Source of the DNA: Salinispira sp.
Lineage (GTDB): Bacteria; Spirochaetota; Spirochaetia; DSM-27196; Salinispiraceae
Length of the DNA stretch: 64,000 nucleotides
Direction of reading: 5' to 3'
Assembly: GCA_965602015.1 (NCBI GenBank)
Contig: OZ271918.1
Location: 352,001 to 416,000 of the forward strand
In this document: positions 1-64,000 of the stretch, piece by piece
Position numbering within the stretch: the first letter of the stretch is position 1
Layout: every line of letters begins with the position of its first letter
Translations under genes and position numbers: made by a program
The notes under the pieces: generated by a model
The model's database searches: none
The model's input: only the letters and a program-made list of their open reading frames with translations
What the model was told of the DNA's origin: nothing

Positions 1-626
1 CCCACCCGGCGGAAAAACGGGAATTTATCATTACCCATTTCCGTCGAATGTACGATGCGTACCTGCGAAGCGAGTGGGAGCTTCACGAACAGGATCTTCT
101 GGATTCCATCAGGGCTTTTAGCTCGGTGGATTACAATGCAAAACTTCGCGATGAAGCCGTGCTGGAAATAATTCAGCGAAGTTCCATGGACGAGGGCTTG
201 ATGAATATGTTCGCCGAGGCCCGGCAGATCATTTTTATTCCCTCGGCTCATATCGGTCCCTACATCATGATTATGGACAACCGGGACGGAATCATCAGAA
301 TAGTCCATGGAGCCCGGATTCCCGAGGGAGCCGTTATTAAATCTCCCTCACTGGTGAGGGGTGAGCTTCTGATGAAACTGGAGGCCATAGCCGATGACCA
401 TCGGCTGCGCATTCTCAGGACTATTGCGGACCGCGGGGAAGTATCAAGCCAGGAGATAATCGACAGTATGAATCTGAGCCAGTCAAGCGTATCCCGCCAC
501 CTGAAGCAATTGACGGCCAACGGATTTATCAAAGTTCGGAATATAGATCGGTCCAAGTATTTCAGCCTGAACATGAACCGATTCGACACGATGTTTCAGA
601 CCATGAAACGCTATTTGGGAGGATGA
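1..626 (+). CDS. ArsR/SmtB-family winged-helix transcriptional regulator (5'-truncated by window)
   Basis: C-terminal ArsR HTH pattern (AIADDHRLRIL...SSQEIIDSMNLSQSSVSRHLKQLTANGFI); frame is open back to the window edge. Confidence 0.8.
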   Translation, partial: HPAEKREFIITHFRRMYDAYLRSEWELHEQDLLDSIRAFSSVDYNAKLRDEAVLEIIQRSSMDEGLMNMFAEARQIIFIPSAHIGPYIMIMDNRDGIIRIVHGARIPEGAVIKSPSLVRGELLMKLEAIADDHRLRILRTIADRGEVSSQEIIDSMNLSQSSVSRHLKQLTANGFIKVRNIDRSKYFSLNMNRFDTMFQTMKRYLGG

Positions 627-627
627 T

Positions 628-828
628 ATGTTGATATCAGACTATGAAATGATGGAATTGTCCCGTCAGAAGTACAACGAACTTCTAAAAGTAAGCAATA
701 AGGGTGAATTCGGGGTATCCCGAAGATTGCGATCCGTCCGACGGGCTGTTGGACACAGCTTCATCGAACTGGGTCGCCGCCTTCTGAAGGGTGATGGAAA
801 ATACCCCCTGAGCGCCATCGCCCGGTAA
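628..828 (+). CDS. small hypothetical protein (66 aa)
   Basis: Starts 1 nt after the upstream stop, GGAGG RBS, followed by a terminator. Confidence 0.5.
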   Translation: MLISDYEMMELSRQKYNELLKVSNKGEFGVSRRLRSVRRAVGHSFIELGRRLLKGDGKYPLSAIAR

Positions 829-857
829 AGCCCAAGAAGCTCACAGATGTATGCCTC

Positions 858-895
858 GGCAGCCGCGGGAAAAATCCGCGGCTGTCTTTTTTTTT
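858..895 (+). terminator. Rho-independent terminator
   Basis: CAGCCGCGG-gaaaaat-CCGCGGCTG stem followed by a T-run. Confidence 0.8.
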
Positions 896-1003
896 GATGC
901 GGGTGAGATTATGATGAGAATACAGAGGCATACAGCGCTTCTTTTCGAGAAGAGAATCCGGAAAATAAGCCGGAAAAGAACGCCAAAATGCGAGGAGACC
1001 CAC

Positions 1004-1288
1004 ATGGCAGATAAACGGCCGTTTGTTGAGGAATTTATGGTACGGGGACAGGAAGCAGTTCAACGGGTGAGAGATCTCATCAAGGAAGGCAATGTCCGAC
1101 GCATAATCATTAAAAATGAAGAAGATAAGGTGCTCTTTGAAATTCCCGTCACTGCCAGCGTGTTCGTAGGCGGCGCGCTAACCCTTTTGGCCCCGGTGCT
1201 CGCAGCCCTCGGTGCGGCGGCAGCCCTGATGGCCCGGGTGAAGTTCGAGGTTCACCGAAGCGATGAACCCACAGACCAGGGCGAATGA
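1004..1288 (+). CDS. DUF4342-like protein
   Basis: GAGGAG RBS before ATG 1004; motif VRDLIKEGNVRRIIIK...FEIPVT...LAPVLAALGAAAAL. Confidence 0.75.
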   Translation: MADKRPFVEEFMVRGQEAVQRVRDLIKEGNVRRIIIKNEEDKVLFEIPVTASVFVGGALTLLAPVLAALGAAAALMARVKFEVHRSDEPTDQGE

Positions 1289-1339
1289 CCGGGACATCAT
1301 CCAAATTTCGTATATCTAAATGTCCCGTGTATGGAGAAA

Positions 1340-2512
1340 TTAGAGCAGTAAACCCGCTGCCAATGCGGTAAGAACGGCGAAGGGCGGTGGAATTTTTGTA
1401 AACCCCAGCACAAGGGCTGTTATTAAGGCAACCGCAGCGGTCTCGAGATTAACTCCGGCGGCTAAAAAAATTACCAGCGCTGCCGAGGCGAGCATTCCGC
1501 CGGCGACCGCGTTGACTCCGGTAATCCCTATGCGGATTGCCGGCACGGCCCTTATGGCGTCCCACAGCGGATACACAAAGTAAATCAGCAGGAGGCCGGG
1601 TAAAAAAATACCGACCGCTCCGATGGCTGATCCCAAAATCTGATAAAGGCTACCAGAACCCCTGGCCGCCAGCCCGCCGGCGAATGACGCGAAACTGAAC
1701 ATCGGACCGGGTAGGCCCTGTACGAGGCCGTAGCCCGCCAGGAACTCGCTTCCACTCAACAGGCCGGTCTGTTCGACCAGCTCCCCATACATCATGGGAA
1801 CCACAACCTGTCCGCCTCCGAATACCAGATAGCCGTATCGGTAAAATCGCTCAAACAGGATGATGAGCGGGTGGGCTTCCGCAAGACTCAGGACGAGAGA
1901 CGTTAGGGCAATGAGGCCCAGGGCGATGATAAATCCCCATTTCGGCTTTAGCTGCGGCGTGGTCCAGCTGGCTTCTCTGCGTCGTATGAGAATTTCAACC
2001 CCGCCGCCCGCCAGAAGGAGGAGGGGAAACAGCCAGGGAGCCCGGAAAAAAAAGGTCAGCACTGCGCTGATGGCAAACAGAATCATCGTGCGGCGGTTGA
2101 CCAGCACCTTTTTGCCGATGCGGACCGCCGCCACCGCGATAAATCCCACGGCCATCGCGGGAACGAAGCGCAGGGCTTCAAGTCCGGTGGCCCCGGGCGA
2201 CAGAATATCATAGGCAAGGCTCAATGCTCCCATCACCGCAACGATCGGCAGGGCCCAGACCAGCATGGTCAAAGCGGCCAGAACCGGTCCGCCCATTTTG
2301 TAGCCCACGGCGACGATGGTCTGGGTGCTTGTGGGACCCGGCAGTACGGCGCACAGGGACATAAGCTCGATCAGTTCTTCATGGCTGAGGTAGTTCCGCT
2401 TGTTCACCAGCTGATGCTCATAGACCCCGTAATGACTCTGGGGACCACCGTAGGCCCCAAGAGAGCAAATCATGACGTCGAGAAGAAAGCGGGACTTCGT
2501 TACGGATTTCAT
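1340..2512 (-). CDS. chrA: chromate efflux transporter, long-chain CHR family
   Basis: Two CHR halves: AYGGP...LPGPTSTQ and VFGGGQVV...QGLPGPMF; start reassigned to MKSVTK at 2512. Confidence 0.85.
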   Translation of the reverse strand: MKSVTKSRFLLDVMICSLGAYGGPQSHYGVYEHQLVNKRNYLSHEELIELMSLCAVLPGPTSTQTIVAVGYKMGGPVLAALTMLVWALPIVAVMGALSLAYDILSPGATGLEALRFVPAMAVGFIAVAAVRIGKKVLVNRRTMILFAISAVLTFFFRAPWLFPLLLLAGGGVEILIRRREASWTTPQLKPKWGFIIALGLIALTSLVLSLAEAHPLIILFERFYRYGYLVFGGGQVVVPMMYGELVEQTGLLSGSEFLAGYGLVQGLPGPMFSFASFAGGLAARGSGSLYQILGSAIGAVGIFLPGLLLIYFVYPLWDAIRAVPAIRIGITGVNAVAGGMLASAALVIFLAAGVNLETAAVALITALVLGFTKIPPPFAVLTALAAGLLL

Positions 2513-2626
2513 GGTTGCATTGTAGTGGAGAATGCCGCGACACGGCAAATGATCTATACTTAACAGAGATGTGGTTTTTGTGAATGTGTAAACCCGAACA
2601 TCCATTCGGCAAATCAGGAGGAGACA

Positions 2627-2830
2627 ATGATCAGATTTATTTTCGGGATAGCTATTGGTGTGGTGATAGCGATTTTCTCTTTTCAAAATACCCAGGTGGT
2701 GGATTTCGACTTTCTCGTATGGACGATTACAATTTCCCGCTCGCTCATGGTATTGATTGTGTTCGGGGTCGGCGCAGTAAGCGGATGGCTGGTCGGCGGT
2801 TTTGCCAAGAGCCGGCGACGGCACCGGTAA
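2627..2830 (+). CDS. LapA/DUF1049-like small membrane protein
   Basis: AGGAG RBS; TM-FSFQNTQVVDFDFLVW-TM pattern typical of the LapA domain. Confidence 0.75.
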   Translation: MIRFIFGIAIGVVIAIFSFQNTQVVDFDFLVWTITISRSLMVLIVFGVGAVSGWLVGGFAKSRRRHR

Positions 2831-3151
2831 CGAGCCCATCTTCGGTCGCATCGCTTCTGTGTTCAATTCTGTGCCCGAGCGCATAATCAGAATTGAGGGC
2901 CACACGGCCACCGGCAGGGACATATCCTTCACGTCCAGCTGGGATCTCGGAGCGGCCCGGGCGGTAACCGTTCTCCGGTTTTTCGAAACCGGTCCGGCGT
3001 CGATCCTTACCGGCTTGTGGCGGTCTCCTTCGGATAATATCGCCCCCTATTGCCGAACACCAGTGAGCAAAACAGACTGAGAAACCGCAGAATCGAAATT
3101 GTCCTGCTGCCCCGCCCCCTGTATCAATGGCAGCAGATTATTGTGGAGTGA
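2831..3151 (+). pseudogene. OmpA/MotB C-terminal peptidoglycan-binding domain remnant
   Basis: IRIEGHT...SSWDLGAARAVTV, then a frameshift near 2990 to GVDPYRLVAVSFG*YRPLLPNTSEQNRLRNRRIEIV; in-frame TAA at 3035-3037; no start or N-terminal part. Confidence 0.75.
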
Positions 3152-3190
3152 TGTAAAGCCCCGGTTGTGAGCCTGTTTTTTTACCGGGCT

Positions 3191-4837
3191 CTATGACAGA
3201 CCGCTGATTGTCCCTTCATCGTCGATATCGATGGCAAGAGCCGAGGGAACCCGGGGAAGCCCGGGCATCCTCATGATGTCGCCGGTGAGGGGAACCAGAA
3301 AGCCGGCCCCCGCATTTATCACGATGCGGCGCACGGTAACCAGGAAATCCTTCGGCCGGCCCAGCAGGGCGGGATTATCGCTTAGGGAGGACTGGGTTTT
3401 TGCGATGCATACCGGAAGCTTGCCGTACCCGCCGTCGACAATGGCGTTTATGTCACGGCGGGCTGCGGAGGTAAAGTCGACCGCCTCGGCGCCGTAAATC
3501 TCCCGGGCGACGGTCTCGATTTTTTCTTCAATCCCCGCCTCCCAATCGTACAACGGCCGGCCTTTTCCCCTGTCTTCATTGAGTATTTCTATCGCCTTGT
3601 GCGCCAACTCCGAGGCTCCTTCACCGCCTTTTTCAAAATGATAGGAAACGGCGTACTCCGCCTTGTTCTCCCGGCATATATCCCCTATGGCAGCCAGCTC
3701 TTCGCTGCTGTCGCCGGGAAAGGCGTTAATGGCCACTAACGGGGTGACGCCGAACTTCCGGATGTTCTCCAGGTGTTTGACCAGATTTTCCGCTCCCCTG
3801 CGGAGGGCGGCAAGATCAGCGACATCCAGCTCCTTTTTGCCGACGCCGCCGTGCATCTTTAATGCCCGGGCCGTAGCCACCAGCACCACCATATCGGGGG
3901 CAAAACCGCCGTATGGCGACACGATGTCGAAAAACTTTTCCGCGCCCAGGTCGAAACCAAAACCCGCCTCGGTAACCCCGACTTCTCCCATACGCAGGGC
4001 GAGATTGGTGGCGAGAACCGAGTTTGCGCCCTGGGCGATGTTGGCAAAGGGACCGCCGTGAATAATTGCCGGTCCGCCTTCGCTGGTTTGTACGAGATTC
4101 GGGAGCATGGCGTCCTTTAACAGAGCCGCCGCTGCCCGCTCCACCCCGAGATCAGCTACGGTGAACGGACTTCCGTCTGCCCGCTTGCCCAACAGTATTC
4201 TGCCGATCCGTTCCTTGAGCTCCGAGTAACTGGAAGAGAGACAGAGGATAGCCATTATTTCACTGGCAGCGGTTATGTCAAAGCCGTCCTCCCGGGGCGG
4301 ACCGTTTTTTTCACCAAGGCCGATGACGATGTCCCGTAGAGACCTGTCGTTCATATCCATCACCCGCTTCCAGTAGCAGCTGCCGGGCGAAGGGCTGCCC
4401 GCGGGATCGAAGTGCATTGCATTGTCCAGGCTGGCTGATATCAGATTGTGGGCTGAGCTTATGGCGTGGAGATCTCCGGTGAAGTGGAGGTTGATTTCAT
4501 CAGATGGGTGGACCATCGACGCTCCGCCTCCGGTAGCCCCGCCTTTGATGCCGAAGACCGGTCCGAGGCTTGGTTCCCTCAGGGCGACAACCGCGTTTAC
4601 CCCGTTGTGCCGCAGGCCTTGGGTCAGGCCGATACTGGTGGTGGTCTTTCCTTCCCCGGCAGGAGTAGGTGTGACCGCGCTTACCAGTATCAGTTTGCCG
4701 GGGCTCTTTTTCAGAATCCGATGTACCGCCGGCATGGCGATCTTGGCTTTGTAGGGTCCGTAGTGCAGCAGATCGTTGGACTCGATGCCCGCCTTTCCGG
4801 CGATTATTTCGATGGGTTCAAGGGTACCGTTCTTCAT
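3191..4837 (-). CDS. fhs: formate--tetrahydrofolate ligase
   Basis: TPTPAGEGKTT, FGIKGGATGGG, HGGPFANIA and IMRMPGLP signatures; GGAGG RBS before ATG 4837. Confidence 0.97.
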   Translation of the reverse strand: MKNGTLEPIEIIAGKAGIESNDLLHYGPYKAKIAMPAVHRILKKSPGKLILVSAVTPTPAGEGKTTTSIGLTQGLRHNGVNAVVALREPSLGPVFGIKGGATGGGASMVHPSDEINLHFTGDLHAISSAHNLISASLDNAMHFDPAGSPSPGSCYWKRVMDMNDRSLRDIVIGLGEKNGPPREDGFDITAASEIMAILCLSSSYSELKERIGRILLGKRADGSPFTVADLGVERAAAALLKDAMLPNLVQTSEGGPAIIHGGPFANIAQGANSVLATNLALRMGEVGVTEAGFGFDLGAEKFFDIVSPYGGFAPDMVVLVATARALKMHGGVGKKELDVADLAALRRGAENLVKHLENIRKFGVTPLVAINAFPGDSSEELAAIGDICRENKAEYAVSYHFEKGGEGASELAHKAIEILNEDRGKGRPLYDWEAGIEEKIETVAREIYGAEAVDFTSAARRDINAIVDGGYGKLPVCIAKTQSSLSDNPALLGRPKDFLVTVRRIVINAGAGFLVPLTGDIMRMPGLPRVPSALAIDIDDEGTISGLS

Positions 4838-4995
4838 TTTACCTCCCGCGCAGCAATACAAGGATAGACAGTTCCGTGCTCCCAGCATGGAGCATGACCG
4901 GATATTCTTCAAGATACGCGGTCAGCTCAGAGGGCCGTTGACGATTTTTCAAGCGAATGCTCAACAAACATCGGCTCCCGGTGTACAGTGTTACC

Positions 4996-5688
4996 GTGAA
5001 AGCACAATATTCATGGCTTCTGTTTGACGCCGATCATACGATTCTTGATTTCGATGCGGCGGAGGCCCATGCCCTCGAAACGGTCTGCCGGGAACTTGCC
5101 GGAGAGTGGGATGATAGCTGGGCCGTTTTGTACCACACTATCAATCGGGAGCTTTGGGCAGACCTGGAAAAGGGTGTTATCAGCAGCGCAAAACTGAGGG
5201 TGGAGCGTTTTGCCCGCTTTCAGCGAAATGCGAACATCAGCGGAGATCCAAATACCTACAGCGCCCGCTACCTCGAATTGCTGCAGGAGGGGAACTTCGT
5301 CATCGACGGTTCCCGGGAACTTCTTGAGCGCATCGCCCCGGATTTTAAAATGGCGGTAATCACCAACGGCATCAGAGACACACAGCTGCGCCGTTTCGAG
5401 GTGACGGGCCTGGGCAAGTATTTTGAACACATTGTGATATCCGAGGACGCCGGAGCTCCAAAGCCCCATGCCCAGTTTTTTGATTATGCCCTTAACCGTA
5501 TAGGTTTTTTTGAGCGGCGGGACATACTGGTAATCGGCGACAGCTTGAGCTCTGATATCGCCGGGGCGAACAGCGCCGGCATCCCCGCGTGCTGGTTCAA
5601 TCCCTGGGGTATTGATTCGGGGGATGTAGCGGTGCCGGATTACCAGATAAGCAGTCTGGACGAACTTCCCGGCTTGCTTTACCGCTGA
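4996..5688 (+). CDS. YjjG-family HAD nucleotidase
   Basis: LLFDADHTILDF, ITNG, KP and IGDSLSSDIAGA HAD motifs; GTG start is uncertain. Confidence 0.85.
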   Translation: MKAQYSWLLFDADHTILDFDAAEAHALETVCRELAGEWDDSWAVLYHTINRELWADLEKGVISSAKLRVERFARFQRNANISGDPNTYSARYLELLQEGNFVIDGSRELLERIAPDFKMAVITNGIRDTQLRRFEVTGLGKYFEHIVISEDAGAPKPHAQFFDYALNRIGFFERRDILVIGDSLSSDIAGANSAGIPACWFNPWGIDSGDVAVPDYQISSLDELPGLLYR

Positions 5689-5720
5689 TACGGTTCTTTT
5701 CTGATATGGGAGGCTATAGG

Positions 5721-6515
5721 GTGAAAATCAAACAAATCGTCATTCTGATTCTCGTGGTTTTTGGCATTCCTGCGGCCTTGTTCGTCGCGTCGTCCTATTT
5801 TGAGGCCTATGCGGGCAGTTCCACTGCGGATTTCTTCCAGGATGGGCGGGATGAGCCGGTATGGTATCCCGCTGGGGTTGAACCGGGAAGCTACCAGGGT
5901 CTGGCCCTTCCGGCTGTGCTTCTGATCAGCGATGAGTTCTCGATAAATAACAATATTCGCCTGCGGGCCGAACAGCTGAATGCATTCGGTTACATTGTCC
6001 GGGTTCCGGATCTATATGACGGACGCCAGGCCCGGGGCATACCGGCCACCCGAATACTCCGGCGGGCAAACGCGTATGAGCTGCTCCTCGAGCGGGTACG
6101 CAGGGCCTGGCGGGATCTCCTGTCAGATCCTCTCGTTGATCCTGCCCGGGTCGCCGTCGCGGGATTCGATTTAGGCGCCGAGCTCGCCCTTTCGCTGGGA
6201 AGGGAGGACCCACGTCCGGCGCTTACCTTGCTGTTTTATCCCGGCGAGCTTCCCGCCAGTGCTGAGGAGCTGGGACTGGTGGGCGCCGCCGGACCGGTAG
6301 CGGCGTTTTACGCCGAGCTCGATGAGCGCCTTTCGCTGACGGACCGGGCGGAGTTTGCATCGTTGATGAGCAGCGCAGGGCGGGAGTTCGATCAGATCGT
6401 CTATGAAGGAACCCGCCCGGGCTTCGTTCAGACCGTACGGTCATCGGATACCGGCGCATCCATACGTGCATGGCTCGAGCTTCTGACCATCCTGCAGAAT
6501 CAGTTCTTGCGCTAA
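5721..6515 (+). CDS. membrane-anchored dienelactone hydrolase-like protein (catalytic residues degenerate)
   Basis: N-terminal TM; PAVLLISDEFSIN, VPDLY, VDPARVAVAGFDLGA, YEGTRPGF follow the DLH fold pattern. Confidence 0.7.
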   Translation: MKIKQIVILILVVFGIPAALFVASSYFEAYAGSSTADFFQDGRDEPVWYPAGVEPGSYQGLALPAVLLISDEFSINNNIRLRAEQLNAFGYIVRVPDLYDGRQARGIPATRILRRANAYELLLERVRRAWRDLLSDPLVDPARVAVAGFDLGAELALSLGREDPRPALTLLFYPGELPASAEELGLVGAAGPVAAFYAELDERLSLTDRAEFASLMSSAGREFDQIVYEGTRPGFVQTVRSSDTGASIRAWLELLTILQNQFLR

Positions 6516-6527
6516 AGGGAGCATAAT

Positions 6528-7532
6528 GTGCGCGTCTGCCTTGTTCAGTTCGATCCCGCCTGGGAAAACCCGGAAGAAAACCGAAGACGGATACGAGCAT
6601 TAGTTGACCGGCTTTCCGGGATTGCAGCGGTGTCCCCACAGCCGGCGGATATGATAATTCTGCCGGAGATGTGCCTCACGGGGTTTACCATGAATCCTCA
6701 TGCACACGGTGCCGCTGAAAGTTCTACCGATGACTCGAGCGGCGATACTGACGGCGTAATTGTTGCCGCGACCGGCGCGACTGTCTCGGCCGATGGAGCA
6801 GCTGCTGATCACACGACCGATGCGACAACTTACGGCGCGACTGTCTCGGCCGATGGCTCGGCCGATGGAGCAGTTGCTGATCACGCGACCGATAGCGCAA
6901 CATACGGCGCGACCGATAGCGCAACATACGGCGCGACCGATATCGCGTTGGATGCCCGGGGCTTTTTTTCCCAGTGTGCCCGTTCACTGAACTGCGCAGT
7001 GGTGGCGGGATACGGAGAGTTGGACCCCGACGGAATGGCGTCGAACAGGGCGGGCGCCTGGAGCTCAAGCGGAAAGTTGCTTGCCGATTATGTGAAAAAT
7101 TATCCCTTCAGTTATTCTGGAGAAGACCGGGTTTACCGGGCCGGGAAGGACGCCTCGATGCTCAGCATCGGCGGTCTGCGCTTCGGCCTGTATATTTGCT
7201 ACGATCTGCGATTTCCTGAACATTTTCGGAGGCTTGCAGGTCAGGTTGATTGTTATCTGGTCGTGGCCAATTGGCCCCTGTCACGCATGGCCCACTGGCG
7301 CAGCCTTCTGGTCGCCCGGGCGGTGGAAAACCAGGCCTGGGTTATTGGCGTGAACCGCCGGGGGAAGGACGGCAACGGAATCCGTTACCCCGGGGTTTCC
7401 GTGGTTGTTGATCCCATGGGCGAAATATGCGCAGAGGGAGGAGAAGAAGATGAGCTTGTTTGGGCAGACATCAGCAAATCCTTCGTCGATGAGACCCGGG
7501 CTCGATTCCCCTTTCTGAATGACCGGAAATAA
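6528..7532 (+). CDS. carbon-nitrogen hydrolase (nitrilase/omega-amidase-like) with a low-complexity insertion
   Basis: LPEM / YVKNYPF / ICYDLRFPE catalytic E-K-C; ARAVENQ motif. Confidence 0.88.
   Translation: MRVCLVQFDPAWENPEENRRRIRALVDRLSGIAAVSPQPADMIILPEMCLTGFTMNPHAHGAAESSTDDSSGDTDGVIVAATGATVSADGAAADHTTDATTYGATVSADGSADGAVADHATDSATYGATDSATYGATDIALDARGFFSQCARSLNCAVVAGYGELDPDGMASNRAGAWSSSGKLLADYVKNYPFSYSGEDRVYRAGKDASMLSIGGLRFGLYICYDLRFPEHFRRLAGQVDCYLVVANWPLSRMAHWRSLLVARAVENQAWVIGVNRRGKDGNGIRYPGVSVVVDPMGEICAEGGEEDELVWADISKSFVDETRARFPFLNDRK
6773..6946 (+). repeat. in-frame nested tandem repeats (60-, 12- and 24-bp units) inside the nitrilase-family gene
   Basis: CGGCGCGACTGTCTCGGCCGATGG at 6773 and 6833; CTCGGCCGATGG duplicated; GCGACCGATAGCGCAACATACGGC at 6885 and 6909. 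Confidence 0.9.
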
Positions 7533-7568
7533 TATGAAGTGCCCCCAAAACAGCTGATTTTCCCCTCC

Positions 7569-8702
7569 TCAGGCCACCGCATAATCGGGAAGATCGATCT
7601 TCAGCGCACTCACCGGTGTCTTCCAGATCCGATGCCAGGTCTTCCATTGGCTGATGTCCAGCACCAGATGATGAACGAATGCCCGCTGTGTAAACATCCG
7701 TTTTACCAACATCAGTACCCGCCTTCGGTCAAACCCCGCAACCTCACCATGGCTGATATCGTTACGTCCGTTTATCCGATACGGCTTGAGCAGGTTATGA
7801 TAGGCGATGTAGATCATCATCCGCTCCATGCTGTTGTTCACCGATTTTGACCACTGCACACTCTGGCGGACATGACAGGATTGATCCTTTCGTATCTCCC
7901 GATCCAGGTAATTCACCGGAAACAGGGGGTTCTCAGTGGTCCTCACTACCCTCGATGAGGTTCGGTGATGGATAACCCGCCCTGCATTTTCCAACGCCGC
8001 CCAGTCCCGGTGAGCGAACAGCTCACGGCGGTATTCGAGTTTTTCATCGCTCAAGAGATAGCATGGCTTCTTCGATGAATAAGCCCTCCACCTGGGAAGA
8101 ATGGTGTTTATCACATCCCGGAAAGATCGCGCAATTTGTCCCCCTGCAATAGGATACCGGCGATTGAGCTCATCGCGCCGGCGCTTTTGCGCGGGGGTCA
8201 TCCGCCCTTTGCGCCGCATCTGCGCATAGTCGCAGGCATAGACAACCTGGCTGTCGCAACCCACCGCGAGGGTGAAGTTGTTCGGCCAGTATTGGCTGTG
8301 CACAAAGCTTTCAAACCCATCAACGGCAATATCCTCATCGATTGTATGATCATTCAATAACTGGGCCATGGCAGCGATTGCCTGACGGGACAATCGGCTC
8401 AGCCGATTGAGAATGACCTTGTCGGTGACATAAAACTCCCGGGCAATGTCGCGGATGCCGGAAGCCGAGTTGATCGAAGAGAAGATGCGCCGGTAATCGA
8501 GGCGATGATGTGCGCGATAATCGAGGTGAAACGCGCTTTCGCAGAAGTATCGACGGCAATGCTTACAGCGATAGCGCTGTGAAGAACCGAGGCGGCGACA
8601 GTGATAGTGGCCGTTTCGGACAAACCAGCATCGGCTTGATTCTCTGTCGCGATGATGCTGAGAGCAGTCCGAGTACGGACAGAATCGGGGGTAAAATGCC
8701 AT
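7569..8702 (-). CDS. IS1/IS1595-like transposase (Zn ribbon, HTH, DDE-type RNase H fold)
   Basis: CPYSDC...QRYRCKHC Zn finger; SGIRDIAREFYVTDKVILNRL HTH; acidic motifs IAVDGFES, LLSDE, VNYLDREIR; YIAYHN; AGGAG RBS. Confidence 0.75.
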   Translation of the reverse strand: MAFYPRFCPYSDCSQHHRDRESSRCWFVRNGHYHCRRLGSSQRYRCKHCRRYFCESAFHLDYRAHHRLDYRRIFSSINSASGIRDIAREFYVTDKVILNRLSRLSRQAIAAMAQLLNDHTIDEDIAVDGFESFVHSQYWPNNFTLAVGCDSQVVYACDYAQMRRKGRMTPAQKRRRDELNRRYPIAGGQIARSFRDVINTILPRWRAYSSKKPCYLLSDEKLEYRRELFAHRDWAALENAGRVIHHRTSSRVVRTTENPLFPVNYLDREIRKDQSCHVRQSVQWSKSVNNSMERMMIYIAYHNLLKPYRINGRNDISHGEVAGFDRRRVLMLVKRMFTQRAFVHHLVLDISQWKTWHRIWKTPVSALKIDLPDYAVA

Positions 8703-8808
8703 GGTAATCTCCTATGAGCGGTAATCGTGTCATAGAAGACTACTGGCAAAAGAGTTATGTTGATTCGATCAGCTGTTTTGGGGGCATATCTGAAAGCGGT
8801 GCCTCCCC

Positions 8809-8970
8809 GCAAGAGTTTTCATTGTTCTATTACAAAAATTCTGCAAATCGGTTTTGTCCGAGTCATATCTCCGCCATCTACGTGGCATGAAAATGTCCTT
8901 CCAGGGGTGTCGCAATCACTTTGCACAGCCTCGTATTCGCGCTGTAGCCCCAAAAACGCGCTTACCCCTG
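8809..8970 (-). ncRNA. putative bridge RNA / seekRNA of the IS1111-type element (boundaries approximate)
   Basis: Minus-strand segments GTTTTTGGGGC (8957-8947), AAGTG (8921-8917), TTTCATGCCA (8892-8883) and AGATATGA (8870-8863) match the target and donor junction; closing stem 8964-8970/8902-8908. Confidence 0.75.
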
Positions 8971-10014
8971 TCTGGACAAACCCGCTAATGCAGGATCTTT
9001 GTAATGCTGTTCTTTCTGCAATATCCAAAATATTGCTTCTGCTAAGTGCCGTGCCACGGCGATTATTGCAACCTTATGATTACGTTTAGTACGAACTCTC
9101 TTGTAGAGTTTTACCGTATGTCGGTTCGCCCAATTTCTTTGATTAAGACAGGTTACATTAGCTGCTTCAGTAAGTGCCCACTTCAAGTATCGATTACATG
9201 CTTTCGATGTTCGACCATAATGGATTTTACCTCCGCTCGAGTGAACGCGCGGCGTTGTACCACAGTATGATGCAAAATGTTCAGCGGTCTTAAAGCGATG
9301 TATGTCTCCAATTTCATGCACAATGACTGCGCTGAGAATAAATCCGATCCCGGGAATGGATTTCACCAACTTCATTTCAGCATTTTCATCAAACGCTTCA
9401 TGCATTCGTTGTTCGCAGTCGGTGATAGATTGCTTAATAAACGCGAGATTATCGAGCTTGAGTTTCATCATGCTGCGGGTATGCTCGGGGAGTTTTGGCA
9501 TTACCTTCTTCATGGCTTCTGTACCTGCTTTTCCGAACAGATCGCTCACATCATTGAATCGAAACCCATATTTCTCGAACCCGGCATGAATTTGATTCTT
9601 TTCACGTATCAACTCCTGAACGAACTGCATCCGGGTTCGATAGAGTTCTCGTTTATCACGCAATTCTCCTGGTGGAATCCACACAGTAGGCAGTGTGCCT
9701 GCTTTTTGAAGTTTATTGAGACCTTCAGCATCGAGTTTGTCAGTTTTGTTAAACATGGCCATCATCAATTTTGACTTACCGGCATGAACCAGCAAGGGGT
9801 TCATGCCGGCCTCCTCAATCTCATCCACGATCCAGTACCAACTTCCGATCGTTTCAAGTGCGACTTCCTGTCCCGGCTCAAATTGTTGGAGGAAATCACG
9901 AATACACCCGTGAGAATGTTCTATGCGCTGTGAGGATTTCCTTCCATTTTCGTTCTCAATTGCAGCCACGGTATACCGTTTATGGCTGTCGAGGGATATA
10001 ATAGTATTACTCAT
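8962..10014 (-). CDS. IS110-family DEDD recombinase/transposase
   Basis: ISLDSHK, ALETIG, KTDKLDA RuvC-like DEDD; SIPGIG...FASYCGTTPRVHSSGGK C-terminal domain with the conserved Ser; GGAGG RBS. Confidence 0.96.
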   Translation of the reverse strand: MSNTIISLDSHKRYTVAAIENENGRKSSQRIEHSHGCIRDFLQQFEPGQEVALETIGSWYWIVDEIEEAGMNPLLVHAGKSKLMMAMFNKTDKLDAEGLNKLQKAGTLPTVWIPPGELRDKRELYRTRMQFVQELIREKNQIHAGFEKYGFRFNDVSDLFGKAGTEAMKKVMPKLPEHTRSMMKLKLDNLAFIKQSITDCEQRMHEAFDENAEMKLVKSIPGIGFILSAVIVHEIGDIHRFKTAEHFASYCGTTPRVHSSGGKIHYGRTSKACNRYLKWALTEAANVTCLNQRNWANRHTVKLYKRVRTKRNHKVAIIAVARHLAEAIFWILQKEQHYKDPALAGLSRQG

Positions 10015-10111
10015 TTGGTTGTCCTCCTCCGGTATTTAATATAGACCCTGACTGGCAGGATCTCGGGGGAGGCACCGCTTTCATACCATCACTTCAAAAA
10101 TAATCCCGGCG

Positions 10112-11374
10112 TCACTCAAAATCCGATATTATCACCCGCAAATCCTCATAATCGGGAACCCGGTAATCTTTAGCCTTCAGGCGGTGGTCAAAATAAGCCC
10201 TGATCTGCTGCCTTTGGTATTCCATAAAGACCTGAGGTTTCACCGACCCGATCATACCCAGCCATTGAACTACCGGGGCATACATATAGAGGGTGGTGAA
10301 CTGCTGATGGGTGATGTTTTCGATCTGATACAGCTCAACCGGTGATTCTAATGCGGAGACAAAGGGCATAAGGTAACCGTCATTGATTCCTCCCTCCCAC
10401 TGAGCGCTGCGAAGGAAAAGGGATGGCAGCTCATATTCCCCCGATTCCAAGTCTGGCCGCCCCACCGGCTCGACCCAGGCATCCAGCCCGACGAGGGCCT
10501 GGATCGACGGATAATCCGTTGATTGCTCACCGGCAGCCTCGAGTTCTCTGCGGTAGTCAATTGCCAGCCGCACCATGGCTCCCCCGCCTGTGGAATGCCC
10601 CAAGAGGCCGATTCGCGATAGATCCAGTTTTCCCGCGAGAGATATACGGTGCTGAAGTCCGCCCGGCTCAGACCCGGCTTGAATGTCCATCAGGTGATCG
10701 AGGATAAATCTGTTGTCATCGGCGAAGGTTTGAACCAGTCGGGAAGACAGGCGGGGAAAATCCGGGGAATTCTCTCGAAGGGGCAGGATATCATCCCCGG
10801 ATTGGATGATTCTGCCGTCTTCCAAAACCACCGCTGCCGCACCGTAGCTGTGGTCTGCTGCGGCAACCAGGTAGCCGTGGCTGGCCAGCTCTTCGGCCAC
10901 ATCGACGTGAAGTCCCCGGTATCCCTCCCAGCCGTGCGAAATGATGATAACCGGGAACCGTTCCCCTTCCGGGCTTATCGCCGGATGAGCTCCTTCAATG
11001 CTGTTGGCCGCCATAAATCCGGTGTGATTCCAGATAAAGCCCGGGAAGCCGTGGGTGTTTACAATTGCCCGGATCTGACGTCTGCCTTCGGGAATCCATC
11101 GCAGCATCCGACGGGTATTTCTCTGTTCATCCGTCGGATACCAAAGCTGAAGCCGAATAGTCCGGGGGCCGGGTGTATCACCGCGAATTGGGGCATAGGA
11201 CTCAGCGCGATCCGGATCGGAAATATCATAGACCACACTGCCCACGGCAAAGGGGCCCGTAGGCTCCGGGAGGTTTCTGGGGGGCATGGCAATGCCCCAC
11301 ATAAAAACCACTCCGATTGCCAGAATAATGACAATAGTAAACAGCAGGATAAAAAGAAGGCGTTTGGCGCTCAT
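10112..11374 (-). CDS. alpha/beta hydrolase, PAF-acetylhydrolase-like
   Basis: PTGPFAVG, QLWYP, IISHG, GHSTGG nucleophile elbow, LDAW; N-terminal TM. Confidence 0.82.
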   Translation of the reverse strand: MSAKRLLFILLFTIVIILAIGVVFMWGIAMPPRNLPEPTGPFAVGSVVYDISDPDRAESYAPIRGDTPGPRTIRLQLWYPTDEQRNTRRMLRWIPEGRRQIRAIVNTHGFPGFIWNHTGFMAANSIEGAHPAISPEGERFPVIIISHGWEGYRGLHVDVAEELASHGYLVAAADHSYGAAAVVLEDGRIIQSGDDILPLRENSPDFPRLSSRLVQTFADDNRFILDHLMDIQAGSEPGGLQHRISLAGKLDLSRIGLLGHSTGGGAMVRLAIDYRRELEAAGEQSTDYPSIQALVGLDAWVEPVGRPDLESGEYELPSLFLRSAQWEGGINDGYLMPFVSALESPVELYQIENITHQQFTTLYMYAPVVQWLGMIGSVKPQVFMEYQRQQIRAYFDHRLKAKDYRVPDYEDLRVIISDFE

Positions 11375-11449
11375 GCTTGTAATCTACTGTGAGGGCGGAT
11401 ATTCGACTATAATTAGCGTAAAAATCTCGGCCTGTGCTCGCACTCGCTT

Positions 11450-11998
11450 ATGGAGGTGACCGTGAAAAATCGTCTGTACTGCGTATTGGGAGACATTACC
11501 AGCCTATCGGTGGACGCCATTGTCAATGCGGCCAACCCCTCCTTACTGGGGGGCGGAGGTGTCGACGGGGCCATACATCGAGCCGCCGGCCCCAAGCTGC
11601 TCGAAGCCTGCCGTGAAGTTCGGCGCGAAAAGCATCCCGACGGTTTGCCCACCGGCCGGGCAGTGTTGACTCCGGGATTTAATCTACGTGCCCGGTATGT
11701 TATTCACTGCGTCGGCCCGGTCTACCCGGATCACAGTGCCGATGAGGCTGACTATCTTCTTACATCCGCCTACATAAACTGTCTGCACATTGCCGCCGAA
11801 AAGGGTGACATTCATTCCATTGCCTTTCCGGCAATCTCAACCGGGGTATATGGTTTTCCTCCCAAGCAGGCTGCCGAGCTGATTACCCGGGAGCTGAACC
11901 GCTGGGTAACAGAGAATGACCATCCGCAGTTCATAACACTCTGTCTTTTTTCCCCGGGAGATTACCGCGTCTGGGAAACCGCGTTATCTTCGCTTTGA
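11450..11998 (+). CDS. macro domain O-acetyl-ADP-ribose deacetylase (YmdB-like)
   Basis: GDIT, DAIVNAAN, GGGGVDGAIHRAAG, IAFPAISTGVYG. Confidence 0.93.
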   Translation: MEVTVKNRLYCVLGDITSLSVDAIVNAANPSLLGGGGVDGAIHRAAGPKLLEACREVRREKHPDGLPTGRAVLTPGFNLRARYVIHCVGPVYPDHSADEADYLLTSAYINCLHIAAEKGDIHSIAFPAISTGVYGFPPKQAAELITRELNRWVTENDHPQFITLCLFSPGDYRVWETALSSL

Positions 11999-13200
11999 GG
12001 AAGAACTTCGACGCCGTCTTTCCGGGTCTCCTTGAGACCGAAAAGCAGCACTAGACCTGCTGCAAGCCCGATTCCCGCGGCTGCCAGAGGAGCGGCCCAC
12101 AGGCTCAGACTGGCTGCGATATACCCGGCAAGTATCGGACCGCTTAACATGCTGCTGTCGGTGACGAAACGCCATATTCCCAGAAATTCCGATGCTGCAT
12201 GCCGTGGAGCGAGGTCCGAGCTTATCGTCATATTTATGCCGCTGCCCAAACCGTTGGCAAGGGATATAAGCAGGTATACTGCGGTTAGGGCTGCAAGACC
12301 TGTCGCTAAGGGGATCAAGGCCATGGCTGCTGCGAAGCCGAGGGTGCAGGGAACCGCAGCCCATTTCCGGCCCGCCCGGTCCATAACCAATCCCGCGGGA
12401 ACAACCAGGGCGGTTTCCACCAGGCCGCCGGCGCTGGTTATTCCGCCAAGCGCCAGGGCCGAGACGCCGATGCTGTCGGCCCACAGAGGGATGATGAGGT
12501 TCCGGCTCATCCTTAGCAGCATCAATCCGGTGATGCCGATCATGGCCGCGGCAATATTCCCGCCGTTTTCCCGGAACGTTTTCCCCAGCACCGCGAGCGG
12601 TGGGTGATGCACACTTCCCGGAGTCTCCCCTCGCTTTAACATCAGCCCCAGGGCGACTGCTCCCAGGCCGAAGAAAATCGCCTGAAGCACATAAAGCTGA
12701 CGGAAGCCCATAAACTGCACGACGGCTCCACCCAGGGCTGGAGTTAGTACCCGGGCGATACGCATAATCCCGCCCATAAACGCCATGGTGCGCCCTCGAA
12801 GTTCCTGGGGAACGTGTCGGCGGATGTAAGCAGTGCGGCCTATCCCGAAGGCCGATGCGAACATTCCGAACACCGCCGAAATGATAAAAAGCTGCCAAGG
12901 CTCGGTTGCAGCGGCCCGGGCCAGACCGCAGAGCACCATGCCGGTCAGCGAGGTGAGCAGGAATGTCTTTTCCCTGATTCTTCCGGCGATCCAGCCGCCG
13001 GGAAGGTCGAAAATAAGGTGTCCGATTCCGCTACCCGCGGCGATCAACCCAATCATCGCCACATCCGCGCCGAGCTTTTGCGACCACAGGGGGTTGAAAG
13101 CCATGGTCATCGATGCGCCAAGCTGCACAAGCAGGTTGGGTACATATATTGAGAGGCTTGTACGAATGATGGCGCGATTATTCACGTCTCCATTATACAT
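11962..13200 (-). CDS. MFS transporter
   Basis: About 12 hydrophobic segments; motif A-like GWIAGRIRE and GLVMDRAGRK. Confidence 0.88.
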   Translation of the reverse strand: MYNGDVNNRAIIRTSLSIYVPNLLVQLGASMTMAFNPLWSQKLGADVAMIGLIAAGSGIGHLIFDLPGGWIAGRIREKTFLLTSLTGMVLCGLARAAATEPWQLFIISAVFGMFASAFGIGRTAYIRRHVPQELRGRTMAFMGGIMRIARVLTPALGGAVVQFMGFRQLYVLQAIFFGLGAVALGLMLKRGETPGSVHHPPLAVLGKTFRENGGNIAAAMIGITGLMLLRMSRNLIIPLWADSIGVSALALGGITSAGGLVETALVVPAGLVMDRAGRKWAAVPCTLGFAAAMALIPLATGLAALTAVYLLISLANGLGSGINMTISSDLAPRHAASEFLGIWRFVTDSSMLSGPILAGYIAASLSLWAAPLAAAGIGLAAGLVLLFGLKETRKDGVEVLPQSEDNAVSQTR

Positions 13201-13211
13201 TATTCGACTCG

Positions 13212-13235
13212 AGTGCCCCGAAAACAGCTGATTTT
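13212..13235 (+). repeat. solo copy of the REP/IR-like repeat
   Basis: AGTGCCCCGAAAACAGCTGATTTT, intergenic. Confidence 0.9.
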
Positions 13236-13309
13236 CCGGCGGTACACTGCTTTTAAGGACCCATCAAAATATCCCCTGGCAGCCCACAGGGTAAAAGGCT
13301 TTGGAGCTG

Positions 13310-13867
13310 TCACAAATCGTATCGATAGACAGGAGTACTTAAAGCTCCCTCGCTGATTCTTTTCTCCGTAGCAGTCCATCCGGGCATGGCAAATGCTACC
13401 GAGATTAACCGGGCATTATCCGGCTGGTCTTCTTCAAATCGGTGCCTCAGCCGGCGCATTGCGGGGCCTGATAGATAGGCGATATAGACTCTTTGCCCCT
13501 GCAGCCCTGATTCGAGAAAATTGCCTCTGACAAATACGACGTTTGGCCGGCAGGCGGAAGGGCGCAGTAGCCGCTCGACAATTTGTCCAGCGCGGCATGT
13601 AAGGTAGGGTAGTGCCCCGCCTTCGATGCCGAAGAAGTTACGGTCGGGAAAGCGGCTGGCGAGGTACCTCAGCATCCCGCCCCAGCCGGATCCCAAGTCA
13701 ATGACAACATAATCTGGGGGCAGACCTGCAATGATGTCCCCTACGGTCTTTCTTTCGTTGTGTGTAGTCGGGGATGGGGCAACGCCGAAGCGCATGGCCG
13801 ACCACAGCAGACTAAGGAGGATTTTGAGACCGATTGCGACAACTATCAGTATCAACAGGCTTGGCAT
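13310..13867 (-). CDS. class I SAM-dependent methyltransferase with N-terminal TM
   Basis: VIDLGSGWGG motif I; GVAPSPT; RGNFL; ISVAFAMPGW. Confidence 0.82.
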   Translation of the reverse strand: MPSLLILIVVAIGLKILLSLLWSAMRFGVAPSPTTHNERKTVGDIIAGLPPDYVVIDLGSGWGGMLRYLASRFPDRNFFGIEGGALPYLTCRAGQIVERLLRPSACRPNVVFVRGNFLESGLQGQRVYIAYLSGPAMRRLRHRFEEDQPDNARLISVAFAMPGWTATEKRISEGALSTPVYRYDL

Positions 13868-13892
13868 GGTCTTAGTTCATAAATTCGCCGTT

Positions 13893-14204
13893 TCATGCTG
13901 ATATTTCGCCGTTTCCGACTTCCGGCCTCGGACGGGAAAAGCGCTCTATCAGCTGGTCAATACTCATTCGCCTGCCGCCCTGGCTTCCGGGTTCGACGAC
14001 AAGGAGGCGATCGGACTCATACTCTTTTCCTCCAATGAGAATCAGGATTTCATCACCGGCTTCGCCGGTCCTGCTGCGGCTTCCGCCGGTAAAACGCCAC
14101 GGGTCGAGGCTGCAGGGTATGCCCTCCTGTCGGAATTCATCGAAGGCAATATCTGCGTATCCCTGGTAGCGATGGTGCATTGGACATATCCGTAACTGGT
14201 GCAT
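13893..14204 (-). CDS. stand-alone HGTP (His/Gly/Thr/Pro-tRNA synthetase) anticodon-binding-domain-like protein
   Basis: AGGAGG RBS; QLRICP..YA....FRQEGIPCSLD...ILILIGGKEYESDRLLV...MSIDQLIE resembles the ThrRS C-terminal domain by eye. Confidence 0.55.
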   Translation of the reverse strand: MHQLRICPMHHRYQGYADIAFDEFRQEGIPCSLDPWRFTGGSRSRTGEAGDEILILIGGKEYESDRLLVVEPGSQGGRRMSIDQLIERFSRPRPEVGNGEISA

Positions 14205-14253
14205 CTGTTCCTCCTGGGAATCCCCGCGGGGGCATTGATGCGTATCGCTACAC

Positions 14254-14279
14254 AAAAAAAGCCCCGCATTTTGCGGGGC
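14254..14279 (-). terminator. Rho-independent terminator/attenuator in the leader of 13893-14204
   Basis: Minus strand GCCCCGCA-aaa-TGCGGGGC-TTTTTTT. Confidence 0.85.
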
Positions 14280-14299
14280 CTTGACGGTCTGGTTTATAA

Positions 14300-14380
14300 T
14301 CAGTCCGATCTACCCGTCCCCGCAATTCCGGTATTGCTGAGATTCATCCAATTATTGGTTCGGGTAGTTTTCGCGCTCAT
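14300..14380 (-). CDS. putative leader peptide MSAKTTRTNNWMNLSNTGIAGTGRSD (26 aa)
   Basis: ATG lies 9 nt past a -10 box and the ORF ends 20 nt before a terminator; overlaps alternative hairpins; not in the ORF track. Confidence 0.55.
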   Translation of the reverse strand: MSAKTTRTNNWMNLSNTGIAGTGRSD

Positions 14381-14389
14381 TAGAAGTGA

Positions 14390-14418
14390 ATGCTATTGAA
14401 GCCGGAGATTCTTGTCAA
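14390..14418 (-). promoter_or_regulatory. sigma70-type promoter
   Basis: TTGACA (14418-14413) - 17 nt - TAGCAT (14395-14390). Confidence 0.75.
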
Positions 14419-14490
14419 GCGGGCAGGGCAGTGCTGATTATTTGCGCTTTTCCTCTGTGAGATGTATGTTTTTTACAGGGAGGACAATCC

Positions 14491-14889
14491 ATGAACCGCG
14501 AATCATCCGGACGACCGACGGGGCAAACCGCCGACGGCAGCTTTCAGCTCGGTATACGACGTACCCTTCCTTTTGACATGGCCGAGCTCTGGCGGCGGGC
14601 TGGCCCCGACTCTGCGATGTGGAAAGCTCCCGAGGGCGGGTCTGCTCTGGTGACTACCCTTTCCGAGGGCAACCATTTCAGAATGAAATGGATGGATCCC
14701 CGTTGGATTTCCCATTCCATCCTTCAGGTGCGGGTCCTCCCGTCGCGGCGCCCTTCCTCGTCAGTGCTTGCCATCCATCAGGAAAAACTGCCGGATCAGG
14801 CCAGCAGAGCAACACTTTTGGCTCATTGGAAATCGCTGGTCGATGAATTTGTGGATGGAAGTAAACCGGGCGGCGTGAGAGGCGATTGA
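14491..14889 (+). CDS. SRPBCC/AHSA1-like hypothetical protein
   Basis: GGAGG RBS; GQTADGSFQLGIRRT...LAIHQEKLPD...HW pattern. Confidence 0.6.
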   Translation: MNRESSGRPTGQTADGSFQLGIRRTLPFDMAELWRRAGPDSAMWKAPEGGSALVTTLSEGNHFRMKWMDPRWISHSILQVRVLPSRRPSSSVLAIHQEKLPDQASRATLLAHWKSLVDEFVDGSKPGGVRGD

Positions 14890-14971
14890 CAAAAACTATA
14901 GCAAAATCTTGAAACCACCTATGAGGCAAAGTTCCGATTCCTTAACTATAATTAGAGTGGAGGAATGTACT

Positions 14972-17467
14972 ATGGCTAAAGCCATAAAAGACCGTTTAAC
15001 CATAGGGGTAAAAACAACAATTATCATCGTTCTTCTATTAAGTTTTTCGATCCTCACCCTTTCAGTAATTACGCTCAGCAATGCGAATCGGACACAAATG
15101 AGCATGAGTTTCGATCAGCTCGATGCAGTTAGGGCCATAAAAACCCGTCAGATTCAAGAATTGTTCCGCAATGCCATGGAAGATCTTGCCACTGTGGCTG
15201 TGGTTACAAGTCTTGAGCAGCAAAAATCATTTGAAACCCTGAAAGCCATCCACAATGCTAAAAAGCAATTGCTGGAAGTACACCTGAGGGAAAATCCCTT
15301 CAACGCTGAGGATTTTCAAACCGAAGGCCGATTGTCCGAGCGAGTCGCAGAAATTTTTGGTGACAGAACCGGCTTGGGAGTGAGTGGAGAAAGCTACATT
15401 GTCGAGTTCATAGGCGACCGGATTTACTTCCGAAGCAACCTGGTTACCCTAGGTAACGGCAGCTTTGTTTCGGGATATGATTTGACGGACATTGCTCCCT
15501 CCTATATTCGTGAAATTCAACGCGGCGAGAGCGGTGCCGATGTTTTTACCGACACTTCAGGTGCCCTGGTTATGGTTCAATACTCGCCAGTTGAGGCTTC
15601 GGGAATAAATCTCGGGATTGTGACGAAATATAATCTGGAAGAGGCGCTGTCAGCGGAAATAGAGGGGCTCTCAGATGATTACTACACCAACTTTATTGAC
15701 AGCAAGGGATATTATGATCTCTTTCTTATTCATCCGTCGGGTTCCATTTTCTACTCGGTGGGACAGGAAGCTGACTACGGAACAAATATTTTAACCGGAG
15801 AATACCGGGATTCTAGTCTGAACCGCGCAGTGTCGGAAGCTATTAGTACACAAGATATTGCCTTCGGGGACTTTCGTCCCTATGAGCCATCGGGAAATCA
15901 ACCAGCGGCGTTTGTTGCGATTCCGCTAATGCATCATGGATCAATTGAACTGATAGTTGCCCTGCAACTGTCTATTACCAGAATCAATCAGATTATGCAG
16001 GAACGTACCGGAATGGGCGAGAGCGGAGAAACCTACCTCGTAGGGTCTGACCGTCTTATGAGATCGGACTCCTTTCTTGATCCGGTAAATCATAGCGTTG
16101 TGGCATCATTTGCAAATCCGACATTGGGATCTGTGCGGACAGAGGCAAGTCTGAGGGCTTTGAATCAGGAAACCGCTCGGGACATTATTATTGATTACAA
16201 CGGAAATCCCGTACTCTCGTCATTCGAGCCCGTCCATATATTCGACACCACCTGGGCAATTTTGGCCGAAATCGATGAACGAGAAATCCGGGCACCGATT
16301 CTCCGGGCAGCGAGATTTATCATTATATCCGCCTTGATGGTTTTAGTGCTCAGCGTAGTACTGTCTGTTCTGTATTCCCGTTCTTTGTCCGCACCGATAA
16401 AGCAGCTAATGAAGGGAGCGATGGATCTTTCGAAGGGCGATATCGCTCTGAGCAATGTGGACATGAAAAAATTCGCAGGAATGAGAAAACGAAGGGATGA
16501 AATTGGTTCAATCTCTAATGCGTTTTCGGAGCTCATTGAATATCAGCGAAATAAATCGGATGTCGCGAAGGCAATTGCCTCCAAAAATCTTGTTGTTGAT
16601 GTTTCATTAAGTTCGGAGAAAGACGAGCTCGGCAGATCCTTCAGGGATATGCTGGAAGCATTAAAAAATCTCATCGGTATTGCTTCCAGTGCCTCGTCAA
16701 ATGTGTCATCCGGGTCCGATCAGGTCAGTCTGGCTAGTCAGGAATTAAGCTCAGGCGCAACCGAGCAGGCGAGCAGTATAGAAGAGATTTCCAGCGCCAT
16801 GTCGGAAGTCAGCAGCCAGGCCAGTGTGAATGCAAAAAACGCCACTGAAGCCATGAAAGTGGCCAGCGACGCCAAGGAACGGGCTAACGAGGGTTTGAGC
16901 GAGATGAAAGAGCTTCTTTCAATCATGTCTGAAATAAATGAATCGGCTGCGGAAATTAGTTCGGTGGTGAAAATAATCGATGACATCGCTTTTCAGATTA
17001 ATCTATTGGCACTCAATGCAAATGTCGAGGCAGCCAGGGCGGGAAAATACGGAAAAGGATTCGCCGTTGTGGCCGATGAAGTCAGAAATCTCGCAAATCG
17101 AAGCGCCGAAGCGGTAAAAAGCACTGCGCAGATGGTTTCGCAAACGGTTTCCGCGATTCAGCGCGGAAATACGGCTACCCAAAACACCGATCGTCAGCTC
17201 GATGGAATTGTGGAGGCCATAGCAAAAGTTGCAATTCAGCTTCAGGAAATTATGGATTCAAGTCAGGAGCAGGCGCAGGTCATCAACCAGGCGGCCAAAG
17301 GTCTGGATCAGATTAGCGAAACTACCCAATCCACTACCGCCAGTGCTGAAGAATCAGCCGCGGCTTCCGAGCAGCTTGCCAGCCAGGCTATGGAACTCCG
17401 TTCCATAATATCCGAGTTCACCGTTGAAGAAAGTGAGATGCGTCTGATAGAGGACCGCCGCAGTTAA
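14972..17467 (+). CDS. methyl-accepting chemotaxis protein with Cache-like periplasmic domains and HAMP
   Basis: Two TMs; IAFQINLLALNANVEAARAGKYGKGFAVVADEVRNLA signalling hairpin. Confidence 0.95.
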   Translation: MAKAIKDRLTIGVKTTIIIVLLLSFSILTLSVITLSNANRTQMSMSFDQLDAVRAIKTRQIQELFRNAMEDLATVAVVTSLEQQKSFETLKAIHNAKKQLLEVHLRENPFNAEDFQTEGRLSERVAEIFGDRTGLGVSGESYIVEFIGDRIYFRSNLVTLGNGSFVSGYDLTDIAPSYIREIQRGESGADVFTDTSGALVMVQYSPVEASGINLGIVTKYNLEEALSAEIEGLSDDYYTNFIDSKGYYDLFLIHPSGSIFYSVGQEADYGTNILTGEYRDSSLNRAVSEAISTQDIAFGDFRPYEPSGNQPAAFVAIPLMHHGSIELIVALQLSITRINQIMQERTGMGESGETYLVGSDRLMRSDSFLDPVNHSVVASFANPTLGSVRTEASLRALNQETARDIIIDYNGNPVLSSFEPVHIFDTTWAILAEIDEREIRAPILRAARFIIISALMVLVLSVVLSVLYSRSLSAPIKQLMKGAMDLSKGDIALSNVDMKKFAGMRKRRDEIGSISNAFSELIEYQRNKSDVAKAIASKNLVVDVSLSSEKDELGRSFRDMLEALKNLIGIASSASSNVSSGSDQVSLASQELSSGATEQASSIEEISSAMSEVSSQASVNAKNATEAMKVASDAKERANEGLSEMKELLSIMSEINESAAEISSVVKIIDDIAFQINLLALNANVEAARAGKYGKGFAVVADEVRNLANRSAEAVKSTAQMVSQTVSAIQRGNTATQNTDRQLDGIVEAIAKVAIQLQEIMDSSQEQAQVINQAAKGLDQISETTQSTTASAEESAAASEQLASQAMELRSIISEFTVEESEMRLIEDRRS

Positions 17468-17533
17468 GCAAAAAAATGAGACCCAATCTGCCGCCAGCCC
17501 GGCTGAGTCCATACCTGAGGTAATTCTCGCGGG

Positions 17534-17809
17534 TTATTTCCGCCCCGTCAGCTTGATAAGATGGTAGCCGAACTGGGTCTTGACTACGCCGCTCAGCCTG
17601 CCGGGACTGAGTTTTGAGCATGCTTTTTCGAATTCCGGGACCATTTTGCCCGGGCCGAACCAGCCCAAATCACCGCCCTTGCTTTTTGAGGGGCAGGTTG
17701 AAAAATCTTTCGCCAGGGCTTCAAAACGGGCGCCGCCCTTCAACTGCTTGAGAATCCGCTCGGCCAGGCTCTTGTCTTTTACCAGAATGTGACTTGCTCG
17801 ATATTCCAT
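17534..17809 (-). CDS. ppiC: parvulin-type peptidyl-prolyl isomerase
   Basis: ASHILV, FSTCPSKSKGGDLGWF, MVPEFE, VKTQFGYHLI. Confidence 0.93.
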   Translation of the reverse strand: MEYRASHILVKDKSLAERILKQLKGGARFEALAKDFSTCPSKSKGGDLGWFGPGKMVPEFEKACSKLSPGRLSGVVKTQFGYHLIKLTGRK

Positions 17810-17907
17810 GCTGAAGAATATACCTTCTGGTCTGTCAGGGTTCAAGATTGATTGCAACGGCCTGCCCTTCCGGCGATGGAGAAAACTGTTCTGCGTTTTT
17901 TAGATAA

Positions 17908-18051
17908 TGCCCCGAAAACAGCTGATTTAAACCCTCTAACATTTATATCAGACAGGATTTAACCGCTGTCCACCGCATGCAGAGGTAAATACTATGGTTA
18001 ATCATTCTCGTACCGTGTTTTAGCACTCGCAAATCAGCTGTTTTCGGGGCA
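17908..18051. mobile_element. 144-bp MITE/REPIN-like doublet of the repeat
   Basis: 21-bp perfect IR TGCCCCGAAAACAGCTGATTT at 17908-17928 and 18031-18051 around a 102-bp non-coding core. Confidence 0.85.
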
Positions 18052-18053
18052 GT

Positions 18054-18350
18054 TCACCGTTTTTGCAGCCAGCTGACAAATCTCCTGATTTCCGGTTCGG
18101 CTTCAAGGGCATCCAGGGTGTTTAAACGCCTGCCAAGTTCTTTTTCGCTGAAGTGCCGATGAATGTGTTCATGGCAGTCCTTGCACAGGTCTATGCCTCT
18201 TGTGCGCATATCCATCGGGTCAAAATTCTTGCGGAACCATTTATTCCTGTGGCATGTCCGGGGAATGAGATGGTGAAAGGAAAGAGGTTTGACCCTGCCG
18301 CATAATCTGCAGGACTCTCCGGTTTTTTCTGGACGGGTATTCACTGGCAT
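18054..18350 (-). CDS. small HNH-like zinc-binding protein (YisB-like)
   Basis: CRLCGR...FHHLIP...LCKDCHEHIH...LNTLDAL. Confidence 0.75.
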   Translation of the reverse strand: MPVNTRPEKTGESCRLCGRVKPLSFHHLIPRTCHRNKWFRKNFDPMDMRTRGIDLCKDCHEHIHRHFSEKELGRRLNTLDALEAEPEIRRFVSWLQKR

Positions 18351-18460
18351 GCTTAAGAAAGTACCGCCGAGGTCCCTTCCGCGGCAAATACCGGTGCGGA
18401 GCATTCTCTCTTGCCATGAGCGCCGGCGGGAGCGAGAATGAGGTATGAGGAGACGCAGAA

Positions 18461-18973
18461 ATGGAAAACAGCGGTGAAATGATTTCACGGGGGGATATCC
18501 TCGAAGATATTCGCACACTTTTTTTGGAGGCCGCAGTGGGCCCTGAGGATCCCAGGGAAACCTGGTTCACCGATAATGAAGAGGGATCGGGCATTCTCGG
18601 ATCGGTGGGTCAGCTCAGCGCGAAAGCGGCATTTTCCGAAAAGGTTCCCGGCCTGGACAGCATTGCAGCTCATGTTCAGCATGTGAGCTTTTTCGTAAAT
18701 CTGGCTGTTCGGGCGTATCGGGGTGATAATGCTTATGAAGGGGCTGACTGGACCGGCAGCTGGAAAATCCGTGAAAAAACACCTTCGGAGTGGCAGCGCA
18801 TCCTCAATGAACTTGAATCGGCGGTGAACAACATCAGCGCAGAACTAAAGCGCGGAATTGACCTCGATGTTTTCCCCATACGGCGGGGCAGCATGGCTCT
18901 GGTGGCCCACTGCGCATGGCATCTCGGAGCCATCCGGCAGCTGCTGGTGCTTGTCAATTCTCCCGGGCAGTAA
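18461..18973 (+). CDS. DinB/YfiT-like protein
   Basis: SIAAHVQHV...ADWTGSW...AHCAWHLGAIRQ His pattern. Confidence 0.75.
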   Translation: MENSGEMISRGDILEDIRTLFLEAAVGPEDPRETWFTDNEEGSGILGSVGQLSAKAAFSEKVPGLDSIAAHVQHVSFFVNLAVRAYRGDNAYEGADWTGSWKIREKTPSEWQRILNELESAVNNISAELKRGIDLDVFPIRRGSMALVAHCAWHLGAIRQLLVLVNSPGQ

Positions 18974-19793
18974 GGGACTCATCTCCAATTACGATTTTCT
19001 TCAAGCCCGCAAGCCATGGCGCCAGGGCACCGTCGTGCTTGATATGAGCCTTGTCGTCTGCCCTTGTGGGGCCCAGGTTTATTACTGCAAGAGTCTTTCC
19101 CTTTTTTACCGCATGCTCGGCGAATCGCAGCCCCGAGCGGACTGTGAGCGATGAGCCGAGCACAAGCAATACATCCGCTTCATCGACCAGGGCATAGGAT
19201 TGATCCACCCGCGGCCGGGGCACATTCTCACCGAAAAAAACCACATCGGGTTTTATCGTTCCCCCGCAGAACCTGCAGGAAGGAGGGTGAAAGCCCCGGC
19301 TTTCCTCACGGCCGATAATAGCGTCTCCGTCGGGGGTGATGGTCGCCAGGCGATCCGTCCAAGCGGGATTGCTTTCGATCATCCGATCCTGCAAATCCTG
19401 TCGGTCTTCCATTTTACCGCAGTCCAGGCAGACGACCCGCCTGAGGCTGCCGTGAAGCTCAACTATCTCCCGGCTCCCCGCTTTGTAGTGAAGGTGATCC
19501 ACGTTCTGGGTTATTATTCCGATGACGACCTCGTGGTTTTCCAGTTCCGCAAGCGCCCTGTGAGATTCGTTCGGTTCCCGGTCTCTGATCCAGGGCCAGC
19601 CGATGGCCGACCGGGCCCAGTAATAGCGTCGGAAATCCGGAGAGCTCAGGAACTGCTTTATGGTCAGCGGGGATGAAGGGCGTCTGCGGCCGGTCTCTCC
19701 CCGGTAGTCGGGAATGCCCGAATCGGTGCTGATTCCCGCGCCGCTGAGCACGGCGATGGATTTATCAATAAATGCGGCATAGCTGTTGTCCAT
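18954..19793 (-). CDS. NAD-dependent deacylase, sirtuin (class II-like)
   Basis: GAGISTDSGIPDYRG, YWARS, TQNVD, ELHG, CxxC x2, KPDVVFFGE. Confidence 0.93.
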   Translation of the reverse strand: MDNSYAAFIDKSIAVLSGAGISTDSGIPDYRGETGRRRPSSPLTIKQFLSSPDFRRYYWARSAIGWPWIRDREPNESHRALAELENHEVVIGIITQNVDHLHYKAGSREIVELHGSLRRVVCLDCGKMEDRQDLQDRMIESNPAWTDRLATITPDGDAIIGREESRGFHPPSCRFCGGTIKPDVVFFGENVPRPRVDQSYALVDEADVLLVLGSSLTVRSGLRFAEHAVKKGKTLAVINLGPTRADDKAHIKHDGALAPWLAGLKKIVIGDESLTAREN

Positions 19794-19888
19794 CGCCTAA
19801 ATATAGCACTTCAACAGCCAGTCGTGGACCGGCTGCTGTGCGGCCCTTCATCCTTGACCCGGGCCCGGGGCTGACCTATGCTCATCAC

Positions 19889-22378
19889 ATGTACGTTACG
19901 AAATTCCCCAGTCCGGATAATTACCGACCCGTCGGAATGAGCGAAGATGGAAGCGAAAGCAGCTGGTACCGCCGGGATGACAACATCCTTGCGCTCACCA
20001 TCAGAAACCAGCGCTGGGACGCCGATGACGGATTACTGGATTTTAGTCCGGAAGGCCGCCAGGAATACCGAATGGTGGAGCCCTCGGATGCGCCGGAACC
20101 CGCTGTATCAGATCCGGATGCGCCAGAACCCACCGCATCAGATCCGCAAGCGCCGGAGGCCGCTCCTTTGAGCACGGGTGCGCCGAAGCCCGACGGGGGA
20201 GGCGAAGTCCTGCCGGGTATTTATCCCAGTCATACCGGAGATGGCGGAGTCGCCATCAACTGGAACGGCGAGGCCCTCTTGCAAACAACCGGTTTGAGCA
20301 TTGGAGGTCCCGAGGGCCGCTCCTGGATTCTGAGTTTTCACCACAATCCTGATTACTCATTCTACGGCCTTGGTGAAAAGAACGGCAGTCTGGAGCACAG
20401 CGGCCGTCAGACCACATTCTGGAATACCGATGTGATGGGGGATTTTCCAGGCGAATGGATAACCGAGGGACTTCCGGACCCCCTGTACATTTCAATTCCT
20501 TATGTCCTCATCCGCTGCGACAAAACCCGCTGGATCGGCGTGTTTTCCGACAACATGTACCGCAGTCACATGTCCCTGGGCGCAAACCCCCATATCGAAC
20601 TTATTGAACACCGGGATGTGCCGGCCCAGTTTTTCATCGCCGCCGAGGACGGAACCCCTCGGCTGCACTTTATCGCCGGAGATAGTCCGTCTCAGGTGAC
20701 CAGAAGCGTATACCGGCTTCTTGGCCGCCACGAACGACCGCCCCTGTGGTCCCTCGGTCATCATCAAAGCCGCTGGGGCTATGCATCCCGGGACGATTTG
20801 CTGGCCGTCCGCCATGGCTACGCCGAACACAAAATCCCTAATGACGGGTTGTGGCTCGATATCGATTACATGGACGGATACCGGGTCTTCACGTTTAATT
20901 CGGATCACTTTCCCTCGGTCCAAAGCGACCTGGAGACAATCCAGGCGGAGGGTCAGTACGTGATACCCATTCTCGACCCCGGGGTAAAACGCGATCCCGC
21001 CTATGCTGTGTATAACGAGGGGCATGAACAGGGGTATTTCTGCCGAAATTCCGCCGGCGGCGAGTACGTGGGCTATGTTTGGCCGGGAGAAACCGTATTT
21101 CCCGACTTTTCCCTGGAAACCGTGCGGCGGTGGTGGGCGTCCCATGTCGCCCGGCTTATCCGCCTCGGGATTCGCGGTTTTTGGGTTGATATGAACGAAC
21201 CGGCCACCGGCAGCGCCGATCCCATGGAAATGCGCTTCAGGAATGGAAGCATGCCTCACGGCTACTTTCACAACAGTTACGCCCTCGGAATGCAGCAGGC
21301 GACTCATCTGGGGTTCCAGAATGCCGCTCCGGATCTGCGCCCCTTTATCCTCAGCAGGGCGGGGAGTCCGGGTACTTCCCGGTATGCCGCAGTGTGGCTG
21401 GGAGACAGTGTCAGCAACTATCATCACCTCGCCCAGGCGCTTGTCACCGGCATGAACCTCGGACTTTCGGGGATTGCCATCTGGGGCGCCGATGTACCGG
21501 GCTTCGCCGGAGATGCCGACGGTCAGCTTGCCCTCGACTGGTATAAGTCGGCCTTCCTCCAGCCCTTCTTGAGAAACCATTCCTGTCTAGGCACCGCCGA
21601 TCAGGAGCCCTGGCAGTTCGGCAGCAGCGTGCGCCGGGCAATTACCCGGTATATCAGGCTGCGCTACCGCTTTCTGCCTTACCTCTACAACCTTCATATA
21701 CTGCAGGAGGAGCGGGGCGAACCCCTTCTCACGCCCCTGTGGTATCACTTTCCCGAGGTCTGGTCCGAATGCCCCAATACGTCTGATCAGTTTATGGTGG
21801 GATCAGGGGTAATGCAGGCGCCATTTGTGCAGGCCGAACAGCAGAAGCGGGATGTCTATTTGCCGCCCGGCGGCTGGTACGACGCCGCGGAAGGCCGCTG
21901 GCGAAGCGGCGGGCGCAACATCGTCTGCGAACGGGACCATACAGCGACGCCCCTGTTTTTCCGGGAGCACAGCGCCATTGTTCTGCAGGCCGGCACGAGG
22001 AAAAGCAATAAGAATGATCTTTCGAACATCGAAATCCATGTCATCCTGCGGAAAAAATCAAAGGGCAGCGTGAAGGGCCGGTATGTCAGCGATGACGGGC
22101 TCACCCGGGGATACACCCGGGGAAATGAAACCCGGGTGGAATATACCCTAAAAGCCCGGGGAGATAGTCTCGATGTCACCCTGGAGCATCGATTGCAGGG
22201 CCACGGTCCCCTGCGGATTGCTCTGGTTCTCTACGACGATTTTGAGAGCGTTATTCTGAATTCCTCCAGCGGAAAACTGCACAACAAAAAACCAGCGGTA
22301 AAGGAAATTCGCGAAAATTATGTCGGTAGTGATCTTTCCCTTCGCCGGACCAAGAGTTTCCTTTTTATCCTGAGATAG
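19889..22378 (+). CDS. GH31 alpha-glucosidase
   Basis: HQSRWGY, LDIDYMDG, WVDMNEP nucleophile, GADVPGF, FLRNH. Confidence 0.93.
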   Translation: MYVTKFPSPDNYRPVGMSEDGSESSWYRRDDNILALTIRNQRWDADDGLLDFSPEGRQEYRMVEPSDAPEPAVSDPDAPEPTASDPQAPEAAPLSTGAPKPDGGGEVLPGIYPSHTGDGGVAINWNGEALLQTTGLSIGGPEGRSWILSFHHNPDYSFYGLGEKNGSLEHSGRQTTFWNTDVMGDFPGEWITEGLPDPLYISIPYVLIRCDKTRWIGVFSDNMYRSHMSLGANPHIELIEHRDVPAQFFIAAEDGTPRLHFIAGDSPSQVTRSVYRLLGRHERPPLWSLGHHQSRWGYASRDDLLAVRHGYAEHKIPNDGLWLDIDYMDGYRVFTFNSDHFPSVQSDLETIQAEGQYVIPILDPGVKRDPAYAVYNEGHEQGYFCRNSAGGEYVGYVWPGETVFPDFSLETVRRWWASHVARLIRLGIRGFWVDMNEPATGSADPMEMRFRNGSMPHGYFHNSYALGMQQATHLGFQNAAPDLRPFILSRAGSPGTSRYAAVWLGDSVSNYHHLAQALVTGMNLGLSGIAIWGADVPGFAGDADGQLALDWYKSAFLQPFLRNHSCLGTADQEPWQFGSSVRRAITRYIRLRYRFLPYLYNLHILQEERGEPLLTPLWYHFPEVWSECPNTSDQFMVGSGVMQAPFVQAEQQKRDVYLPPGGWYDAAEGRWRSGGRNIVCERDHTATPLFFREHSAIVLQAGTRKSNKNDLSNIEIHVILRKKSKGSVKGRYVSDDGLTRGYTRGNETRVEYTLKARGDSLDVTLEHRLQGHGPLRIALVLYDDFESVILNSSSGKLHNKKPAVKEIRENYVGSDLSLRRTKSFLFILR
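20085..20157 (+). repeat. in-frame 30-bp tandem repeat (about 2.5 copies) in the GH31 gene
   Basis: Encodes DAPEPAVSDP-DAPEPTASDP-QAPE. Confidence 0.8.
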
Positions 22379-22383
22379 CCCGC

Positions 22384-22412
22384 TTGACTTTTGAGACCGG
22401 CGGACGTACTAT
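22384..22412 (+). promoter_or_regulatory. sigma70-type promoter upstream of the TPP riboswitch
   Basis: TTGACT - 17 nt - TACTAT. Confidence 0.7.
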
Positions 22413-22420
22413 CTGATACA

Positions 22421-22504
22421 CAACCTGGGGAGCTGGGAAACCGGCTGAGAGGAAGCACGCGCTTCGACCCGCGACCTGATCTGGATAATGCCAGCGTAGG
22501 GAAT
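22421..22504 (+). promoter_or_regulatory. TPP riboswitch (THI box)
   Basis: GGGGAGC...GGCTGAGA...ACCCGCGACCTGATCTGGATAATGCCAGCGTAGGGAA consensus upstream of thiamine-related genes. Confidence 0.95.
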
Positions 22505-22535
22505 ATATTTGCCGCTCCTGCGGCGGAAACCATTC

Positions 22536-22570
22536 CCCCAACGCCGTTTTGCGCGCAGTTGGGTTTTTTT
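22536..22570 (+). terminator. putative terminator of the TPP expression platform
   Basis: CCCAAC...GTTGGG followed by a T-run. Confidence 0.55.
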
Positions 22571-22663
22571 ATATCCATCCGGTCCGGTTATAGACTCCCC
22601 GTATTTTTTTACAGGCAGCCCGCCGCGAGTTCTCGCACGGACGGAGTTGCCGGAGGAGTTAGT

Positions 22664-22954
22664 ATGGAACCCGATGTGCACCTGAGTCTTCAGATTCTCC
22701 CGGCTGTCGATCAGGCCGAGCTGTATCCCACCATCGATAAGGTCATCGATTATATAGCCGCCAGCGGTTATCCCCACTGGGTGGGACCCATGGAAACCAC
22801 CATCCAGGGACCCCTGAGCGAACTACTTAACATTGTGAAAGAGGCCCAGAAAATCTGTGAAGAAGCGGGAGCGGAGCGCATAATTTCCTTCGTCAAAATC
22901 GATTACAAGACCCACGGTGTGAAATATGAAGAAAAAATGGCCCGTTACCGGTAG
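22664..22954 (+). CDS. thiamine-binding protein (YkoF/DUF77-like)
   Basis: GGAGG RBS; SLQILP, IDKVIDYI, VGPMETT, SFVKID. Confidence 0.85.
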   Translation: MEPDVHLSLQILPAVDQAELYPTIDKVIDYIAASGYPHWVGPMETTIQGPLSELLNIVKEAQKICEEAGAERIISFVKIDYKTHGVKYEEKMARYR

Positions 22955-23699
22955 TTACCTGCCGGCCGCCGGGGTCGTGATTGGGCTAATCCTGCTCTGG
23001 CAGCTGGCTTCGCCGCTGTTGCCCCCGTACATACTTCCGGCGCCAAGCGCTATCGGGGCGGCTTTTGTGCAGAACTTCCCGATTATGGCCGAGCACGCCC
23101 TTTCGACTATGAACGCCGCCGCCCTGGGAATAGTCATCGCGTTGCTGCTCGCCCTGGCATCGGCGGTGCTGATGGACGCGTTTCCGCCGCTGTACGATGT
23201 GTTTTATCCCCTGGCTGTGGTCAGTCAGACCATCCCGCTCATAGCGGTTGCGCCGCTGTTTGTCCTCTGGTTCGGATTCGGTCCGGTTCCGAAGATTCTT
23301 GCGGTGATTCTCGTCTGTTTCTTTCCCATCCTCGTCAATCTTTTAAAGAGTTTTCAGTCTCTGGACCGGGAGTATGTCGAGCTGATGAGGAGCATGGGGG
23401 CGTCCCGGGCGGATATTTACCGCCACGTAAAGCTTCCCGGGACCCTGCCCTCGTTTTTCGCCGGCCTGAGAATCGCCGCGACCTATTCCATCATGGGTGC
23501 GGTCATCGGCGAGTGGCTCGGCGGAGCCGAAGGGTTAGGGGTATACCTTATCCGGAGTCAAAAATCCTTTGCGGCGGCCCGGGTGTTCGCCGCCATTCTT
23601 ATGATTATTGTGCTGAGCGCCGGTTTTTTTCTGCTTGTGATGGTCGGAGAATATCTTTTTCTTCCCTATGCCAGGCGGGACAAGGCCGAAGCGAAGTAG
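22926..23699 (+). CDS. thiamine/HMP ABC transporter permease
   Basis: LPAPS, QTIPLIAVAPL, EAA-like MRSMGAS, GAVIGEW. Confidence 0.9.
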   Translation: MKKKWPVTGSYLPAAGVVIGLILLWQLASPLLPPYILPAPSAIGAAFVQNFPIMAEHALSTMNAAALGIVIALLLALASAVLMDAFPPLYDVFYPLAVVSQTIPLIAVAPLFVLWFGFGPVPKILAVILVCFFPILVNLLKSFQSLDREYVELMRSMGASRADIYRHVKLPGTLPSFFAGLRIAATYSIMGAVIGEWLGGAEGLGVYLIRSQKSFAAARVFAAILMIIVLSAGFFLLVMVGEYLFLPYARRDKAEAK

Positions 23700-23750
23700 G
23701 GGCGGCCCGGCCGCATACCTGCGAAGATACTTACTTAAAGGAGTGCGTAC

Positions 23751-24749
23751 ATGAGACGCCTATTTTCGTTTTTATTGATAATTGTCTGGAGTATTGTTCT
23801 TTCCGGGGGGCTGTTTGCCGCCGGCAGCGGTGAAGCAGATCCTCAGGCGGAGAGCCTGATTCTGACCCTTGACTGGGTGCCGAATACCAACCATATCGGA
23901 GCCTACGTGGCCCGGGATCTGGGATATTTTGCCGAAGAGGGACTGGATGTGCGGATAGTTCAACCCGCCGAGGCCACGGCAGAGACCCTGGTGGCCGCCG
24001 GCCGTGCGGACTTCGGCTATTCATACCAGGAATCCGTGACCTTCGCCCGCACCGCTGAAGATGCCCTTCCGGTGGTCGCCCTGGCTGCGGTTATCCAGCA
24101 CAACACGTCGGGCTTCGCGTCTCCGGCGGACCGGGGCATCGAGACCCTGGCCGACCTGGTGGGCAAAATCTATGGAGGCTGGGGTTCCCCGGTGGAAACC
24201 GCCATGCTGCAGACCCTCCTGGAAAATGAGGGCGCCGGACTTGATGATATCCGGGTGCTCAACACCGGTGCCGCGGACTTCTTTGCCGCCAGTGACCGTG
24301 AAGTTGATTTTTCATGGGTTTTCGAGGGCTGGACCGTGGTCGAAGCGGAGATCCGGGGCGTCCAGCTGAACTATCTCGATCTGGCGGAACTGGATCCGGT
24401 ATTCGATTATTACACCCCGGTAATTATCGCCAGCGAGGAAACCCTGGAGGACAGACCGGAAACCGTGCGGCGCTTCCTGCGCGCCATGAGCCGGGGCTAC
24501 CAATACGCCATCAGCCGGCCGGCGGATGCTGCCGGCATTCTGGTGGAAGCGGTTCCCGAGATCAGCGCAGACCTGGCGACCGCCAGTCTGGAGTTTCTTC
24601 AGGATGAGTTTGTCGCAGAAGCGCCGCGGTGGGGATATATGCGGGAAGAGGTATGGCAGCGCTATGCCGACTGGCTCCACGACAATTCCCTGATTCCCCG
24701 GGAACTTGATGTCGATTCCAGCTATACCAATGACTTCCTCCCCCAATAA
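23751..24749 (+). CDS. NMT1/THI5-like ABC substrate-binding protein
   Basis: Signal peptide; LDWVPNTNH, GYFAEEGLDV, DYYTPVI. Confidence 0.92.
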   Translation: MRRLFSFLLIIVWSIVLSGGLFAAGSGEADPQAESLILTLDWVPNTNHIGAYVARDLGYFAEEGLDVRIVQPAEATAETLVAAGRADFGYSYQESVTFARTAEDALPVVALAAVIQHNTSGFASPADRGIETLADLVGKIYGGWGSPVETAMLQTLLENEGAGLDDIRVLNTGAADFFAASDREVDFSWVFEGWTVVEAEIRGVQLNYLDLAELDPVFDYYTPVIIASEETLEDRPETVRRFLRAMSRGYQYAISRPADAAGILVEAVPEISADLATASLEFLQDEFVAEAPRWGYMREEVWQRYADWLHDNSLIPRELDVDSSYTNDFLPQ

Positions 24750-25488
24750 GCAGAATCTGGAAGTAGGCTCCCTGTACTACCGCTACGGGGGGCTTCCGGT
24801 TCTCGAGGATATCAGTTTCGGTGTCCGCCCCGGTGAGGGAGTGGCCATACTTGGCCCAAGCGGCTGCGGCAAGAGCACCCTTCTTCACATAATCGCCGGG
24901 CTTTTGGAAGTGGAGTCCGGAGACGTCCGCTTCGACGATAAATCGATGACTGGCCGCCCCGGCTGGATCAGCTACATGCAGCAGGATGATTTACTGCTGC
25001 CCTGGAAAACCGTAGAGGCCAATATCTGCCTTCCCCTCATTATAAAGGGAATTGATGCCCGGCGCGCCAGGAAGCAGGTCGACGATCAGCTTGAGGAATT
25101 CGGACTGGAGGGTTTTGCCGATCATTATCCGGATCAGCTCTCCGGAGGCATGCGGCAGAGGGCTGCGTTTATGCGCTCCTGCATGTTTCGCCAGGACTTC
25201 CTGCTTCTCGATGAACCGTTCTCCCGACTGGACTATCTCACCCGCCGGGGCATGCATCAGTGGTTTATGAAATATCTCGAAGAGCACAGGCCGGGCTTTG
25301 TTCTGGTCACCCATGACCCAAGGGAGGCTCTGTTACTGGCCGACAGGGTGCTTGTTCTCAGTTCGAGGCCGGCGAAAATCATCGACAGCATCGAGCTGAA
25401 TGCCCCCCGGAACCGGGACGGCGAGTACCTCTCCAGCCCCGAGGCCCGAGATGCAATGGAGCGGATTGTTGCAAAAGCACTGACATGA
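24730..25488 (+). CDS. ABC transporter ATP-binding protein
   Basis: GPSGCGKST, LSGGMRQR, LLLDEPF, VTHD. Confidence 0.93.
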   Translation: MTSSPNKQNLEVGSLYYRYGGLPVLEDISFGVRPGEGVAILGPSGCGKSTLLHIIAGLLEVESGDVRFDDKSMTGRPGWISYMQQDDLLLPWKTVEANICLPLIIKGIDARRARKQVDDQLEEFGLEGFADHYPDQLSGGMRQRAAFMRSCMFRQDFLLLDEPFSRLDYLTRRGMHQWFMKYLEEHRPGFVLVTHDPREALLLADRVLVLSSRPAKIIDSIELNAPRNRDGEYLSSPEARDAMERIVAKALT

Positions 25489-25503
25489 CGGTAATATGCC
25501 CCA

Positions 25504-27003
25504 ATGAAGCTCAAGTCCGGGGCGATTAATGCTGCCCGAGTGTACATGATCGGCATAAAAGGCACCGGAATGTCCGCCCTTGCAGAGCTGCTGGCCGGGG
25601 AAGGGGCTGCGGTAAGCGGTTCCGACGTCGGGGAGCGCTTTTACACCGACGCTATCCTTGAAAAAAACCGGATTCCGGTTAACCAGGGCTTCCGCGCCGA
25701 TCAGGTTCCGGAAGATGCCGACCTGGTAGTTTACTCGCCCGCCTATGATATTCACAGTCATCCCGAGCTTCTGAGGGCCCGGGCCCTGGGTCATGCCCCC
25801 CTGGAATACACAAAGGCTTTGGGAGAGTACAGCTCGAGCCTTCCCCTCGCGGCGGTTTCGGGCATCCACGGCAAAACCACAACCACCGCCATGATCGGCG
25901 CCATAATCAAGGCTCTGGACCTGCCCGCAAAGGTGTTGGTCGGCTCCGCGGTGAGCAATTTCGGAGGGAGTCCGACCTTTAACAACGGCAACCGCTTTAT
26001 GGTCGCCGAGACCTGCGAGTACCGCCGGCATTTTCTGGACTTCTCCCCCGATCATATCCTGATAACCAGCATTGAGCCGGATCACCTCGACTATTTTTCT
26101 GATGAGGATGATGTCCGGCAGGCGTTTTGCGAATTCATGGACCTTCTGCCTTCGGACGGCCGGGTGGTCTATTGCGCTGATGACCCCGGAGCCAAGGAAA
26201 CTGTAGAAGGCTATGTGGCTCAACGAACTGATGTCACTGCCGTGCCCTACGGCTTTGAAGCCGCTGGCGATTACCGCCTGGAGGCCCTGGCTTCCGAAGA
26301 CGGCGTACAGCGTTTTAGTCTTTCGGGTTACCGGCAGACCTTTTCATTGCCGTATCCCGGCATCCACTCCTTAAGGAATGCCGCCGGGGCTATGGCCCTT
26401 TTGGGCTCCATTCTCGGGCGGTCCGCTTCACAGATGGATGAAGATTTTGGCGCTGATATGGCGAAAGCCCTGGCCGGCTTCTCGGGAACAACCCGGCGAA
26501 ATGAAATTGTTGCCGATATCGGCGGGGTGAGGATAATCGACGACTATGCCCACCACCCGACGGCTATCCGGACAACTCTTGCGGGTTTCCGTACCTTTTA
26601 CGGCTCCCGGCGTCTCATCGTCGATTTTATGTCCCACACCTATAGCAGAACTTCCGCCCTCCTCGATGAGTTCGCCCGGGCGTTTGCAGACGCGGATATC
26701 CTCATTCTCAACGAGATTTACGCTTCCGCACGGGAGCATAACGATAGCGGGGTAAGCGGCGAGTCCCTGTTCCGTAAGGCACAAGAGCATCACGAGGATG
26801 TCCGCTACATTGCCGATTTCGACGAGGCCGCCACGGCGGTTTTTGCCATAGTCAAGCCGGGAGATGTTTTTGTCACCATGGGTGCAGGAAATAACTGGGA
26901 AATCGGACGCATGCTCCGCGATAAGCTTCTTGCCCGTGATGGCAGCAAAACACCCGGGTCCCGGGCCAGCGGCTTCGACGGAGCCACAGGAGTAAGGAAA
27001 TGA
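25504..27003 (+). CDS. murC: UDP-N-acetylmuramate--L-alanine ligase
   Basis: IGIKGTGMSALA, GIHGKTTTT, IEPDHLDY, DDYAHHPT, HTYSRT, MGAG. Confidence 0.96.
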   Translation: MKLKSGAINAARVYMIGIKGTGMSALAELLAGEGAAVSGSDVGERFYTDAILEKNRIPVNQGFRADQVPEDADLVVYSPAYDIHSHPELLRARALGHAPLEYTKALGEYSSSLPLAAVSGIHGKTTTTAMIGAIIKALDLPAKVLVGSAVSNFGGSPTFNNGNRFMVAETCEYRRHFLDFSPDHILITSIEPDHLDYFSDEDDVRQAFCEFMDLLPSDGRVVYCADDPGAKETVEGYVAQRTDVTAVPYGFEAAGDYRLEALASEDGVQRFSLSGYRQTFSLPYPGIHSLRNAAGAMALLGSILGRSASQMDEDFGADMAKALAGFSGTTRRNEIVADIGGVRIIDDYAHHPTAIRTTLAGFRTFYGSRRLIVDFMSHTYSRTSALLDEFARAFADADILILNEIYASAREHNDSGVSGESLFRKAQEHHEDVRYIADFDEAATAVFAIVKPGDVFVTMGAGNNWEIGRMLRDKLLARDGSKTPGSRASGFDGATGVRK

Positions 27004-27869
27004 TTCAAAGCATGACGGGATACGGCTTCGGAGAGTACAGCGATGACCGATACAATATCTCCGCAGAAATAAAGGGCTACAATAACCGCTATCTGGACAT
27101 CCAGCTCACCATGCCCTCCACCCTCGGCGCAATGGAAAACGAACTTCGGACCTTGATTAAAGAACAGTTCACCCGCGGCCGGGTCGAGGTGTATATCCGG
27201 GTGCAGAGCTCGGAATCTCAGGCCGAAGCCCGGGTCGACCTTTCGCAGGGCAGGGAAATCGCCGATGCCCTGCACACATTAAAGGCCGCAGCAGGCGCGA
27301 AGGGACCGGTCACCCTCGATCATCTTCTGCATTTCGAGGGATTGATTCGCCTGGAAAAGAACCGGGATCCCGAGGCCATCCGGCCGATGATTACCGACTG
27401 CATAAAAAAGGCCGTGGACGATTTTCGCCAGAGCCGGATGAGGGAAGGCGAGACAACGGTGGCGGATATTAATGCCCAGCTCGAGCGCTTTGAACACGGC
27501 TTCGGCGGAATCTCACGACGGGAAAAGGATATTGAAAACCATATCAACTCCCAACTGCGAAGCCGTTTCGCGGAGGTTCTGGGGGATCAGGTTGAGGAGC
27601 AGCGTGTATTAACCGAGCTTGCCGCGCTTGTGGTGAAACATTCAATCAACGAGGAACTCAGCAGGCTGGGCGCTCACATCAGCCAGTTCCGCAGCGAAAT
27701 CGAGGCCGGCGGCGCACTTGGAAAGAGACTTGATTTCCTGTGTCAGGAAATGAACCGGGAAACCAATACCATCGGATCCAAAAATCTCCTCACGGAAATC
27801 TCCTCGTTTGTCATCGAAATGAAGGATGCCCTGGAAAATATCCGGGAACAGCTCAGGAACATAGAATGA
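27000..27869 (+). CDS. yicC: YicC/YloC-family endoribonuclease
   Basis: MIQSMTGYG, NNRYLD, EELSRL, GKRLDFLCQEMNRETNTIGSK, IREQLRNIE. Confidence 0.92.
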   Translation: MIQSMTGYGFGEYSDDRYNISAEIKGYNNRYLDIQLTMPSTLGAMENELRTLIKEQFTRGRVEVYIRVQSSESQAEARVDLSQGREIADALHTLKAAAGAKGPVTLDHLLHFEGLIRLEKNRDPEAIRPMITDCIKKAVDDFRQSRMREGETTVADINAQLERFEHGFGGISRREKDIENHINSQLRSRFAEVLGDQVEEQRVLTELAALVVKHSINEELSRLGAHISQFRSEIEAGGALGKRLDFLCQEMNRETNTIGSKNLLTEISSFVIEMKDALENIREQLRNIE

Positions 27870-28555
27870 ATAAGCGCAACACAGAGGAACTGCCGGCGGC
27901 TGCCGATTCCCCGAACGGGGAATCCCGATCTGGAGAAACCAGAAGCGGGGAAGCCCGGGAGGATGACCTCCGGATCGCCGAGTTAAGCCGAAAGGCGAAG
28001 GAAGCAATTTCCGGCCAACCGATCAGCATTGCGGTTTCGGGCAAAAGCGGCTGCGGCAACACCACCCTCAGCAAGCTCATCGCCAAAACCCTCGACCTGG
28101 AGTTTATCAACTACACCTTCCGCAACCTGGCCGTCGAACGCGGGGTGACCCTGGAAGATATTATCGAACAAGCCGGCCGGGATGACGAAATTGACCGTAC
28201 CATCGACCGCCGCCAGGTTGAAATGGCCAGCCGGGGGAACTGTGTTCTTGCCTCCAGACTCGCCATCTGGCTAAAAAAAGACGCGGATTTGTCAGTGTAT
28301 CTTTACGCCGACGAGCAGATAAGGGTATCCCGTATTGCCGCCCGGGAGGGTTGGACCTTGGAAACCGCGGCGGAACACACTGCCATGCGCGACCGGGAAG
28401 ACCATCAGCGCTATTTGGCCATCTACGGCATCGACAACGATGATTACGGTTTTGCCGACCTGGTGCTGGATGCCGGTACTCTGAGCCCACGGGAAGAACT
28501 CATCGAGGTACTCAAAGCCCTTATTGAAGGCGTTGGAAAGCGGAGAAAAAAGTAA
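27866..28555 (+). CDS. cmk: cytidylate kinase, archaeal/spirochaete type
   Basis: IAVSGKSGCGNTT, NYTFR, ASRLAIW, RYLAIYGID. Confidence 0.8.
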   Translation: MNKRNTEELPAAADSPNGESRSGETRSGEAREDDLRIAELSRKAKEAISGQPISIAVSGKSGCGNTTLSKLIAKTLDLEFINYTFRNLAVERGVTLEDIIEQAGRDDEIDRTIDRRQVEMASRGNCVLASRLAIWLKKDADLSVYLYADEQIRVSRIAAREGWTLETAAEHTAMRDREDHQRYLAIYGIDNDDYGFADLVLDAGTLSPREELIEVLKALIEGVGKRRKK

Positions 28556-28690
28556 TTATAATTTTCCTGAGGCGGGCATGTAAGGAGGACCAATGGCCTG
28601 TGTTTATTTGCTAGTCAACAGCCGGCTCACAGAGATGGCGGGAGCTCCATGCGCCGCCCTATCCAGATCCAATAAATCAGTGGAGGGCCT

Positions 28691-29350
28691 GTGAGTTCGG
28701 CGATATGGTATGCCCTTATACTCCTTCTTCATATTCTTGCGCCGGCGGGAAACGTCACGCTGCCGGCGGAGGTGTACATCGATTCGGTTCCGGTGGCAAG
28801 CCTTGAAATCCGGGGCGACATGCGCTCCGGAGAACTTCATGGCGAACCCGGGTTGATCGGCGAGTATGAATCCTCCCGGCGATACCGCCAAAGTTATCAG
28901 CTGTTTCCCCGCTTCGATGTGCTGTCTGCGGTGACCGAAGGCATCGATGAAGAGGACCATCAGCAAAGTATGGGGGATACCCGCGCGATGGGACAAACGG
29001 CCGGGGGTAATGCTCCCTCTTCTCAAGGGGTAGAGAACCCCGCAGGCCTAGCTCCGGCTGATGCGCCCGCTACGACTTTGCGATATGCCTCGGGAGAATT
29101 GCCTCCCCTTTCTGTGGACCTCACTCCGGTAATGAGCGCAATTACCGTACCCGAAATCGGTCGGCAAGTCTCGTTTACCCAGACGGGTTACGAAGAACTG
29201 TTTTCCGGCTCCGGGGATTCCGAACAGATGGCTCCCGAAGGGGTTCGAAGCAGCGCTGAAAGCCCAAACCGGTGGATTATCCGCCGCAGCTCCAGCCAAA
29301 TCTCCTTGGCGGCGCCCCACCTGGGACTGCTGGTTATCGTCCGATTCTGA
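28691..29350 (+). CDS. hypothetical exported protein
   Basis: GGAGG RBS, GTG start, hydrophobic N-terminus; no recognised domain. Confidence 0.55.
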   Translation: MSSAIWYALILLLHILAPAGNVTLPAEVYIDSVPVASLEIRGDMRSGELHGEPGLIGEYESSRRYRQSYQLFPRFDVLSAVTEGIDEEDHQQSMGDTRAMGQTAGGNAPSSQGVENPAGLAPADAPATTLRYASGELPPLSVDLTPVMSAITVPEIGRQVSFTQTGYEELFSGSGDSEQMAPEGVRSSAESPNRWIIRRSSSQISLAAPHLGLLVIVRF

Positions 29351-29410
29351 CGGGTCAATCGCGGCGGTTCCCATTTGATCGGTGGCCGGCGCTTTGCTAC
29401 TATGGTGTCC

Positions 29411-29902
29411 ATGAACAGAAAATCTATTCTCTTTGTTTGCACAGGAAATATCTGCAGAAGTCCCCTTGCTCATGCCCTCTTTGAACATCATGCCAAAAAT
29501 CAGGGCCGGGAAGGGGATTTCACGGTGGAATCCGCCGGCACCCACGGCTACCACGTCGGGGAGAATGCCGACCAGCGCATGCGGGCCACCGCGTCACGGC
29601 GGGGCACGCCGTTCAGCCATCCGGCCCGGCACCTCAGCCTGAGCGATATCAGAAACTACGACTACATTTTTGTGATGGACCATGGACACATGCGCGAGGT
29701 GCGGGCCATGGCCGCCGCCCATGGAATCGGGGGTCTCGACGGACGGCTTCGCATGTTCAGGGAGTTCGATCCCCTGGGCAGCGAAAGCGACGAGGTACCG
29801 GACCCGTACTATGGCGGCCAAACCGGTTTTGACACGGTCTACGACATGGTGGACCGAACGTCGATTTCCATTCTCGAGGCTCTTGAAGATGGCCGTCTCT
29901 GA
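29411..29902 (+). CDS. low molecular weight protein-tyrosine phosphatase
   Basis: VCTGNICRS P-loop; SAGT; VPDPYYG. Confidence 0.95.
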   Translation: MNRKSILFVCTGNICRSPLAHALFEHHAKNQGREGDFTVESAGTHGYHVGENADQRMRATASRRGTPFSHPARHLSLSDIRNYDYIFVMDHGHMREVRAMAAAHGIGGLDGRLRMFREFDPLGSESDEVPDPYYGGQTGFDTVYDMVDRTSISILEALEDGRL

Positions 29903-30788
29903 CGCCCTCCTCGATGTAATAAAAAGGCATTGGCAGTCCTCTGTCGATCCAAGCACACTGTCGCTTCGCTCCCTTGGCGGGGGCTGCATCAATGAGGTTG
30001 TGCTGGTACGATCTCCGGTTTTTGGTGAAGTGGTGGTAAAACACCGAAGGGCCGCACCGGCAGGGTTTTTCGCTGCGGAAGCCCATGGACTTGAATCCCT
30101 GGCACAGGCTGCCGCCATTGATCCCGAGTCACTCAGGGTTCCCCGGCCCATCGGTTACAATGACGAATACCTCATCATCGAGCACATCAGCAGGGGTAAG
30201 CCCGGATCCGAGTTTCCGCGGCGCTTCGGAAGGGCCCTGGCGATTATGCATCAAACGGCAGATAAGAACCGGCCCTACGGCGGAACGGACAATTTTATCG
30301 GCTTAAGTCCCCAGGCCAACGGCGGTCCGGATTCCGACCTGAGTTGGCCGGATTTTTTTGTGAAATTCCGGCTGGAATTTCAGATGGCCCTGGCAAAAAA
30401 AACCGGGCGGGCGGATACGGTCCTTGAGTCGGCGGTGAGTCATGTCATCGCACATATTCATCGCGTGCTGCCCGAATGCCCTCCGGCCTCGCCTCTTCAC
30501 GGCGATCTGTGGGGCGGAAATTACCTGGTTGATACTGCCGGCAGGGCGGTGCTGATCGATCCGGCGTACTACCGGGGTCACGGGGAGGCTGATCTGGCGA
30601 TGACCGAGCTCTTTGGAGGTTTCCCCCGGGAATTCTATGAGGGTTACCGGGAGGTAATCCCCGATGACGGAAATTACGGGCGTCGCCGCGAGGTCTACAA
30701 TCTCTATCACCTGCTCAATCATCTCAATCTGTTCGGCGGGGGGTACCGTAGCTCGGCACTCGCCGCGGCAAAGGCGACGGGCTTGTGA
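29889..30788 (+). CDS. fructosamine kinase family protein
   Basis: GGGCIN, HGDLWGGN, IDPAYY, EADLAMTELFGGF, LNHLNLFG. Confidence 0.93.
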   Translation: MAVSDALLDVIKRHWQSSVDPSTLSLRSLGGGCINEVVLVRSPVFGEVVVKHRRAAPAGFFAAEAHGLESLAQAAAIDPESLRVPRPIGYNDEYLIIEHISRGKPGSEFPRRFGRALAIMHQTADKNRPYGGTDNFIGLSPQANGGPDSDLSWPDFFVKFRLEFQMALAKKTGRADTVLESAVSHVIAHIHRVLPECPPASPLHGDLWGGNYLVDTAGRAVLIDPAYYRGHGEADLAMTELFGGFPREFYEGYREVIPDDGNYGRRREVYNLYHLLNHLNLFGGGYRSSALAAAKATGL

Positions 30789-30855
30789 TGCCCAAAAGAG
30801 CCCGAGGGATCATTGATGCGGGCGGCCGGGTCTCCTATCATTACGGTGAGGATCG

Positions 30856-31272
30856 ATGATGTTTGAGTCGCTAAGCACCGGAACCCTGATGTTTTTGGAT
30901 TACTTTTTTCTCATTTTCCACGGAGTGTTTGTGGTTTTTAATGTCTTGGGGTGGATCTGGAGGAGCACCCGGCGCCTGCACATCATTACCATCGCGCTGA
31001 CGCTGTTTTCCTGGCTTGTTCTGGGGATATGGTATGGTTTCGGCTACTGTTTCTGCACCGACTGGCATTGGCAGGTGCGAAGTCTTTTGGGAAATCCTCC
31101 TCACCATTACTCGTACATTCAGTTTCTTGTGGAGGAGATTACCGGTGTAAATCCTCCGCGGCAGCTTACCTATGATGTGACAATGATCAGCTTTGCGGTC
31201 ATTGTCTTTCTCAGCGTCGTGATGAATATTGCCGACCTGCTGCGCCGCCGGCGCCGTCTCCAACAGGAGTAG
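30856..31272 (+). CDS. DUF2784-like membrane protein
   Basis: FH...SWLVLGIWYGFGYCFCTDWHW...SYI motif. Confidence 0.75.
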   Translation: MMFESLSTGTLMFLDYFFLIFHGVFVVFNVLGWIWRSTRRLHIITIALTLFSWLVLGIWYGFGYCFCTDWHWQVRSLLGNPPHHYSYIQFLVEEITGVNPPRQLTYDVTMISFAVIVFLSVVMNIADLLRRRRRLQQE

Positions 31273-31303
31273 AGCACCGGGTGGCGCGGCGGGGACACCG
31301 GGA

Positions 31304-33175
31304 CTAAAAAAGTCGGCCGGCGTCCAAAGCCCTCAAATAGCTCTGTTCCAGGGCGTCCAGAAGCTGACGCTCCTCGCTGCTGACATTGCCGTCGGCTTCG
31401 GCGGCTTTCCGCATCAAATCGATGATCTTTCGGCGCTTTCCGATGTCCAGCGGCATGCGTATGCTGATTCTCCCGCTCTTGGCCTGGGCAAACAGCGGCT
31501 CGATGTTCGACAGCCGATACCCCAGTTTTTTTGCGCTCTCCTCGAGAAAATCCCGTTCCTCGGGCGCCAGAACCCCGTCGGCGGCGGCCATCACCAGAAG
31601 GTTGTTGATTACATAATCCCGTACGTCGTAGAGGTTCTCCAGCAGTGCGGGATTCATCTTGACCTTCATCCTGGGCAGTTCGCTATGCATCTTCTGATAA
31701 TCCGCCCAGGTGAGATAATCGTCGAGGACCCACTCGAGCTCACCGGAGTTATATTCAGCGCCGCAGTAAGGGCAGGTAACATCAGTTGAATCGGAAATCG
31801 GGGCTCCGCAGGAGGCGCATTGATGCATGAGCACCGAGCCCTTCGCGCCCTGTCCGGCCATTTTCCGCTTGAGCACCAGCACGCGGTCCTGGGAAATCAG
31901 GGACGGATCGAGTATGCGCAGCCGCCCGTCCTTTACGGTAATCCGTTGAGCGGTGAACTGAACCGCTACGTAAGCCTTGAAAAAGTCTCCTTCTTCATGG
32001 GCGCCGATCATTACCGCATAATTAAGGTACAGCCGGTTGTAAATATAGGGTGATGAGGGAAATCCCGAGCGGATTTCATTGTAGGCCTTGTCCGAGGTGA
32101 AGCGCCGCATGTGCGCTGGCTCTGCCCGGGTGATCGCGGTTTGAATCTGAAAGAAGGTGTTGGATGCGATGTCTTCCAGGTGCTGGACGCTGAAGTCGGG
32201 GAATACCGATTTCAGACGGGAGGCCTTGCTGGTCATGTTGTATCGCCGCTTCAACGCCTTTTCCGCACCGTAATCGTCGGACTGACTGATTTCGGCCAGA
32301 ATCCAATCGTATTCTCCGCTGTTAACAAGAGCATTGCAGTAGGGGCAGCTGCCCCGTTCTCCCATGTCTTCCGGTAGAGGGGCGTCGCACTTGGGGCAGT
32401 TGTTGCTGGAATACATGTCGTATTCCCGCTGGCCGCTTCCGCTTCCGTCATCCTTCCTTCCCAGACGAATAAAACTCCAGAATTCCGTGAATCGCTCATG
32501 ACCTCCGCTGTTTAATTGGGGTAGGTCCTGGCAGACAAAGCGGTCGTTGATGCTCGCATCGATACCCACATGGATTACGGAAAAATCCCCGTCTTCCTCA
32601 AAGCTCTCAAAGAATACCTTATGCACCGTCACATTGCTTAATTCATTGGTCTGTTTGAGAAGCCTCATCATTTCGAACTGGGTAGTAAAGCGCTGGTAGA
32701 CCCCGTCCGAGATAAATCGGCGGACCCCGGAAATATCCTGTTTGCTCCAGGCTTCCTGTATCGCCAGGAAGGCCGTGCGGACCTTTTTGGAGAATGCATC
32801 TTCGTCGAATCCGGGGTTTTTTGTCATGAAGCGTTTTTGGCCGGGGGTTGAGCCCCGGTCCGCCGTCGGAATATTCCTGAACGCATTGCCGCTGGTCTGG
32901 TCGTGGCTTCTTTTGCTCAGAATGACGATAATGCCCGCCACGCTGAGAATGAGGATGGTGGGAATGGGACCCAATACCCGGAACATCCACCAGACGAGGT
33001 ATATGATGAACCCGCCGTCACCACCGCCGCCGCCCGATGAGCTTCGACCGGAGGAGCTTCCCCCGGCGCCCCCCGCCCGGGCGAAGAGGAGGGCCCCTCC
33101 GCCGACGAGCAGGAAAACGAGAATCAGTATAAAGATGCGCTTACATCTGAGCGAGAATATCCTTTTTCTTTGCAT
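31304..33175 (-). CDS. TIM44-like domain protein with duplicated zinc ribbons and C-terminal TerB-like domain
   Basis: ARAGGAGG signal; IQEAWS...EFWSF; CPKCDAP..CPYC and CASCGAP..CPYC; MAAADGVLAPEER...AAEADGNVSSEER. Confidence 0.8.
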   Translation of the reverse strand: MQRKRIFSLRCKRIFILILVFLLVGGGALLFARAGGAGGSSSGRSSSGGGGGDGGFIIYLVWWMFRVLGPIPTILILSVAGIIVILSKRSHDQTSGNAFRNIPTADRGSTPGQKRFMTKNPGFDEDAFSKKVRTAFLAIQEAWSKQDISGVRRFISDGVYQRFTTQFEMMRLLKQTNELSNVTVHKVFFESFEEDGDFSVIHVGIDASINDRFVCQDLPQLNSGGHERFTEFWSFIRLGRKDDGSGSGQREYDMYSSNNCPKCDAPLPEDMGERGSCPYCNALVNSGEYDWILAEISQSDDYGAEKALKRRYNMTSKASRLKSVFPDFSVQHLEDIASNTFFQIQTAITRAEPAHMRRFTSDKAYNEIRSGFPSSPYIYNRLYLNYAVMIGAHEEGDFFKAYVAVQFTAQRITVKDGRLRILDPSLISQDRVLVLKRKMAGQGAKGSVLMHQCASCGAPISDSTDVTCPYCGAEYNSGELEWVLDDYLTWADYQKMHSELPRMKVKMNPALLENLYDVRDYVINNLLVMAAADGVLAPEERDFLEESAKKLGYRLSNIEPLFAQAKSGRISIRMPLDIGKRRKIIDLMRKAAEADGNVSSEERQLLDALEQSYLRALDAGRLF

Positions 33176-34142
33176 CGTACTCTTCCTGGGTAATCAGCTC
33201 GGCGTCGAGCATTTTTTTGAGTTTGGCGAGCTTTTCCACCGGATCGTCCGCCGGAGCCCCTGCCTGTTGGCCCATCTGGCCGGACATCATATTGCCGAAT
33301 GCCATTCCCGCACCCATGCCCATGCCCATGCCTGCTCCGCCCCCTTCATTGGCTGCGGCGGCCTTCATGGCGTCGAGCTGCTGCATCTGGGCGTAGTTGA
33401 TGCCCGCCGCTGAGGCAGCCTGGGCTTCGGCGCTCATATCCGCAATGCGGTTTATTCTGCGCATAGTGTCTTCGTCGAAACTGGTTCCCTCTATCCGGAA
33501 GTCCTCGAGGATAAAGCCCAGTTCTTCAAAATCGGATTTTATTTTCGCTTCGAGGCCCGCGGAAATCTCATCCCGTTCGCGGTCGATCTGGGCATAACTG
33601 AATCCCGCTTCGGCGAAGTAATCCGTGAGGGGCCCGATGATACGCCCGCCCATGGTTTTTCGGAATTCCGAGAGGGCATAGCTCGGGGAGGCCCCGGACA
33701 CGTTCACAAAGAAGCTCTCTGGCTTGTGAATCCGGAAGCTGTAGTTGCCAAAAGCCCGCAGTCCGACGGGGAAGTTGTACACCGGATCCTGATATTTTAT
33801 GAGGCTTGGAGTGCCCCACTTCTGATCGACAATCATTCCCCGCTTGAAGTAGTAAATGCCCACCTTGTGTTCCGACACAAAGCCCTGCATGAACTTGCTG
33901 ATAGTCGTCCAAAACGGCACATTGTCGGTGTCCAGCTCATAACTGCCCTCTTCGAGGAACACACTCTCAACCTTGCCCTCGTAGACAAAAATGCAGCCCT
34001 GTCCCGGCCCCACGATGAGGGTGGAAGCGTTCTTTATTTCGTCCCCGTTATCGCTCCAACGGTAAAACAGTACATCCGCTGCGGGGTTCTGCCATTCGAT
34101 TACCGATCTGAACTGACTTCGTAGTGATCCAAAAATACCCAT
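33141..34142 (-). CDS. SPFH/Band7 (YdjI-like) protein with C-terminal SHOCT
   Basis: VIEW, STLIVGPGQ, KWGTP, LRAFGNY, GAGMGMGMG, LKKMLDAELITQEEYDAKKK. Confidence 0.88.
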   Translation of the reverse strand: MGIFGSLRSQFRSVIEWQNPAADVLFYRWSDNGDEIKNASTLIVGPGQGCIFVYEGKVESVFLEEGSYELDTDNVPFWTTISKFMQGFVSEHKVGIYYFKRGMIVDQKWGTPSLIKYQDPVYNFPVGLRAFGNYSFRIHKPESFFVNVSGASPSYALSEFRKTMGGRIIGPLTDYFAEAGFSYAQIDRERDEISAGLEAKIKSDFEELGFILEDFRIEGTSFDEDTMRRINRIADMSAEAQAASAAGINYAQMQQLDAMKAAAANEGGGAGMGMGMGAGMAFGNMMSGQMGQQAGAPADDPVEKLAKLKKMLDAELITQEEYDAKKKDILAQM

Positions 34143-34230
34143 AAAACCTCCGGAATGCGCCCTTTGAAATCATCACTGGGGGCGTCTGTCAGGTATACCA
34201 CCTGAGCCTTTAGTATATTCAACCGGCGGC

Positions 34231-35883
34231 TTATTTCCAGCGGTTCCTGAAATATTGGCGGATGAGATTAAACAGGTAATAGGAGGTCATCAGGGCGGCG
34301 ACGCCGAACCCCGCGAGCCCGACTATCGGCATGCCGTTCCACAGCGGCGGAATGCCCGAGCTGAAAATCATCGCCGAAGAGACCATTACCGCAGTAAGAA
34401 GGAGGCCGTAGACCACCCGGGATCCCACCTCGTCGAAGGTCTTCCGCAGTGGCTCGACACCTTCAATTTTAAACTCTATTCCCAGGCGTCCCCGCCGAAG
34501 CTGACGGAGTATCTCCCGGGTCTCCCGGGGGAAATCCTTGACCAGGGCTGCATAATCGCTGCTCACTTCAACGAATGCTCTCTGGGCCCGTTTGGGGTTG
34601 AATTGCTCCCGGATGACCTTGCGGACCACGATTCCCATTATGCTGCCGATGGTGAAGCTGGGTTCGAGCTGTTTTCCCACCCCGTCGATGGTAATGATGG
34701 CCTTGCTCATCAGGAAGTACTTGCTGGGCAGAATAAGATTGTGATTGCTGATAATCGCCATAATCTCCTGGAGCGCCCGGGCAAACTGAATATTTTCCAG
34801 GGGGAGGTTTATGTACTGGTCAATGATCTCGAAAAGATCGGTGCGGAAGGCGTCGATATCTATAGGTCCTCTCTGGCCGACCAGGCTTAATACGATTTCA
34901 ACCAGCCGTTCGTAGTCATTGCTCGAAACCGAGATTATCGCCTGATGCAGCTTGTCCATCTCCGCCGGGCTGATTTGCCCCATGATTCCGCAGTCGAGAA
35001 AGCAAATCCTTCCGTCATTTAACACGAGGATGTTTCCCGGATGAGGATCGGCGTGAAAAAACGCATGGACAAATACCTGGTCGATAATAGAGCGGGTTCC
35101 CAGTTTGGCGATCCGCCGGCGCTCGCTGTCCGAAATGCGCTTTGGATCCCTCAGGAGGGATGAGAGCTTGCGCCCGTGCATAAACTCCATAACCAGAAGC
35201 CGCTCGTTTGAAAGCCTGGTGTGCACCTTGGGTATGAGGACCTGTGTGGACCCTTCAAAGTTTCGGGCGAAGCGCTGCATATTCTGGGCTTCGTGATGGA
35301 AATTCACTTCCCGGCGCAGGGATTTGGAGAATTCCTGGACGAGATTGACCGGCTGAAGGGGCCTGAGTGCCGGGATGTAGTGGTCAACCTGCTTGGCTAT
35401 CCATAAAAGGATCTCCATATCTTCGTCAATGAGCTCGCGGATGCCCGGGCGCTGTATTTTTAGCGCCACCTCGCCATAGCCAGAAATCTGGGCTTTGTGA
35501 ACCTGGGCGATTGATGCGCTCGCTTCCGGTTCTATTTCGAAGTGAATCAGGTTCGCGTCTTTCGGCAGGAGCTGCTCGATGAGCACCTCGATGGTTTCCG
35601 CCGGGAGGGGGCTCACATTGTCCTGAAGCCGACTGAGTTCCCGGATGTACTCCTCCGGAATCACGTCCTTGCGTATTGAAAGCATCTGGCCGAATTTCAC
35701 AAAGGTCGGTCCCATTTCTTCGATGGCCAGGCGGATGCGCTGGGGCCGGCTTTGGCCCAGGACCTGTCCTTTTTTCCGGCGAAGTCTGGACGGCCTGATA
35801 TGAATATGGGAAAGCCAGTCGCGGAAGCCGTACTTCATTAATATTGTGCCGATCTGGCGTATGCGTCTGGCTGGTCGTGACAT
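34231..35883 (-). CDS. AarF/ABC1/UbiB family kinase
   Basis: MGPTFVKFGQ, LQD, ASASIAQVH, VALKIQRP, FHADPHPGN; C-terminal TMs. Confidence 0.92.
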   Translation of the reverse strand: MSRPARRIRQIGTILMKYGFRDWLSHIHIRPSRLRRKKGQVLGQSRPQRIRLAIEEMGPTFVKFGQMLSIRKDVIPEEYIRELSRLQDNVSPLPAETIEVLIEQLLPKDANLIHFEIEPEASASIAQVHKAQISGYGEVALKIQRPGIRELIDEDMEILLWIAKQVDHYIPALRPLQPVNLVQEFSKSLRREVNFHHEAQNMQRFARNFEGSTQVLIPKVHTRLSNERLLVMEFMHGRKLSSLLRDPKRISDSERRRIAKLGTRSIIDQVFVHAFFHADPHPGNILVLNDGRICFLDCGIMGQISPAEMDKLHQAIISVSSNDYERLVEIVLSLVGQRGPIDIDAFRTDLFEIIDQYINLPLENIQFARALQEIMAIISNHNLILPSKYFLMSKAIITIDGVGKQLEPSFTIGSIMGIVVRKVIREQFNPKRAQRAFVEVSSDYAALVKDFPRETREILRQLRRGRLGIEFKIEGVEPLRKTFDEVGSRVVYGLLLTAVMVSSAMIFSSGIPPLWNGMPIVGLAGFGVAALMTSYYLFNLIRQYFRNRWK

Positions 35884-35961
35884 ACTACTAACTATACTCT
35901 TTTGTGACATATATGCCAGTGCGGAGTGTTTGAAAGGATAGACAAAAGCAAAGGAGCACAT

Positions 35962-36504
35962 ATGAAAACCATTGGAAGATATGCAATAACCGCACTGATA
36001 TGTTTCGCCGCGGCGGCATCTTTAGGTGCACTTGGAGGCGGCGGGGCATTCTACGGAACCAACAGCGCCATCGGCAACCGATACAGCACCGCTGATTTTA
36101 CCCCCATGAGCATTCAGATGACCGGAGGCTACGGCTACGGCGTTGATTGGGACGGAACCAAAATCGGAGGTTTCGGTATGAGTTTTAACGAGTCCGGCAG
36201 CGATTCTCCCGCCGGAGGCTTCGGCGGAATGATCTTCGGCAGCTACAGCCGCCTCGGACCCTTCAGTTTCAGCGGCAATGCCCTGCTCGGCGTCGGCGGT
36301 CTCTCATGGCCCCAATACTTTCCTCCCGAAGGCGGCGTCGCCCTTATGACCCAGGTTGATGTGGAGTTGGGATTCCCAATCGTTCCCTGGTTTCAGGTGA
36401 GCGCCTACGGCGGTATGCAGTTTCTCATGCCCTTGTCCGACCGCTCGGACCGCATCATGCGCTACCCGGTAATGGGACTGCGGTTCACCTGGGGAGATTT
36501 CTGA
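35962..36504 (+). CDS. putative small outer-membrane beta-barrel protein
   Basis: AAGGAG RBS, signal peptide, Gly/aromatic alternating strands, terminal GLRFTWGDF. Confidence 0.6.
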   Translation: MKTIGRYAITALICFAAAASLGALGGGGAFYGTNSAIGNRYSTADFTPMSIQMTGGYGYGVDWDGTKIGGFGMSFNESGSDSPAGGFGGMIFGSYSRLGPFSFSGNALLGVGGLSWPQYFPPEGGVALMTQVDVELGFPIVPWFQVSAYGGMQFLMPLSDRSDRIMRYPVMGLRFTWGDF

Positions 36505-36535
36505 TAAATCAGCCGAACTTTCACTCTTTATATAT

Positions 36536-36570
36536 AGCGCCCCGGCAGATTGCCACGGGGCGCTTTTTTT
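36536..36570 (+). terminator. Rho-independent terminator
   Basis: AGCGCCCCG...CGGGGCGCT followed by a T-run. Confidence 0.75.
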
Positions 36571-36584
36571 AGTACATATGATCC

Positions 36585-37028
36585 ATGCAGACAAAAAGTA
36601 TAGATGAGTCCAAGGAATACCTCGAAGAGATGGCTGAAGAACTCAACGCACTGGCCGCCATGGACCAAATGGAAATGTACAGGATGCTTACCGACGTGGG
36701 AAATGAGATACCGTCGATTAAAGAAGAGGACAAGACCGATGACAACTTTGTCCGCGGCTGCATTTCCAATGTATATGTCGCCCATGAAATCCGAGACGGC
36801 AGAATCTGGTTTCGGGGTTCCAGCGAGGCCATGGTTGTGCGAGGCTATCTTTCCATCTTGATTCAGGCTTTGAGCGGTTTGACTACCGATGATCTGCTTC
36901 AGGGCTCCCGTCCGTTGGTAGAGCATTTCGGCGAGGCCACGAATATCAGGGCGAACCTTACCCCGAGCCGGGCGAACTCCTTCGGAAATATCTATTCCAT
37001 GATGCGGGCCAAGGCGGAGAAGAGCTGA
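36585..37028 (+). CDS. sufE: SufE-family Fe-S sulfur acceptor
   Basis: FVRGCISNVY, SEAMVVRG, LTPSRANSF. Confidence 0.85.
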   Translation: MQTKSIDESKEYLEEMAEELNALAAMDQMEMYRMLTDVGNEIPSIKEEDKTDDNFVRGCISNVYVAHEIRDGRIWFRGSSEAMVVRGYLSILIQALSGLTTDDLLQGSRPLVEHFGEATNIRANLTPSRANSFGNIYSMMRAKAEKS

Positions 37029-37049
37029 CAAGTTTTTTATCGGCCTCGG

Positions 37050-37078
37050 TTGACAAATAAAGGGCAATTTGCTACATT
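37050..37078 (+). promoter_or_regulatory. sigma70 promoter for the tRNA/secE cluster
   Basis: TTGACA - 17 nt - TACATT, 20 nt before tRNA-Thr. Confidence 0.75.
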
Positions 37079-37098
37079 CTGCGAGCATTTTTTACCAT

Positions 37099-37171
37099 GC
37101 CTCTGTAGCTCAGTCGGTAGAGCACCACCATGGTAAGGTGGGGGTCATCGGTTCAAGTCCGATCGGAGGCT
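37099..37171 (+). tRNA. tRNA-Thr(GGT)
   Basis: GCCTCTG/CGGAGGC acceptor stem, D arm GCTC..GAGC, anticodon loop ATGGTAA, GGTTCAAGTCC T arm; CCA not encoded. Confidence 0.95.
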
Positions 37172-37274
37172 CAATGATTGCTGGGAAAAAGGCCGGTCAA
37201 TAGCCGGCCTTTAGTAGCATGGCCCCGGTATTGTACTGGCGTCGGGGAGTTTCCTGCGGCAATCAGAAAATCAC

Positions 37275-37347
37275 AGGCCTATAGCTCAATTGGCAGAGCG
37301 TCGGTCTCCAAAACCGAAGGTTGTAGGTTCGATTCCTACTGGGCCTG
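37275..37347 (+). tRNA. tRNA-Trp(CCA)
   Basis: AGGCCTA/TGGGCCT acceptor stem, TCGGT-CTCCAAA-ACCGA anticodon arm, GGTTCGATTCC T arm. Confidence 0.96.
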
Positions 37348-37446
37348 CTTGTATTGAAATCAACGGGTATCAAAATCTGGATGAAAAACCCCGGCCCGGC
37401 ATAATTTGTACCGGATTTCGGGGATTTTTTGTAGAAGGGATGCAGC

Positions 37447-37626
37447 ATGAAACGTATTGTGCAATTTTTCAAGGACAGTATAGCTGAATTAAAAAAGGTC
37501 GTCTGGCCCAGCCGCGAAGAGGTTTCCAGTAATGCAAAGGTAGTTCTCGTTTCCATTGCGCTGTTTGCCATCGCGCTTGGTCTGGTGGATTTTGTCCTGG
37601 CAAGCGTCGTAGACCTGATATTCTGA
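37447..37626 (+). CDS. secE: preprotein translocase subunit SecE (59 aa, not in the ORF track)
   Basis: FFKDSIAELKKVVWPSREE plus a single TM; sits between tRNA-Trp and nusG. Confidence 0.95.
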   Translation: MKRIVQFFKDSIAELKKVVWPSREEVSSNAKVVLVSIALFAIALGLVDFVLASVVDLIF

Positions 37627-37716
37627 TGAACTGAAACCGCAGGGGTTTGCTCCGGCGGCACATTGCATCCGGCAATAGCCGGCAGCTTTCGCATCAGAAT
37701 TTTACGAGGGGGTACC

Positions 37717-38271
37717 ATGGCCAAGGGCTGGTATGTATTACACACATTTTCCGGGCATGAAAATAAAATAGAGCGCACTATCAAAAAAATGATAGAAGAC
37801 GGCGAGCTCGGCGAGGCGGTCTTTGATATAAAGGTACCTTCAGAGAAGGTTGTCGACGTCAAGGACGGTAAGCGCAAAGAACGGATGCAAAAGGTCCTTC
37901 CGGGTTACATCCTGCTCGAAATGGACCTTCCCGACCTGGGCTGGAAGCCCGTATGTTCCACCATCCGTCGCCTCCAGGGTGTCACCGGGTTTGTGGGCAG
38001 CAGCTCGAATGCCAAGCCCCAGCCCATCAGCAACGAAGAAGCCCGCAATCTGCTGGCCCGGATGGGCGAAATAAAGGGCGACAATTCCTACCGTCCGAAG
38101 CAAAGTTTTGTGGTGGGCGAGTCTGTGCGAATCATCGACGGTCCATTCGAGAGTTTTACCGGAACCGTTGAAGAGGTGCAGGACGATAAAAACCGCCTGA
38201 AGGTCATGGTGGGTATTTTTGGCAGAAACACCCCTGTAGAGGTTGAATTTCTGCAGGTTGAAAAGGTATAA
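37717..38271 (+). CDS. nusG: transcription termination/antitermination factor NusG
   Basis: WYVLHTFSGHE, LPGY, VTGFVG, DGPF, IFGRNTPVE. Confidence 0.97.
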   Translation: MAKGWYVLHTFSGHENKIERTIKKMIEDGELGEAVFDIKVPSEKVVDVKDGKRKERMQKVLPGYILLEMDLPDLGWKPVCSTIRRLQGVTGFVGSSSNAKPQPISNEEARNLLARMGEIKGDNSYRPKQSFVVGESVRIIDGPFESFTGTVEEVQDDKNRLKVMVGIFGRNTPVEVEFLQVEKV

Positions 38272-38349
38272 GTAGCGACCCGGCAACGGGTTGTTGAAAT
38301 ATTTGTCGGTCCGGTATAGGGCCGTTGTCGCATCTGCGGCAAAAAGCTG

Positions 38350-38382
38350 GTGGGAGTCTCCAAAACGGGGACGTTATGACCA
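38350..38382 (+). promoter_or_regulatory. putative L1-binding autoregulatory site in the rplK leader
   Basis: GTGGGAG...GACCAC helix with purine-rich internal loop directly before the rplK RBS. Confidence 0.6.
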
Positions 38383-38394
38383 CGAGGAGTACAT

Positions 38395-38826
38395 ATGGCT
38401 AAGAAAAAAGTCACTGGAATGATCAAGCTCCAGGTACCCGCACAGAAGGCCACTCCGGCCCCTCCTGTGGGTCCTGCCCTTGGTCCCCATGGGGTAAGCG
38501 CACCCCAGTTCGTTCAGCAGTTCAACGATGCTTCGAAAAATGTTGAAGCTGGACTTCTGGTTCCCGTCGTAATTACCGTGTATCAGGACAAAAGTTTCAC
38601 TTTTGAAATGAAGAGTCCTCCGGCGGCCGTTCTTATTAAAAAAGAGATCGGTCTGGCTTCCGGTTCTGCTGAACCTCACAAGGTCAAGGTCGGAACCATA
38701 ACCCGGGATCAGCTGAAGAAGATCGCCGAGATAAAAATGAACGACCTCAATGCCAACGACATTGACGCCGCCATCAATATCATTGCCGGCACCGCCCGTT
38801 CCATGGGCGTCAAGGTGGAGGGCTAA
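38395..38826 (+). CDS. rplK: 50S ribosomal protein L11
   Basis: [27 protein letters not shown]. Confidence 0.98.
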
Positions 38827-38829
38827 TCG

Positions 38830-39507
38830 ATGAAACGCGGAAAGAATTATAAAGGCGCAGTTGCCACATACGACAAGGCTCAGGCCTTCAGCACCGAAGA
38901 CGCGGTAAAAATGGTCAAGGAAATGGCCTTCGCAAAATTCGACGAAACCGTCGAAATCTCCATGAGGCTCAACGTCAAGAAGAGTACCACCATCAGGGAT
39001 ACCCTGGTGCTTCCTCATCAGTTCAAAACCGAAAAGAAGATCCTGGTTTTTGCCAAGGGCGACAAGGCCCAGGAAGCTAAGGATGCCGGCGCGGCGTTTG
39101 TGGGCGATGACGACCTTATCGCAAAAATAAAAGACGGCTGGTTGGACTTTGACGTGGCTGTCGCAACTCCGGATATGATGAAGGATGTGGGCCGTCTCGG
39201 TCAGATTCTCGGTCGCCGTGGCCTGATGCCCAACCCCAAGACCCAAACCGTTACTTTTGATGTGGCTGCGGCCATTAATGAGTTGAAAAAGGGCCGGGTC
39301 GAGTTTCGTTCTGACAAGACCGGTGTTATCCACCTGGCGGTGGGCAAGGTTTCCATGGATCCCGCGGCCCTTGCGGAAAACATCAACATCGTCATCGGTG
39401 AGGTAGAGCGCAAGCGTCCGGCCGACACCAAAGGCGATTTCATCAAGAGTCTTGCCATCTCCTCCACCATGGGTCCCGGCGTCAAGCTGGTTCAGGTGAG
39501 CGAGTAA
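38830..39507 (+). CDS. rplA: 50S ribosomal protein L1
   Basis: [22 protein letters not shown]. Confidence 0.98.
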
Positions 39508-39526
39508 TAACCGGGAGGATTGAACC

Positions 39527-40063
39527 ATGTCTGATTACGTAACGAAAGTTAATAGCGGAAAAAAAGAAGCGGTACAGGCTATCAAGGACAGTTTCGAAGG
39601 GGTGAACGATTTTATCTTCACCGATTACCGTGGTCTCAGCGTTGAGCAGATCACCCAGCTTCGAACCAAGCTCCGGGAATTAAACGCCGAGTATCATGTC
39701 ATTAAAAACAACTTCGCCAAGATCGCCTTCCGCGACCTTGAGTATCCCGAAGTTGAAGACTACCTTGTCGGCCCCACTGCTGTTGCGATGGCCCGGGATG
39801 AGTCAGGTCCGGTTGCCAAGGAGCTGTTGAAGCTTGCGAAGGACTGGCCCCTTGAGGTCAAGGGCGGCCTGATCAACGGCAATGTCTTCGACGATGCTCA
39901 GGTCACCGAGTTTTCCCAGCTGCCGACCAGAATCGAGCTGATCGCCAAGCTGATGGGAACCATGAACGCCCCTCTGCAGAACTTCGTCTACGCCCTCAAC
40001 GGCGTGTCCACCAAGCTGGTGCGCACCCTTCAGGCTGTGGCCGACCAGAAAGCAGGGAATTAG
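39527..40063 (+). CDS. rplJ: 50S ribosomal protein L10
   Basis: DYRGLSV, LR..LR, VIKNN, GPTA, LPT..ELIAKL. Confidence 0.97.
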   Translation: MSDYVTKVNSGKKEAVQAIKDSFEGVNDFIFTDYRGLSVEQITQLRTKLRELNAEYHVIKNNFAKIAFRDLEYPEVEDYLVGPTAVAMARDESGPVAKELLKLAKDWPLEVKGGLINGNVFDDAQVTEFSQLPTRIELIAKLMGTMNAPLQNFVYALNGVSTKLVRTLQAVADQKAGN

Positions 40064-40223
40064 TACCCTCGGGAAGGGGCTTCGGTCTCATCCCATAGCA
40101 TTGACTATGAACGGCGTTAGTCTTCTGAAAAGAGGGTGCTATGCTATCGCCGTCATAAAACCGCCCGCTTCCGGCACCGCCGGTGGCGGTGGATAAAAAT
40201 TAAATAGTAAAGGAGAAGATAAT

Positions 40224-40604
40224 ATGGCACTTTCTACTGAAGAAATTTTAGATGCAATTGCAGGCATGACCGTTCTCGAAGTATCCGAGCTGGTCAAGGC
40301 AATGGAAGACAAGTTCGGCGTAACCGCCGCTGCTCCCGTAGCCGTTGCTGCGGGTCCCGCTGCCGGTGCTGCCGAAGAGGCTGCCGAAGAGCAGAGCGAA
40401 TTCACCGTTAAAATCGCCGGCGCTGGTGACAAGAAGATCAACGTCATCAAGGCTGTGCGGACCATCGTTTCCGGCCTCGGCCTGAAAGAAGCAAAGGAAC
40501 TCGTTGAGTCCAACGGCGTCGTGAAGGAAAATGTCTCCAAGGAAGAAGCAGCGGAAATCAAGAAAACTCTTGAAGACGCTGGCGCCACTGTCGAAGTTAA
40601 GTAA
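40224..40604 (+). CDS. rplL: 50S ribosomal protein L7/L12
   Basis: [29 protein letters not shown]. Confidence 0.98.
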
Positions 40605-40817
40605 GGGGACTGTGTCCGATACTGTCGACATTGAGCATTAATCAATACCGGAACTCACCGTTGGTTTCGCCCGGCAAGGGCTGTGCGGAACCGCGGTGAT
40701 TCTGTATCTTTAAAGGATGTGCGTTTCGGGCTGTCCGGAAGCGTCCTTGTTCGGTAAAGCTGCGATTTAGTATACTTTACTGTCCTATATACATTTAAAC
40801 CTGGTGCGGGGGAACTG

Positions 40818-43800
40818 ATGTTTAATCGAAATACCGAAATTACGCGGACCGAGGTTGGTACATCCCGAGGCACGGTGATGGAATTGCCGAACCTTGTGGA
40901 TATCCAGCTCTCTTCTTACGAGAAATTTCTCCAGAGAGAATGGATGAAGCAGGGCAATGCTCCAAATCTGCAGGGCCTGGAAGAGGTGTTCCAAACCATC
41001 TTTCCCATCGAGAGCCAGGCGGGGGACATGGTCCTCGAGTATGACCATTATACCCTCGATGAAGAGAATATCAAGTTTTCCGAGGCCGAATGCAAGGCCA
41101 AGGGACACACATACGCAGTACCTATCAAAGCGAAAATAAACCTGCTGTTCACCGAGACTGGTGAAATCCGGCAGAAAGATATATACATGGGCGACATCCC
41201 CATCATGACCGACCGGGGCACCTTTATTTACAACGGCGCCGAACGGGTGGTGGTCAGCCAGATACACCGGAGTCCAGGGGTTATTTTTTCCCACGAAAAG
41301 GGCGTCTACAGCTCCAGAATTATTCCCTACCGCGGTTCCTGGCTTGAGTTTGAAATCGATCAGAAAAAAGAGCTCATTTACGCCAAAATCGACCGGAAGA
41401 AACGGATTCTCGGCACCCTGTTCCTCAGGGCCCTGGGTTACGACACCCGGGAAAAAATCATCGATCTGTTTTACAAGCTGACCACCGTAAAGATCGAAGA
41501 CACCGCCGAGCTTCGGGAAAACCTGCGCGGTCGGGTTCTAGGACGGGCGGTTTTTATCAAAGACGGCGAGGAAGAGAAGAAGCTCTACAAAGCCGGTGAA
41601 AAAATACATCCCCATGACGTGGATGAGCTCATTCACTCGGCCGTGGAATCTATTGAAATAATTGACGACAGCAACTCCGAGAGCCTGCACAGCGATATAA
41701 TCCTCAACTGTTTCGAACGGGAGGAAAGCAAGCACACCAAGGAGGAGGGGCTAGACGAGCCCAGCCACGAGGCTGCCCTCTCTGCGGTTTATGCGGTCAT
41801 CATGCCCGGCGAACCCATCACCCTGGAAAGCGCTGAAAAAGACTTTAATTCGATGTTCTTTACTTCCCGCCGCTACGATTTGGGAAGGGTGGGGCGATAC
41901 AAGCTGAACAAGAAATTTGACTACGAGGACGCTCCCGAGGAGCACATCCTTACAAAAGATGACATCGTCAACACCATGGGTTATCTGATTCGGGTATACA
42001 TCGGCGAATCCAATGTTGACGACATCGACCACTTGGGCAACCGCCGGGTACGTTCGGTCGGCGAACTGCTGGCGAATCAGCTCAAAACCGCTTTCAGCCG
42101 GATGGAGCGCATTGCCAAGGAGCGGATGAGCCTCAAGGAAGTCGAGACCATCAAGCCTCAGGACCTTATTTCGATCAAGCCCGTAGTTGCGGCAATCAAA
42201 GAGTTTTTCGGCTCGAGCCAGCTCTCGCAGTTCATGGACCAGGTCAACCCCCTTTCGGAACTCACGCACAAAAGGCGGCTCAACGCCTTGGGTCCCGGCG
42301 GTTTGAGCCGGGACAGGGCGGGTTTCGAGGTTCGGGACGTTCACTACACCCATTACGGTCGAATGTGTCCCATCGAAACCCCTGAAGGTCCGAATATCGG
42401 CCTTATCGTTTCACTGGCGGGATACACCCAGGTGAACGACTACGGTTTTCTCGAAACTCCTTACCGAAAGGTTTCAAAAGGGAAGGTGACCGACGAGATT
42501 GAGTATCTGTCGGCCATGGATGAAGAAAAGTACTTTATCGCCCAGGCTAACGCCAATATCGACGACAAGGGCAAGTTCCTCGACGAACAGGTATCGGTAC
42601 GGAAGCAGGGGGATTACACCACCCGGCCGCCGGAGGACATTCACTACATGGACGTTTCTCCCAAGCAGGTTATTTCGGTTTCTTCCGCCCTTATTCCATT
42701 CCTGGAGCACGACGACGCGAACCGGGCCCTCATGGGCTCGAACATGCAGCGCCAGGCAGTGCCCCTGGTCAGCCCCGAACCTCCCCGTGTCGGAACCGGC
42801 ATGGAGGGCAAGACCGCATACGATTCGGGAGTTTTGGTCAAGGCGAAGCGGGCAGGTACGGTCACCCACGTAACCAACTCACGGATCGAAATCACCCCGA
42901 CCAAGGCGGCATTCGATGGCGATGTGGACGTGTACGAGCTTATCAAGTATCAGAGAACCAACCAGGATACCTGCTATGTTCAAAAGCCAATGGTTTCCTA
43001 CAAGCAAAAGGTAAAAGCCGGCGATGCCATTGCCGACGGTCCCTCCACATTCAAGGGCGAGCTTGCCCTGGGCCGAAACGTTCTGGTGGGATTCGTTCCC
43101 TGGAACGGATACAACTATGAAGATGCCATGCTGATCAGTGAAAAGCTGGTCAAGGAAGATATTTTTACATCGATTCACATCAAGGAATTCACCATCGAGG
43201 TGAGGGAAACCAAGCTGGGACCGGAGAAAATCACCCGTGACATTCCCAATACCAGCGAAAAAGCCCTGGACCAGCTCGATGAAGAGGGGATCGTTCGGGT
43301 CGGCGCCAAGGTCGGTTCCGGTTACATTCTCGTTGGAAAGGTAACCCCCAAGAGCGAAACCGAGACGACGCCGGAATTCAAACTGCTCAACTCCATCTTT
43401 GGCGAGAAGGCGAAGGAAGTCCGGGACACCTCCCTCAGGGTCCCCCACGGTGTCGAGGGAACCGTCATTGATGTACAGCGCCTGCGGCGCAGCGAGGGAG
43501 ACGACCTTTCCCCCGGCGTCGAAGAAGTGGTCAAGGTTTTAATCGCCACCAAGAAGAAACTTCAGGAAGGCGACAAAATGGCCGGCCGGCACGGTAACAA
43601 GGGAATAATCGCCCGGGTTCTGCCCGAGGAAGACATGCCCTTCATGGCCGACGGTACGCCCCTTGAGCTTTGCCTCAACCCCCTTGGCGTACCGAGCCGA
43701 ATGAACATCGGTCAGCTTTTGGAAACCATGCTCGGCTGGGCGGCAGTTGCCAATGAAGAGTGGTACACCACGCCGGTTTTCCAGTCGGCCACCGGCCAGG

Positions 43801-44315
43801 AAATCCGCGATGCCCTCGAAAAGGGCGGCAAACCCGGAAGCTCCAAGATCACCCTGCATGACGGCCGCACAGGGCGGCCCTTTGAGAACGAGGTTATGGT
43901 CGGCTATATGTACGTCATAAAGCTCCACCACCTTGTCACCGACAAGATGCACGCCCGTTCCACCGGCCCTTACTCGCTGGTTACTCAGCAGCCCTTGGGC
44001 GGTAAGGCGCAGTTCGGCGGTCAGCGTCTTGGTGAGATGGAAGTGTGGGCTCTTGAAGCCTACGGAGCGGCGAATACCCTCCAGGAGCTGTTGACCATCA
44101 AGTCCGACGACATGAACGGCCGGGCGAAGATTTACGAGAGTATAGTAAAAGGCGAACCGGGAACCACTGCCGGCGTGCCGGAATCATTTAATGTTTTGGT
44201 GCAGGAACTGCGGGGTCTGGCCCTGGACGTGTCGATTTATGACTCGAAAGGCAAGCAGATTCCCCTCACCGAGCGGGACGAAGAACTGATTAACCGTCAG
44301 GGCAGCAATTTCTAA
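40818..44315 (+). CDS. rpoB: RNA polymerase beta subunit
   Basis: [44 protein letters not shown]. Confidence 0.99.
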
Positions 44316-44327
44316 GGAAGGGACATA

Positions 44328-47300
44328 GTGCGAGAGATACAAGATTTCGACAATATTATGATCAAGCTCGCGTCGCCGGACCAGGTCCGGGCGTGGAGCT
44401 ATGGTGAAGTAAAAAAGCCCGAAACCATCAACTACCGGACCCTCCGCCCGGAAAAAGACGGTCTGTTCTGCGAGCGCATTTTTGGTACAACCAAGGAATG
44501 GGAGTGCTATTGCGGCAAGTTCAAAAGCATTCGCTACAAGGGCGTGATCTGCGACCGCTGCGGTGTTGAAGTGACCCACCCGAAGGTCCGCCGGGAGCGA
44601 ATGGGCCACATCGAGTTGGCCAGTCCGGTAAGCCACATCTGGTATTACCGCTCGGTGCCCAGCCGCATGGGCCTTCTTCTCGACCTCACGGTAGCCGCAC
44701 TGCGCTCCATCCTCTATTACGAAAAATATATCGTTATAGAATCCGGCGATACCGACCTAAAAAAAATGGATCTGCTCACCGAAGAAGAGTACGCCGAGGC
44801 GAAAGAGCGCTACGGCATGAGCTTTTCTGCGGGAATCGGCGCCGAGGCCATTCGCAACCTGCTTGAAACCCTCGATCTGGACGGCCTGAGTGCAGAACTC
44901 CGGGCGACCATGATCGAAAAAGGTGAGAAGGCCGATAAGCGCCTGTTGAAACGGATTGAAATCGTTGAAAACTTCCGGGACAGCAAAAACGAAGCCGCCT
45001 GGATGATCCTCGATGTCATTCCCGTCATTCCCCCCGAGCTGCGTCCCATGGTTCAGCTGGACGGTGGACGCTTCGCCACCAGCGACCTGAACGATCTTTA
45101 CCGCCGTGTTATCAACCGGAACAACCGGCTCAAGCGGCTTATGAACCTCAATGCACCCGACATCATCATCCGTAATGAAAAGCGGATGCTCCAGGAAGCT
45201 GTCGACGCCCTCTTCGACAACAGCAAGAAGAAGCGGGTTGTAAAAGGCGCCAGCAACCGTCCCCTCAAGTCTCTGTCTGATATGCTCAAGGGTAAGCAGG
45301 GCCGTTTCCGTCAAAACCTTCTCGGAAGGCGGGTCGACTATTCCGGCCGTTCGGTAATCGTCGTCGGTCCGAATCTCAAGCTTCACCAGTGCGGACTGCC
45401 CACGAAAATGGCTCTTGAACTGTACAAGCCCTTTATTATGAAGAAACTCGTCGAAAAAGACGTGGTATACAATATCAAACGGGCTAAAACCCTCGTTGAA
45501 CAGGAAACCCCCGAGGTGTGGGCGGTTCTCGATGAGGTTGTCAAAGAGCATCCTGTGCTTCTCAACCGTGCGCCGACCCTCCACCGCCTGGGTATCCAGG
45601 CATTCGAGCCGGTGCTCGTAGACTCAAAAGCCATCAAGCTTCACCCCCTGGTTTGTCATGCCTACAACGCCGACTTCGACGGCGACCAGATGGCGGTTCA
45701 CGTGCCCCTTACCCAGGCTGCTCAGATCGAGTGCTGGACCCTTATGCTCTCCGCCCGAAACCTTCTCAACCCGGCGAATGGAAAGCCTATCGTCTTTCCG
45801 TCCCAGGATATGGTTCTCGGCATCAACTACATGACCCGCCACCAGGAGAACGGCAGAGGCCACGGCAAGCGCTATTCGGGTTTCGACGAAGTTATCTACG
45901 CCATCGAGAATATGGACCTAGGCTACCAGACTCTTATTAAGGTGCCGGTTCACAAGGCGCCGCATAACGGCGAGCTGGTTGAAACCACCGCGGGCCGCCT
46001 GATTCTCAATGACTCCATGCCCGAGGAAATTGAGTACGTAAACTACGCAATGGGAGACAAGGAGCTGCGGGCCTTAATTGCCCGGGTCTATTCCAAGCAC
46101 GGTCCTTACCTCACCGTTCAGATGCTCGACTCAATCAAGGATATGGGTTTTCGCTATGCGACCCTCTTCGGCGCAACCATCGGCGTCGATGACATCATCA
46201 TTCCAGAAGTAAAGCCCGAAATGATCGACAGGGCGAATACCGATGTCATCAACATCCAGAATCAGTACCTCCAGGGTCACATCACCAATGAAGAGCGCTA
46301 CAACCGGGTCGTCGAAGTATGGTCAAAGACCAACGAAGAATTGACCAATGAAATGATGAACAAGCTGCAGAACGACCGGGAGGGATTTAATCCGGTCTAC
46401 ATGATGGCGAACTCCGGAGCCCGGGGTAGCCGTTCTCAGATCCGTCAGCTGGCCGGTATGCGCGGTCTTATGGCGAAGCCCAATGGCGACATTATTGAAC
46501 TGCCCATTCGATCGAACTTCAAGGAAGGTCTCTCGATTATCGAGTTCTTTATCTCCACCAACGGTGCCCGTAAGGGTCTGGCGGACACGGCGCTTAAGAC
46601 CGCCGACGCCGGATACCTCACCCGCCGACTCGTGGATATCGCCCAGGACGTGGTGGTTAACGAAGAAGACTGCGGAACCATCAACGGTATCGAGTACAGC
46701 GCCATCAAGGACGGCGAGGAGATCGTCGAAACCCTGGCCGAGCGTATCATCGGGCGTTTCACCATTGAGCGGGTGAAGCATCCCATCAGCGGTGAGATAC
46801 TCGTCGATGTAAATGAAGAAATTACCGAAGAAATCGCCGAAGCCATTGAGGAAGCGGGTATAGAACAGGTGCGAATCCGAACGGTACTCACCTGCGAGTC
46901 TAAGCACGGAGTATGTAAGAAGTGCTACGGCCGCAACCTCGCCACCAACCGCACGGTTGAAATCGGCGAGGCCGTCGGAATCATCGCTGCCCAGAGTATC
47001 GGTCAGCCCGGAACCCAGCTGACCATGCGTACCTTCCACATCGGGGGCGCGGCAACCAAGACCAGCGAGGAAAACCGGACCTTCCTCCATTATCCGGTGA
47101 TGATAAACAGCATCCACGGAAACACGGTAACCCTGAAAAACGGCGATCGGCTGTTCACCCGAAAAGGTTTTATTATGGCCAGCAAGGTGCTTGAGACCAT
47201 CGAGCTCGGGAAGAACACCAAACTCCTGGTTGAGGAGGGCGATAAAATCGTCAAGGGCCAAGACATAGTGCAAAACGGCAAAACCGCCGAGCAGGCCAAG

Positions 47301-48575
47301 GAAAACGCCTATGCGGTTATTGTCGATAAGAAGCTGTATCTCGTCGCTCAGGAACAAAAAATTGAAATTAGAAACGGCGCGGACCTCTTGGTCAAGGAAG
47401 GGGAGATAGTTCCCGCAGAGGAATCCATTGCGACCTTCGACCCCTTCTCCGAGCCAATCCTGGCGGAATTCGACGGTACGGTGTTTTTCGAAGACATCGA
47501 CAAGTCCACTCTGAAGGAAGAGGTAAACGAAGACACGGGGAATATCGAAAAGAAGATTACCGAGCTTACCACCGAGAGTCTCCAGCCTCGCATCATCATA
47601 AAAGATGACGCCGGCGAAGAACTTGCCAGCTACTATCTGCCCGGTGGTTCATACCTCAATGTGGAGAACGGCGACAAGGTGGAAGCCGGACGTTCACTTG
47701 CTAAAATCCTGAAGGAATCGGTGAAAACCCGGGATATTACCGGTGGTCTTCCCCGGGTCGGAGAACTCTTCGAAGCCCGGAAGCCCAAGGTGCCCGCGGT
47801 TCTGGCGAAGGTCAGCGGAACGGTGTTCTTCGAGGGAATCGTGAAGTCCAAGCGGGTAATTATGGTTGAGGACAGCTTCGGCCAGCGCCTCAAGCACCTG
47901 GTGCCCATGGGCCGCCACCTGCTCATCCGCGAAGGCGACCTGGTTGAAGCCGGCGAACCGATTTGTGACGGTGCGGTTGACCCCCATGACATCCTGCAGA
48001 TTCTTGGCGAAAACGCACTCCAGCGCTTTTTGGTGAATGAGGTTCAGGAAGTCTATCGCCTCCAGGGTGTAGATATCAACGACAAGCACATTGGCGTAAT
48101 CATTCGTCAGATGATGCGGAAGGTCGAAATCATCAAGGTCGGGGACACCAATTTTATCTACGGTCAGCAGGTCGATAAATACAAGTTCTCTGAAGAAAAC
48201 CGAAAGGTCGAAAAAGAGGGTGGCCAGCCCGCCGTGGCCCGTCCGCTCCTGTTGGGAATTACCCGGGCGAGCTTGAACATCGACAGCTTTATTTCTGCGG
48301 CGTCCTTCCAGGAAACCACCAGAGTCCTAACCAATGCGGCTATCGCCGGGTCGGTCGACGGTCTGCGAGGTCTTAAGGAAAACGTGATTATCGGTCACCT
48401 GATTCCCGCTGGTACCGGTATGCGGGGGTACAATAAAATCAAGCTCTTCGATGAAAACCGCTCCGACCTCGACGCCCACGTACAGCAGATCCTGGAGATC
48501 CGCGAGAAGGAAAAGGCGGCAATCGCCGCCGCCGGCGGAGAAGAGGATCAGGGCCCCGGAGGGGACCAGGCCTAG
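44328..48575 (+). CDS. rpoC: RNA polymerase beta-prime subunit
   Basis: NADFDGDQM active site; GTG start. Confidence 0.99.
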
Positions 48576-48603
48576 GAATTACTTCGGCATAGACCTGATG
48601 TAC

Positions 48604-48635
48604 AGCGGCCCGGGCAACCGGCGCCGCTTTTTTTT
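48604..48635 (+). terminator. Rho-independent terminator after rpoC
   Basis: AGCGGC-CCGG-gcaa-CCGG-C-GCCGCT followed by a T-run. Confidence 0.8.
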
Positions 48636-48643
48636 ATATTTTT

Positions 48644-48691
48644 CAGTGCCCCCAAAACAGCTGATTTAAATCAGCTGTTTTGGGGGCACTG
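48644..48691. repeat. perfect 48-bp palindrome made of two abutting copies of the repeat
   Basis: CAGTGCCCCCAAAACAGCTGATTT|AAATCAGCTGTTTTGGGGGCACTG. Confidence 0.95.
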
Positions 48692-48717
48692 GCTTTTTAT
48701 TTGTGTATAATTCGCGT

Positions 48718-49716
48718 ATGGAATATCGAAATCTAGGAACCACCGGGATACAGATTTCTGCTCTCTGCTTCGGAACCATGAGCTTCGGCGGCGATGCCGA
48801 CAGGCAAGAGTCGGAGAAAATGTTTGGTGCTTGTCTGGATGCGGGAATCAACGCCTTTGACTGCGCCAATGTATATCAGAACGGAGTTTCGGAAGAGCTG
48901 CTCGGTGACTTTATGAAGGGTAGACGGCGGGATCTTGTGATCACCAGCAAGGCGTACTTTCCCATGGGCGACGGCGTTAATGACCGAGGAGCATCCCGGC
49001 GTAATATACGCCTGTCGATTGCGGACAGTTTTCGCCGACTCAAAACCGACTTTATCGATATCTACTTCATTCATAAATTCGACGAAGCCTGTGATTTGAC
49101 AGAAACCCTTGAAACCCTTAGCGACATTGTGCGGGAAGGCAAGTCCCTGTATATCGGGTTGAGTAATTTTGCCGCCTGGCAGGTCAGTAAGGCAATGGGC
49201 ATAGCTGCACTGAGGAACCTGATTCCGCCACATGTCATTCAACCCATGTACAGCCTGGTGAAGCGGCAGGCAGAGGTTGAACTATTGCCCATGGCGGTCA
49301 GCGAAGGTCTGGGTGTCCTGTCGTACAGCCCGCTGGGCGGTGGCCTGTTGACGGGCAAATTCAGCTCCGAGGATCGTCCTGCGGGAACCCGCATTGCCAG
49401 CAATAAAATGTATGGGCTTCGCTATGGTGATGAAAGTTATTATCGCAGGGCCGGCGAGTTCACCTCCTTCGCCGGGGAACTTGGCGTTCATCCCGCGACT
49501 CTTGCGGTTGCCTGGGCCAAAAGCCGGCCCGGCGTCACCGCGCCGATTATTGGCGCGAGAAACCTAACGCAGCTCAGGGATTCCCTGGCGGCAGCTGACT
49601 ATGTGGTGGACGGCGCTGTAGGCCAGCGCCTTGACAGCATCTGTCCGCCGCCCCCGCCGGCTACCGACCGGAGCGAAGAGCATGGCGGATTCGGTTACGA
49701 AAAGATGCTCAAATAG
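48718..49716 (+). CDS. aldo/keto reductase
   Basis: FGTMSFG, FDCANVY, SEELLG, ITSK, DIYFIH, YSPLGGGLLTGK, PIIGAR. Confidence 0.94.
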   Translation: MEYRNLGTTGIQISALCFGTMSFGGDADRQESEKMFGACLDAGINAFDCANVYQNGVSEELLGDFMKGRRRDLVITSKAYFPMGDGVNDRGASRRNIRLSIADSFRRLKTDFIDIYFIHKFDEACDLTETLETLSDIVREGKSLYIGLSNFAAWQVSKAMGIAALRNLIPPHVIQPMYSLVKRQAEVELLPMAVSEGLGVLSYSPLGGGLLTGKFSSEDRPAGTRIASNKMYGLRYGDESYYRRAGEFTSFAGELGVHPATLAVAWAKSRPGVTAPIIGARNLTQLRDSLAAADYVVDGAVGQRLDSICPPPPPATDRSEEHGGFGYEKMLK

Positions 49717-49993
49717 CTTCGCTGGTCATTTGTGGAAAAATGGTGATTACGCCGCAGATGCCCTGCGAAATGACATCACTTGACGCAGGTAAGGTGCAAA
49801 TGCTATTGTACCGGACCGCTACTGCTTTACCCACATCGATCTACACCAGCGGTTTTAATTTTAATCCGTCAGCCCTTCCGGCTTCCTATTGCAGGAGTCC
49901 ATGTGGTGAAGGGATTGAGTCTGACGGCCCACCGGGGTTCAAATGAGGCGTTGCCCGTTTCCCGGACAGGGAGCACAGAAGGAGTAAGCTCAA

Positions 49994-50368
49994 ATGCCTA
50001 CGATTAACCAGCTTATCCGTAAAGGGCGAAAGACCACAATAAAGAAGACCAAGTCTCCTGCATTGCAGTCCTGCCCCCAGAAGCGCGGGGTTTGTACCCG
50101 TGTTATGACCGTTACCCCCAAAAAGCCGAACTCGGCTCTCCGAAAGGTTGCCCGTGTGCGCCTGAGTAACGGTATCGAAGTTACCGCATATATTCCCGGT
50201 ATCGGCCACAACCTCCAGGAGCACTCCGTTGTTCTGATGCGGGGCGGCCGTGTAAAGGACCTTCCCGGTGTGCGTTACCACATCGTTCGTGGCGCCAAGG
50301 ACACCCTGGGTGTCGACGGCCGTCGCAAGGGCCGCTCCAAATACGGAGCCAAGAAGCCGAAGGCCTAG
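49994..50368 (+). CDS. rpsL: 30S ribosomal protein S12
   Basis: [25 protein letters not shown]. Confidence 0.99.
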
Positions 50369-50378
50369 GGGGAATACA

Positions 50379-50852
50379 ATGCCAAGAAGAAGAATCGCAC
50401 CGAAAAAACCCGTTCTGCCCGATACCCGCTATGGATCCACCGTTCTTACCAAGTTCATCAAGCGCATGATGCTCGACGGTAAGCGTTCGACCGCAACCAA
50501 GGTGATGTACAGCGCCATGGCTACCGTAGAGGCCAAGGTAAGCGACGCCAAGCCTGTGGAAGTATTTCTGAAGGCTCTGGAAAACGTGAAGCCCGTCATC
50601 GAGGTGAAAAGCCGCCGGGTCGGTGGTTCCACCTACCAGGTTCCCGTCGAAATCCGGGAAAGCCGCCGGGAAGCTCTGGCAATGCGTTGGATTATTGCAG
50701 CGGCCCGGGGCCGCAGCGGAAAGAGTATGGCCCAGAAGCTCAGCGCCGAGCTCGTTGACGCATACAACAATACCGGGTCAGCCTTTAAGAAGAAAGAAGA
50801 CACCCACCGGATGGCTGAAGCCAACAAGGCTTTTGCCCATTACCGCTGGTAG
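50379..50852 (+). CDS. rpsG: 30S ribosomal protein S7
   Basis: [28 protein letters not shown]. Confidence 0.99.
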
Positions 50853-50899
50853 TTGATATGGCGCCGGTTACTCTGCCGGCCGAATATCACGGTAATAAT

Positions 50900-50933
50900 G
50901 CCCCCCTGCCGAATCGGTGGAGGGGCTTTTTTT
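50900..50933 (+). terminator. terminator after rpsG, at the convergent gene junction
   Basis: GCCCCCCTGCCG-aat-CGGTGGAGGGGC followed by a T-run. Confidence 0.7.
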
Positions 50934-53900
50934 ATACCTGTTGCGTACCCTGCAATTGATCCAATCGTCGCGAAAGAATCAGGATATGACCGTCCAGCCG
51001 GTCCAGGAGCCCGGTGAGCTCATCCCTGATTTCAGGGGAGAAGGTCTTCTCGTCCCGAATATGAGCCTTTGACAAGTTTTCAATTTCGGAGGCGCAGCTG
51101 GAAATATCAAAGGCCATAAGATTGAGGGCGCCGCCTTTGACGCTGTGACTGAGCCGGTGAAGTTCTGTAGGATTATCGGACTCGAGGCTTTCCCGCATCT
51201 GGGTGTTGCTTTCCCGAGCAGCATGTACAAATCCCTGCACCAATGAGAGCACCATATCCCGGTTTTGCTCATGCTCTGATAGAAGGGCCTGGAAGTCGAT
51301 AACCGGATCAGTGTGGTCTAGTGGAATGGTTTCATCCTTCGCGGCTTCGGGTAAGACTTCCCCGTCGCCCTCCAGACAGCGCTTAATCGCCTGTCGGAGC
51401 TGGTTCTGCCGCAGCGGTTTGTGTATAACATCATTCATCCCGGCTGCCAGGCATTCAGTTCGGCTTTCATCTACCACGTCTGCGGTCAGCCCGAGAACCG
51501 GAATATCCGGGTTTATGCCCCGGATTATCCGGGTTGCTTCGAGGCCGTCCATACCGGGCATATGAAGATCCATTATGACCAGTGAATAGCTGCCTTCCCT
51601 GATTTTCTCAATGGCTTCCTCTCCGCTGGCCACCAGGTCTATTTCGGCGCTGCTGTCGGACAGGAGAGCCTTTATTACATCCTGATTTGGCTTGTAGTCT
51701 TCAACCAGCAGAATGCGGCTTCCTGAAAGTAACTCCTCGTGGCGGTCTTCATCAGAGTAATCCTGGTCATCGGCCGGGGCGATCGGGGGGCGCAGCGGAA
51801 GTAAAAAGCTGAAGGTGCTGCCCTTGCCCGGGACCGACTTGATTGATATCGACTCTCCGCCCAGCAATTTTACCAGGTGACTGGCGATGGCCATACCCAA
51901 ACCGCTTCCGCCGTGTTCGCGGCTCAGCGATTTATTGACCTGCTCAAAGCTTTGAAACACCATTCTCTGTTTCTCTTCGGGTATGCCGATGCCGCTGTCC
52001 CTGACGCTGAATTCAAGATGCGGAGAACCGTCAAGCCCCTCCGCATGCCCGGCGTACAGTCCAATGTATCCTACGGTGGTAAATTTCAGGGCATTGCTCA
52101 GAAGATTGTCCAAAATCCGCCAAAGGGCGAGCTTGTCACTGACGATGGTGTCCGGAAGCCGGCTATCTATTTCGGTGGTGAATACCAGTCCTTTGTCGGC
52201 GGCGTGTTGACGATATGATGCCGTGAGTTCCTGAATGAAGGGGCGTAGGGTGAAGCTGCCAAGCTTGGCCTCCTCTTTGCCCGCCTCGATTTTTGAGATG
52301 TCCAGAATCTGGTTGATGAGGGATAAGAGCTTGCTCGATTCATGATAAATGGTCTTGGAGTATTGCACTGTCAGTTCCGGACTCTTGTTCTTCCTGATCA
52401 ATTCAGAGAACCCGATTATGCTGTTCAACGGGGTCCGCAGATCGTGGCTGATATTCGCCAAAAAGCGGCTTTTGGCGGCGTGAGCCTCCTCGGCATTTTT
52501 CCGGGCGTTGCTCAAGGCCTGAGTGCGCTCGAGCACCTTACGTTCAAGGACCTTGTTTATCCGGCTCTCCTCTTCGAGTTTTTGCTGATTGAGCTGCCAA
52601 CGGATGCGGAAGAAATTGAAGACGGTAAAGAGGAAAAGTGTGACAAAAATGATTTGCAGGGCAATGGCCGGCGGGCTGAAATACCAGGGCGGCTGAATTG
52701 TGAAGGTAAATTCCGCAGTCTCGGGACTCCAGATTCCGTCGTTGTTGGCACCCCGAACTTCAAACGTATATCGTCCGGGCCGAAGGTTGGTAAAAATTGC
52801 CTGATTTCTTCGCTCTGGTTCGCTCCACTGATTATCTAGGCCGAGCAGGCGGTATTGAAAGCTGTTTCTTTTTGGCGCGGTGAAGTCCAGGGCGGCAAAG
52901 CGGAAACTGAGGAAATTCTGCTGGAAGTTTAAAAGCACTTCCCGTCCTGTGAAAGCGTCGATTTCCTCGCCGGAAATCTCCACTGAGGTGATTACTGTGT
53001 TTGGCTGATGAAAATTGCTGATATAATCAATGCTGTCGATCCGGTGAATGCCCGCCTGAGCGCTGATATACAACCTGCCGTCCCGGGTTTTTATCGCCGC
53101 CTGATTCATTTCCCAGCTCAAAAGTCCATCGTTTTCATCAATTATGACAAAGTCCTTGATAGACGGATCGAGAATAACCAGGCCCCTGGATGTGCTGATC
53201 CACAGCCTGTTTTGGTCGTCTTCAACGATGGCAGCGATGTAATTCGATGGTAGACCGTTTTCCGTCGTGAAATGGGTGAATCCGCGGCTCTCCCGGTCAA
53301 ACAGGTTGAGGCCGCCGCTGTTGGTCCCTATCCAGAGCTGGTTGAGACTGTCCTCGAAAATGACGTTGATACGGTTGCCGGATATGGAGTTTCTGTTTTG
53401 CGGATCGTACCTAAAGTGTTCGAACTTACCGTCATTCCAGAGATTCAAGCCGCCGTTTGTTCCGAACCAGATTGCGCCCTGGCTGTCCTGAAAGATTTTT
53501 GACACCAGATTATTGCTGAGGCTCCCGGTATCGCCCTCCCGATTTTCGAAGTACAGAAAGTCCTCAAAACTCGCGTCTGTCAGGAATACCCCGTTGTTAT
53601 AAGTACCGAACCAATAATTGCCTTGGTCATCTTGCAGCATCGAGCTCATTATCCGTTCGGCAAAGGGTTCTCCCATGCGGATGAATCGATCATTTTCGTA
53701 GTCGTATCGATTCAGACCCGATTGAGTGAGGATCCACAACTGATTATCCAGGTCCTGATAAATGTACCGAATGAAATTATCGTCGAGGCTTGCGTTGTTG
53801 TCAGGTTCATTGTCGTAGCGCTGTACCAGCTCATTTTCCCGGTCTATGAGATTCAGACCCGAGGAATGGGTGCCGAGCCACAGGTTTCCGAGATGGTCTT

Positions 53901-55014
53901 CGTACATTGCGGTGTAGTTGCCCGGTGAAACATTCTGAGGTCCTTCGCCCGGTTTATACACAAAAAAGCTGTTTCTCTTTGGATCGAACTTGTTGATGCC
54001 CCCGCCCCTGGTTCCGACCCACAGAATGCCTCCCGAATCCTCGAGCAGCGAATATACCAGATCATTGCTGAGACTGCTTTCATCCTCCGGTTCATTGAGG
54101 TAGCGGTGAAAATTCCCGGTATCCGGATCCATCAGGAAGAGGCCGCCGGTCCAGCTGGCCACCCATAATCTGTCCCGGGAATCGAACATCAGTTGATAAA
54201 CCCCTTCAACAGGGAGCTGCCAGCTGGTGAACTCGCCGCTTTCCGCATCATATCGGGATATGTAACCCTCCCACATTCCGGCGAAAATCCGGCCTCGGCT
54301 GTCCTCGGTAATGGACATGACGTAGGTGCCCGGAAGTCCTGAGCTGTTGTCTGGTTCTTGAAGGATATTGCGGAAACCCTCCTGGCCCTCATCCCAGATA
54401 CTTATCCCCCGATAATGGCCAATCCACACCCTGCCTTCCCGGTCTTCAAAAATAGCTCTGATGGTTCGGTCTCCCAGGCTGGCGGGATCGTCCGGATCGG
54501 GCTGGAACCGAGTGAAGTTGTCCCCGCCGTCCAGGCTGAGATTTAATCCCCGGGCGGTTCCCACCCACAGGCGACGCCGGCTGTCACGGAGAATAGAAAT
54601 GATTTGAGGATCGCTGATACTGTTTTCCACATCAGGATCGCTTATGTAATTCCTGAATGTTTCTGTTTCGGGGTTTAATCGACTGAGACTCCCATAGGTT
54701 CCTATCCAAATATGGCCGTCATCATCGAGGTGCATTGTCTGGATTTGCGAATGGGGTAGAGAGCTCTCGCTGAACGGGAGATATATGAACTCCCGGAACT
54801 CATATCCGTCATACCGGCTCAAACCTGAGACCGTACCAAACCATAAATATCCCTGGTTGTCCTGGACGATTGCCGAGACATTCGAGTTTATCAGTCCGTC
54901 CTCAATGCCCAGCCGCTCAAAGCGGATGTCAGGACCCGGTTCTTCCTGGGCGATGAGATTGTGAGTTGTGCCGAGTGATGCGAAAATAAGCAGCGCAAGA
55001 ATTGCGAGTTTCAT
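50932..55014 (-). CDS. hybrid sensor histidine kinase (beta-propeller Reg_prop repeats, Y_Y_Y, HisKA, HATPase, REC, Hpt)
   Basis: Repeated D..G.LW.GT..GL blades; FTNLRPGRYTFEV; ISHDLRTPLN; NALKFT, DSGIG; MDLHMP; HSVKG. Confidence 0.95.
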   Translation of the reverse strand: MKLAILALLIFASLGTTHNLIAQEEPGPDIRFERLGIEDGLINSNVSAIVQDNQGYLWFGTVSGLSRYDGYEFREFIYLPFSESSLPHSQIQTMHLDDDGHIWIGTYGSLSRLNPETETFRNYISDPDVENSISDPQIISILRDSRRRLWVGTARGLNLSLDGGDNFTRFQPDPDDPASLGDRTIRAIFEDREGRVWIGHYRGISIWDEGQEGFRNILQEPDNSSGLPGTYVMSITEDSRGRIFAGMWEGYISRYDAESGEFTSWQLPVEGVYQLMFDSRDRLWVASWTGGLFLMDPDTGNFHRYLNEPEDESSLSNDLVYSLLEDSGGILWVGTRGGGINKFDPKRNSFFVYKPGEGPQNVSPGNYTAMYEDHLGNLWLGTHSSGLNLIDRENELVQRYDNEPDNNASLDDNFIRYIYQDLDNQLWILTQSGLNRYDYENDRFIRMGEPFAERIMSSMLQDDQGNYWFGTYNNGVFLTDASFEDFLYFENREGDTGSLSNNLVSKIFQDSQGAIWFGTNGGLNLWNDGKFEHFRYDPQNRNSISGNRINVIFEDSLNQLWIGTNSGGLNLFDRESRGFTHFTTENGLPSNYIAAIVEDDQNRLWISTSRGLVILDPSIKDFVIIDENDGLLSWEMNQAAIKTRDGRLYISAQAGIHRIDSIDYISNFHQPNTVITSVEISGEEIDAFTGREVLLNFQQNFLSFRFAALDFTAPKRNSFQYRLLGLDNQWSEPERRNQAIFTNLRPGRYTFEVRGANNDGIWSPETAEFTFTIQPPWYFSPPAIALQIIFVTLFLFTVFNFFRIRWQLNQQKLEEESRINKVLERKVLERTQALSNARKNAEEAHAAKSRFLANISHDLRTPLNSIIGFSELIRKNKSPELTVQYSKTIYHESSKLLSLINQILDISKIEAGKEEAKLGSFTLRPFIQELTASYRQHAADKGLVFTTEIDSRLPDTIVSDKLALWRILDNLLSNALKFTTVGYIGLYAGHAEGLDGSPHLEFSVRDSGIGIPEEKQRMVFQSFEQVNKSLSREHGGSGLGMAIASHLVKLLGGESISIKSVPGKGSTFSFLLPLRPPIAPADDQDYSDEDRHEELLSGSRILLVEDYKPNQDVIKALLSDSSAEIDLVASGEEAIEKIREGSYSLVIMDLHMPGMDGLEATRIIRGINPDIPVLGLTADVVDESRTECLAAGMNDVIHKPLRQNQLRQAIKRCLEGDGEVLPEAAKDETIPLDHTDPVIDFQALLSEHEQNRDMVLSLVQGFVHAARESNTQMRESLESDNPTELHRLSHSVKGGALNLMAFDISSCASEIENLSKAHIRDEKTFSPEIRDELTGLLDRLDGHILILSRRLDQLQGTQQV

Positions 55015-55066
55015 GTGGTAATTTCTCCAGGAATTCATCTGGTTACAATTGTAAGAAAAATACTGG

Positions 55067-56755
55067 TCATCTTCCAGTTTCGGTGCAGTGTGCACTCATC
55101 CCCGAGGTATCGAGAACGAGGGCTTGAAGGGGTTCAAGTTTCACCGCCCCGGTGACTGTGCTCCTCAGCGGATCGGCGCACAGGCTGTCTGCGAGTATTT
55201 CTGCCTCCGTGTTTGCCACCTCCGTGTTTACCGCCTCCGTATTTGACAGTAATAGGCGTCGGTTTTGTGAGGTGAAATTGAGAAGCACGAGAAGACTGCG
55301 GTCTTTCCATATTCGTTTGTATGACAATACGCCTCTGAAAACCCGCAGATCGCGTATGTCTCCCCGGTTGAGTTGCGGAAGGCTTCTGCGAAGTGATATC
55401 AGCTTCCGATACCAGGACAGGAGAGATGCTCCGTCAGCCTTCTGGGCATCGACGTCGCGCTCGGTGGTATCGGGGTTTTGGGGCAGCCAGGACTTATCGC
55501 CGGCGGTGAATCCGCCGGAAGCCGACCACTGCATGGGCGTTCTCGACCTATCTCTGCCCGGATGAAGGGGCCAATACCGCAAGCCGAGGGGGTCCATCAT
55601 ATCTTTCCGCCGGATTTTTCCGTCTACCATACCGATTTCTTCTCCGTAGTAGAGAAACGCTGTTCCCCGTTGGGTCAGAAGCAGGGCGGCTAACAGTCGG
55701 GCCTTGCTTTCATTTCCACCGCATAGCCGGGTCATTGCCCGGCTCTGATCGTGATTGCTCAGGACGTGGCAGGGCCAGCGATTTTCCCCGCAGACTGCAT
55801 ACCAGCGCGAGAGGATGCGGCGGAAGGACTCGACAGAGAACTTCACATACATGGGAGAAAAGTCAAAGGCCAGGTGGAGCTCGTCTGTTCCGCTGCCCTG
55901 GTACGACGCGCTTGAAGCGGGGTCGGGCAGGCCCTCGTTGGGATAGATTTCCCCGACGAGCATGGTCTCCGGGTATTTGTCGTGTAGCATTCGCAGACGC
56001 TTGAGAATCTCATGGGTTTCAGGACGATTTCGATCGTAGAGATGCAGCTGCTGATCGTGGAGTCTCGGCGGTGCCTTTCTCAGCCGATAGGGATTCGATC
56101 GGAGTTTATCATCTTTGACAATGTAGTTGATCACGTCGAGCCGAAACCCGTCTACACCCCGTTCAAGCCAAAATTTTGCCTGGGAGAACATCGCCGATTC
56201 CACATCCGTATTACGCCAGTTGAGGTCGGGCTGTTCGGCGAGGAACAGATGGAGATAGTATTCCCGGCTGTTCGGGTCCCAGGTCCATGCGCTCCCGCCG
56301 AATGCAGCCCTCCAGTTATTCGGCGGCCGCCTTATCCCCAGATGGCGGATTCCGGGATGCCACATATACCAGTTTCGCTTCTCTGATTTTTTTGACGAGG
56401 CGGAATCGGTAAACCAGGGATGTGCATTGCTGGTGTGGTTCATTACGAGATCGAGAATGATTCGGATATTGCGGCGGTGTGATTCGCTGACAAGCTCATC
56501 GAAGTCTGTTAGGGAGCCGAAAATTGGGTGGATGTTTTTATAGTCGGACACATCATAGCCAAAGTCCTTCATGGGCGATGGGAAAATCGGCGAAAGCCAT
56601 ATTCCGTCGACTCCCAAATACTCGAGGTACTCGATCCTGTTGATTATTCCCCGCAAATCGCCTATGCCGTCTTCGTCTGAGTCGGAAAAACTGCGGGGGT
56701 AAATCTGATAGATACAGCCGTGCTTCCACCAGAGGTATCCATCGCGATTATGCAT
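55067..56755 (-). CDS. GH13 alpha-glucosidase
   Basis: YQIYPRSF, DLVMNH, GFRLDV, LVGE, SNHD, RTPMQW. Confidence 0.94.
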   Translation of the reverse strand: MHNRDGYLWWKHGCIYQIYPRSFSDSDEDGIGDLRGIINRIEYLEYLGVDGIWLSPIFPSPMKDFGYDVSDYKNIHPIFGSLTDFDELVSESHRRNIRIILDLVMNHTSNAHPWFTDSASSKKSEKRNWYMWHPGIRHLGIRRPPNNWRAAFGGSAWTWDPNSREYYLHLFLAEQPDLNWRNTDVESAMFSQAKFWLERGVDGFRLDVINYIVKDDKLRSNPYRLRKAPPRLHDQQLHLYDRNRPETHEILKRLRMLHDKYPETMLVGEIYPNEGLPDPASSASYQGSGTDELHLAFDFSPMYVKFSVESFRRILSRWYAVCGENRWPCHVLSNHDQSRAMTRLCGGNESKARLLAALLLTQRGTAFLYYGEEIGMVDGKIRRKDMMDPLGLRYWPLHPGRDRSRTPMQWSASGGFTAGDKSWLPQNPDTTERDVDAQKADGASLLSWYRKLISLRRSLPQLNRGDIRDLRVFRGVLSYKRIWKDRSLLVLLNFTSQNRRLLLSNTEAVNTEVANTEAEILADSLCADPLRSTVTGAVKLEPLQALVLDTSGMSAHCTETGR

Positions 56756-58133
56756 CGGGAGCGGCCTCTGCGGCTGCCCGGTACTCGGCGAGTTCCCGGC
56801 TTATGTCATCCTGAGGGTAACGAAGAAAGATAAAAAAGCCCGCAAGGACAAAAACCGAGGCCACGGGTCCCGTGAGTATGACTCCCAGGGGTTGCGACGC
56901 ATCCTTACCGAAAAATGCGAACAGGCTCGCGGTGATTGCCAGGGCGATCCCGTAGTTGACCTTCATAAACAGGCCTTGAGTTCCGAAAAACATGGCCTCA
57001 CGGTTTTTTCCGTTTCGAAAACCGTCCAGCTCGCTCAGGTCGGAAACCGCGGCGTTGGGAATTACCAGTAAGACCGCCACGGGGAAACCGATAAGACCCA
57101 TTTGGATTATAGCCGCAAGGGCAGCCGAGGATCCTGTCAGGGGAATAATCGGGGTCATGGCCATCAGTATTGAAAAACTGAGCATGCCCGCCAGCATAAG
57201 CTGCTTGTTGCTGAAGCGCTTGGCCAAACCCGGCAGAAGAATAAATACGAGAAAGGCGACGCCGAAGAGGGCCGCCATCAGAACAGTCTGGAACTCCGCA
57301 GGCCGGTTGAGCAATACTACCGGGTAATATGCAATGACGGCCCGGATCATGTTAAACGAAAACCAATACAGGATGGTTCCTATCATATATATGATAAAGC
57401 GCCGATTTTTTACGGTAAGCAAAACCGATTCCGCCAATCCGACTCCAGCGGGTCTGGCCCGTGAATACCGCTTTTCATTGACCGGCAATCCGCTGCTAAG
57501 CATTGAGATCAGGGCGACGGCTCCGAGAACCGCCATAGTTATCTGGAATGCCTCACGCCGCTCAATACCCGAGTTTTGAAGACCATCCCAGAGCATTGGG
57601 GACCCAATGAGGACGATAATCGCTCCGACAAGACTAAAAACCGCTTGAACTACGGTCAGGGAAATCCGTTCTCCGGTATTTCTACTCACCTCGGGGATCA
57701 GCGCAAGGTAGGGAGTCATGTAATAGGTATAAAAGAAAAAGTAGAGCCCGAGCATGAGAGCGGTGTACCAGGCGTTGACCGATGCCACTGCAGCTATTGG
57801 CTGAAAGTACAGAAGGATACCCGTGAGTGCGAAGGGCAGGGCTCCGGTGACAATAAAAAACTTGCGCCGACCCATCTTGTTGCTCGCATTATCGCTCCAC
57901 CAGGCAATGAGAGGGTCCGCCAGAGCATCTATCACCCGTCCGAACAGATTTATCAGCCCTACCAGAGTAATACCCAGCAATAAGGGACGGTTATCCACCA
58001 GCTCGGGCATTCCGGTTTCCGCCGGCGGCAGGAGGAAAAACAGAAGGTACACTCCGTAGATATTGTCCATGATGGAGAAACCCATGTTGCCGTTTGCGTA
58101 TACAATCCGTTTCCACCGGGGAAAATGATCCAT
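56748..58133 (-). CDS. MFS_2 / GPH-family sugar:cation symporter
   Basis: GRVIDALADPLIAWWSD...MGRRK; PYLALIPE; REAMFFG. Confidence 0.88.
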   Translation of the reverse strand: MDHFPRWKRIVYANGNMGFSIMDNIYGVYLLFFLLPPAETGMPELVDNRPLLLGITLVGLINLFGRVIDALADPLIAWWSDNASNKMGRRKFFIVTGALPFALTGILLYFQPIAAVASVNAWYTALMLGLYFFFYTYYMTPYLALIPEVSRNTGERISLTVVQAVFSLVGAIIVLIGSPMLWDGLQNSGIERREAFQITMAVLGAVALISMLSSGLPVNEKRYSRARPAGVGLAESVLLTVKNRRFIIYMIGTILYWFSFNMIRAVIAYYPVVLLNRPAEFQTVLMAALFGVAFLVFILLPGLAKRFSNKQLMLAGMLSFSILMAMTPIIPLTGSSAALAAIIQMGLIGFPVAVLLVIPNAAVSDLSELDGFRNGKNREAMFFGTQGLFMKVNYGIALAITASLFAFFGKDASQPLGVILTGPVASVFVLAGFFIFLRYPQDDISRELAEYRAAAEAAPDA

Positions 58134-58262
58134 TGTTCCTCCTTCCGCTTTTTTTCCGAAGCCGGCCGCTGTGACTGACATCGCTGCGTTGTGGTTTGAG
58201 CTATGCTTCATTGTAACCTGAGTTTTACCGCGGGGGTACAAAATGGTGGGTAGGCTTACCCG

Positions 58263-58292
58263 GTGCCCCGAAAACAGCTGATTTCGGGGAAC
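58263..58292. repeat. collapsed hairpin form of the repeat, centred on CAGCTG
   Basis: GTGCCCCGAAAA-CAGCTG-ATTTCGGGGAAC, two mismatches from a perfect palindrome. Confidence 0.88.
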
Positions 58293-58298
58293 AACATG

Positions 58299-59189
58299 TT
58301 ATTCCCCTCCGAATAAAGCTCCCAGGTCCCGGGCTGCAAGCTCTGCCAGTTCTTTTGCGGCCGGGGATTGGCTGGCGCTTTTCCGTCTGGCCATAAGCAG
58401 CGTTCGCCTCGGCGCGTCCCCTGAAACCCGTCGGTATGCGATATCCTCGTGAACGCAAATCATCCGGGGCACAATTGATATTCCCAGCCCAGCCCGCACC
58501 AGGGCCTGTACGGTTTCTATTTCGCTCGATTCATAGACGATCTGTGGTTCGACCCCTGCCCGCCTGAGGGCAGCGGTGACGATGCGGTTAAATCCGTGTC
58601 CCTTGCGCATGAGAATAAGGCTCTGGCCCGCCAGACTTTCGAGCCCGAGTTCGCCCTGTGAGACCAGGGGATGGGCGGTCGGCAGGGCGATGTACAGGGG
58701 CTCGGAAAACAGGATGGTACCTGAAAGGCTCTCGTTCATGCCTGCCTGATCCATAATCGCACTGTCGACCTGATGCTCTTCCAGGCGTTGGGCCAAAACC
58801 GGGCTTGATCCTTCGCTGAGGATAATGCGCACATTGGGATGGTCCCGCCGATATGCCGAAAGAAGGGGAGGGAGCACATACGCTCCGGTTGTCGGCAGGC
58901 AGCCGAGGCGGATTACTCCGCTGCGTCCCGAATCGAATTCCCTGATATCGTGCCGGACTTCAGCGGCCTGGCGGAGGATTTCCCGTGCCCTGGGCAGGAA
59001 CACTTCCCCTCTGGGAGTAAGCCGGCATCCTCCCCGGCTTCTCTCTATGAGAATGCCCCCCAGCTCCTTTTCCAGTTTGGAGATCTGGGCGGACAGCGAT
59101 GGTTGGGACACATTGCACTTTTCTGCGGCCCGGGTAAAGTTTCCATATTGTTCTGCTGCGGTGAAGTAGTGAAGCTGGTGCATTTCCAT
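58299..59189 (-). CDS. LysR-family transcriptional regulator
   Basis: NFTRAAEKCNVSQPSLSAQISKLEKELG HTH; LVRAGLGISIVP. Confidence 0.95.
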   Translation of the reverse strand: MEMHQLHYFTAAEQYGNFTRAAEKCNVSQPSLSAQISKLEKELGGILIERSRGGCRLTPRGEVFLPRAREILRQAAEVRHDIREFDSGRSGVIRLGCLPTTGAYVLPPLLSAYRRDHPNVRIILSEGSSPVLAQRLEEHQVDSAIMDQAGMNESLSGTILFSEPLYIALPTAHPLVSQGELGLESLAGQSLILMRKGHGFNRIVTAALRRAGVEPQIVYESSEIETVQALVRAGLGISIVPRMICVHEDIAYRRVSGDAPRRTLLMARRKSASQSPAAKELAELAARDLGALFGGE

Positions 59190-59198
59190 AGTCAAATC

Positions 59199-59213
59199 CT
59201 ATCGTATTTATAG
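59199..59213. promoter_or_regulatory. putative LysR box (T-N11-A) between the divergent lysR and leuC
   Basis: CTAT-N7-ATAG dyad in an AT-rich intergenic region. Confidence 0.55.
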
Positions 59214-59275
59214 AAATAATATCTTTTACAAATATAAGTCCATCGGATATATTATTGCCAGACACGGAGGCATCT

Positions 59276-60694
59276 ATGGCAAAAAAAACCTTATATAACA
59301 AAGTATGGGACGCCCACTCGGTTGCGACCCTTCCCACCGGACAGACCCAACTCTTCATCGGGCTTCATATGATTCACGAAGTTACCAGTCCCCAGGCCTT
59401 TGACATGCTGAGGGAACGGGGCTTGAAGGTGGCATATCCCCAGAGAACCTTCGCCACCATGGACCACATCGTCCCCACACACTCCACCGCCAGGCCGTTT
59501 GCCGATTCCCAGGCGGAAAGCATGATGCAGGCAATAGAAAAAAATACCGGTGATTTTGATATCCAGTTTTTCAATTTTCAAAGCGGCAAGCAGGGGGTGG
59601 TTCACGTGGTGGGTCCCGAACTCGGTCTGACCAGGCCGGGAATGACCATTGCCTGCGGGGATTCCCACACATCGACCCACGGTGCATTTGGTTCTCTGGC
59701 TTTTGGCATAGGGACCAGTCAGGTCCGCGATGTACTGGCCACCCAATGTCTGGCCATGGATCCGCTCAAGGTTCGCCGCATCGAAATCAACGGCAGTCTT
59801 GGAAAAGGGGTCACCCCGAAAGACGTCGCTTTGTTTATCATCAACCGCCTCGGGGTGAAGGGCGGAATCGGCCACGTCTATGAATACGCCGGCGATGTAT
59901 TTGACACTATGACCATGGAAGGCCGCATGACCGTCTGCAACATGTCCATTGAGGGCGGCGCCCGGGCCGGTTATGTGAATCCCGATCAGACTACCTTTGC
60001 CTATCTCAAGGGTAGGGAATATTCCCCCGCTGGCGCGGAGTGGGACCAGGCGGTCGCCCGTTGGGCGTCCTTCGCCTCGGATGCCGACGCCGAGTACGAT
60101 GAAATTGTGAAATTTTCCGCCGATGAAATTCGGCCCATGGTCACCTGGGGCATAACTCCCGGACAAAGCATCGGCATTGGAGAAAAGCTCCCGGATCCGG
60201 CAAAAATGGAGGATTCCGGCGACCGCCAGACCGCGGAATTAGCATATCGCCATATGAAACTGACGCCCGGCCAAAGACCGGAAGACATTGAGATAGATGT
60301 GGCCTTCATCGGCAGTTGCACGAACGGCCGCATTGAAGACCTCCGCGCGGCGGCGGATTTTCTCAAGGGCAAAAAGGTGAATCCCCGGGTTCACGCATTC
60401 GTTGTGCCCGGTTCCATGCAGGTCCGCAAGGCGGCAATGGAGGAAGGGCTTCACACGGTCTTCCAGGAAGCGGGCTTTGAGTGGAGGGCGGCCGGATGTT
60501 CCATGTGTCTGGCAATGAACCCCGATCAGCTCAAGGGTGAGCAAATTTCCGCCAGTTCCAGCAATCGCAACTTCATCGGCCGACAGGGCAGTCCCAGCGG
60601 CCGCACCCTGCTTATGTCTCCCGCCATGGTCGCCGCTGCGGCGGTGAGCGGACGGGTCAGCGATGTGAGGAAAATGATGAAGGAGGCCAGATAA
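59276..60694 (+). CDS. leuC: 3-isopropylmalate dehydratase large subunit
   Basis: [36 protein letters not shown]. Confidence 0.97.
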
Positions 60695-61284
60695 TGATAA
60701 AGATACAGAGCGTTAATGCCCGCGCCGTGGCGGTTCCCGGCGATGACATCGATACCGACCGGATCATTCCCGCGAGATTTCTCAAGGAGATAACGTTCCA
60801 GCGAATGGGTGAATATCCGTTCTATGACGAGCGTTTTGATGCCAAGGGTGGACAGAAGGACCATCCCTTTAACCGGCCGGAACACCAGGGCGCCGGGATC
60901 CTCATTGCCAATTCGAATTTCGGCTGTGGAAGTTCCCGGGAGCACGCACCCCAGTCCCTTGTGCGCTGGGGTATTCGGGCAATCATCGCCGAGAGTTACG
61001 CGGAAATTTTCGCCGGCAATTGCATCATGCTGGGCACCCCTGTGGTTACAGCCGAACCGCAAGATGTGGCGGCGATGCAGGAAATTGCCCGGAACCAACC
61101 GGATGCGGAATTCGCCCTCGATCTCCAGTCGATGGAGGTCCGCGCGGCGGGAAGGAGTTTTACCGTGAGCCTTTCGGATACCCGCCGAAAGGCACTGATG
61201 GAAGGAACCTGGGACAGCACCTCCCTGCTGATGGCTAATGCAGACAAGGCCCGGGAGGTGGCAAAAAACCTCTCCTACCTGTAG
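60694..61284 (+). CDS. leuD: 3-isopropylmalate dehydratase small subunit
   Basis: DIDTDRIIPARFL, NFGCGSSREHAP. Confidence 0.97.
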   Translation: MIKIQSVNARAVAVPGDDIDTDRIIPARFLKEITFQRMGEYPFYDERFDAKGGQKDHPFNRPEHQGAGILIANSNFGCGSSREHAPQSLVRWGIRAIIAESYAEIFAGNCIMLGTPVVTAEPQDVAAMQEIARNQPDAEFALDLQSMEVRAAGRSFTVSLSDTRRKALMEGTWDSTSLLMANADKAREVAKNLSYL

Positions 61285-61314
61285 GAACGAAGCGAGCCGG
61301 CATAGCCGGCAATA

Positions 61315-62703
61315 TCAGGAAAACACCTTTTTTATCAACTTGAATCCCCGCTCTCCATAGGGCGGGTATTTTAATTTGATATTATGCCAAACCGGCGTTT
61401 TTATTATCGCCTTCGGGTGGGTCATGGCGTCAAATCCGTACTTGCCGTGATAGACCCCGCTTCCCGAGCTCCGCACACCGCCGAAAGGCAGAGCGGGGTT
61501 TACCAGATGCATGAGCGTGTCATTAACGCAGCCCCCGCCGAAGGGGATGCGGTTTATGATTCGCCGTTCAAGGTCCCGATCGCGGGTGAACAGGTACAGC
61601 GCAAGGGGATTCGGCCGTTTCCCGATGTGGGAAAAAACCTCATCGACGTCCTGGTACTCGATTACCGGAAGGATGGGACCGAAAATCTCATCGGTCATCA
61701 AAGGAGAATCATCCCCGCAGTTTTCCATTATTGTCGGTGCGATGTACCTCGTATCTCGATGGTGCTCTCCGCCGCTTACCACATCCCCCTGGGAGAGATA
61801 CGATACAAGAGTATCAAATCTTCGTTCATTTATGATTTTCCCGTAGCTCGGGGAGCCCTCGGTACCTCCGGGATACATGGCTTCCAGCTCCTGCTTCATG
61901 GCTGAAATCAGCTCGTTCTTAGCCGAACGGTGGACCAGCAGGTAATCCGGCGCCACGCAGGTTTGTCCTGCGTTAAGGGTCTTACCGTGGATGATGCGTT
62001 TCGCCGCCGATTCTATATGGGCATCTCGGTGCACCACCGCCGGGCTCTTGCCGCCAAGCTCAAGGGTGACCGGGCTGTGTACTTCCGCCGCATAGAGCGC
62101 AATGTGCTTCCCGACGGGTACCGAGCCGGTAAAAAAAATGTGATCGAAGTTGCCCCCCCGGATAAGTTCGGGAACAGCCTCGTGCCCCGGACCCTGGACC
62201 ACCGACAGGAACTCATGGGTAAAACTGCCTTCAAGGCAGTCCTGGAGGGCCCTGGCAGTGGCCGGCGCGAGCTCGGATGGCTTGAGTACAACGCTGTTTC
62301 CCCCCGCCATAGCCGCCACCAGCGGTGCTATAATGAGCTGAAAGGGATAGTTCCACGGCGAAATAATCAGTACCGTTCCCTTGGGCACCGGATAGATCCG
62401 TGACGACGACGGCAGCTGAACCAAGGGGGTGGGTACCCGTTTTGGTTTCATCCACTTTTTTAGGTGCCGAATGGCGTGATTGATTTCCGCATAGACAAAT
62501 CCAATTTCCGATGCATAGGCCTCGAACGGATGTTTGCCAAGATCCTCTCGAAGGGCTTCGAGTATTTTATCTTCGTGCTCTTTAATGGCGGCCTTCAGGG
62601 TCGCCAGCATGGCCCGACGATAGGAATAATTCTGCGTGTACCCCGCCTCGGAAAACCGCCGTTTTACATCGAGATGTGCCTCTTTGAGATACTGTCCTTC
62701 CAT
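61315..62703 (-). CDS. aldehyde dehydrogenase (ALDH3-like)
   Basis: PWNYP, FTGS, LELGGKSP, NAGQTCVAP, EIFGP, PFGG. Confidence 0.95.
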   Translation of the reverse strand: MEGQYLKEAHLDVKRRFSEAGYTQNYSYRRAMLATLKAAIKEHEDKILEALREDLGKHPFEAYASEIGFVYAEINHAIRHLKKWMKPKRVPTPLVQLPSSSRIYPVPKGTVLIISPWNYPFQLIIAPLVAAMAGGNSVVLKPSELAPATARALQDCLEGSFTHEFLSVVQGPGHEAVPELIRGGNFDHIFFTGSVPVGKHIALYAAEVHSPVTLELGGKSPAVVHRDAHIESAAKRIIHGKTLNAGQTCVAPDYLLVHRSAKNELISAMKQELEAMYPGGTEGSPSYGKIINERRFDTLVSYLSQGDVVSGGEHHRDTRYIAPTIMENCGDDSPLMTDEIFGPILPVIEYQDVDEVFSHIGKRPNPLALYLFTRDRDLERRIINRIPFGGGCVNDTLMHLVNPALPFGGVRSSGSGVYHGKYGFDAMTHPKAIIKTPVWHNIKLKYPPYGERGFKLIKKVFS

Positions 62704-62721
62704 ACTGTTTTCTCCGTGTTA

Positions 62722-63456
62722 TTACTGTCTGCTGATTCGCCGATAGGAGATCATCTCCGTGACGATTTCACTGTTGTCGCCGAAACCGGCGCTTCCCTGG
62801 AAACGAAGGAGCTGATGGGGGGCTTCGGCGTTAAACCACAGAAAGGTTTTGGGAATTGCAGCCCGAAAAATGGACATGGCCCCGGGAAGGTTGGCCACCA
62901 GTTCCAGCTTATGGGCCTGATAGCTGCCGCTCTCCAGTTCTATTCGCTCCTGTCTTCTGTGTACCACATCCAGGGAAAAACCGGACTCCTCGCCGCTCTG
63001 TCCGAGAAAGTGAAGGGACAACCTTCTCGGGGAATCGAAGGGGTAGCCCCGGAGTAAAAAACTCAAATCATCATTGCCGAGGGCGAAAATCTCATCGTTT
63101 CCCACAACCGGCGCTTCAATCAGCCTGGTCCTGCTCTCATAGGCAGCCTGGTTAACCCGGGACAGGGAATCGGAGGACAGGGGGATCATTCCGGGCCGTG
63201 AAATTGTCACCAATCGTTCCCGTTCGTCATCCCTGTCAGATACTATGTAGAGCGTGCCCAGTTCGCTGGTGTCGTGGGTGACCAGAGTCGTGCTAAAACT
63301 CGTTTCATCTTCCGAGCGGGTGATATAACGGATCTCCTCCCCGTCGGGGATTCCCGGGTCTGAAAGAGCAGGACTGATTGATGAAATGTTCTGAGCGGAT
63401 ATCCCGGCTATCAGGAATCCTACAAATATTGATAACAGCGTAAGACGGGTTTTCAT
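62722..63456 (-). CDS. hypothetical exported protein
   Basis: Signal peptide MKTRLTLLSIFVGFLIAGISA; no confident domain call. Confidence 0.6.
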   Translation of the reverse strand: MKTRLTLLSIFVGFLIAGISAQNISSISPALSDPGIPDGEEIRYITRSEDETSFSTTLVTHDTSELGTLYIVSDRDDERERLVTISRPGMIPLSSDSLSRVNQAAYESRTRLIEAPVVGNDEIFALGNDDLSFLLRGYPFDSPRRLSLHFLGQSGEESGFSLDVVHRRQERIELESGSYQAHKLELVANLPGAMSIFRAAIPKTFLWFNAEAPHQLLRFQGSAGFGDNSEIVTEMISYRRISRQ

Positions 63457-63530
63457 GTCTAAAAAGTGCATATTTTTCGGCCTTCGGGCAATGGAAAGCG
63501 GAAATTTTCCGCAGTATATTGTAATGGAAT

Positions 63531-64000
63531 ATGAGATCGTCCACGCATGCCGAAAAATACAATGAGAGTGATGGCGAAGGTTCTGTAGCCCGGGAAGCGG
63601 GAAGCACATCGGAGAATCCTCAGAATCTTGACACCGATGTTATTGTTACAAAACTCCGACAGCTCGGGCTGTTCATCCAGGACCTGGAGCATCACCGGGT
63701 CTACCCCAATGCCCTGTGGAGTGCATGGGGTTACAGCGAAGAGGATATGGTCTTCGGGAATTTTATCAATTTCGTTCATCCCGAGGACAGGGAGAAGGTC
63801 CGCCGTGCGGTGGAAGACCTCAACACCACTGCCGAGCCGTACAATTCAGTGCTTTTCCGCATCAAGACTGCCCAGGGCCAGTGGCGTTGGGTGTACTCGA
63901 CCAGCCTGACGGTCACCAGAGATGCCCAGGGGAATCTGCTTCAATACATTGGATTTGATTACGATTTGACCGAACAAATGGAAGCCCGGGAACGGGCAGA
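63531..64000 (+). CDS. PAS/PAC domain signalling protein (3'-truncated by window; not in the ORF track)
   Basis: Open frame from ATG 63531: FVHPEDREKV...FRIKTAQGQWRWV...RDAQGNLLQYIGFDYDLTE. Confidence 0.85.
   Translation, partial: MRSSTHAEKYNESDGEGSVAREAGSTSENPQNLDTDVIVTKLRQLGLFIQDLEHHRVYPNALWSAWGYSEEDMVFGNFINFVHPEDREKVRRAVEDLNTTAEPYNSVLFRIKTAQGQWRWVYSTSLTVTRDAQGNLLQYIGFDYDLTEQMEARERA

Follow-up and report, generated by a model that had tools for sequence, protein, structure and literature searches.

A dispersed 19-bp repeat in a Salinispira genome as the probable terminal repeat of a multicopy IS1-like insertion sequence and its MITEs

Within a 64-kb stretch of a Salinispira genome (hereafter the window, meaning the whole stretch of DNA that was analysed), the 19-mer TGCCCCSAAAACAGCTGAT occurs as eight exact matches, compared to a mean of 0.00 in 100 dinucleotide-preserving shuffles, raising the question of whether the copies are host-maintained repeats of the REP/REPIN kind or the ends of a mobile element. 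A preliminary description of the window had offered both readings, with the copies as MITEs of an IS1-like element or as part of a REPtron-like system driven by a DDE-type enzyme. Overall, the 19-mer is very probably the end of a multicopy IS1-like insertion sequence (IS) and MITE family, based on the observed anatomy, copy numbers, intact ORFs, purifying selection, modelled fold, direct repeats, and distribution. The eight copies first described are real (0 in 100 shuffles) and start at 7540(+), 8768(-), 13214(+), 17908(+), 18033(-), 48647(+), 48670(-), and 58264(+); six of these starts had been placed correctly, while the inverted copies had been put at 18031 and 48668. The spacer of the doublet measures 106 bp, not 102 bp, and the ‘zero-spacer palindrome’ is indeed a palindrome (perfect, 48 bp), though with a 4-bp centre in place of the zero spacer. 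The features of the window are:

7527..7533, no strand: left AAATAAT direct repeat, one half of the target-site duplication, read from the sequence
7534..8786, (-): full IS copy, 1247 bp from 19-mer to 19-mer (7540-8786), with the left outer tip at 7534-7539
7540..7558, (+): left terminal inverted repeat (TIR) core, C variant, exact 19-mer match
7569..8702, (-): transposase P0001, 377 aa, with an N-terminal CxxC...CxxC zinc finger and HTH followed by a predicted RNase-H-like catalytic domain
8768..8786, (-): right TIR core, C variant, exact 19-mer match
8787..10091, (-): IS1111-type (IS110-family) element, 1305 bp, lying exactly between the 19-mer and the outer tip
10092..10104, no strand: displaced outer IS tip CTTCAA (10092-10097), then the right AAATAAT (10098-10104)
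13214..13258, (+): solo end, G variant, a probable truncated MITE with MITE similarity over ~45 nt
17901..18057, no strand: MITE, 144 bp from 19-mer to 19-mer (17908-18051), G variant at both ends
48644..48691, no strand: mini element, its 19-mers (48647-48665 and 48670-48688) forming a perfect 48-bp palindrome with centre TTTAAA
58264..58291, (+): solo end, G variant, exact 19-mer match overlapping a short hairpin

The left AAATAAT overlaps the TAA stop of the upstream CN-hydrolase ORF, and the right outer tip of the IS copy is found at 10092-10097 because the IS1111-like insertion displaced it. The direct repeat CGTTTTT borders the MITE on both sides (17894-17900 and 18058-18064). The mini element directly follows a run rich in T and starts 71 nt downstream of the stop codon that ends ORF 44328-48575. 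The copy at 58264 is a solo with a 19-mer that extends into the short hairpin CCCCGAAA...TTTCGGGG, and the stop codon of ORF 58299-59195(-) is 16 nt away. All copies in the window lie between ORFs and each is 3' of some stop codon, in line with the preliminary description, but the copies at 13214, 48647, and 58264 are just as much upstream of the following gene, and over the whole genome the 3' position is favoured without being strict. Across the genome, 66 of the 70 non-IS copies were intergenic based on crude ORF calls, occupying 20 convergent, 31 tandem, and 15 divergent gaps.

Allowing up to two mismatches, the genome holds 126 copies of the 19-mer (119 exact, four with one mismatch, three with two) at 81 loci, so that the earlier extrapolation to hundreds of copies was somewhat high. 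These loci consist of 12 full IS, 30 MITEs, four mini-palindromes (42–47 bp), and 35 solo ends. The full IS copies (1246–1248 bp) are 95.4–100% identical to the copy in the window. The MITEs are ~143 bp long (range, 133–145 bp; 29 of 30 at 141–145 bp), and 58 of their 60 ends match the IS 19-mer exactly, with C or G at position 7 counted as a match. Neither an ORF nor a conserved structure beyond the TIR stem was found in the 30 MITEs, and RNAalifold applied to both strands of 29 MITEs returned the TIR stem only. MITE interiors varied widely, with 43% as the median pairwise identity and 19 clusters at the 75% level, and did not resemble the IS past the ends, which counts against the IS/MITE reading. 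An origin of the MITEs by internal deletion of the IS was rejected, as interior similarity ends a few bases past the 19-mer. The similarity of solo ends to MITEs or IS extends over 21–98 nt and then ends. Solos were also considered as MITEs with one decayed end, and this was rejected as well: the best partner within 260 bp carried 3–9 mismatches, equivalent to the random background, with the self-overlap at a CAGCTG centre as the sole exception.

Direct repeats of 7–10 bp, AT-rich in composition, occur 4–7 nt beyond the 19-mer, and the 19-mer is therefore the inner core of a TIR of ~24 bp. Perfect direct repeats of at least 7 bp at offsets 3–7 were present in six of the 40 paired elements (one of 9 bp, TTTAGCTTG; one of 8 bp, AAATCCTA; four of 7 bp), compared to a mean of 0.43 in shuffled flank pairings, and 0 of 2000 shuffles reached six. 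Approximately five further paired elements possess direct repeats of 8–10 bp with one mismatch and the remaining elements show none. Because the distance between repeat and 19-mer is variable (4–7 nt), the exact element ends are not fixed; this variability, and the restriction of direct repeats to a minority of paired elements, count against the IS/MITE reading. So does the outer tip, which is only semi-conserved among 119 ends (A at -2 in 98, G at -1 in 87, G at -4 in 62, and G in 43 or T in 46 at -5). The tips of the IS copies themselves are mostly TGAAG-TG or GAAAG-TG. Ends of the form GGnnnTG are attributed to IS1 in PMC6807381, a pattern that fits about half of the 119 ends loosely, with the TG opening the 19-mer. 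Element flanks are 71% AT, compared to 51% for intergenic DNA. A single filled-versus-empty site could be aligned between the congener (G001, locus L040) and this genome (G000, 524404-524465), in intergenic DNA too diverged for placing the ends; the genes of the relatives are only 65–80% identical.

The 377-aa ORF is intact, single, and uninterrupted in all 12 IS copies (95.1–99.0% pairwise identity) and the genes have a pN/pS of 0.10 at a pS of 0.11 (66 pairs), a signature of purifying selection in an IS lineage that is probably still active; the count of 12 itself argues for an active IS and against domestication. The proposal that the enzyme is IS1-like and of the DDE type is supported by weak sequence similarity to IS1 and by a predicted fold. 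No Pfam family matched P0001, with PF03400 (DDE_Tnp_IS1) absent even at E-values up to 10, while the NCBIfam ‘IS1 family transposase’ (NF033558) aligned to residues 40–139 with a score of 35 bits (cut-off, 100) and gave weak matches to 34 of 35 transposase family members. BLASTP of P0001 against E. coli IS1A matched InsA (E 4e-6, 29% identity over 79 residues, 28–106) and had no match to InsB. The N-terminus is an IS1 InsA-like zinc-finger/HTH. An hhalign comparison of the family to InsAB' (E 1.8e-4; probability, 48.8%; 196 columns), in which the InsAB' side is a shallow set of eight near-identical enterobacterial sequences, has the second Asp and the ...SKSV motif collinear, and D128, D219, and D267 are invariant across the family. 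Nevertheless, the catalytic domain falls under every curated IS1 threshold, a further point against the IS/MITE reading. A Foldseek search with the AF2 model (pLDDT 87.6) retrieved retroviral integrases, ISCth4, and Mos1 (E 3e-5 to 5e-4), and the model thus predicts an RNase-H-like (DDE) fold. A sequence search of solved structures returned chance-level zinc-finger matches alone (E 0.39 or worse).

With up to one mismatch, the 19-mer was detected in two of 21 related genomes, this genome (123 copies) and the congener (63 copies), and both possess the cognate IS. A scan of 185,579 species genomes yielded 29 stretches, 20 in one Salinispira MAG and nine as singletons in unrelated records. The IS of the congener is 1247 bp long with G-variant 19-mer ends and a transposase of 61% amino acid identity. 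Elsewhere the transposase family is multicopy (12 matches in G002, 14 in G014), and of 81 genomes sampled in the order, 46 carry the lineage. The homologous transposases are themselves flanked by inverted repeats, with eight of nine related IS loci from other genomes having their own TIRs around the ORF, and these differ from the 19-mer. Many homologues are alone on contigs of 1.2–1.6 kb and, among the source names listed, most are labelled ‘hypothetical protein’. We take the ISMhu11 subgroup to be a possible home of the lineage in ISfinder; literature searches found no paper on ISMhu11 within the IS1 family and, among the papers listed for transposases or insertion sequences of Salinispira, none that mentions the genus. 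All eight TIR loci of the congener with a recognisable orthologous flank are without a TIR within 3 kb in this genome. These eight loci, the direct repeats above the shuffled control, and the one aligned filled-versus-empty site indicate that the MITEs have been mobile.

A mechanism consistent with these data would have the InsA-like zinc-finger/HTH bind the 19-mer core and the RNase-H-like domain (D128, D219, D267/E269) cut probably ~5 nt further out, with the transposase joining the ends to AT-rich targets and leaving duplications of 7–10 bp. Copies without the gene would be non-autonomous derivatives that use the same ends and may be mobilised in trans, and the G-type elements are assumed to be moved by the resident enzyme as well. 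Mini-palindromes are probably the two ends fused at TTTAAA, and solo ends are probably truncated remnants of MITEs or IS. A preference for AT-rich targets together with selection against genic insertions would explain the location in AT-rich intergenic DNA, often past stop codons or terminators.

A REPtron-like arrangement, in which REP/REPIN-type repeats are maintained by the host and spread and kept by a domesticated DDE enzyme and not by a selfish IS, would accommodate the dispersed, intergenic, and partly palindromic copies, their occurrence as singlets and doublets, and a 19-mer that is nearly invariant (119 of 126 exact) even in immobile solos; that near-perfect 19-mers persist in solos, which cannot transpose, was also counted against the IS/MITE reading. 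The absence of a RAYT could be seen as favouring it, too: as first described, the enzyme is not a RAYT, and no Y1_Tnp gene was found in this 99.7%-complete genome (PF01797, 0 matches; the control search was positive in six of 14 reference genomes). Even so, such an arrangement is highly improbable, given an enzyme gene that occurs 12 times, always between copies of the repeat, and has the low pN/pS of an active IS lineage, elements flanked by direct repeats, insertion sites not common to the congener at any of the eight loci examined, a motif occurring only in the two genomes with the cognate IS, and homologous transposases elsewhere that are multicopy with inverted repeats of their own. The IS/MITE reading, in turn, is sustained by 12 intact IS bounded by the motif, 30 MITEs with the same ends, and target-site duplications, and the element belongs to a known kind, an IS with MITEs.

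Two modifications of the IS/MITE reading bear on why the ends are so uniform. Across 756 compared positions the TIR cores never differ, compared to 13.6% difference between interiors of one MITE cluster. Such invariance beside diverse interiors counts against a simple IS/MITE family and would be expected if IS-derived TIR copies were also preserved where they stand by some process at the host level. Candidates for this include hairpin terminators or mRNA-stabilising stems, protein binding (e.g. by a transposase domain), either of which might act at gene 3' ends, and short-tract gene conversion among the ~126 copies. Also compatible with such upkeep are the lack of decayed MITEs by interior-based BLAST (0 loci outside known elements, 84 HSPs), direct repeats that are mostly decayed or missing next to perfect TIRs, the same position-7 variant (C or G) on the two ends of a MITE in 23 of 29 cases, and the frequent placement of mini-palindromes and solos a few nucleotides past stop codons. 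It is nonetheless unlikely: the IS genes are likewise without ‘fossils’ (12 of 12 intact, pS 0.11), and selection on the lineage with fast loss of dead copies can account for missing fossils of both TIRs and IS genes; moreover, 15 of the 66 intergenic copies are in divergent (promoter-side) gaps, no site is common to the congener, and the TIR stem is the only conserved structure. If the cores were kept in place, the family would stand halfway from selfish MITEs to domesticated repeats of the REP kind, with a DDE enzyme as its driver, an interpretation that we likewise consider unlikely. A somewhat better, though still tentative, case can be made that the G-variant MITEs and solos are immobile relics of a second, G-type IS, as found in the congener, that was lost from this genome. 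All 24 resident IS ends are C-derived (21 exact; three mutated yet C at position 7), while 11 MITEs and most solos are the G variant, an imbalance also counted against the IS/MITE reading, and in the congener both the IS ends (with the 61% identical protein) and most copies are the G variant. Against relics stand six of 29 MITEs with mixed C/G ends, one MITE subfamily with both GG and CC members, and G copies as perfect as C copies; further, a single-base difference may be irrelevant to the enzyme.

Adjacent to the IS copy in the window, the IS1111-type element belongs to a group that inserts precisely at the outer TIR edge, between ...GGGGCA and CTnnn of the TIR, in seven of nine copies, with the eighth beside a partial TIR. 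Its transposase ORF (8962-10014) matches PF01548 (DEDD_Tnp_IS110) and PF02371 (Transposase_20), and the element has 18-bp subterminal inverted repeats and non-coding regions of 175 nt downstream and 77 nt upstream of the gene. PMC11187229 gives a DEDD transposase, subterminal inverted repeats, a downstream non-coding region, and a fixed target as traits of the IS1111 family, and the element has all four of those. The non-coding region and the target share an 11-nt near-match at most, and an Rfam search over 7400-10300 found nothing relevant, with one chance snoRNA match (E 0.98).

With these results, the candidate ‘REP system with a DDE enzyme’ gives way to an ordinary, well-resolved case of an IS with MITEs. 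What is new is a spirochaete IS lineage outside Pfam whose ends, MITEs, and remnants have been delimited, which helps in annotating such genomes and in explaining fragmented assemblies. The neighbouring IS1111-type element is a natural case of a putative RNA-guided element with the ends of another transposon as multicopy landing sites, and the invariant ends set against very diverse interiors are of wider interest.

Compared to IS1 (IS1A of E. coli K-12), the element has a zinc-finger and HTH that align to InsA, a catalytic region that is collinear in the profile alignment and possibly homologous, TIRs of ~23–24 bp with an inner end, CTGAT, equal to the IS1A right end (the IS1A left end is TTGAT), and flanking direct repeats of ~8–9 bp. 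In classical IS1, a programmed -1 frameshift links two ORFs. In the Salinispira element there is one 377-aa ORF without a frameshift, as opposed to two ORFs giving a 232-aa fusion, the length is 1.25 kb and not 768 bp, ~48–50 residues separate the second acidic residue from the third, compared to 25 in IS1, and the protein lacks a PF03400 match, is far below the NF033558 cut-off, and does not match InsB. The MITEs resemble other bacterial MITEs in being short, non-coding, and intergenic, in sharing their ends with a resident IS, in having direct repeats at some copies, and in outnumbering the IS (30 vs 12), but differ from the usual pattern in their very diverse interiors without IS similarity, held nevertheless to a length of 141–145 bp, and in the additional 42–47-bp minis and 35 solo ends. 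Dispersed intergenic singlets and inverted doublets, in numbers comparable to small REP families, are reminiscent of REP/REPIN systems, whereas the enzyme is multicopy with a predicted DDE fold, no HUH Y1 (Y1_Tnp) gene is present, direct repeats occur, and insertion sites are not conserved between species, all unlike REP/REPIN-RAYT. Lastly, the neighbouring IS1111-type element targets transposon ends, as do IS4321/IS5075, which are guided by a seekRNA/bridge RNA to the TIRs of the Tn21 family, but the ends that it targets are those of spirochaete IS and MITEs of an IS1-like family.

The 19-mer TGCCCCSAAAACAGCTGAT bounds a 1.25-kb IS1-like insertion sequence (IS) and its gene-less derivatives of ~143 bp (MITEs). 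The window holds 8 exact copies compared to 0 in 100 dinucleotide-preserving shuffles, confirming the dispersed repeat reported in the preliminary description; six of its start coordinates stand, while two, both on the minus strand, were wrong by 2 nt. The spacer of the doublet, given as 102 bp, measures 106 bp, and the supposed ‘zero-spacer’ palindrome has a 4-bp centre inside a perfect 48-bp palindrome.

Exact 19-mer matches (start positions; C or G at position 7) and mobile-element features in the window
7540 (+), 19-mer, C variant
7569..8702 (−), transposase of the IS, 377 aa
8768 (−), 19-mer, C variant
8787-10091, IS110-family element of the IS1111 type (PF01548 and PF02371)
13214 (+), 19-mer, G variant
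17908 (+) and 18033 (−), 19-mers of a MITE, G variant (17908-18051)
48647 (+) and 48670 (−), 19-mers of the palindrome, C variant (48647-48688)
58264 (+), 19-mer, G variant

The source genome (G000) is a single 3.87-Mb contig with 53.8% G+C, in which the window corresponds to G000:C1:352001-416000. Genome-wide, 132 matches were found with ≤3 mismatches (119 exact, 4 with one, 3 with two, and 6 with three). Pairing of the 126 matches with ≤2 mismatches yielded 11 pairs of ~1247 bp, 30 at 133–145 bp, 4 at 42–47 bp, and 36 unpaired, one of which was the intact end of a twelfth 1247-bp element with 3 mismatches in its opposite end. The final tally at 81 loci was 12 IS, 30 MITEs, 4 mini-palindromes, and 35 single ends (solos). 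Position 7 was C at each of the 24 IS ends and G in 11 MITEs and most solos.

The IS copies (n = 12) shared 95.4–100% identity with the window copy and 95.1–99.0% among themselves, and the 377-aa ORF was intact in each. Across 66 pairs of transposase genes, pS was 0.113 and pN 0.012, a ratio of 0.10, the signature of lineages remaining functional, i.e., an active IS. A Pfam search of the transposase returned no family, even at E-values up to 10, and a transposase Pfam domain was present in 0 of 128 homologues; those with organism names were spirochaetes, and many stood alone on 1.2–1.6 kb contigs. A match to the NCBIfam ‘IS1 family transposase’ (residues 40–139) was sub-threshold (35 bits, cut-off 100), with a weak match likewise in 34 of 35 family members, and the residues invariant in the 35-member alignment include two CxxC pairs, D128, D219, N264, D267, and R271. 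BLASTP against E. coli IS1A matched InsA (E = 4e-6) and gave no match to InsB. An hhalign comparison of the family with a shallow InsAB' alignment (E = 1.8e-4, probability 49%, 196 columns) placed D219 opposite the Asp of IS1 ‘MTDGW’ and ‘NYLDREIRK...RQSVQWSKSV’ opposite IS1 ‘ERHNLNLR...RKSLSFSKSV’. The AF2 model (pLDDT 87.6) has the β1–3/α/β4/α/β5/α order of an RNase-H-like core, with D128 in strand 1 and D219 at the end of strand 4. Foldseek recovered retroviral integrases, the ISCth4 transposase, and Mos1 (E = 3e-5 to 5e-4, probability ~1), with TM-scores that are low (0.21–0.30) because domain placement differs. Overall, the transposase is DDE-type and distantly IS1-like, falling below curated IS1 thresholds. 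A 13th, divergent match outside the window (G000:C1:2757339-2758217; 37% identity, residues 79–374 only) either is a remnant or belongs to a second lineage of this family.

Of 81 genomes sampled across the order, 46 (G000 among them) yielded the transposase family, which was multicopy in complete genomes, including G002, of the same genus (12 matches, ~33% identical), and G014, another of the genomes sampled (14 matches). The homologous ORF was bounded by its own inverted repeats in eight of nine fetched loci (e.g., AGTGCTCCCAAAATTGTG... and ACTGTCACGAACCCTGAT...), with none seen at the ninth (L015). A congener, G001, carries a 1247-bp element with a 61% identical protein and ends of the G variant. 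At ≤1 mismatch, the 19-mer had 123 copies in G000 and 63 in G001, ~144-bp doublets among them; the remaining 19 relatives searched, G002 included, had none. An exact scan of one genome per species (185,579 species) returned 29 stretches, 20 of them in an uncultured Salinispira sp. MAG and 9 as singletons in nine unrelated records, about the chance number by our arithmetic. For all eight G001 terminal inverted repeat (TIR) loci with a flank counterpart in G000, the nearest G000 TIR was 3 to 184 kb away; one occupied G001 locus could be aligned with an empty site in G000. The preliminary description had set an IS with MITEs against a REPtron-like system, in which a DDE enzyme drives REP-type repeats, and every refutation test it proposed favoured an IS with its cognate MITEs. 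We reject the REPtron-like alternative: the enzyme is multicopy, its homologues are flanked by inverted repeats of their own, and the motif is abundant solely in genomes carrying the cognate IS lineage. No Y1/RAYT gene was found in G000.

All but one of the MITEs (29 of 30) were 141–145 bp in length, the remaining one being 133 bp, and in them the 19-mer is prolonged to ...GATTTAAA at one end and to AAATC... at the opposite end. Pairwise identity of the interiors had a median of 43% (range, 22–97%), forming 19 clusters at 75% identity (sizes 5, 4, 3, 2, and 2, plus 14 singletons). Within clusters, interiors differed at 13.6% of 1996 compared positions and the TIR core (36 positions, position 7 excluded) at 0 of 756. 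A BLAST search using the 30 interiors as queries returned 84 HSPs, with 0 loci outside known elements, so the invariant TIR cores are no artefact of end-based element finding. The position-7 variants were complementary between both ends in 23 of 29 MITEs, and one subfamily had GG and CC members with mixed members absent. RNAalifold identified no conserved MITE structure apart from the TIR stem. The mini-palindromes consist of two ends joined at a TTTAAA centre; a 1415-aa ORF (44328-48575, +) ends 71 nt upstream of the one in the window. Beside the window MITE is a 154-aa ORF (18054-18518, −) with its stop codon 2 nt away from the element's end; this ORF had no Pfam family and a sub-threshold NCBIfam match to the HNH nuclease-like HlpB (E = 6.6e-13, 49 bits, cut-off 130).

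No degenerate partner end was found within 260 bp of the solos, and their similarity to MITEs or the IS left end extends 21–98 nt, then ceases. The IS left end is the source of two, and roughly nine retain 42–98 nt of MITE interior; the solos are truncated remnants. With ORFs called crudely (the longest taken greedily, ≥100 aa), 66 of 70 non-IS copies were intergenic, in convergent (20), tandem (31), and divergent (15) gaps, which number 359, 1165, and 458 in the genome, respectively. The mild excess at gene 3' ends is as expected from an AT-rich target preference near terminators and is no rule.

Outside the 119 19-mer copies, position −2 was A in 98, −1 was G in 87 and C in 30, −4 was G in 62, and −7 was T in 81. 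Direct repeats lie 4–7 nt beyond the 19-mer, which makes the 19-mer the inner core of a ~24-bp TIR; the outermost 5 nt of this TIR are just semi-conserved, and its tip position is approximate. Examples of the repeats include 9 bp at the MITE at 429441 (TTTAGCTTG), 8 bp at the IS at 3764332 (AAATCCTA), and CGTTTTT at the window MITE, with several further 9–10 bp repeats each having one mismatch. For 40 of the 46 paired elements (six with an IS1111-like element as one flank were left out), perfect repeats ≥7 bp occurred in 6, compared to an average of 0.43 for shuffled flank pairings (0/2000 reached 6), and repeats ≥8 bp in 2, compared to 0.15 expected (P = 0.006). The other 34 had no perfect repeat, and therefore most duplications have decayed, been scrambled, or were never made. 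Element flanks were 71% A+T, compared to 51% in crude intergenic DNA. At the window IS, AAATAAT (7527-7533) recurs past the IS1111-like element (10098-10104); this duplication overlaps the TAA stop of an upstream CN-hydrolase ORF (6528-7532), which stays intact.

The ends stay invariant, solos included, while MITE interiors and duplications decay. Dead IS genes are likewise absent (12/12 intact at pS 0.11), so selection acting along transposing lineages, coupled with quick elimination of dead copies, offers the simplest explanation; gene conversion or a host-level role for the hairpins is a possible alternative source of the invariance.

The neighbouring IS1111-type element has 18-bp subterminal inverted repeats; its gene is followed by 175 nt of non-coding DNA and preceded by 77 nt. 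Of its 9 genome copies, seven are placed exactly where the ...GGGGCA of the 19-mer meets the CTnnn tip; the ends they occupy belong to IS, MITEs, or solos and include both C and G variants. An eighth copy adjoins a partial TIR, TTTTCGGGGCA. Outside the window (G000:C1:3399660-3402573), two copies ~250 bp apart have identical distal flanks, which suggests a tandem duplication of ~1.56 kb beside a MITE. An Rfam search at the element gave no match. On its transposase strand, the non-coding region contains GTTTTTGGGGC (8947-8957), an 11-nt near-match to the target GTTTTGGGGGC with one mismatch, which coincides with the polymorphic position; we estimate that 175 nt would hold about 0.05 such matches by chance, and this candidate guide may serve as a lead, not a result. 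IS1111 relatives are known to insert at the ends of transposons, at attC sites, or at REPs, directed by a seekRNA that the downstream non-coding region encodes (PMC11187229), and insertion of the window element at TIR ends matches this habit.

Follow-up and report, generated by a model that had tools for sequence, protein, structure and literature searches.

That IS110/IS1111 elements can have the ends of other insertion sequences as their targets is already known and, since 2024, so is the guidance of such elements by RNA. Muller, Lauf & Hermann are said to have described in 2001 that IS1383 in Pseudomonas putida H targets the inverted repeats of IS1384, and IS4321 and IS5075, both of the IS1111 family, reportedly insert in the inverted repeats (IRs) of Tn21-family transposons, as Partridge & Hall are said to have described in 2003. 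A literature search on IS110-family elements in MITE or IS ends returned these precedents and none for the host family considered here.

For ISEc11, ISPa11 and ISKpn4, the available portion of Siddiquee et al. 2024 (PMC11187229) describes seekRNAs with a linear site, a REP and attC as targets. The same portion gives the hallmarks of IS1111 elements as terminal extensions of 7 nt on the left and 3 nt on the right (occasionally 6 and 3), transposases of 330-350 aa with the motif G-x-x-P-x4-S/T-G, and a seekRNA downstream of tnp in which the top-strand match precedes the bottom-strand match; it also describes natural retargeting by change of the matching segments. The sub-terminal inverted repeats (sTIRs) are put at 11-13 bp in these excerpts and at 7-17 bp in those of a second source (PMC11208160), according to which 93% of IS1111-group elements have a predicted bridge RNA in their right end. 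The course of transposition in the family, as far as the accessible texts go, includes a circle with abutted ends and a junction promoter (PMC11187229; PMC12288879).

Here, we suggest, with a probability of roughly 0.85, that positions 8787-10091 of the window (the whole stretch of 64,000 nucleotides that was analysed) hold an active IS1111-type element that is guided by its own RNA to the IR tips of an abundant DDE insertion sequence and of the MITEs that share these tips. This is the best explanation of the anatomy of the element, the flanks of its copies, the empty sites, the matches of guide segments to target and donor, and their covariation among relatives. The element has the following parts:

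8787-10091, minus strand: IS1111-type (IS110 family) insertion sequence of 1305 bp, over which nine full copies align exactly
10084-10091, minus strand: TGATGGTA, the left terminal extension including the core TG; TG plus 6 nt is also present in most two-ended relatives
10066-10083, minus strand: left sTIR of 18 bp, beginning TGAAAGCG as in relatives
8962-10014, minus strand: transposase of 350 aa with a DEDD N-terminal domain and a PF02371 C-terminal domain, as assigned by Pfam and NCBIfam
8807-8812, minus strand: -35-like TTGCGG, read from the sequence; relatives carry TTGACA at the aligned place
8791-8808, minus strand: right sTIR of 18 bp, the exact reverse complement of the left one
8787-8790, minus strand: right terminal extension GATA; in relatives it is GAGA or GATA, and the adjacent flank begins with TG

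In the orientation of the transposase gene, the order is TG-ATGGTA, sTIR, a start codon after 77 nt in all, tnp, non-coding DNA, sTIR, GATA and the TG of the flank, and the non-coding DNA is longer after the stop codon (175 nt, or 178 with the codon included) than ahead of tnp (77 nt), a layout typical of IS1111 elements. A preliminary description of this locus had assigned the gene to the IS110 family and had reported 18-bp sub-terminal IRs, a CA at both junctions and boundaries at 8787 and 10091, all of which stand. A script reproduced the sTIR match, which stops at 18 bp with no extension either way; for two stretches of 120 nt, chance would give about 1.5e-7 exact 18-mer IRs. The CA is present at 8785-8786 and 10090-10091; the boundaries are ambiguous by this 2-nt core, which reads TG in the orientation of the transposase and CA on the plus strand. 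All nine full-length copies align over exactly 1-1305 at 99-100% identity, and the boundaries hold because the flanks of the copies diverge right outside these coordinates. The assignment to the IS110 family is carried by matches to PF01548 (E 4.7e-10, 39.9 bits versus a cutoff of 29) and PF02371 (E 1.7e-26, with GTTPRVHSSG at residues 252-261), and by the NCBIfam model NF033542 'IS110 family RNA-guided transposase', for which 224.6 bits were obtained against a cutoff of 140. D9, E54, D92 and D95 are invariant among 30 aligned homologues and probably represent the catalytic DEDD residues; G252, P255 and G261 are likewise invariant in the aligned transposases.

With the core counted on the left, the terminal extensions comprise 8 and 4 nt (alternatively 6 and 6, or 7 and 5), 12 nt in total; the asymmetry typical of the family is kept, and the lengths differ. 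The sTIR of 18 bp lies slightly above the published IS1111 ranges, and the sTIRs of relatives are 9-16 bp long and start with TGAAAGCG. These relatives come from 80 related loci that were gathered with an alignment query (a single-protein query gave no relative); both ends were located by motif in 65 loci, 42 passed the filters, and 25 were non-redundant with our own element included. Most related loci with located ends have the same layout, mostly with TG, 6 nt and an sTIR beginning TGAAAGCG on the left and with the sTIR, GA[G/T]A and then a flank TG on the right. Because these TG ends are shared across relatives, the 2-nt core TG appears to be a trait of the family and not of this element only.

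Outside its own genome, the nearest proteins to the transposase are 52-60% identical among the 120 matches listed from a large protein collection, and in a protein query of 20 genomes the best relatives were 49-51% identical. At the DNA level, the element is absent from the 40 relatives searched: a complete genome of the same genus lacks the element and the IR repeat alike, and another relative genome (83% complete) has the IR repeat at 47 sites and no element. Since the DNA of the element is missing from the relatives searched, there is no orthologous empty site for comparison, and the empty sites considered below are all from the element's own genome.

The element interrupts one end of another insertion sequence, the parts of which are as follows:

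7538-7558, plus strand: intact IR at the far end of the host insertion sequence, matching the interrupted end
7569-8702, minus strand: host transposase of 377 aa, in which a structural model and invariant residues suggest an N-terminal zinc finger ahead of a DDE/RNase-H-like core
8768-8786, plus strand: inner 19 bp of the interrupted host IR, the last 2 bp of which (CA) are the core
10092-10093, plus strand: outer 2 bp (CT) of the host IR tip, severed by the insertion; CT is found at 10 of 10 occupied junctions

The host element spans 7538-8786 plus 10092-10093. It had been proposed that removal of the inserted element restores the outer IR, and we find the same: once 8768-8786 and 10092-10096 are joined, the resulting 24 nt are exactly the reverse complement of 7535-7558, and the IR match is 24 bp with the element deleted versus 19 bp without the join, with no further extension inward or outward.

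The label 'IS1-like', which the preliminary description had given to the host, is reasonable as a label, and membership in the IS1 family is not demonstrated. In its favor are a match to NF033558 (IS1) at 35.3 bits, which is below the curated cutoff of 100 and covers residues 40-139 only, and a single homologue, 38% identical, that is named 'IS1 family transposase'; the other homologues, which are about 376 aa long and many of which are on spirochaete records, are named hypothetical or transposase-like. No Pfam family matched the host transposase, and at E <= 10 Pfam gave only noise; a tblastn search against plasmids gave no match. The AlphaFold (AF2) model of the protein (pLDDT 87.3, pTM 0.88) was matched by Foldseek to retroviral integrases and to Mos1 with a probability of 1.00 and low TM-scores of 0.2-0.3, and C8, C13, C46, C49, D128 and D219 are invariant among the homologues. 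Together, the match to the integrase/Mos1 fold, the invariant cysteines and D128/D219 argue that the host protein, judged by its modelled fold, is a zinc-finger DDE transposase, and this fold-level evidence is not specific to IS1.

Members of the IS1 family make a target-site duplication of about 8-9 bp. Among 39 paired elements of the host family, no direct repeat of 2-11 bp at offsets of 0-7 was found in more than 10, and no convincing target duplication was obtained, which speaks against the label. The flanks of the host family are instead reverse-complementary for 2-6 nt beyond ..GGGGCA. The insertion lies at least 2 bp from the tip of the host element.

The genome searched is one complete contig of 3.87 Mb and holds nine intact copies of the element at 99-100% DNA identity and a further copy that is interrupted by an IS3-type element. 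The transposase ORF is intact in 9/9 full copies, and none of the 24 positions that vary among the copies is in a guide segment. The flanks of every copy were tabulated, and the expectation in the preliminary description that the element targets a repeat family of this genome was borne out. In the orientation of the window, the left junctions read ATCAGCTGTTTT[G/C]GGGGCA in 7/10 copies and the right junctions begin with CT in all ten. In other words, insertion is site-specific, in one orientation and without target duplication, giving ..CA/element/CT.. at 10/10 junctions. The uninterrupted 21-mer, ATCAGCTGTTTT[G/C]GGGGCA followed by CT, is found 63 times in the genome. A census that allowed 2 mismatches in the 19-mer gave 126 IR ends, seven of them occupied and 119 empty. 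These ends bound 11 elements of ~1251 bp (three of which have one end occupied), 30 MITEs of 130-150 bp and four mini-elements of about 46-50 bp, while 36 are solo ends.

All seven occupied ends are of the CT type, versus 75 of the 126 ends overall (P = 0.024), and CT is next to 68 of the 119 empty ends. C-variant and G-variant IRs did not differ significantly in occupancy (3/19 versus 4/55; Fisher P = 0.36). Three copies have left flanks other than the repeat shared by the seven. The interrupted copy occupies the eighth site, CAACAAGCTTNGGGGCA/CT, at the tip of elements from a second MITE-like family, for which 19 ends were counted at <=2 mismatches, some of them paired about 108 bp apart. 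Outside the repeat family there are only two GTTTTSGGGGCA 12-mers, where about one is expected from base composition, and one of the two is the ninth site. The tenth copy is half of an exact tandem duplication at 3399668-3402532 of the genome contig, and its right junction does not match the guides described below.

These sites allow the idea to be weighed that the copies spread passively from one ancestral insertion, either carried along when the host transposed or through homologous recombination among IRs or MITEs. The copy in the window and the copy at 1213484 are in the same end of the host insertion sequence and have the same inner flank, the 126 ends of the host family could recombine, and one pair of copies is indeed a product of duplication, all of which is compatible with passive spread. 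Against it, the occupied ends comprise both ends of the full-length insertion sequence, several sub-types of MITE, a second MITE family and one site that is not a repeat, and the outer flanks differ among the occupied sites. Moreover, an interrupted host end that lacks its tip should not be transposable, and the guide RNA matches exactly the 12-14 nt that the sites have in common and nothing more. We therefore regard passive spread as an improbable source of the copies and favor independent, RNA-guided insertion.

The putative guide RNA and its segments are located as follows:

8849-8964, minus strand: conserved structured non-coding RNA, a predicted seekRNA or bridge RNA, from the stop codon on, aligned with 28 relatives
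8947-8957, minus strand: target guide T, GUUUUUGGGGC, complementary to the top strand at the host IR tip, over the core G and the adjoining CCCC[C/G]AAAAC
8919-8923, minus strand: target guide B, CAAAG, identical to the top strand, that is to the left flank ..AG
8887-8895, minus strand: donor guide D1, CAUUUUCAU, which would pair with the left-end sequence A-TG-ATGGTA
8863-8870, minus strand: donor guide D2, AGAUAUGA, equal to the right-end AGATA plus the core TG and the first base of the left end

From 5' to 3', the RNA module consists of UAA-GCGCG, a variable segment of 9-10 nt, a stem-loop, a variable segment of 5 nt and UGA[U/A]UGCGACA, followed by a variable segment that ends in CAU, a GCCGC..GACGGC stem-loop, AGA[G/U]AUGA and a hairpin. 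In the fold predicted by RNAalifold, GCGC pairs with UGCG, which puts the first two variable segments into an internal loop that surrounds the stem-loop. The alignment supports three helices, in which 95.6% of cells are paired versus 29-40% in slid controls and 29 cells are changed on both sides versus 9.9 in shuffles. Rfam gave no match at E <= 1 within 7000-10600.

Guide T, which is the first variable segment together with the preceding G, pairs with the target at 10/11 positions. A U is opposite the polymorphic C/G and forms a wobble with the G allele. The core T is left unpaired, and the U faces a C in the G-variant IR, though 4/7 occupied ends are of that variant. Guide B is followed by UG-AU (8915-8918), which equals the core TG with the two left-end bases that follow it, and at most sites its match is limited to 2-3 nt of the flank plus the core. 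As guide T is 5' of guide B in the RNA, the top-strand match precedes the bottom-strand match. For the donor, guide D1 makes five Watson-Crick and two G-U pairs over 9 nt, and in relatives 5-8 of 9 positions are Watson-Crick pairs. The preliminary description had foreseen a circle junction (..AGATA-TG-A..), and this junction is mirrored at 8/8 positions by guide D2 in the element's own RNA; the same 8/8 match is present in 23 of the 24 elements tabulated and covaries with GAGA, GATA or GATT right ends.

The target guides also track the targets of the relatives. Among the 25 non-redundant elements, which span more than 10 visibly different targets, guide T scored 143 against the elements' own flanks versus a permuted mean of 101.2 (sd 5.6), and the 5-nt segments at the position of guide B scored 106 against their own left flanks versus 60.7 (sd 4.9). 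In 10,000 permutations, no value as high as the observed one came up for either guide, a count that is descriptive because the permutation treats related elements as independent. For guide T, automatic stem finding failed to anchor 5 of the 25 elements, which were given a score of 0, and it placed a sixth wrongly; all six were retained, so that the observed score is lower than it would otherwise be.

This covariation bears on the possibility that the transposase protein or the DNA structure of the IRs picks the target and that the non-coding matches are incidental. The IR tips are G-rich and adjoin a CAGCTG palindrome, and the guide RNA is here predicted from sequence, as a choice by protein or structure would allow. 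The matching segments, however, are at homologous loop positions in 25 relatives and track each element's own targets and ends, and dependence on a seekRNA or bridge RNA has been shown experimentally elsewhere in the family, according to the available parts of two reports (PMC11187229; PMC11208160). Choice of the target by protein or structure is accordingly very improbable as the source of the pattern, even more so than passive spread. That the IR-like flanks belong to a larger composite element, with a true unit of more than 1305 bp, might be read from the 19 bp of identical left flank in seven copies, but has next to no probability and was already refuted by the copy flanks (three copies have other left flanks, and the right flank is conserved for CT only), the uninterrupted 21-mers, the 119 IR ends that have no element, and the TG...GA[GT]A/TG ends of relatives in unrelated flanks.

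Returning to an RNA-guided element, we suggest the following model. The transposase would work with the RNA encoded directly after its stop codon (8849-8964, minus strand), which would be expressed and bound by the protein. In the target guide pair, the 11-nt segment would pair with the core G plus CCCC[C/G]AAAAC, and CAAAG-UG would match ..AG-TG across the core, while the donor guide pair (AGAUAUGA and CAUUUUCAU) would read the element's own abutted ends. The target in this model is the outermost part of the host IR, and insertion would therefore separate ..GGGGCA from CT at about 2 bp from the host's tip, in one orientation and without duplication. By analogy with the family and from the sequence of the ends, the element would be excised as a circle that abuts ..GATA-TG-ATGGTA... 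This junction would place a TATGAT -10 element 18 nt downstream of TTGCGG and could thus make a junction promoter that drives tnp and the RNA; a search of the left end upstream of tnp gave no sigma-70-like promoter. The circle would then recombine at TG with an IR tip under the guidance of the RNA. Contigs of four public sequencing runs, all from one study and with no RNA run listed among them, show no joints, an outcome compatible both with a circle or an empty allele and with their absence.

The insertion would also affect the host. Because it cuts the last bases off the host IR, the interrupted end should no longer serve the DDE transposase. A loss of mobility of the host is plausible and would be reversible if excision is precise, and precise excision would restore ..GGGGCACT.. 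at the occupied loci. More tentatively, and with a clear preponderance of doubt, we speculate that the element is a specialised hyperparasite of a DDE IS/MITE superfamily, in which one guide RNA, its U facing the only IR position that varies, would cover both IR alleles and the tip of the second MITE family, insertion would reversibly disarm ends 2 bp from the tip, and the right end would also join to a non-matching TG, giving rise to tandem duplications.

With 126 near-identical sites, seven of which are occupied, this genome provides a natural data set for RNA-guided target choice. Informative natural variants are the C or G at one guide position and the CT or GT beyond the core, and the two sites outside the family delimit the minimal recognised sequence, ..TT-N-GGGGCA/CT.

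Compared with the known systems, the closest arrangement is that of IS1383 and IS1384, in which, as far as the available account goes, an IS110/IS1111-type element also has the inverted repeats of another insertion sequence as its specific target. The host organism and the host insertion sequence are different; here, the target family in addition includes about 30 MITEs, the mini-elements and a second MITE family, and the guide segments have been identified. IS4321 and IS5075 are similar, within what is accessible of their description, in having sub-terminal IRs and in inserting site-specifically into the terminal IRs of other transposons. They differ in that their targets are Tn21-family IRs on plasmids and in that their transposases, taken from plasmid records, align to residues 47-338/339 of the present one (83-84% of the length) with an identity of only 23-24%.

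ISEc11, ISPa11 and ISKpn4, as presented in the available portion of their report (PMC11187229), share with our element a structured RNA downstream of tnp, the order of the matches, natural retargeting through the matching segments, and the size and motif of the transposase. They have other targets, and their extensions are 7 + 3 nt versus 12 nt in total here; compared with that portion of the report, segments that match the donor are also evident in the present RNA. With IS621 (Durrant et al. 2024, PMC11208160), to the extent that the excerpts describe it, our element has in common the arrangement of one RNA with a target loop and a donor loop, both built from two guides that bracket a 2-nt core. 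The recombinases are homologous, the IS621 transposase (structure 8wt6) being the best solved relative of the present one with an E of 7.6e-12; the sequence alignment is limited to the C-terminal half (residues 181-333). By contrast, the same excerpts place the RNA of IS621 upstream, in the left end, and give its sTIRs as 2-3 bp. The picture of how IS110/IS1111 elements work is unchanged; the novelty lies in the clade, in a host family that includes MITEs and in the variants found among the natural sites, which add to the known systems a lineage that is of spirochaete type as judged by how related records are named, and a new class of target, the tips of an unclassified DDE insertion sequence and its MITEs.

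The family whose inverted repeat (IR) tips are targeted by the IS1111-type element comprises 11 full elements, each ~1251 bp long, together with 30 MITEs that measure 130-150 bp and four mini-elements that each consist of two abutted IRs. This host family codes for a 377-aa transposase with neither a Pfam match nor an above-threshold NCBIfam family, and may represent an unclassified IS group. A target duplication was sought for the family and not found; its flanks are reverse-complementary over 2-6 nt. In the window, the family is represented as follows:

7538-8786: host-family element
about 13212, 17906-18053, 48645-48690 and 58262: further host-family ends

Upstream, the carbon-nitrogen hydrolase ORF at 6528-7532 contains a run of internal imperfect peptide repeats (..TYGATVSADG..ADH.TD..) that lies after the N-terminal part and before the Pfam CN_hydrolase match (residues 141-324).

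The element also occupies one end of a second MITE-like family, which shares the tip GGGGCACT with the host family. On the genome's own contig (G000:C1), the ends of this second family read CAACAAGCTTNGGGGCA followed by CT (19 ends at ≤2 mismatches), and paired ends lie ~108 bp apart, as in these examples:

196383/196491: end pair, second family
1709279/1709388: end pair, second family
2753586/2753693: end pair, second family

Among the copies of the element, the window's own is the most diverged because it carries six substitutions (window 8879, 9223-9224, 9473, 9595 and 9954) that are absent from the other eight. In one further copy (L010), a 1310-bp IS3-type element (L010:191-1500; G000:C1:1707043-1708352) with HTH_Tnp_1 and rve ORFs and ends TGAACCGCCCCGG.. 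interrupts the sequence and takes the place of 319 bp of the copy. Two identical copies (L007 and L008) form an exact tandem duplication at G000:C1:3399413-3402532, in which the unit consists of 255 bp of flank and the 1305-bp element. The novel joint reads GATA (the right end of the element), TG and then GCATATAAC. This site has only TG in common with the guides, which suggests that the recombinase made the joint where the guides do not match, that a larger circle re-integrated, or that the joint is an artefact of assembly.

In other phyla, five relatives of the element (L087, L088, L091, L093 and L098) adjoin tRNA-like T-arm sequences, i.e. ..GGTTCGAATCCCGT followed by TG.., or the complement. 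Judged from these flanking sequences, clades of element relatives appear to have been retargeted to tRNA genes.

Follow-up and report, generated by a model that had tools for sequence, protein, structure and literature searches.

A probable IS1111-type bridge RNA encoded downstream of the transposase gene of an IS110-family element in Salinispira

IS4321 and IS5075 are IS1111-type elements that target the terminal inverted repeat of another transposon, and their insertion lies inside the terminal repeat of Tn21. RNA guides of the bridge RNA or seekRNA kind, described in 2024, are already known, and the element described below adds a probable member of this kind, in an uncharacterised clade. 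A right-end bridge RNA has been predicted for 93% of IS1111 elements, the subterminal inverted repeats of which measure 7-17 bp, and pairing between bridge-RNA loops and DNA extends over 8-14 nt in six elements (Durrant et al., 2024, PMC11208160), with total target matches of 13-20 nt given for IS1111 seekRNAs in Table 1 of a review. In IS621, each loop has two bases beside a guide, termed handshake guides, that pair with the partner DNA once strands have been exchanged (Hiraizumi et al., 2024, PMC11208158). As far as the consulted portions of this literature go, papers that contain the word 'handshake' mention IS1111 in reference lists or general text alone, and the bridge-RNA and seekRNA papers make no mention of a structure of an IS1111-type system.

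Here we describe an element from a Salinispira sp. genome, located in a stretch of 64,000 nt (the window, contig OZ271918.1, positions 352,001 to 416,000; all coordinates below are those of the window). Positions 8787-10089, minus strand, are an IS110-family insertion sequence of the IS1111 type. The analysis establishes the anatomy of this element, its insertion sites, the conserved structure of its non-coding end and the way in which guides covary with flanks and ends. Taken together, these data indicate that the 175-nt right non-coding end very probably encodes an IS1111-type bridge RNA (seekRNA), with RNA production, protein binding and directed recombination as inferred parts of this reading.

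The element, its ends and its insertion sites

The genome, a single contig of 3.87 Mb, contains 10 copies of the element with 98.6-100% identity and one detached left-end fragment; two of the 10 copies form a tandem duplication, which leaves nine independent left junctions. The element combines a DEDD transposase, 18-bp subterminal inverted repeats, a long non-coding end 3' of the gene and a TG core. The transposase (recombinase) gene encodes 350 aa (8962-10014, minus strand, with the stop codon TAA at 8964-8962), and its product matches PF01548 (DEDD_Tnp_IS110, 39.9 bits), PF02371 (Transposase_20, 92.9 bits) and the NCBIfam model NF033542, 'IS110 family RNA-guided transposase' (224.6 bits, cut-off 140). 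Both the DEDD (RuvC-like) N-terminal domain and the C-terminal Transposase_20 domain with its G..P....S/T-G motif are present; across 23 sequences D9, E54, D92, D95, G252, P255 and G261 are invariant and S260 is nearly so. The non-coding ends are markedly unequal, with 75 nt upstream of the gene versus 175 nt downstream.

Read in the orientation of the element (minus strand throughout), the left end begins after a variable left flank ending in AG, with a TG core copy at 10090-10091; AGTG is found at 10/10 left junctions (nine independent) and TG at 113/113 empty sites. The left-end extension ATGGTA (10084-10089), the predicted programmable 'right donor' half, leads from the core to the subterminal repeat and is 6 nt long in every homologue for which ends were found, its sequence differing by clade. 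The left subterminal inverted repeat TGAAAGCGGTGCCTCCCC (10066-10083), of which the start TGAAAGCG is common to the family, forms a perfect 18-bp inverted repeat with its right counterpart GGGGAGGCACCGCTTTCA (8791-8808). The right end closes with the extension GATA (8790-8787) and the right TG core copy (8786-8785), as delimited by junction alignment of the copies, so that the extensions outside the 18-bp repeats amount to 6 nt on the left and 4 nt on the right. When the ends are joined, a promoter-like arrangement can be picked out by eye, TTGCGG-N18-TATGAT in this element and TTGACA-N17-TATAAT in the homologue L022. A scan for promoters and terminators gave background values, with 4 promoter-like sites compared to 2.8 +/- 1.6 expected and 2 terminator-like matches compared to 1.1 +/- 1.2; one of the terminator-like matches overlaps 8981-8960.

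The 10 left junctions (nine independent) read xAG-TG|ATGGTATGAAAGCGG, and the 10 right ends read ...CTTTCAGATA|TG, followed in 8/10 by CCCC(C/G)AAAAC. The consensus of the copies is left flank, AG, TG | ATGGTA, repeat ... repeat, GATA | TG, CCCC(C/G)AAAACAGCTGAT. The junctions proposed in the original prediction, which was made from the letters of the window, were right on both sides, AGTG being present at 10/10 left junctions and TG-CCCC(C/G)AAAAC at 8/10 right ones.

All complete right junctions but two adjoin the terminal inverted repeat of an unrelated IS/MITE family with approximately 120 copies. In the window, this target is the terminal inverted repeat GCCCCCAAAACAGCTGAT of a neighbouring IS (8768-8785, minus strand; about 120 genome copies), which carries an open reading frame for a zinc-finger transposase-like protein of 377 aa (7569-8702, minus strand). 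A Pfam search of this 377-aa protein matched no family, and its weak matches to IS1 (35.3 bits) and ISL3 (23.4 bits) are both under their cut-offs. Genome-wide, CCCC(C/G)AAAACAGCTGA occurs 120 times, and the 113 occurrences without the element always have TG in front; the empty sites read A(G/C)TGCCCC(C/G)AAAACAGCTGA, the exact pattern being present in 113 empty and 7 occupied copies. The repeats without the element bound several unrelated sequences, including short palindromic MITE-like units and an ORF-bearing element like the neighbour. We considered CCCC(C/G)AAAACAGCTGAT as a possible part of the element itself and rejected it, because 113 copies of the repeat occur without the element and bound unrelated sequences; the right flank is not owned by the element.

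The insertion point is thus the outer tip of the terminal inverted repeat of another mobile element, and the core common to both is TG. At all typical sites the element has one and the same orientation with respect to the repeat, with TG on each side of the element and a single TG in 113/113 empty sites; that is, insertion is site- and orientation-specific and involves no duplication beyond the shared core. Among the 113 empty sites, the left-flank bases give AGTG in 64 and ACTG in 28, whereas every occupied site has AGTG, an outcome with a chance probability of 0.566^9 ~ 0.006 over the nine independent junctions. This AGTG-only occupancy fits a short left guide that reads AG. The occupied exact-match repeats comprise 4 of the C type and 3 of the G type, so both types are used.

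A conserved, predicted RNA scaffold with guides that follow the insertion sites

The non-coding end can be parsed into two modules, all on the minus strand. The 5' strand of the outer stem, CAGGGGU (8964-8970), overlaps the last codons and the stop codon, so that the target module would start inside the coding sequence; its 3' strand, ACCCCUG (8902-8908), comes after the invariant scaffold AUUGCGAC (8916-8909). In the family, this stem comprises eight pairs, all with compensatory changes. Together with a CGCG/UGCG stem it is predicted to enclose a hairpin-capped internal loop, the 5' strand of which is the putative right-target guide GUUUUUGGGGC (8947-8957), complementary to the top strand G-CCCC(C/G)AAAAC; the first G of this guide is the last base of the invariant AAGCGCG scaffold. 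The capping hairpin, UACAGC ... GCUGUG (8924-8946), has four predicted pairs, each with compensatory changes in the family, and within it ACAGC (8945-8941) pairs with GCTGT (8929-8925). The 3' strand of the loop is the putative left-target guide AAAGUG (8917-8922), which equals the left flank plus the TG core; effectively the guide is AGUG, the upstream A's matching only some of the copies. The following AU (8915-8916), candidate handshake positions, equals the first two bases of the left end (AT), and its second base tracks position 2 of the extension among homologues.

In the donor module, the position that the family uses for a core-anchored donor guide is occupied by ACAUUUUCA (8888-8896), an imperfect match to the element's own left end. 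There follow the donor-module hairpin UGCCA CGUAGA UGGCG (8872-8887), with four pairs of which the innermost shows 16 compensatory cases, and the putative donor guide AGAUAUG (8864-8870), equal to the right-end extension GATA plus the TG core, which in homologues tracks the variants GAGA, GATA, GATT and TAGA. A small 3' hairpin, UCGG-ACAAAA-CCGA (8848-8861), appears in the single-sequence fold; its counterpart is visible in homologues and was not called by RNAalifold. Among the 10 copies of the element, the guides are identical: 4/197 positions vary, none of them in a guide, and they fall in the linker, a hairpin loop, the spacer and the subterminal repeat, the sole difference in the donor hairpin lying in its loop.

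The original prediction had drawn four guide segments and two stems in this region, and all of these are present, namely GTTTTTGGGGC at 8957-8947 (segment 1), AAGTG at 8921-8917 (segment 2), TTTCATGCCA at 8892-8883 (segment 3) and AGATATGA at 8870-8863 (segment 4), along with the stems ACAGC/GCTGT (8945-8941/8929-8925) and CAGGGGT/ACCCCTG (8970-8964/8908-8902), both of which show compensatory changes in the family. Judged by sequence, segments 1, 2 and 4 appear to be real guides and segment 3 is doubtful as drawn, as discussed below.

The nearest proteins outside this genome are 59-60% identical to the transposase. No match at E <= 1e-40 was found in the other genomes of the same taxonomic family (0/7, two of them under 90% complete), and a first metagenome scan with the single protein as query found no relative. 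The same scaffold follows the stop codon in approximately 75 homologues with about 50% protein identity from two independent collections. Set 1 started from 80 loci of relatives, about 50% identical, on genome contigs; 15 loci without a stop codon or a recognisable end in the available DNA were removed, as were duplicates, loci whose flanks contained N and loci that did not have TG in both core copies, which left 40 homologues plus this element, the anchors of L077 and L027 having been corrected by hand. Set 2 comprised 80 loci on metagenome contigs, of which 52 had the full set of RNA anchors and 39 combined both ends with flanks long enough for scoring (36 non-redundant). All set-1 homologues share the ends TG, 6-nt extension, TGAAAGCG... 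and ...CGCTTTCA, 4-nt extension, TG. In the family, the scaffold runs from the outer stem and (U)AAGCGCG through a variable stretch of 9-10 nt, a hairpin and a second variable stretch with UG at its end to A(A/U)UGCGAC and the other strand of the outer stem; a linker then leads to a third variable stretch, with CA at its end, the hairpin UGCCN...N'GGCG, A-GA(G/U)AUG-A(C) and a small hairpin.

Structure prediction with RNAalifold on 40 sequences yields 20 pairs, 15 of them with compensatory changes, which make up the 8-pair outer stem, the invariant CGCG/UGCG stem, the capping hairpin of the target loop and the donor-module hairpin. A covariance model, R1, built on 39 homologues with this element left out, has a single match in the 64-kb window, to 8840-8980 on the minus strand, over its full length (87.9 bits, E 2e-21). 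The minimum-free-energy fold of the single sequence contains the same target module, with modest z-scores of -2.0 and -2.3 against shuffles. A scan of 8600-10300 with 4227 Rfam models at permissive thresholds found no relevant family; the three matches (E 3 to 7.4) are far under their gathering scores and all lie within the coding region.

In the homologues, the first variable stretch is the reverse complement of the element's own right flank and the second is a repeat of its own left flank. For instance, L022 has the guides UUUUGUCA and GGAAUG and the flanks TGACAAAA and GGAATG; the guides are AUAACCCA and CGACCUUUG in L079, and CCACCGCA and GGAGUG in L077. We compared the observed total of matches with 5000 shuffles of the flank assignment, one insertion being scored per homologue and kinship left uncorrected; on these terms, the totals in set 1 were 226 for the right-target guide (shuffle mean 107.5), 161 for the left-target guide (43.2), 148 for the core-anchored donor guide (117.6) and 164 for the right-end donor guide (142.3), each reached in 0/5000 shuffles. 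The result was unchanged when set 1 was cut down to 29 distinct target classes, and set 2 gave 203 versus 96.1, 153 versus 33.6, 148 versus 114.5 and 156 versus 136.8 for the same four guides, again with 0/5000 shuffles each. Homologous right ends therefore change with their insertion sites, the very relationship by which the original prediction had proposed to be judged: its segment 1, read as a right-target guide imperfect at the variable base alone, covaries with right flanks, its segment 2, read as left target plus TG core, covaries with left flanks, and its segment 4, read as a copy of the circle junction, tracks the right-end extension variants, all in two sets with 0/5000 shuffles.

Among close relatives, L078, L079, L082 and L089 have near-identical scaffolds with differing guides that match differing flanks, and guide and flank likewise differ together among L039, L047, L050, L057 and L066, so that on inspection apparent retargeting is visible within the clade. 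The flanks of some homologues resemble the 3' end of a tRNA gene, GGTTCGAATCCCGT-TG-GGGCCACCA; ARAGORN found no tRNA at these tRNA-like flanks in 7/7 loci, as expected if the insertion splits the gene.

The span of the right-target guide, measured from the core G and allowing no more than one mismatch, is 11 nt here and 2-9 nt (mode 7) in the other 85 of 86 clade elements, an uneven comparison in that a 120-copy consensus target is set against a single insertion per relative. The original description of this guide as unusually long holds within the clade, in which it is the longest of 86, but not for the family as a whole, the published range being 8-14 nt; an 11-nt guide is long for the clade and within the range published for the family. 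The variable base of the targeted repeat faces a U of the guide, which gives a U.C mismatch where the copy is of the C type and a U.G wobble where it is of the G type.

Could the matches to the target be a coincidence within an ordinary 3' untranslated region or terminator that contains no RNA guide at all? The single-sequence fold z-scores of only about -2 are compatible with that view, as is the promoter and terminator scan, which stayed at background and placed one terminator-like match at 8981-8960. However, when the 189-nt non-coding end was shuffled 100,000 times at the mononucleotide level, with the target register fixed at the junction, an 11-mer at least 10/11 complementary to the junction-adjacent target arose in 253/100,000 cases, a figure not corrected for freedom of register choice, and the two target matches together, with AAGTG 20-80 nt downstream of such an 11-mer, arose in just 13/100,000. 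Given this shuffle test, the family-wide covariation replicated in two collections, the compensatory stem pairs and the covariance-model match at E 2e-21, coincidence is disfavoured, and we regard it as extremely improbable. What the original prediction envisaged as a whole, an IS1111-type RNA that is encoded 3' of the gene and has a target loop and segments matching the donor, agrees with the covariation, the compensatory stems and the leave-one-out model.

Proposed mechanism and the reading of the donor module

On the basis of published IS1111 and IS621 work, we infer that an RNA is made from this region, is bound by the protein and directs recombination. Under this model, the 5' strand of the target loop would bind the top strand of the target on the right side of the TG core, and the 3' strand, AAAGUG, would bind the bottom strand across the core and to its left. 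The excised circle, with its joined ends ...CAGATA-TG-ATGGTA..., would be read likewise by the donor module, which consists of ACAUUUUCA, the hairpin and AGAUAUG. Strand exchange at the TG core by the RNA-bound DEDD/serine recombinase would then leave the element inserted between the AG-T of the flank and the G with which the terminal inverted repeat of the unrelated IS/MITE family begins.

The left-end part of the donor module is where the reading of this particular element is least straightforward. The family's donor guide consists of the 7-9 nt immediately 5' of the donor hairpin, is core-anchored and ends in CA opposite the core. In this element, ACAUUUUCA (8896-8888) against TGATGGTAT forms 3 Watson-Crick pairs, 1 mismatch, 2 rU.dG wobbles, 1 pair, 1 mismatch and 1 pair; the core-anchored match to the left-end extension is 2/6 Watson-Crick, or 4/6 with U.G wobbles, among the lowest of the 41 elements, and the right-end donor guide matches at 4/4. 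The base opposite the core T is U here and A in most homologues, U being found also in L072, L078, L085, L089, L102 and L103. Across the family, in the core-anchored register, ACCAUCA, AUCAUCA, AUAAUCA, AUAUCA and AUUUUCA track the extensions ATGG.., ATGATA, ATTATA, ATAT.. and AAAATA; matches of 7-9 out of 7-9 occur in L033, L036, L051, L088, L102 and L103, and the closest relatives, L102 and L103, match at 9/9. The segment before the donor hairpin follows the left-end extension in about half of the elements, and the segment before the second core copy follows the right-end variants GAGA, GATA, GATT (L030) and TAGA (L085). The stem of the donor hairpin covaries as well, in the forms GCCG/CGGC, GCCC/GGGC, GCCA/UGGC and GUCA/UGAC.

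These data bear directly on a donor guide in a shifted register, as drawn in the original prediction, which would be functional here with the core-anchored register unused: UUUCAUGCCA (8892-8883) would open the hairpin and pair with TGGTATGAAA, which in this register lies 3 to 12 bases inside the left end, beside and over the start of the subterminal repeat. The poor core-anchored pairing of this element would find an explanation in such a shift, and the shifted register provides a run of 11 pairs (G.T/U.G allowed), tied for the longest of any register across the 41 elements, and is the longest run in 24/41 elements compared to 14/41 for the core-anchored one. Much of this score, however, comes from UCAU:ATGA pairing, and every donor has ATGA in two places, the core and the beginning of the subterminal repeat. 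Moreover, UGCC(N) is the 5' strand of the hairpin in all 40 aligned sequences, with compensatory changes at the innermost pair, the GCC columns show no variation in step with the left-end extension, it is the core-anchored register that holds the bases covarying with this extension, and L102 and L103 fit that register at 9/9. A functional shifted guide is thus unlikely in our estimation, as is the corresponding placement of its pairing over the subterminal-repeat start. The sequence of segment 3 is there as described, but its role as donor guide is doubtful because its 3' half, UGCCA, is a covarying hairpin stem; the GCCA counted as guide belongs to the donor-module hairpin, and the caveat originally attached to this boundary, that GCCA could pair locally, proved well placed.

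A different simplification is that the target module alone acts as a guide, that the protein reads the donor ends through the subterminal repeats and that 8900-8848 belongs to a longer precursor, in which it serves for processing or structure. For ISEc11, the short seekRNA of 82 nt is reported to be sufficient and more efficient than the long form (Siddiquee et al., PMC11187229), and the weak core-anchored donor guide of this element is in keeping with such a division of labour. Against it stand the right-end segment, which tracks the extension in every variant, the left-end segment, which does so in about half of the elements, the totals of both donor guides, which exceed all 5000 shuffles in two sets, and the prediction of donor-binding nucleotides in IS1111 bridge RNAs (Durrant et al., PMC11208160). 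We consider this arrangement improbable, slightly more so than a shifted donor guide. Given the sufficiency of the short ISEc11 seekRNA, a role for the donor module would not be guaranteed even under the two-module bridge RNA that we favour.

With respect to this two-module RNA, several positions beside the guides behave as handshake bases might. The base after the donor core is the same as the first base of the right target flank in 33/41 elements of set 1 (23.7 expected) and 35/39 of set 2 (22.4 expected), with 6/6 and 8/9 (the latter among the 36 non-redundant elements of set 2) for the non-A cases; agreement between the second base after the target core and base 2 of the left end is seen in 36/41 (20.6 expected) and 30/39 (21.5 expected; reached in 5/5000 shuffles), all these counts drawing their informative variants from few independent clades. 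We treat the handshake-like positions in this clade as a lead. Read on the opposite strand, the RNA would have the order found in IS621, with a long guide 5' and a short guide plus 2 nt 3'. One could tentatively go further and suppose that the bases after the bottom-strand guides are handshake guides, that an IS1111 system is the IS621 machine mounted in reverse with respect to the gene, that the guide U lets a single guide address the C-type and G-type halves of the 120-copy family, and that the donor guide tolerates a mismatch and two wobbles; we view this combination as possible, at somewhat below even chances.

Relation to known systems

For the annotation of this genome, the analysis fixes the true ends, the core and the target of a ten-copy element and explains its constant position at the tip of another mobile element. 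For the study of bridge recombinases, it adds an uncharacterised, widespread clade that combines a 350-aa protein with a predicted RNA of approximately 130 nt and is present in many environmental phyla. The scaffold is unusually readable, and several dozen natural retargetings could serve as a covariation table for the engineering of IS1111-type systems.

The known principle is left unchanged, as the system would seem to work in the manner of published IS1111 seekRNAs and IS110 bridge RNAs. The defining features of IS1111 elements and bridge RNAs that were checked in the sequence appear to be present; the ambiguous case is the left-end donor guide, which covaries in the family but in this element matches at 2/6 by Watson-Crick pairing or 4/6 with wobbles. 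At the protein level, the transposase is only distantly related to plasmid-borne IS110-family members: in a tblastn search of PLSDB every match was under 60% identity, the matches listed had 23-36%, and IS4321/IS5075 had approximately 23-24% over 83% of the transposase. The similarity to IS4321/IS5075 lies instead in the kind of target, which here is an IS1-like/MITE repeat with about 120 copies, entered at its exact outer boundary, the core G being the first base of the repeat.

The closest parallels are with the seekRNAs of ISEc11, ISPa11, ISKpn4 and ISPst6 (Siddiquee et al., 2024, PMC11187229), which are likewise encoded downstream of the gene with an RNA start near the gene end. The two guides come in the same order, the top-strand match lying on the 5' side, and overlap where the element inserts; also shared are the subterminal inverted repeats, the transposase of 330-350 aa and the G..P....SG motif, and relatives have been naturally retargeted in both cases. 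The consulted parts of that report describe no donor-binding module, whereas one is predicted in the present clade from sequence alone. In comparison with IS621 (PMC11208160, PMC11208158), there are the same two modules, each with top- and bottom-strand guides around a shared core dinucleotide, candidate handshake positions beside the guide, DEDD and serine-bearing domains and a repeated sequence as the target. IS621 differs in that its RNA is encoded in the left end, upstream of the gene, its guide order is reversed, its core is CT as opposed to TG and its subterminal repeats are 2-3 bp in contrast to the 18 bp found here.

The targeted repeat family and two loci with atypical element copies

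About 120 copies of GCCCC(C/G)AAAACAGCTGA, bordered by A(G/C)T triplets, are found across the genome of the window. This sequence is the terminal inverted repeat of an IS/MITE family, one member of which (window 7569-8785) adjoins the IS1111-type element (window 8787-10089, minus strand). The genome holds at least 8 copies of a family element that carries a 377-aa zinc-finger ORF, together with several short palindromic derivatives. No Pfam family matched this ORF, and its matches to IS1 and ISL3 were both below threshold.

Two loci on the single contig of this genome, both outside the window, contain rearranged copies of the IS1111-type element. At 3399415-3402538, a unit consisting of 253 bp of host DNA and the IS is duplicated in tandem. 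At its right end, the first IS copy continues through TG into GCATATAAC; this sequence opens the duplicated 253-bp unit and is unlike the normal target. This duplication could be the product of off-target or sister-chromatid recombination by the right junction of the element. At 1706974-1709284, one IS copy is split by other DNA, such that bases 1-69 lie approximately 1.3 kb from bases 389-1320, and the right flank is the degenerate repeat TGCCCCTAAGC.

tRNA-like insertion sites in one sub-clade

In one sub-clade of relatives (L078, L089, L152, L157, L176, L177, L180 and L181), the insertion lies between ...GGTTCGAATCCCGT-TG and GGGCCACCA or GGGGAA..., and these flanks resemble a tRNA gene at its T-arm and acceptor end. 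In seven tRNA-like loci (among them L078, L089, L157 and L176, with L079 and L156 from a neighboring sub-clade), ARAGORN detected no tRNA, as expected if the insertion splits the gene.

Possible transcription signals at the predicted guide RNA and the circle junction

A consensus scan called a terminator-like hairpin with a T-run at window 8960-8981 (minus strand). Because the U-rich right-target guide itself makes up this T-run, the call probably reflects the guide sequence rather than a conserved terminator.

When the element ends are joined into a virtual circle junction (window 8787-8815 to 10084-10091), TTGCGG and TATGAT, separated by 18 nt, can be recognized by eye across the junction, and the equivalent joining of ends in the homologous locus L022 yields, likewise by eye, TTGACA-N17-TATAAT. 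On this visual reading, the arrangement fits the junction promoter described for the family of the IS1111-type element.
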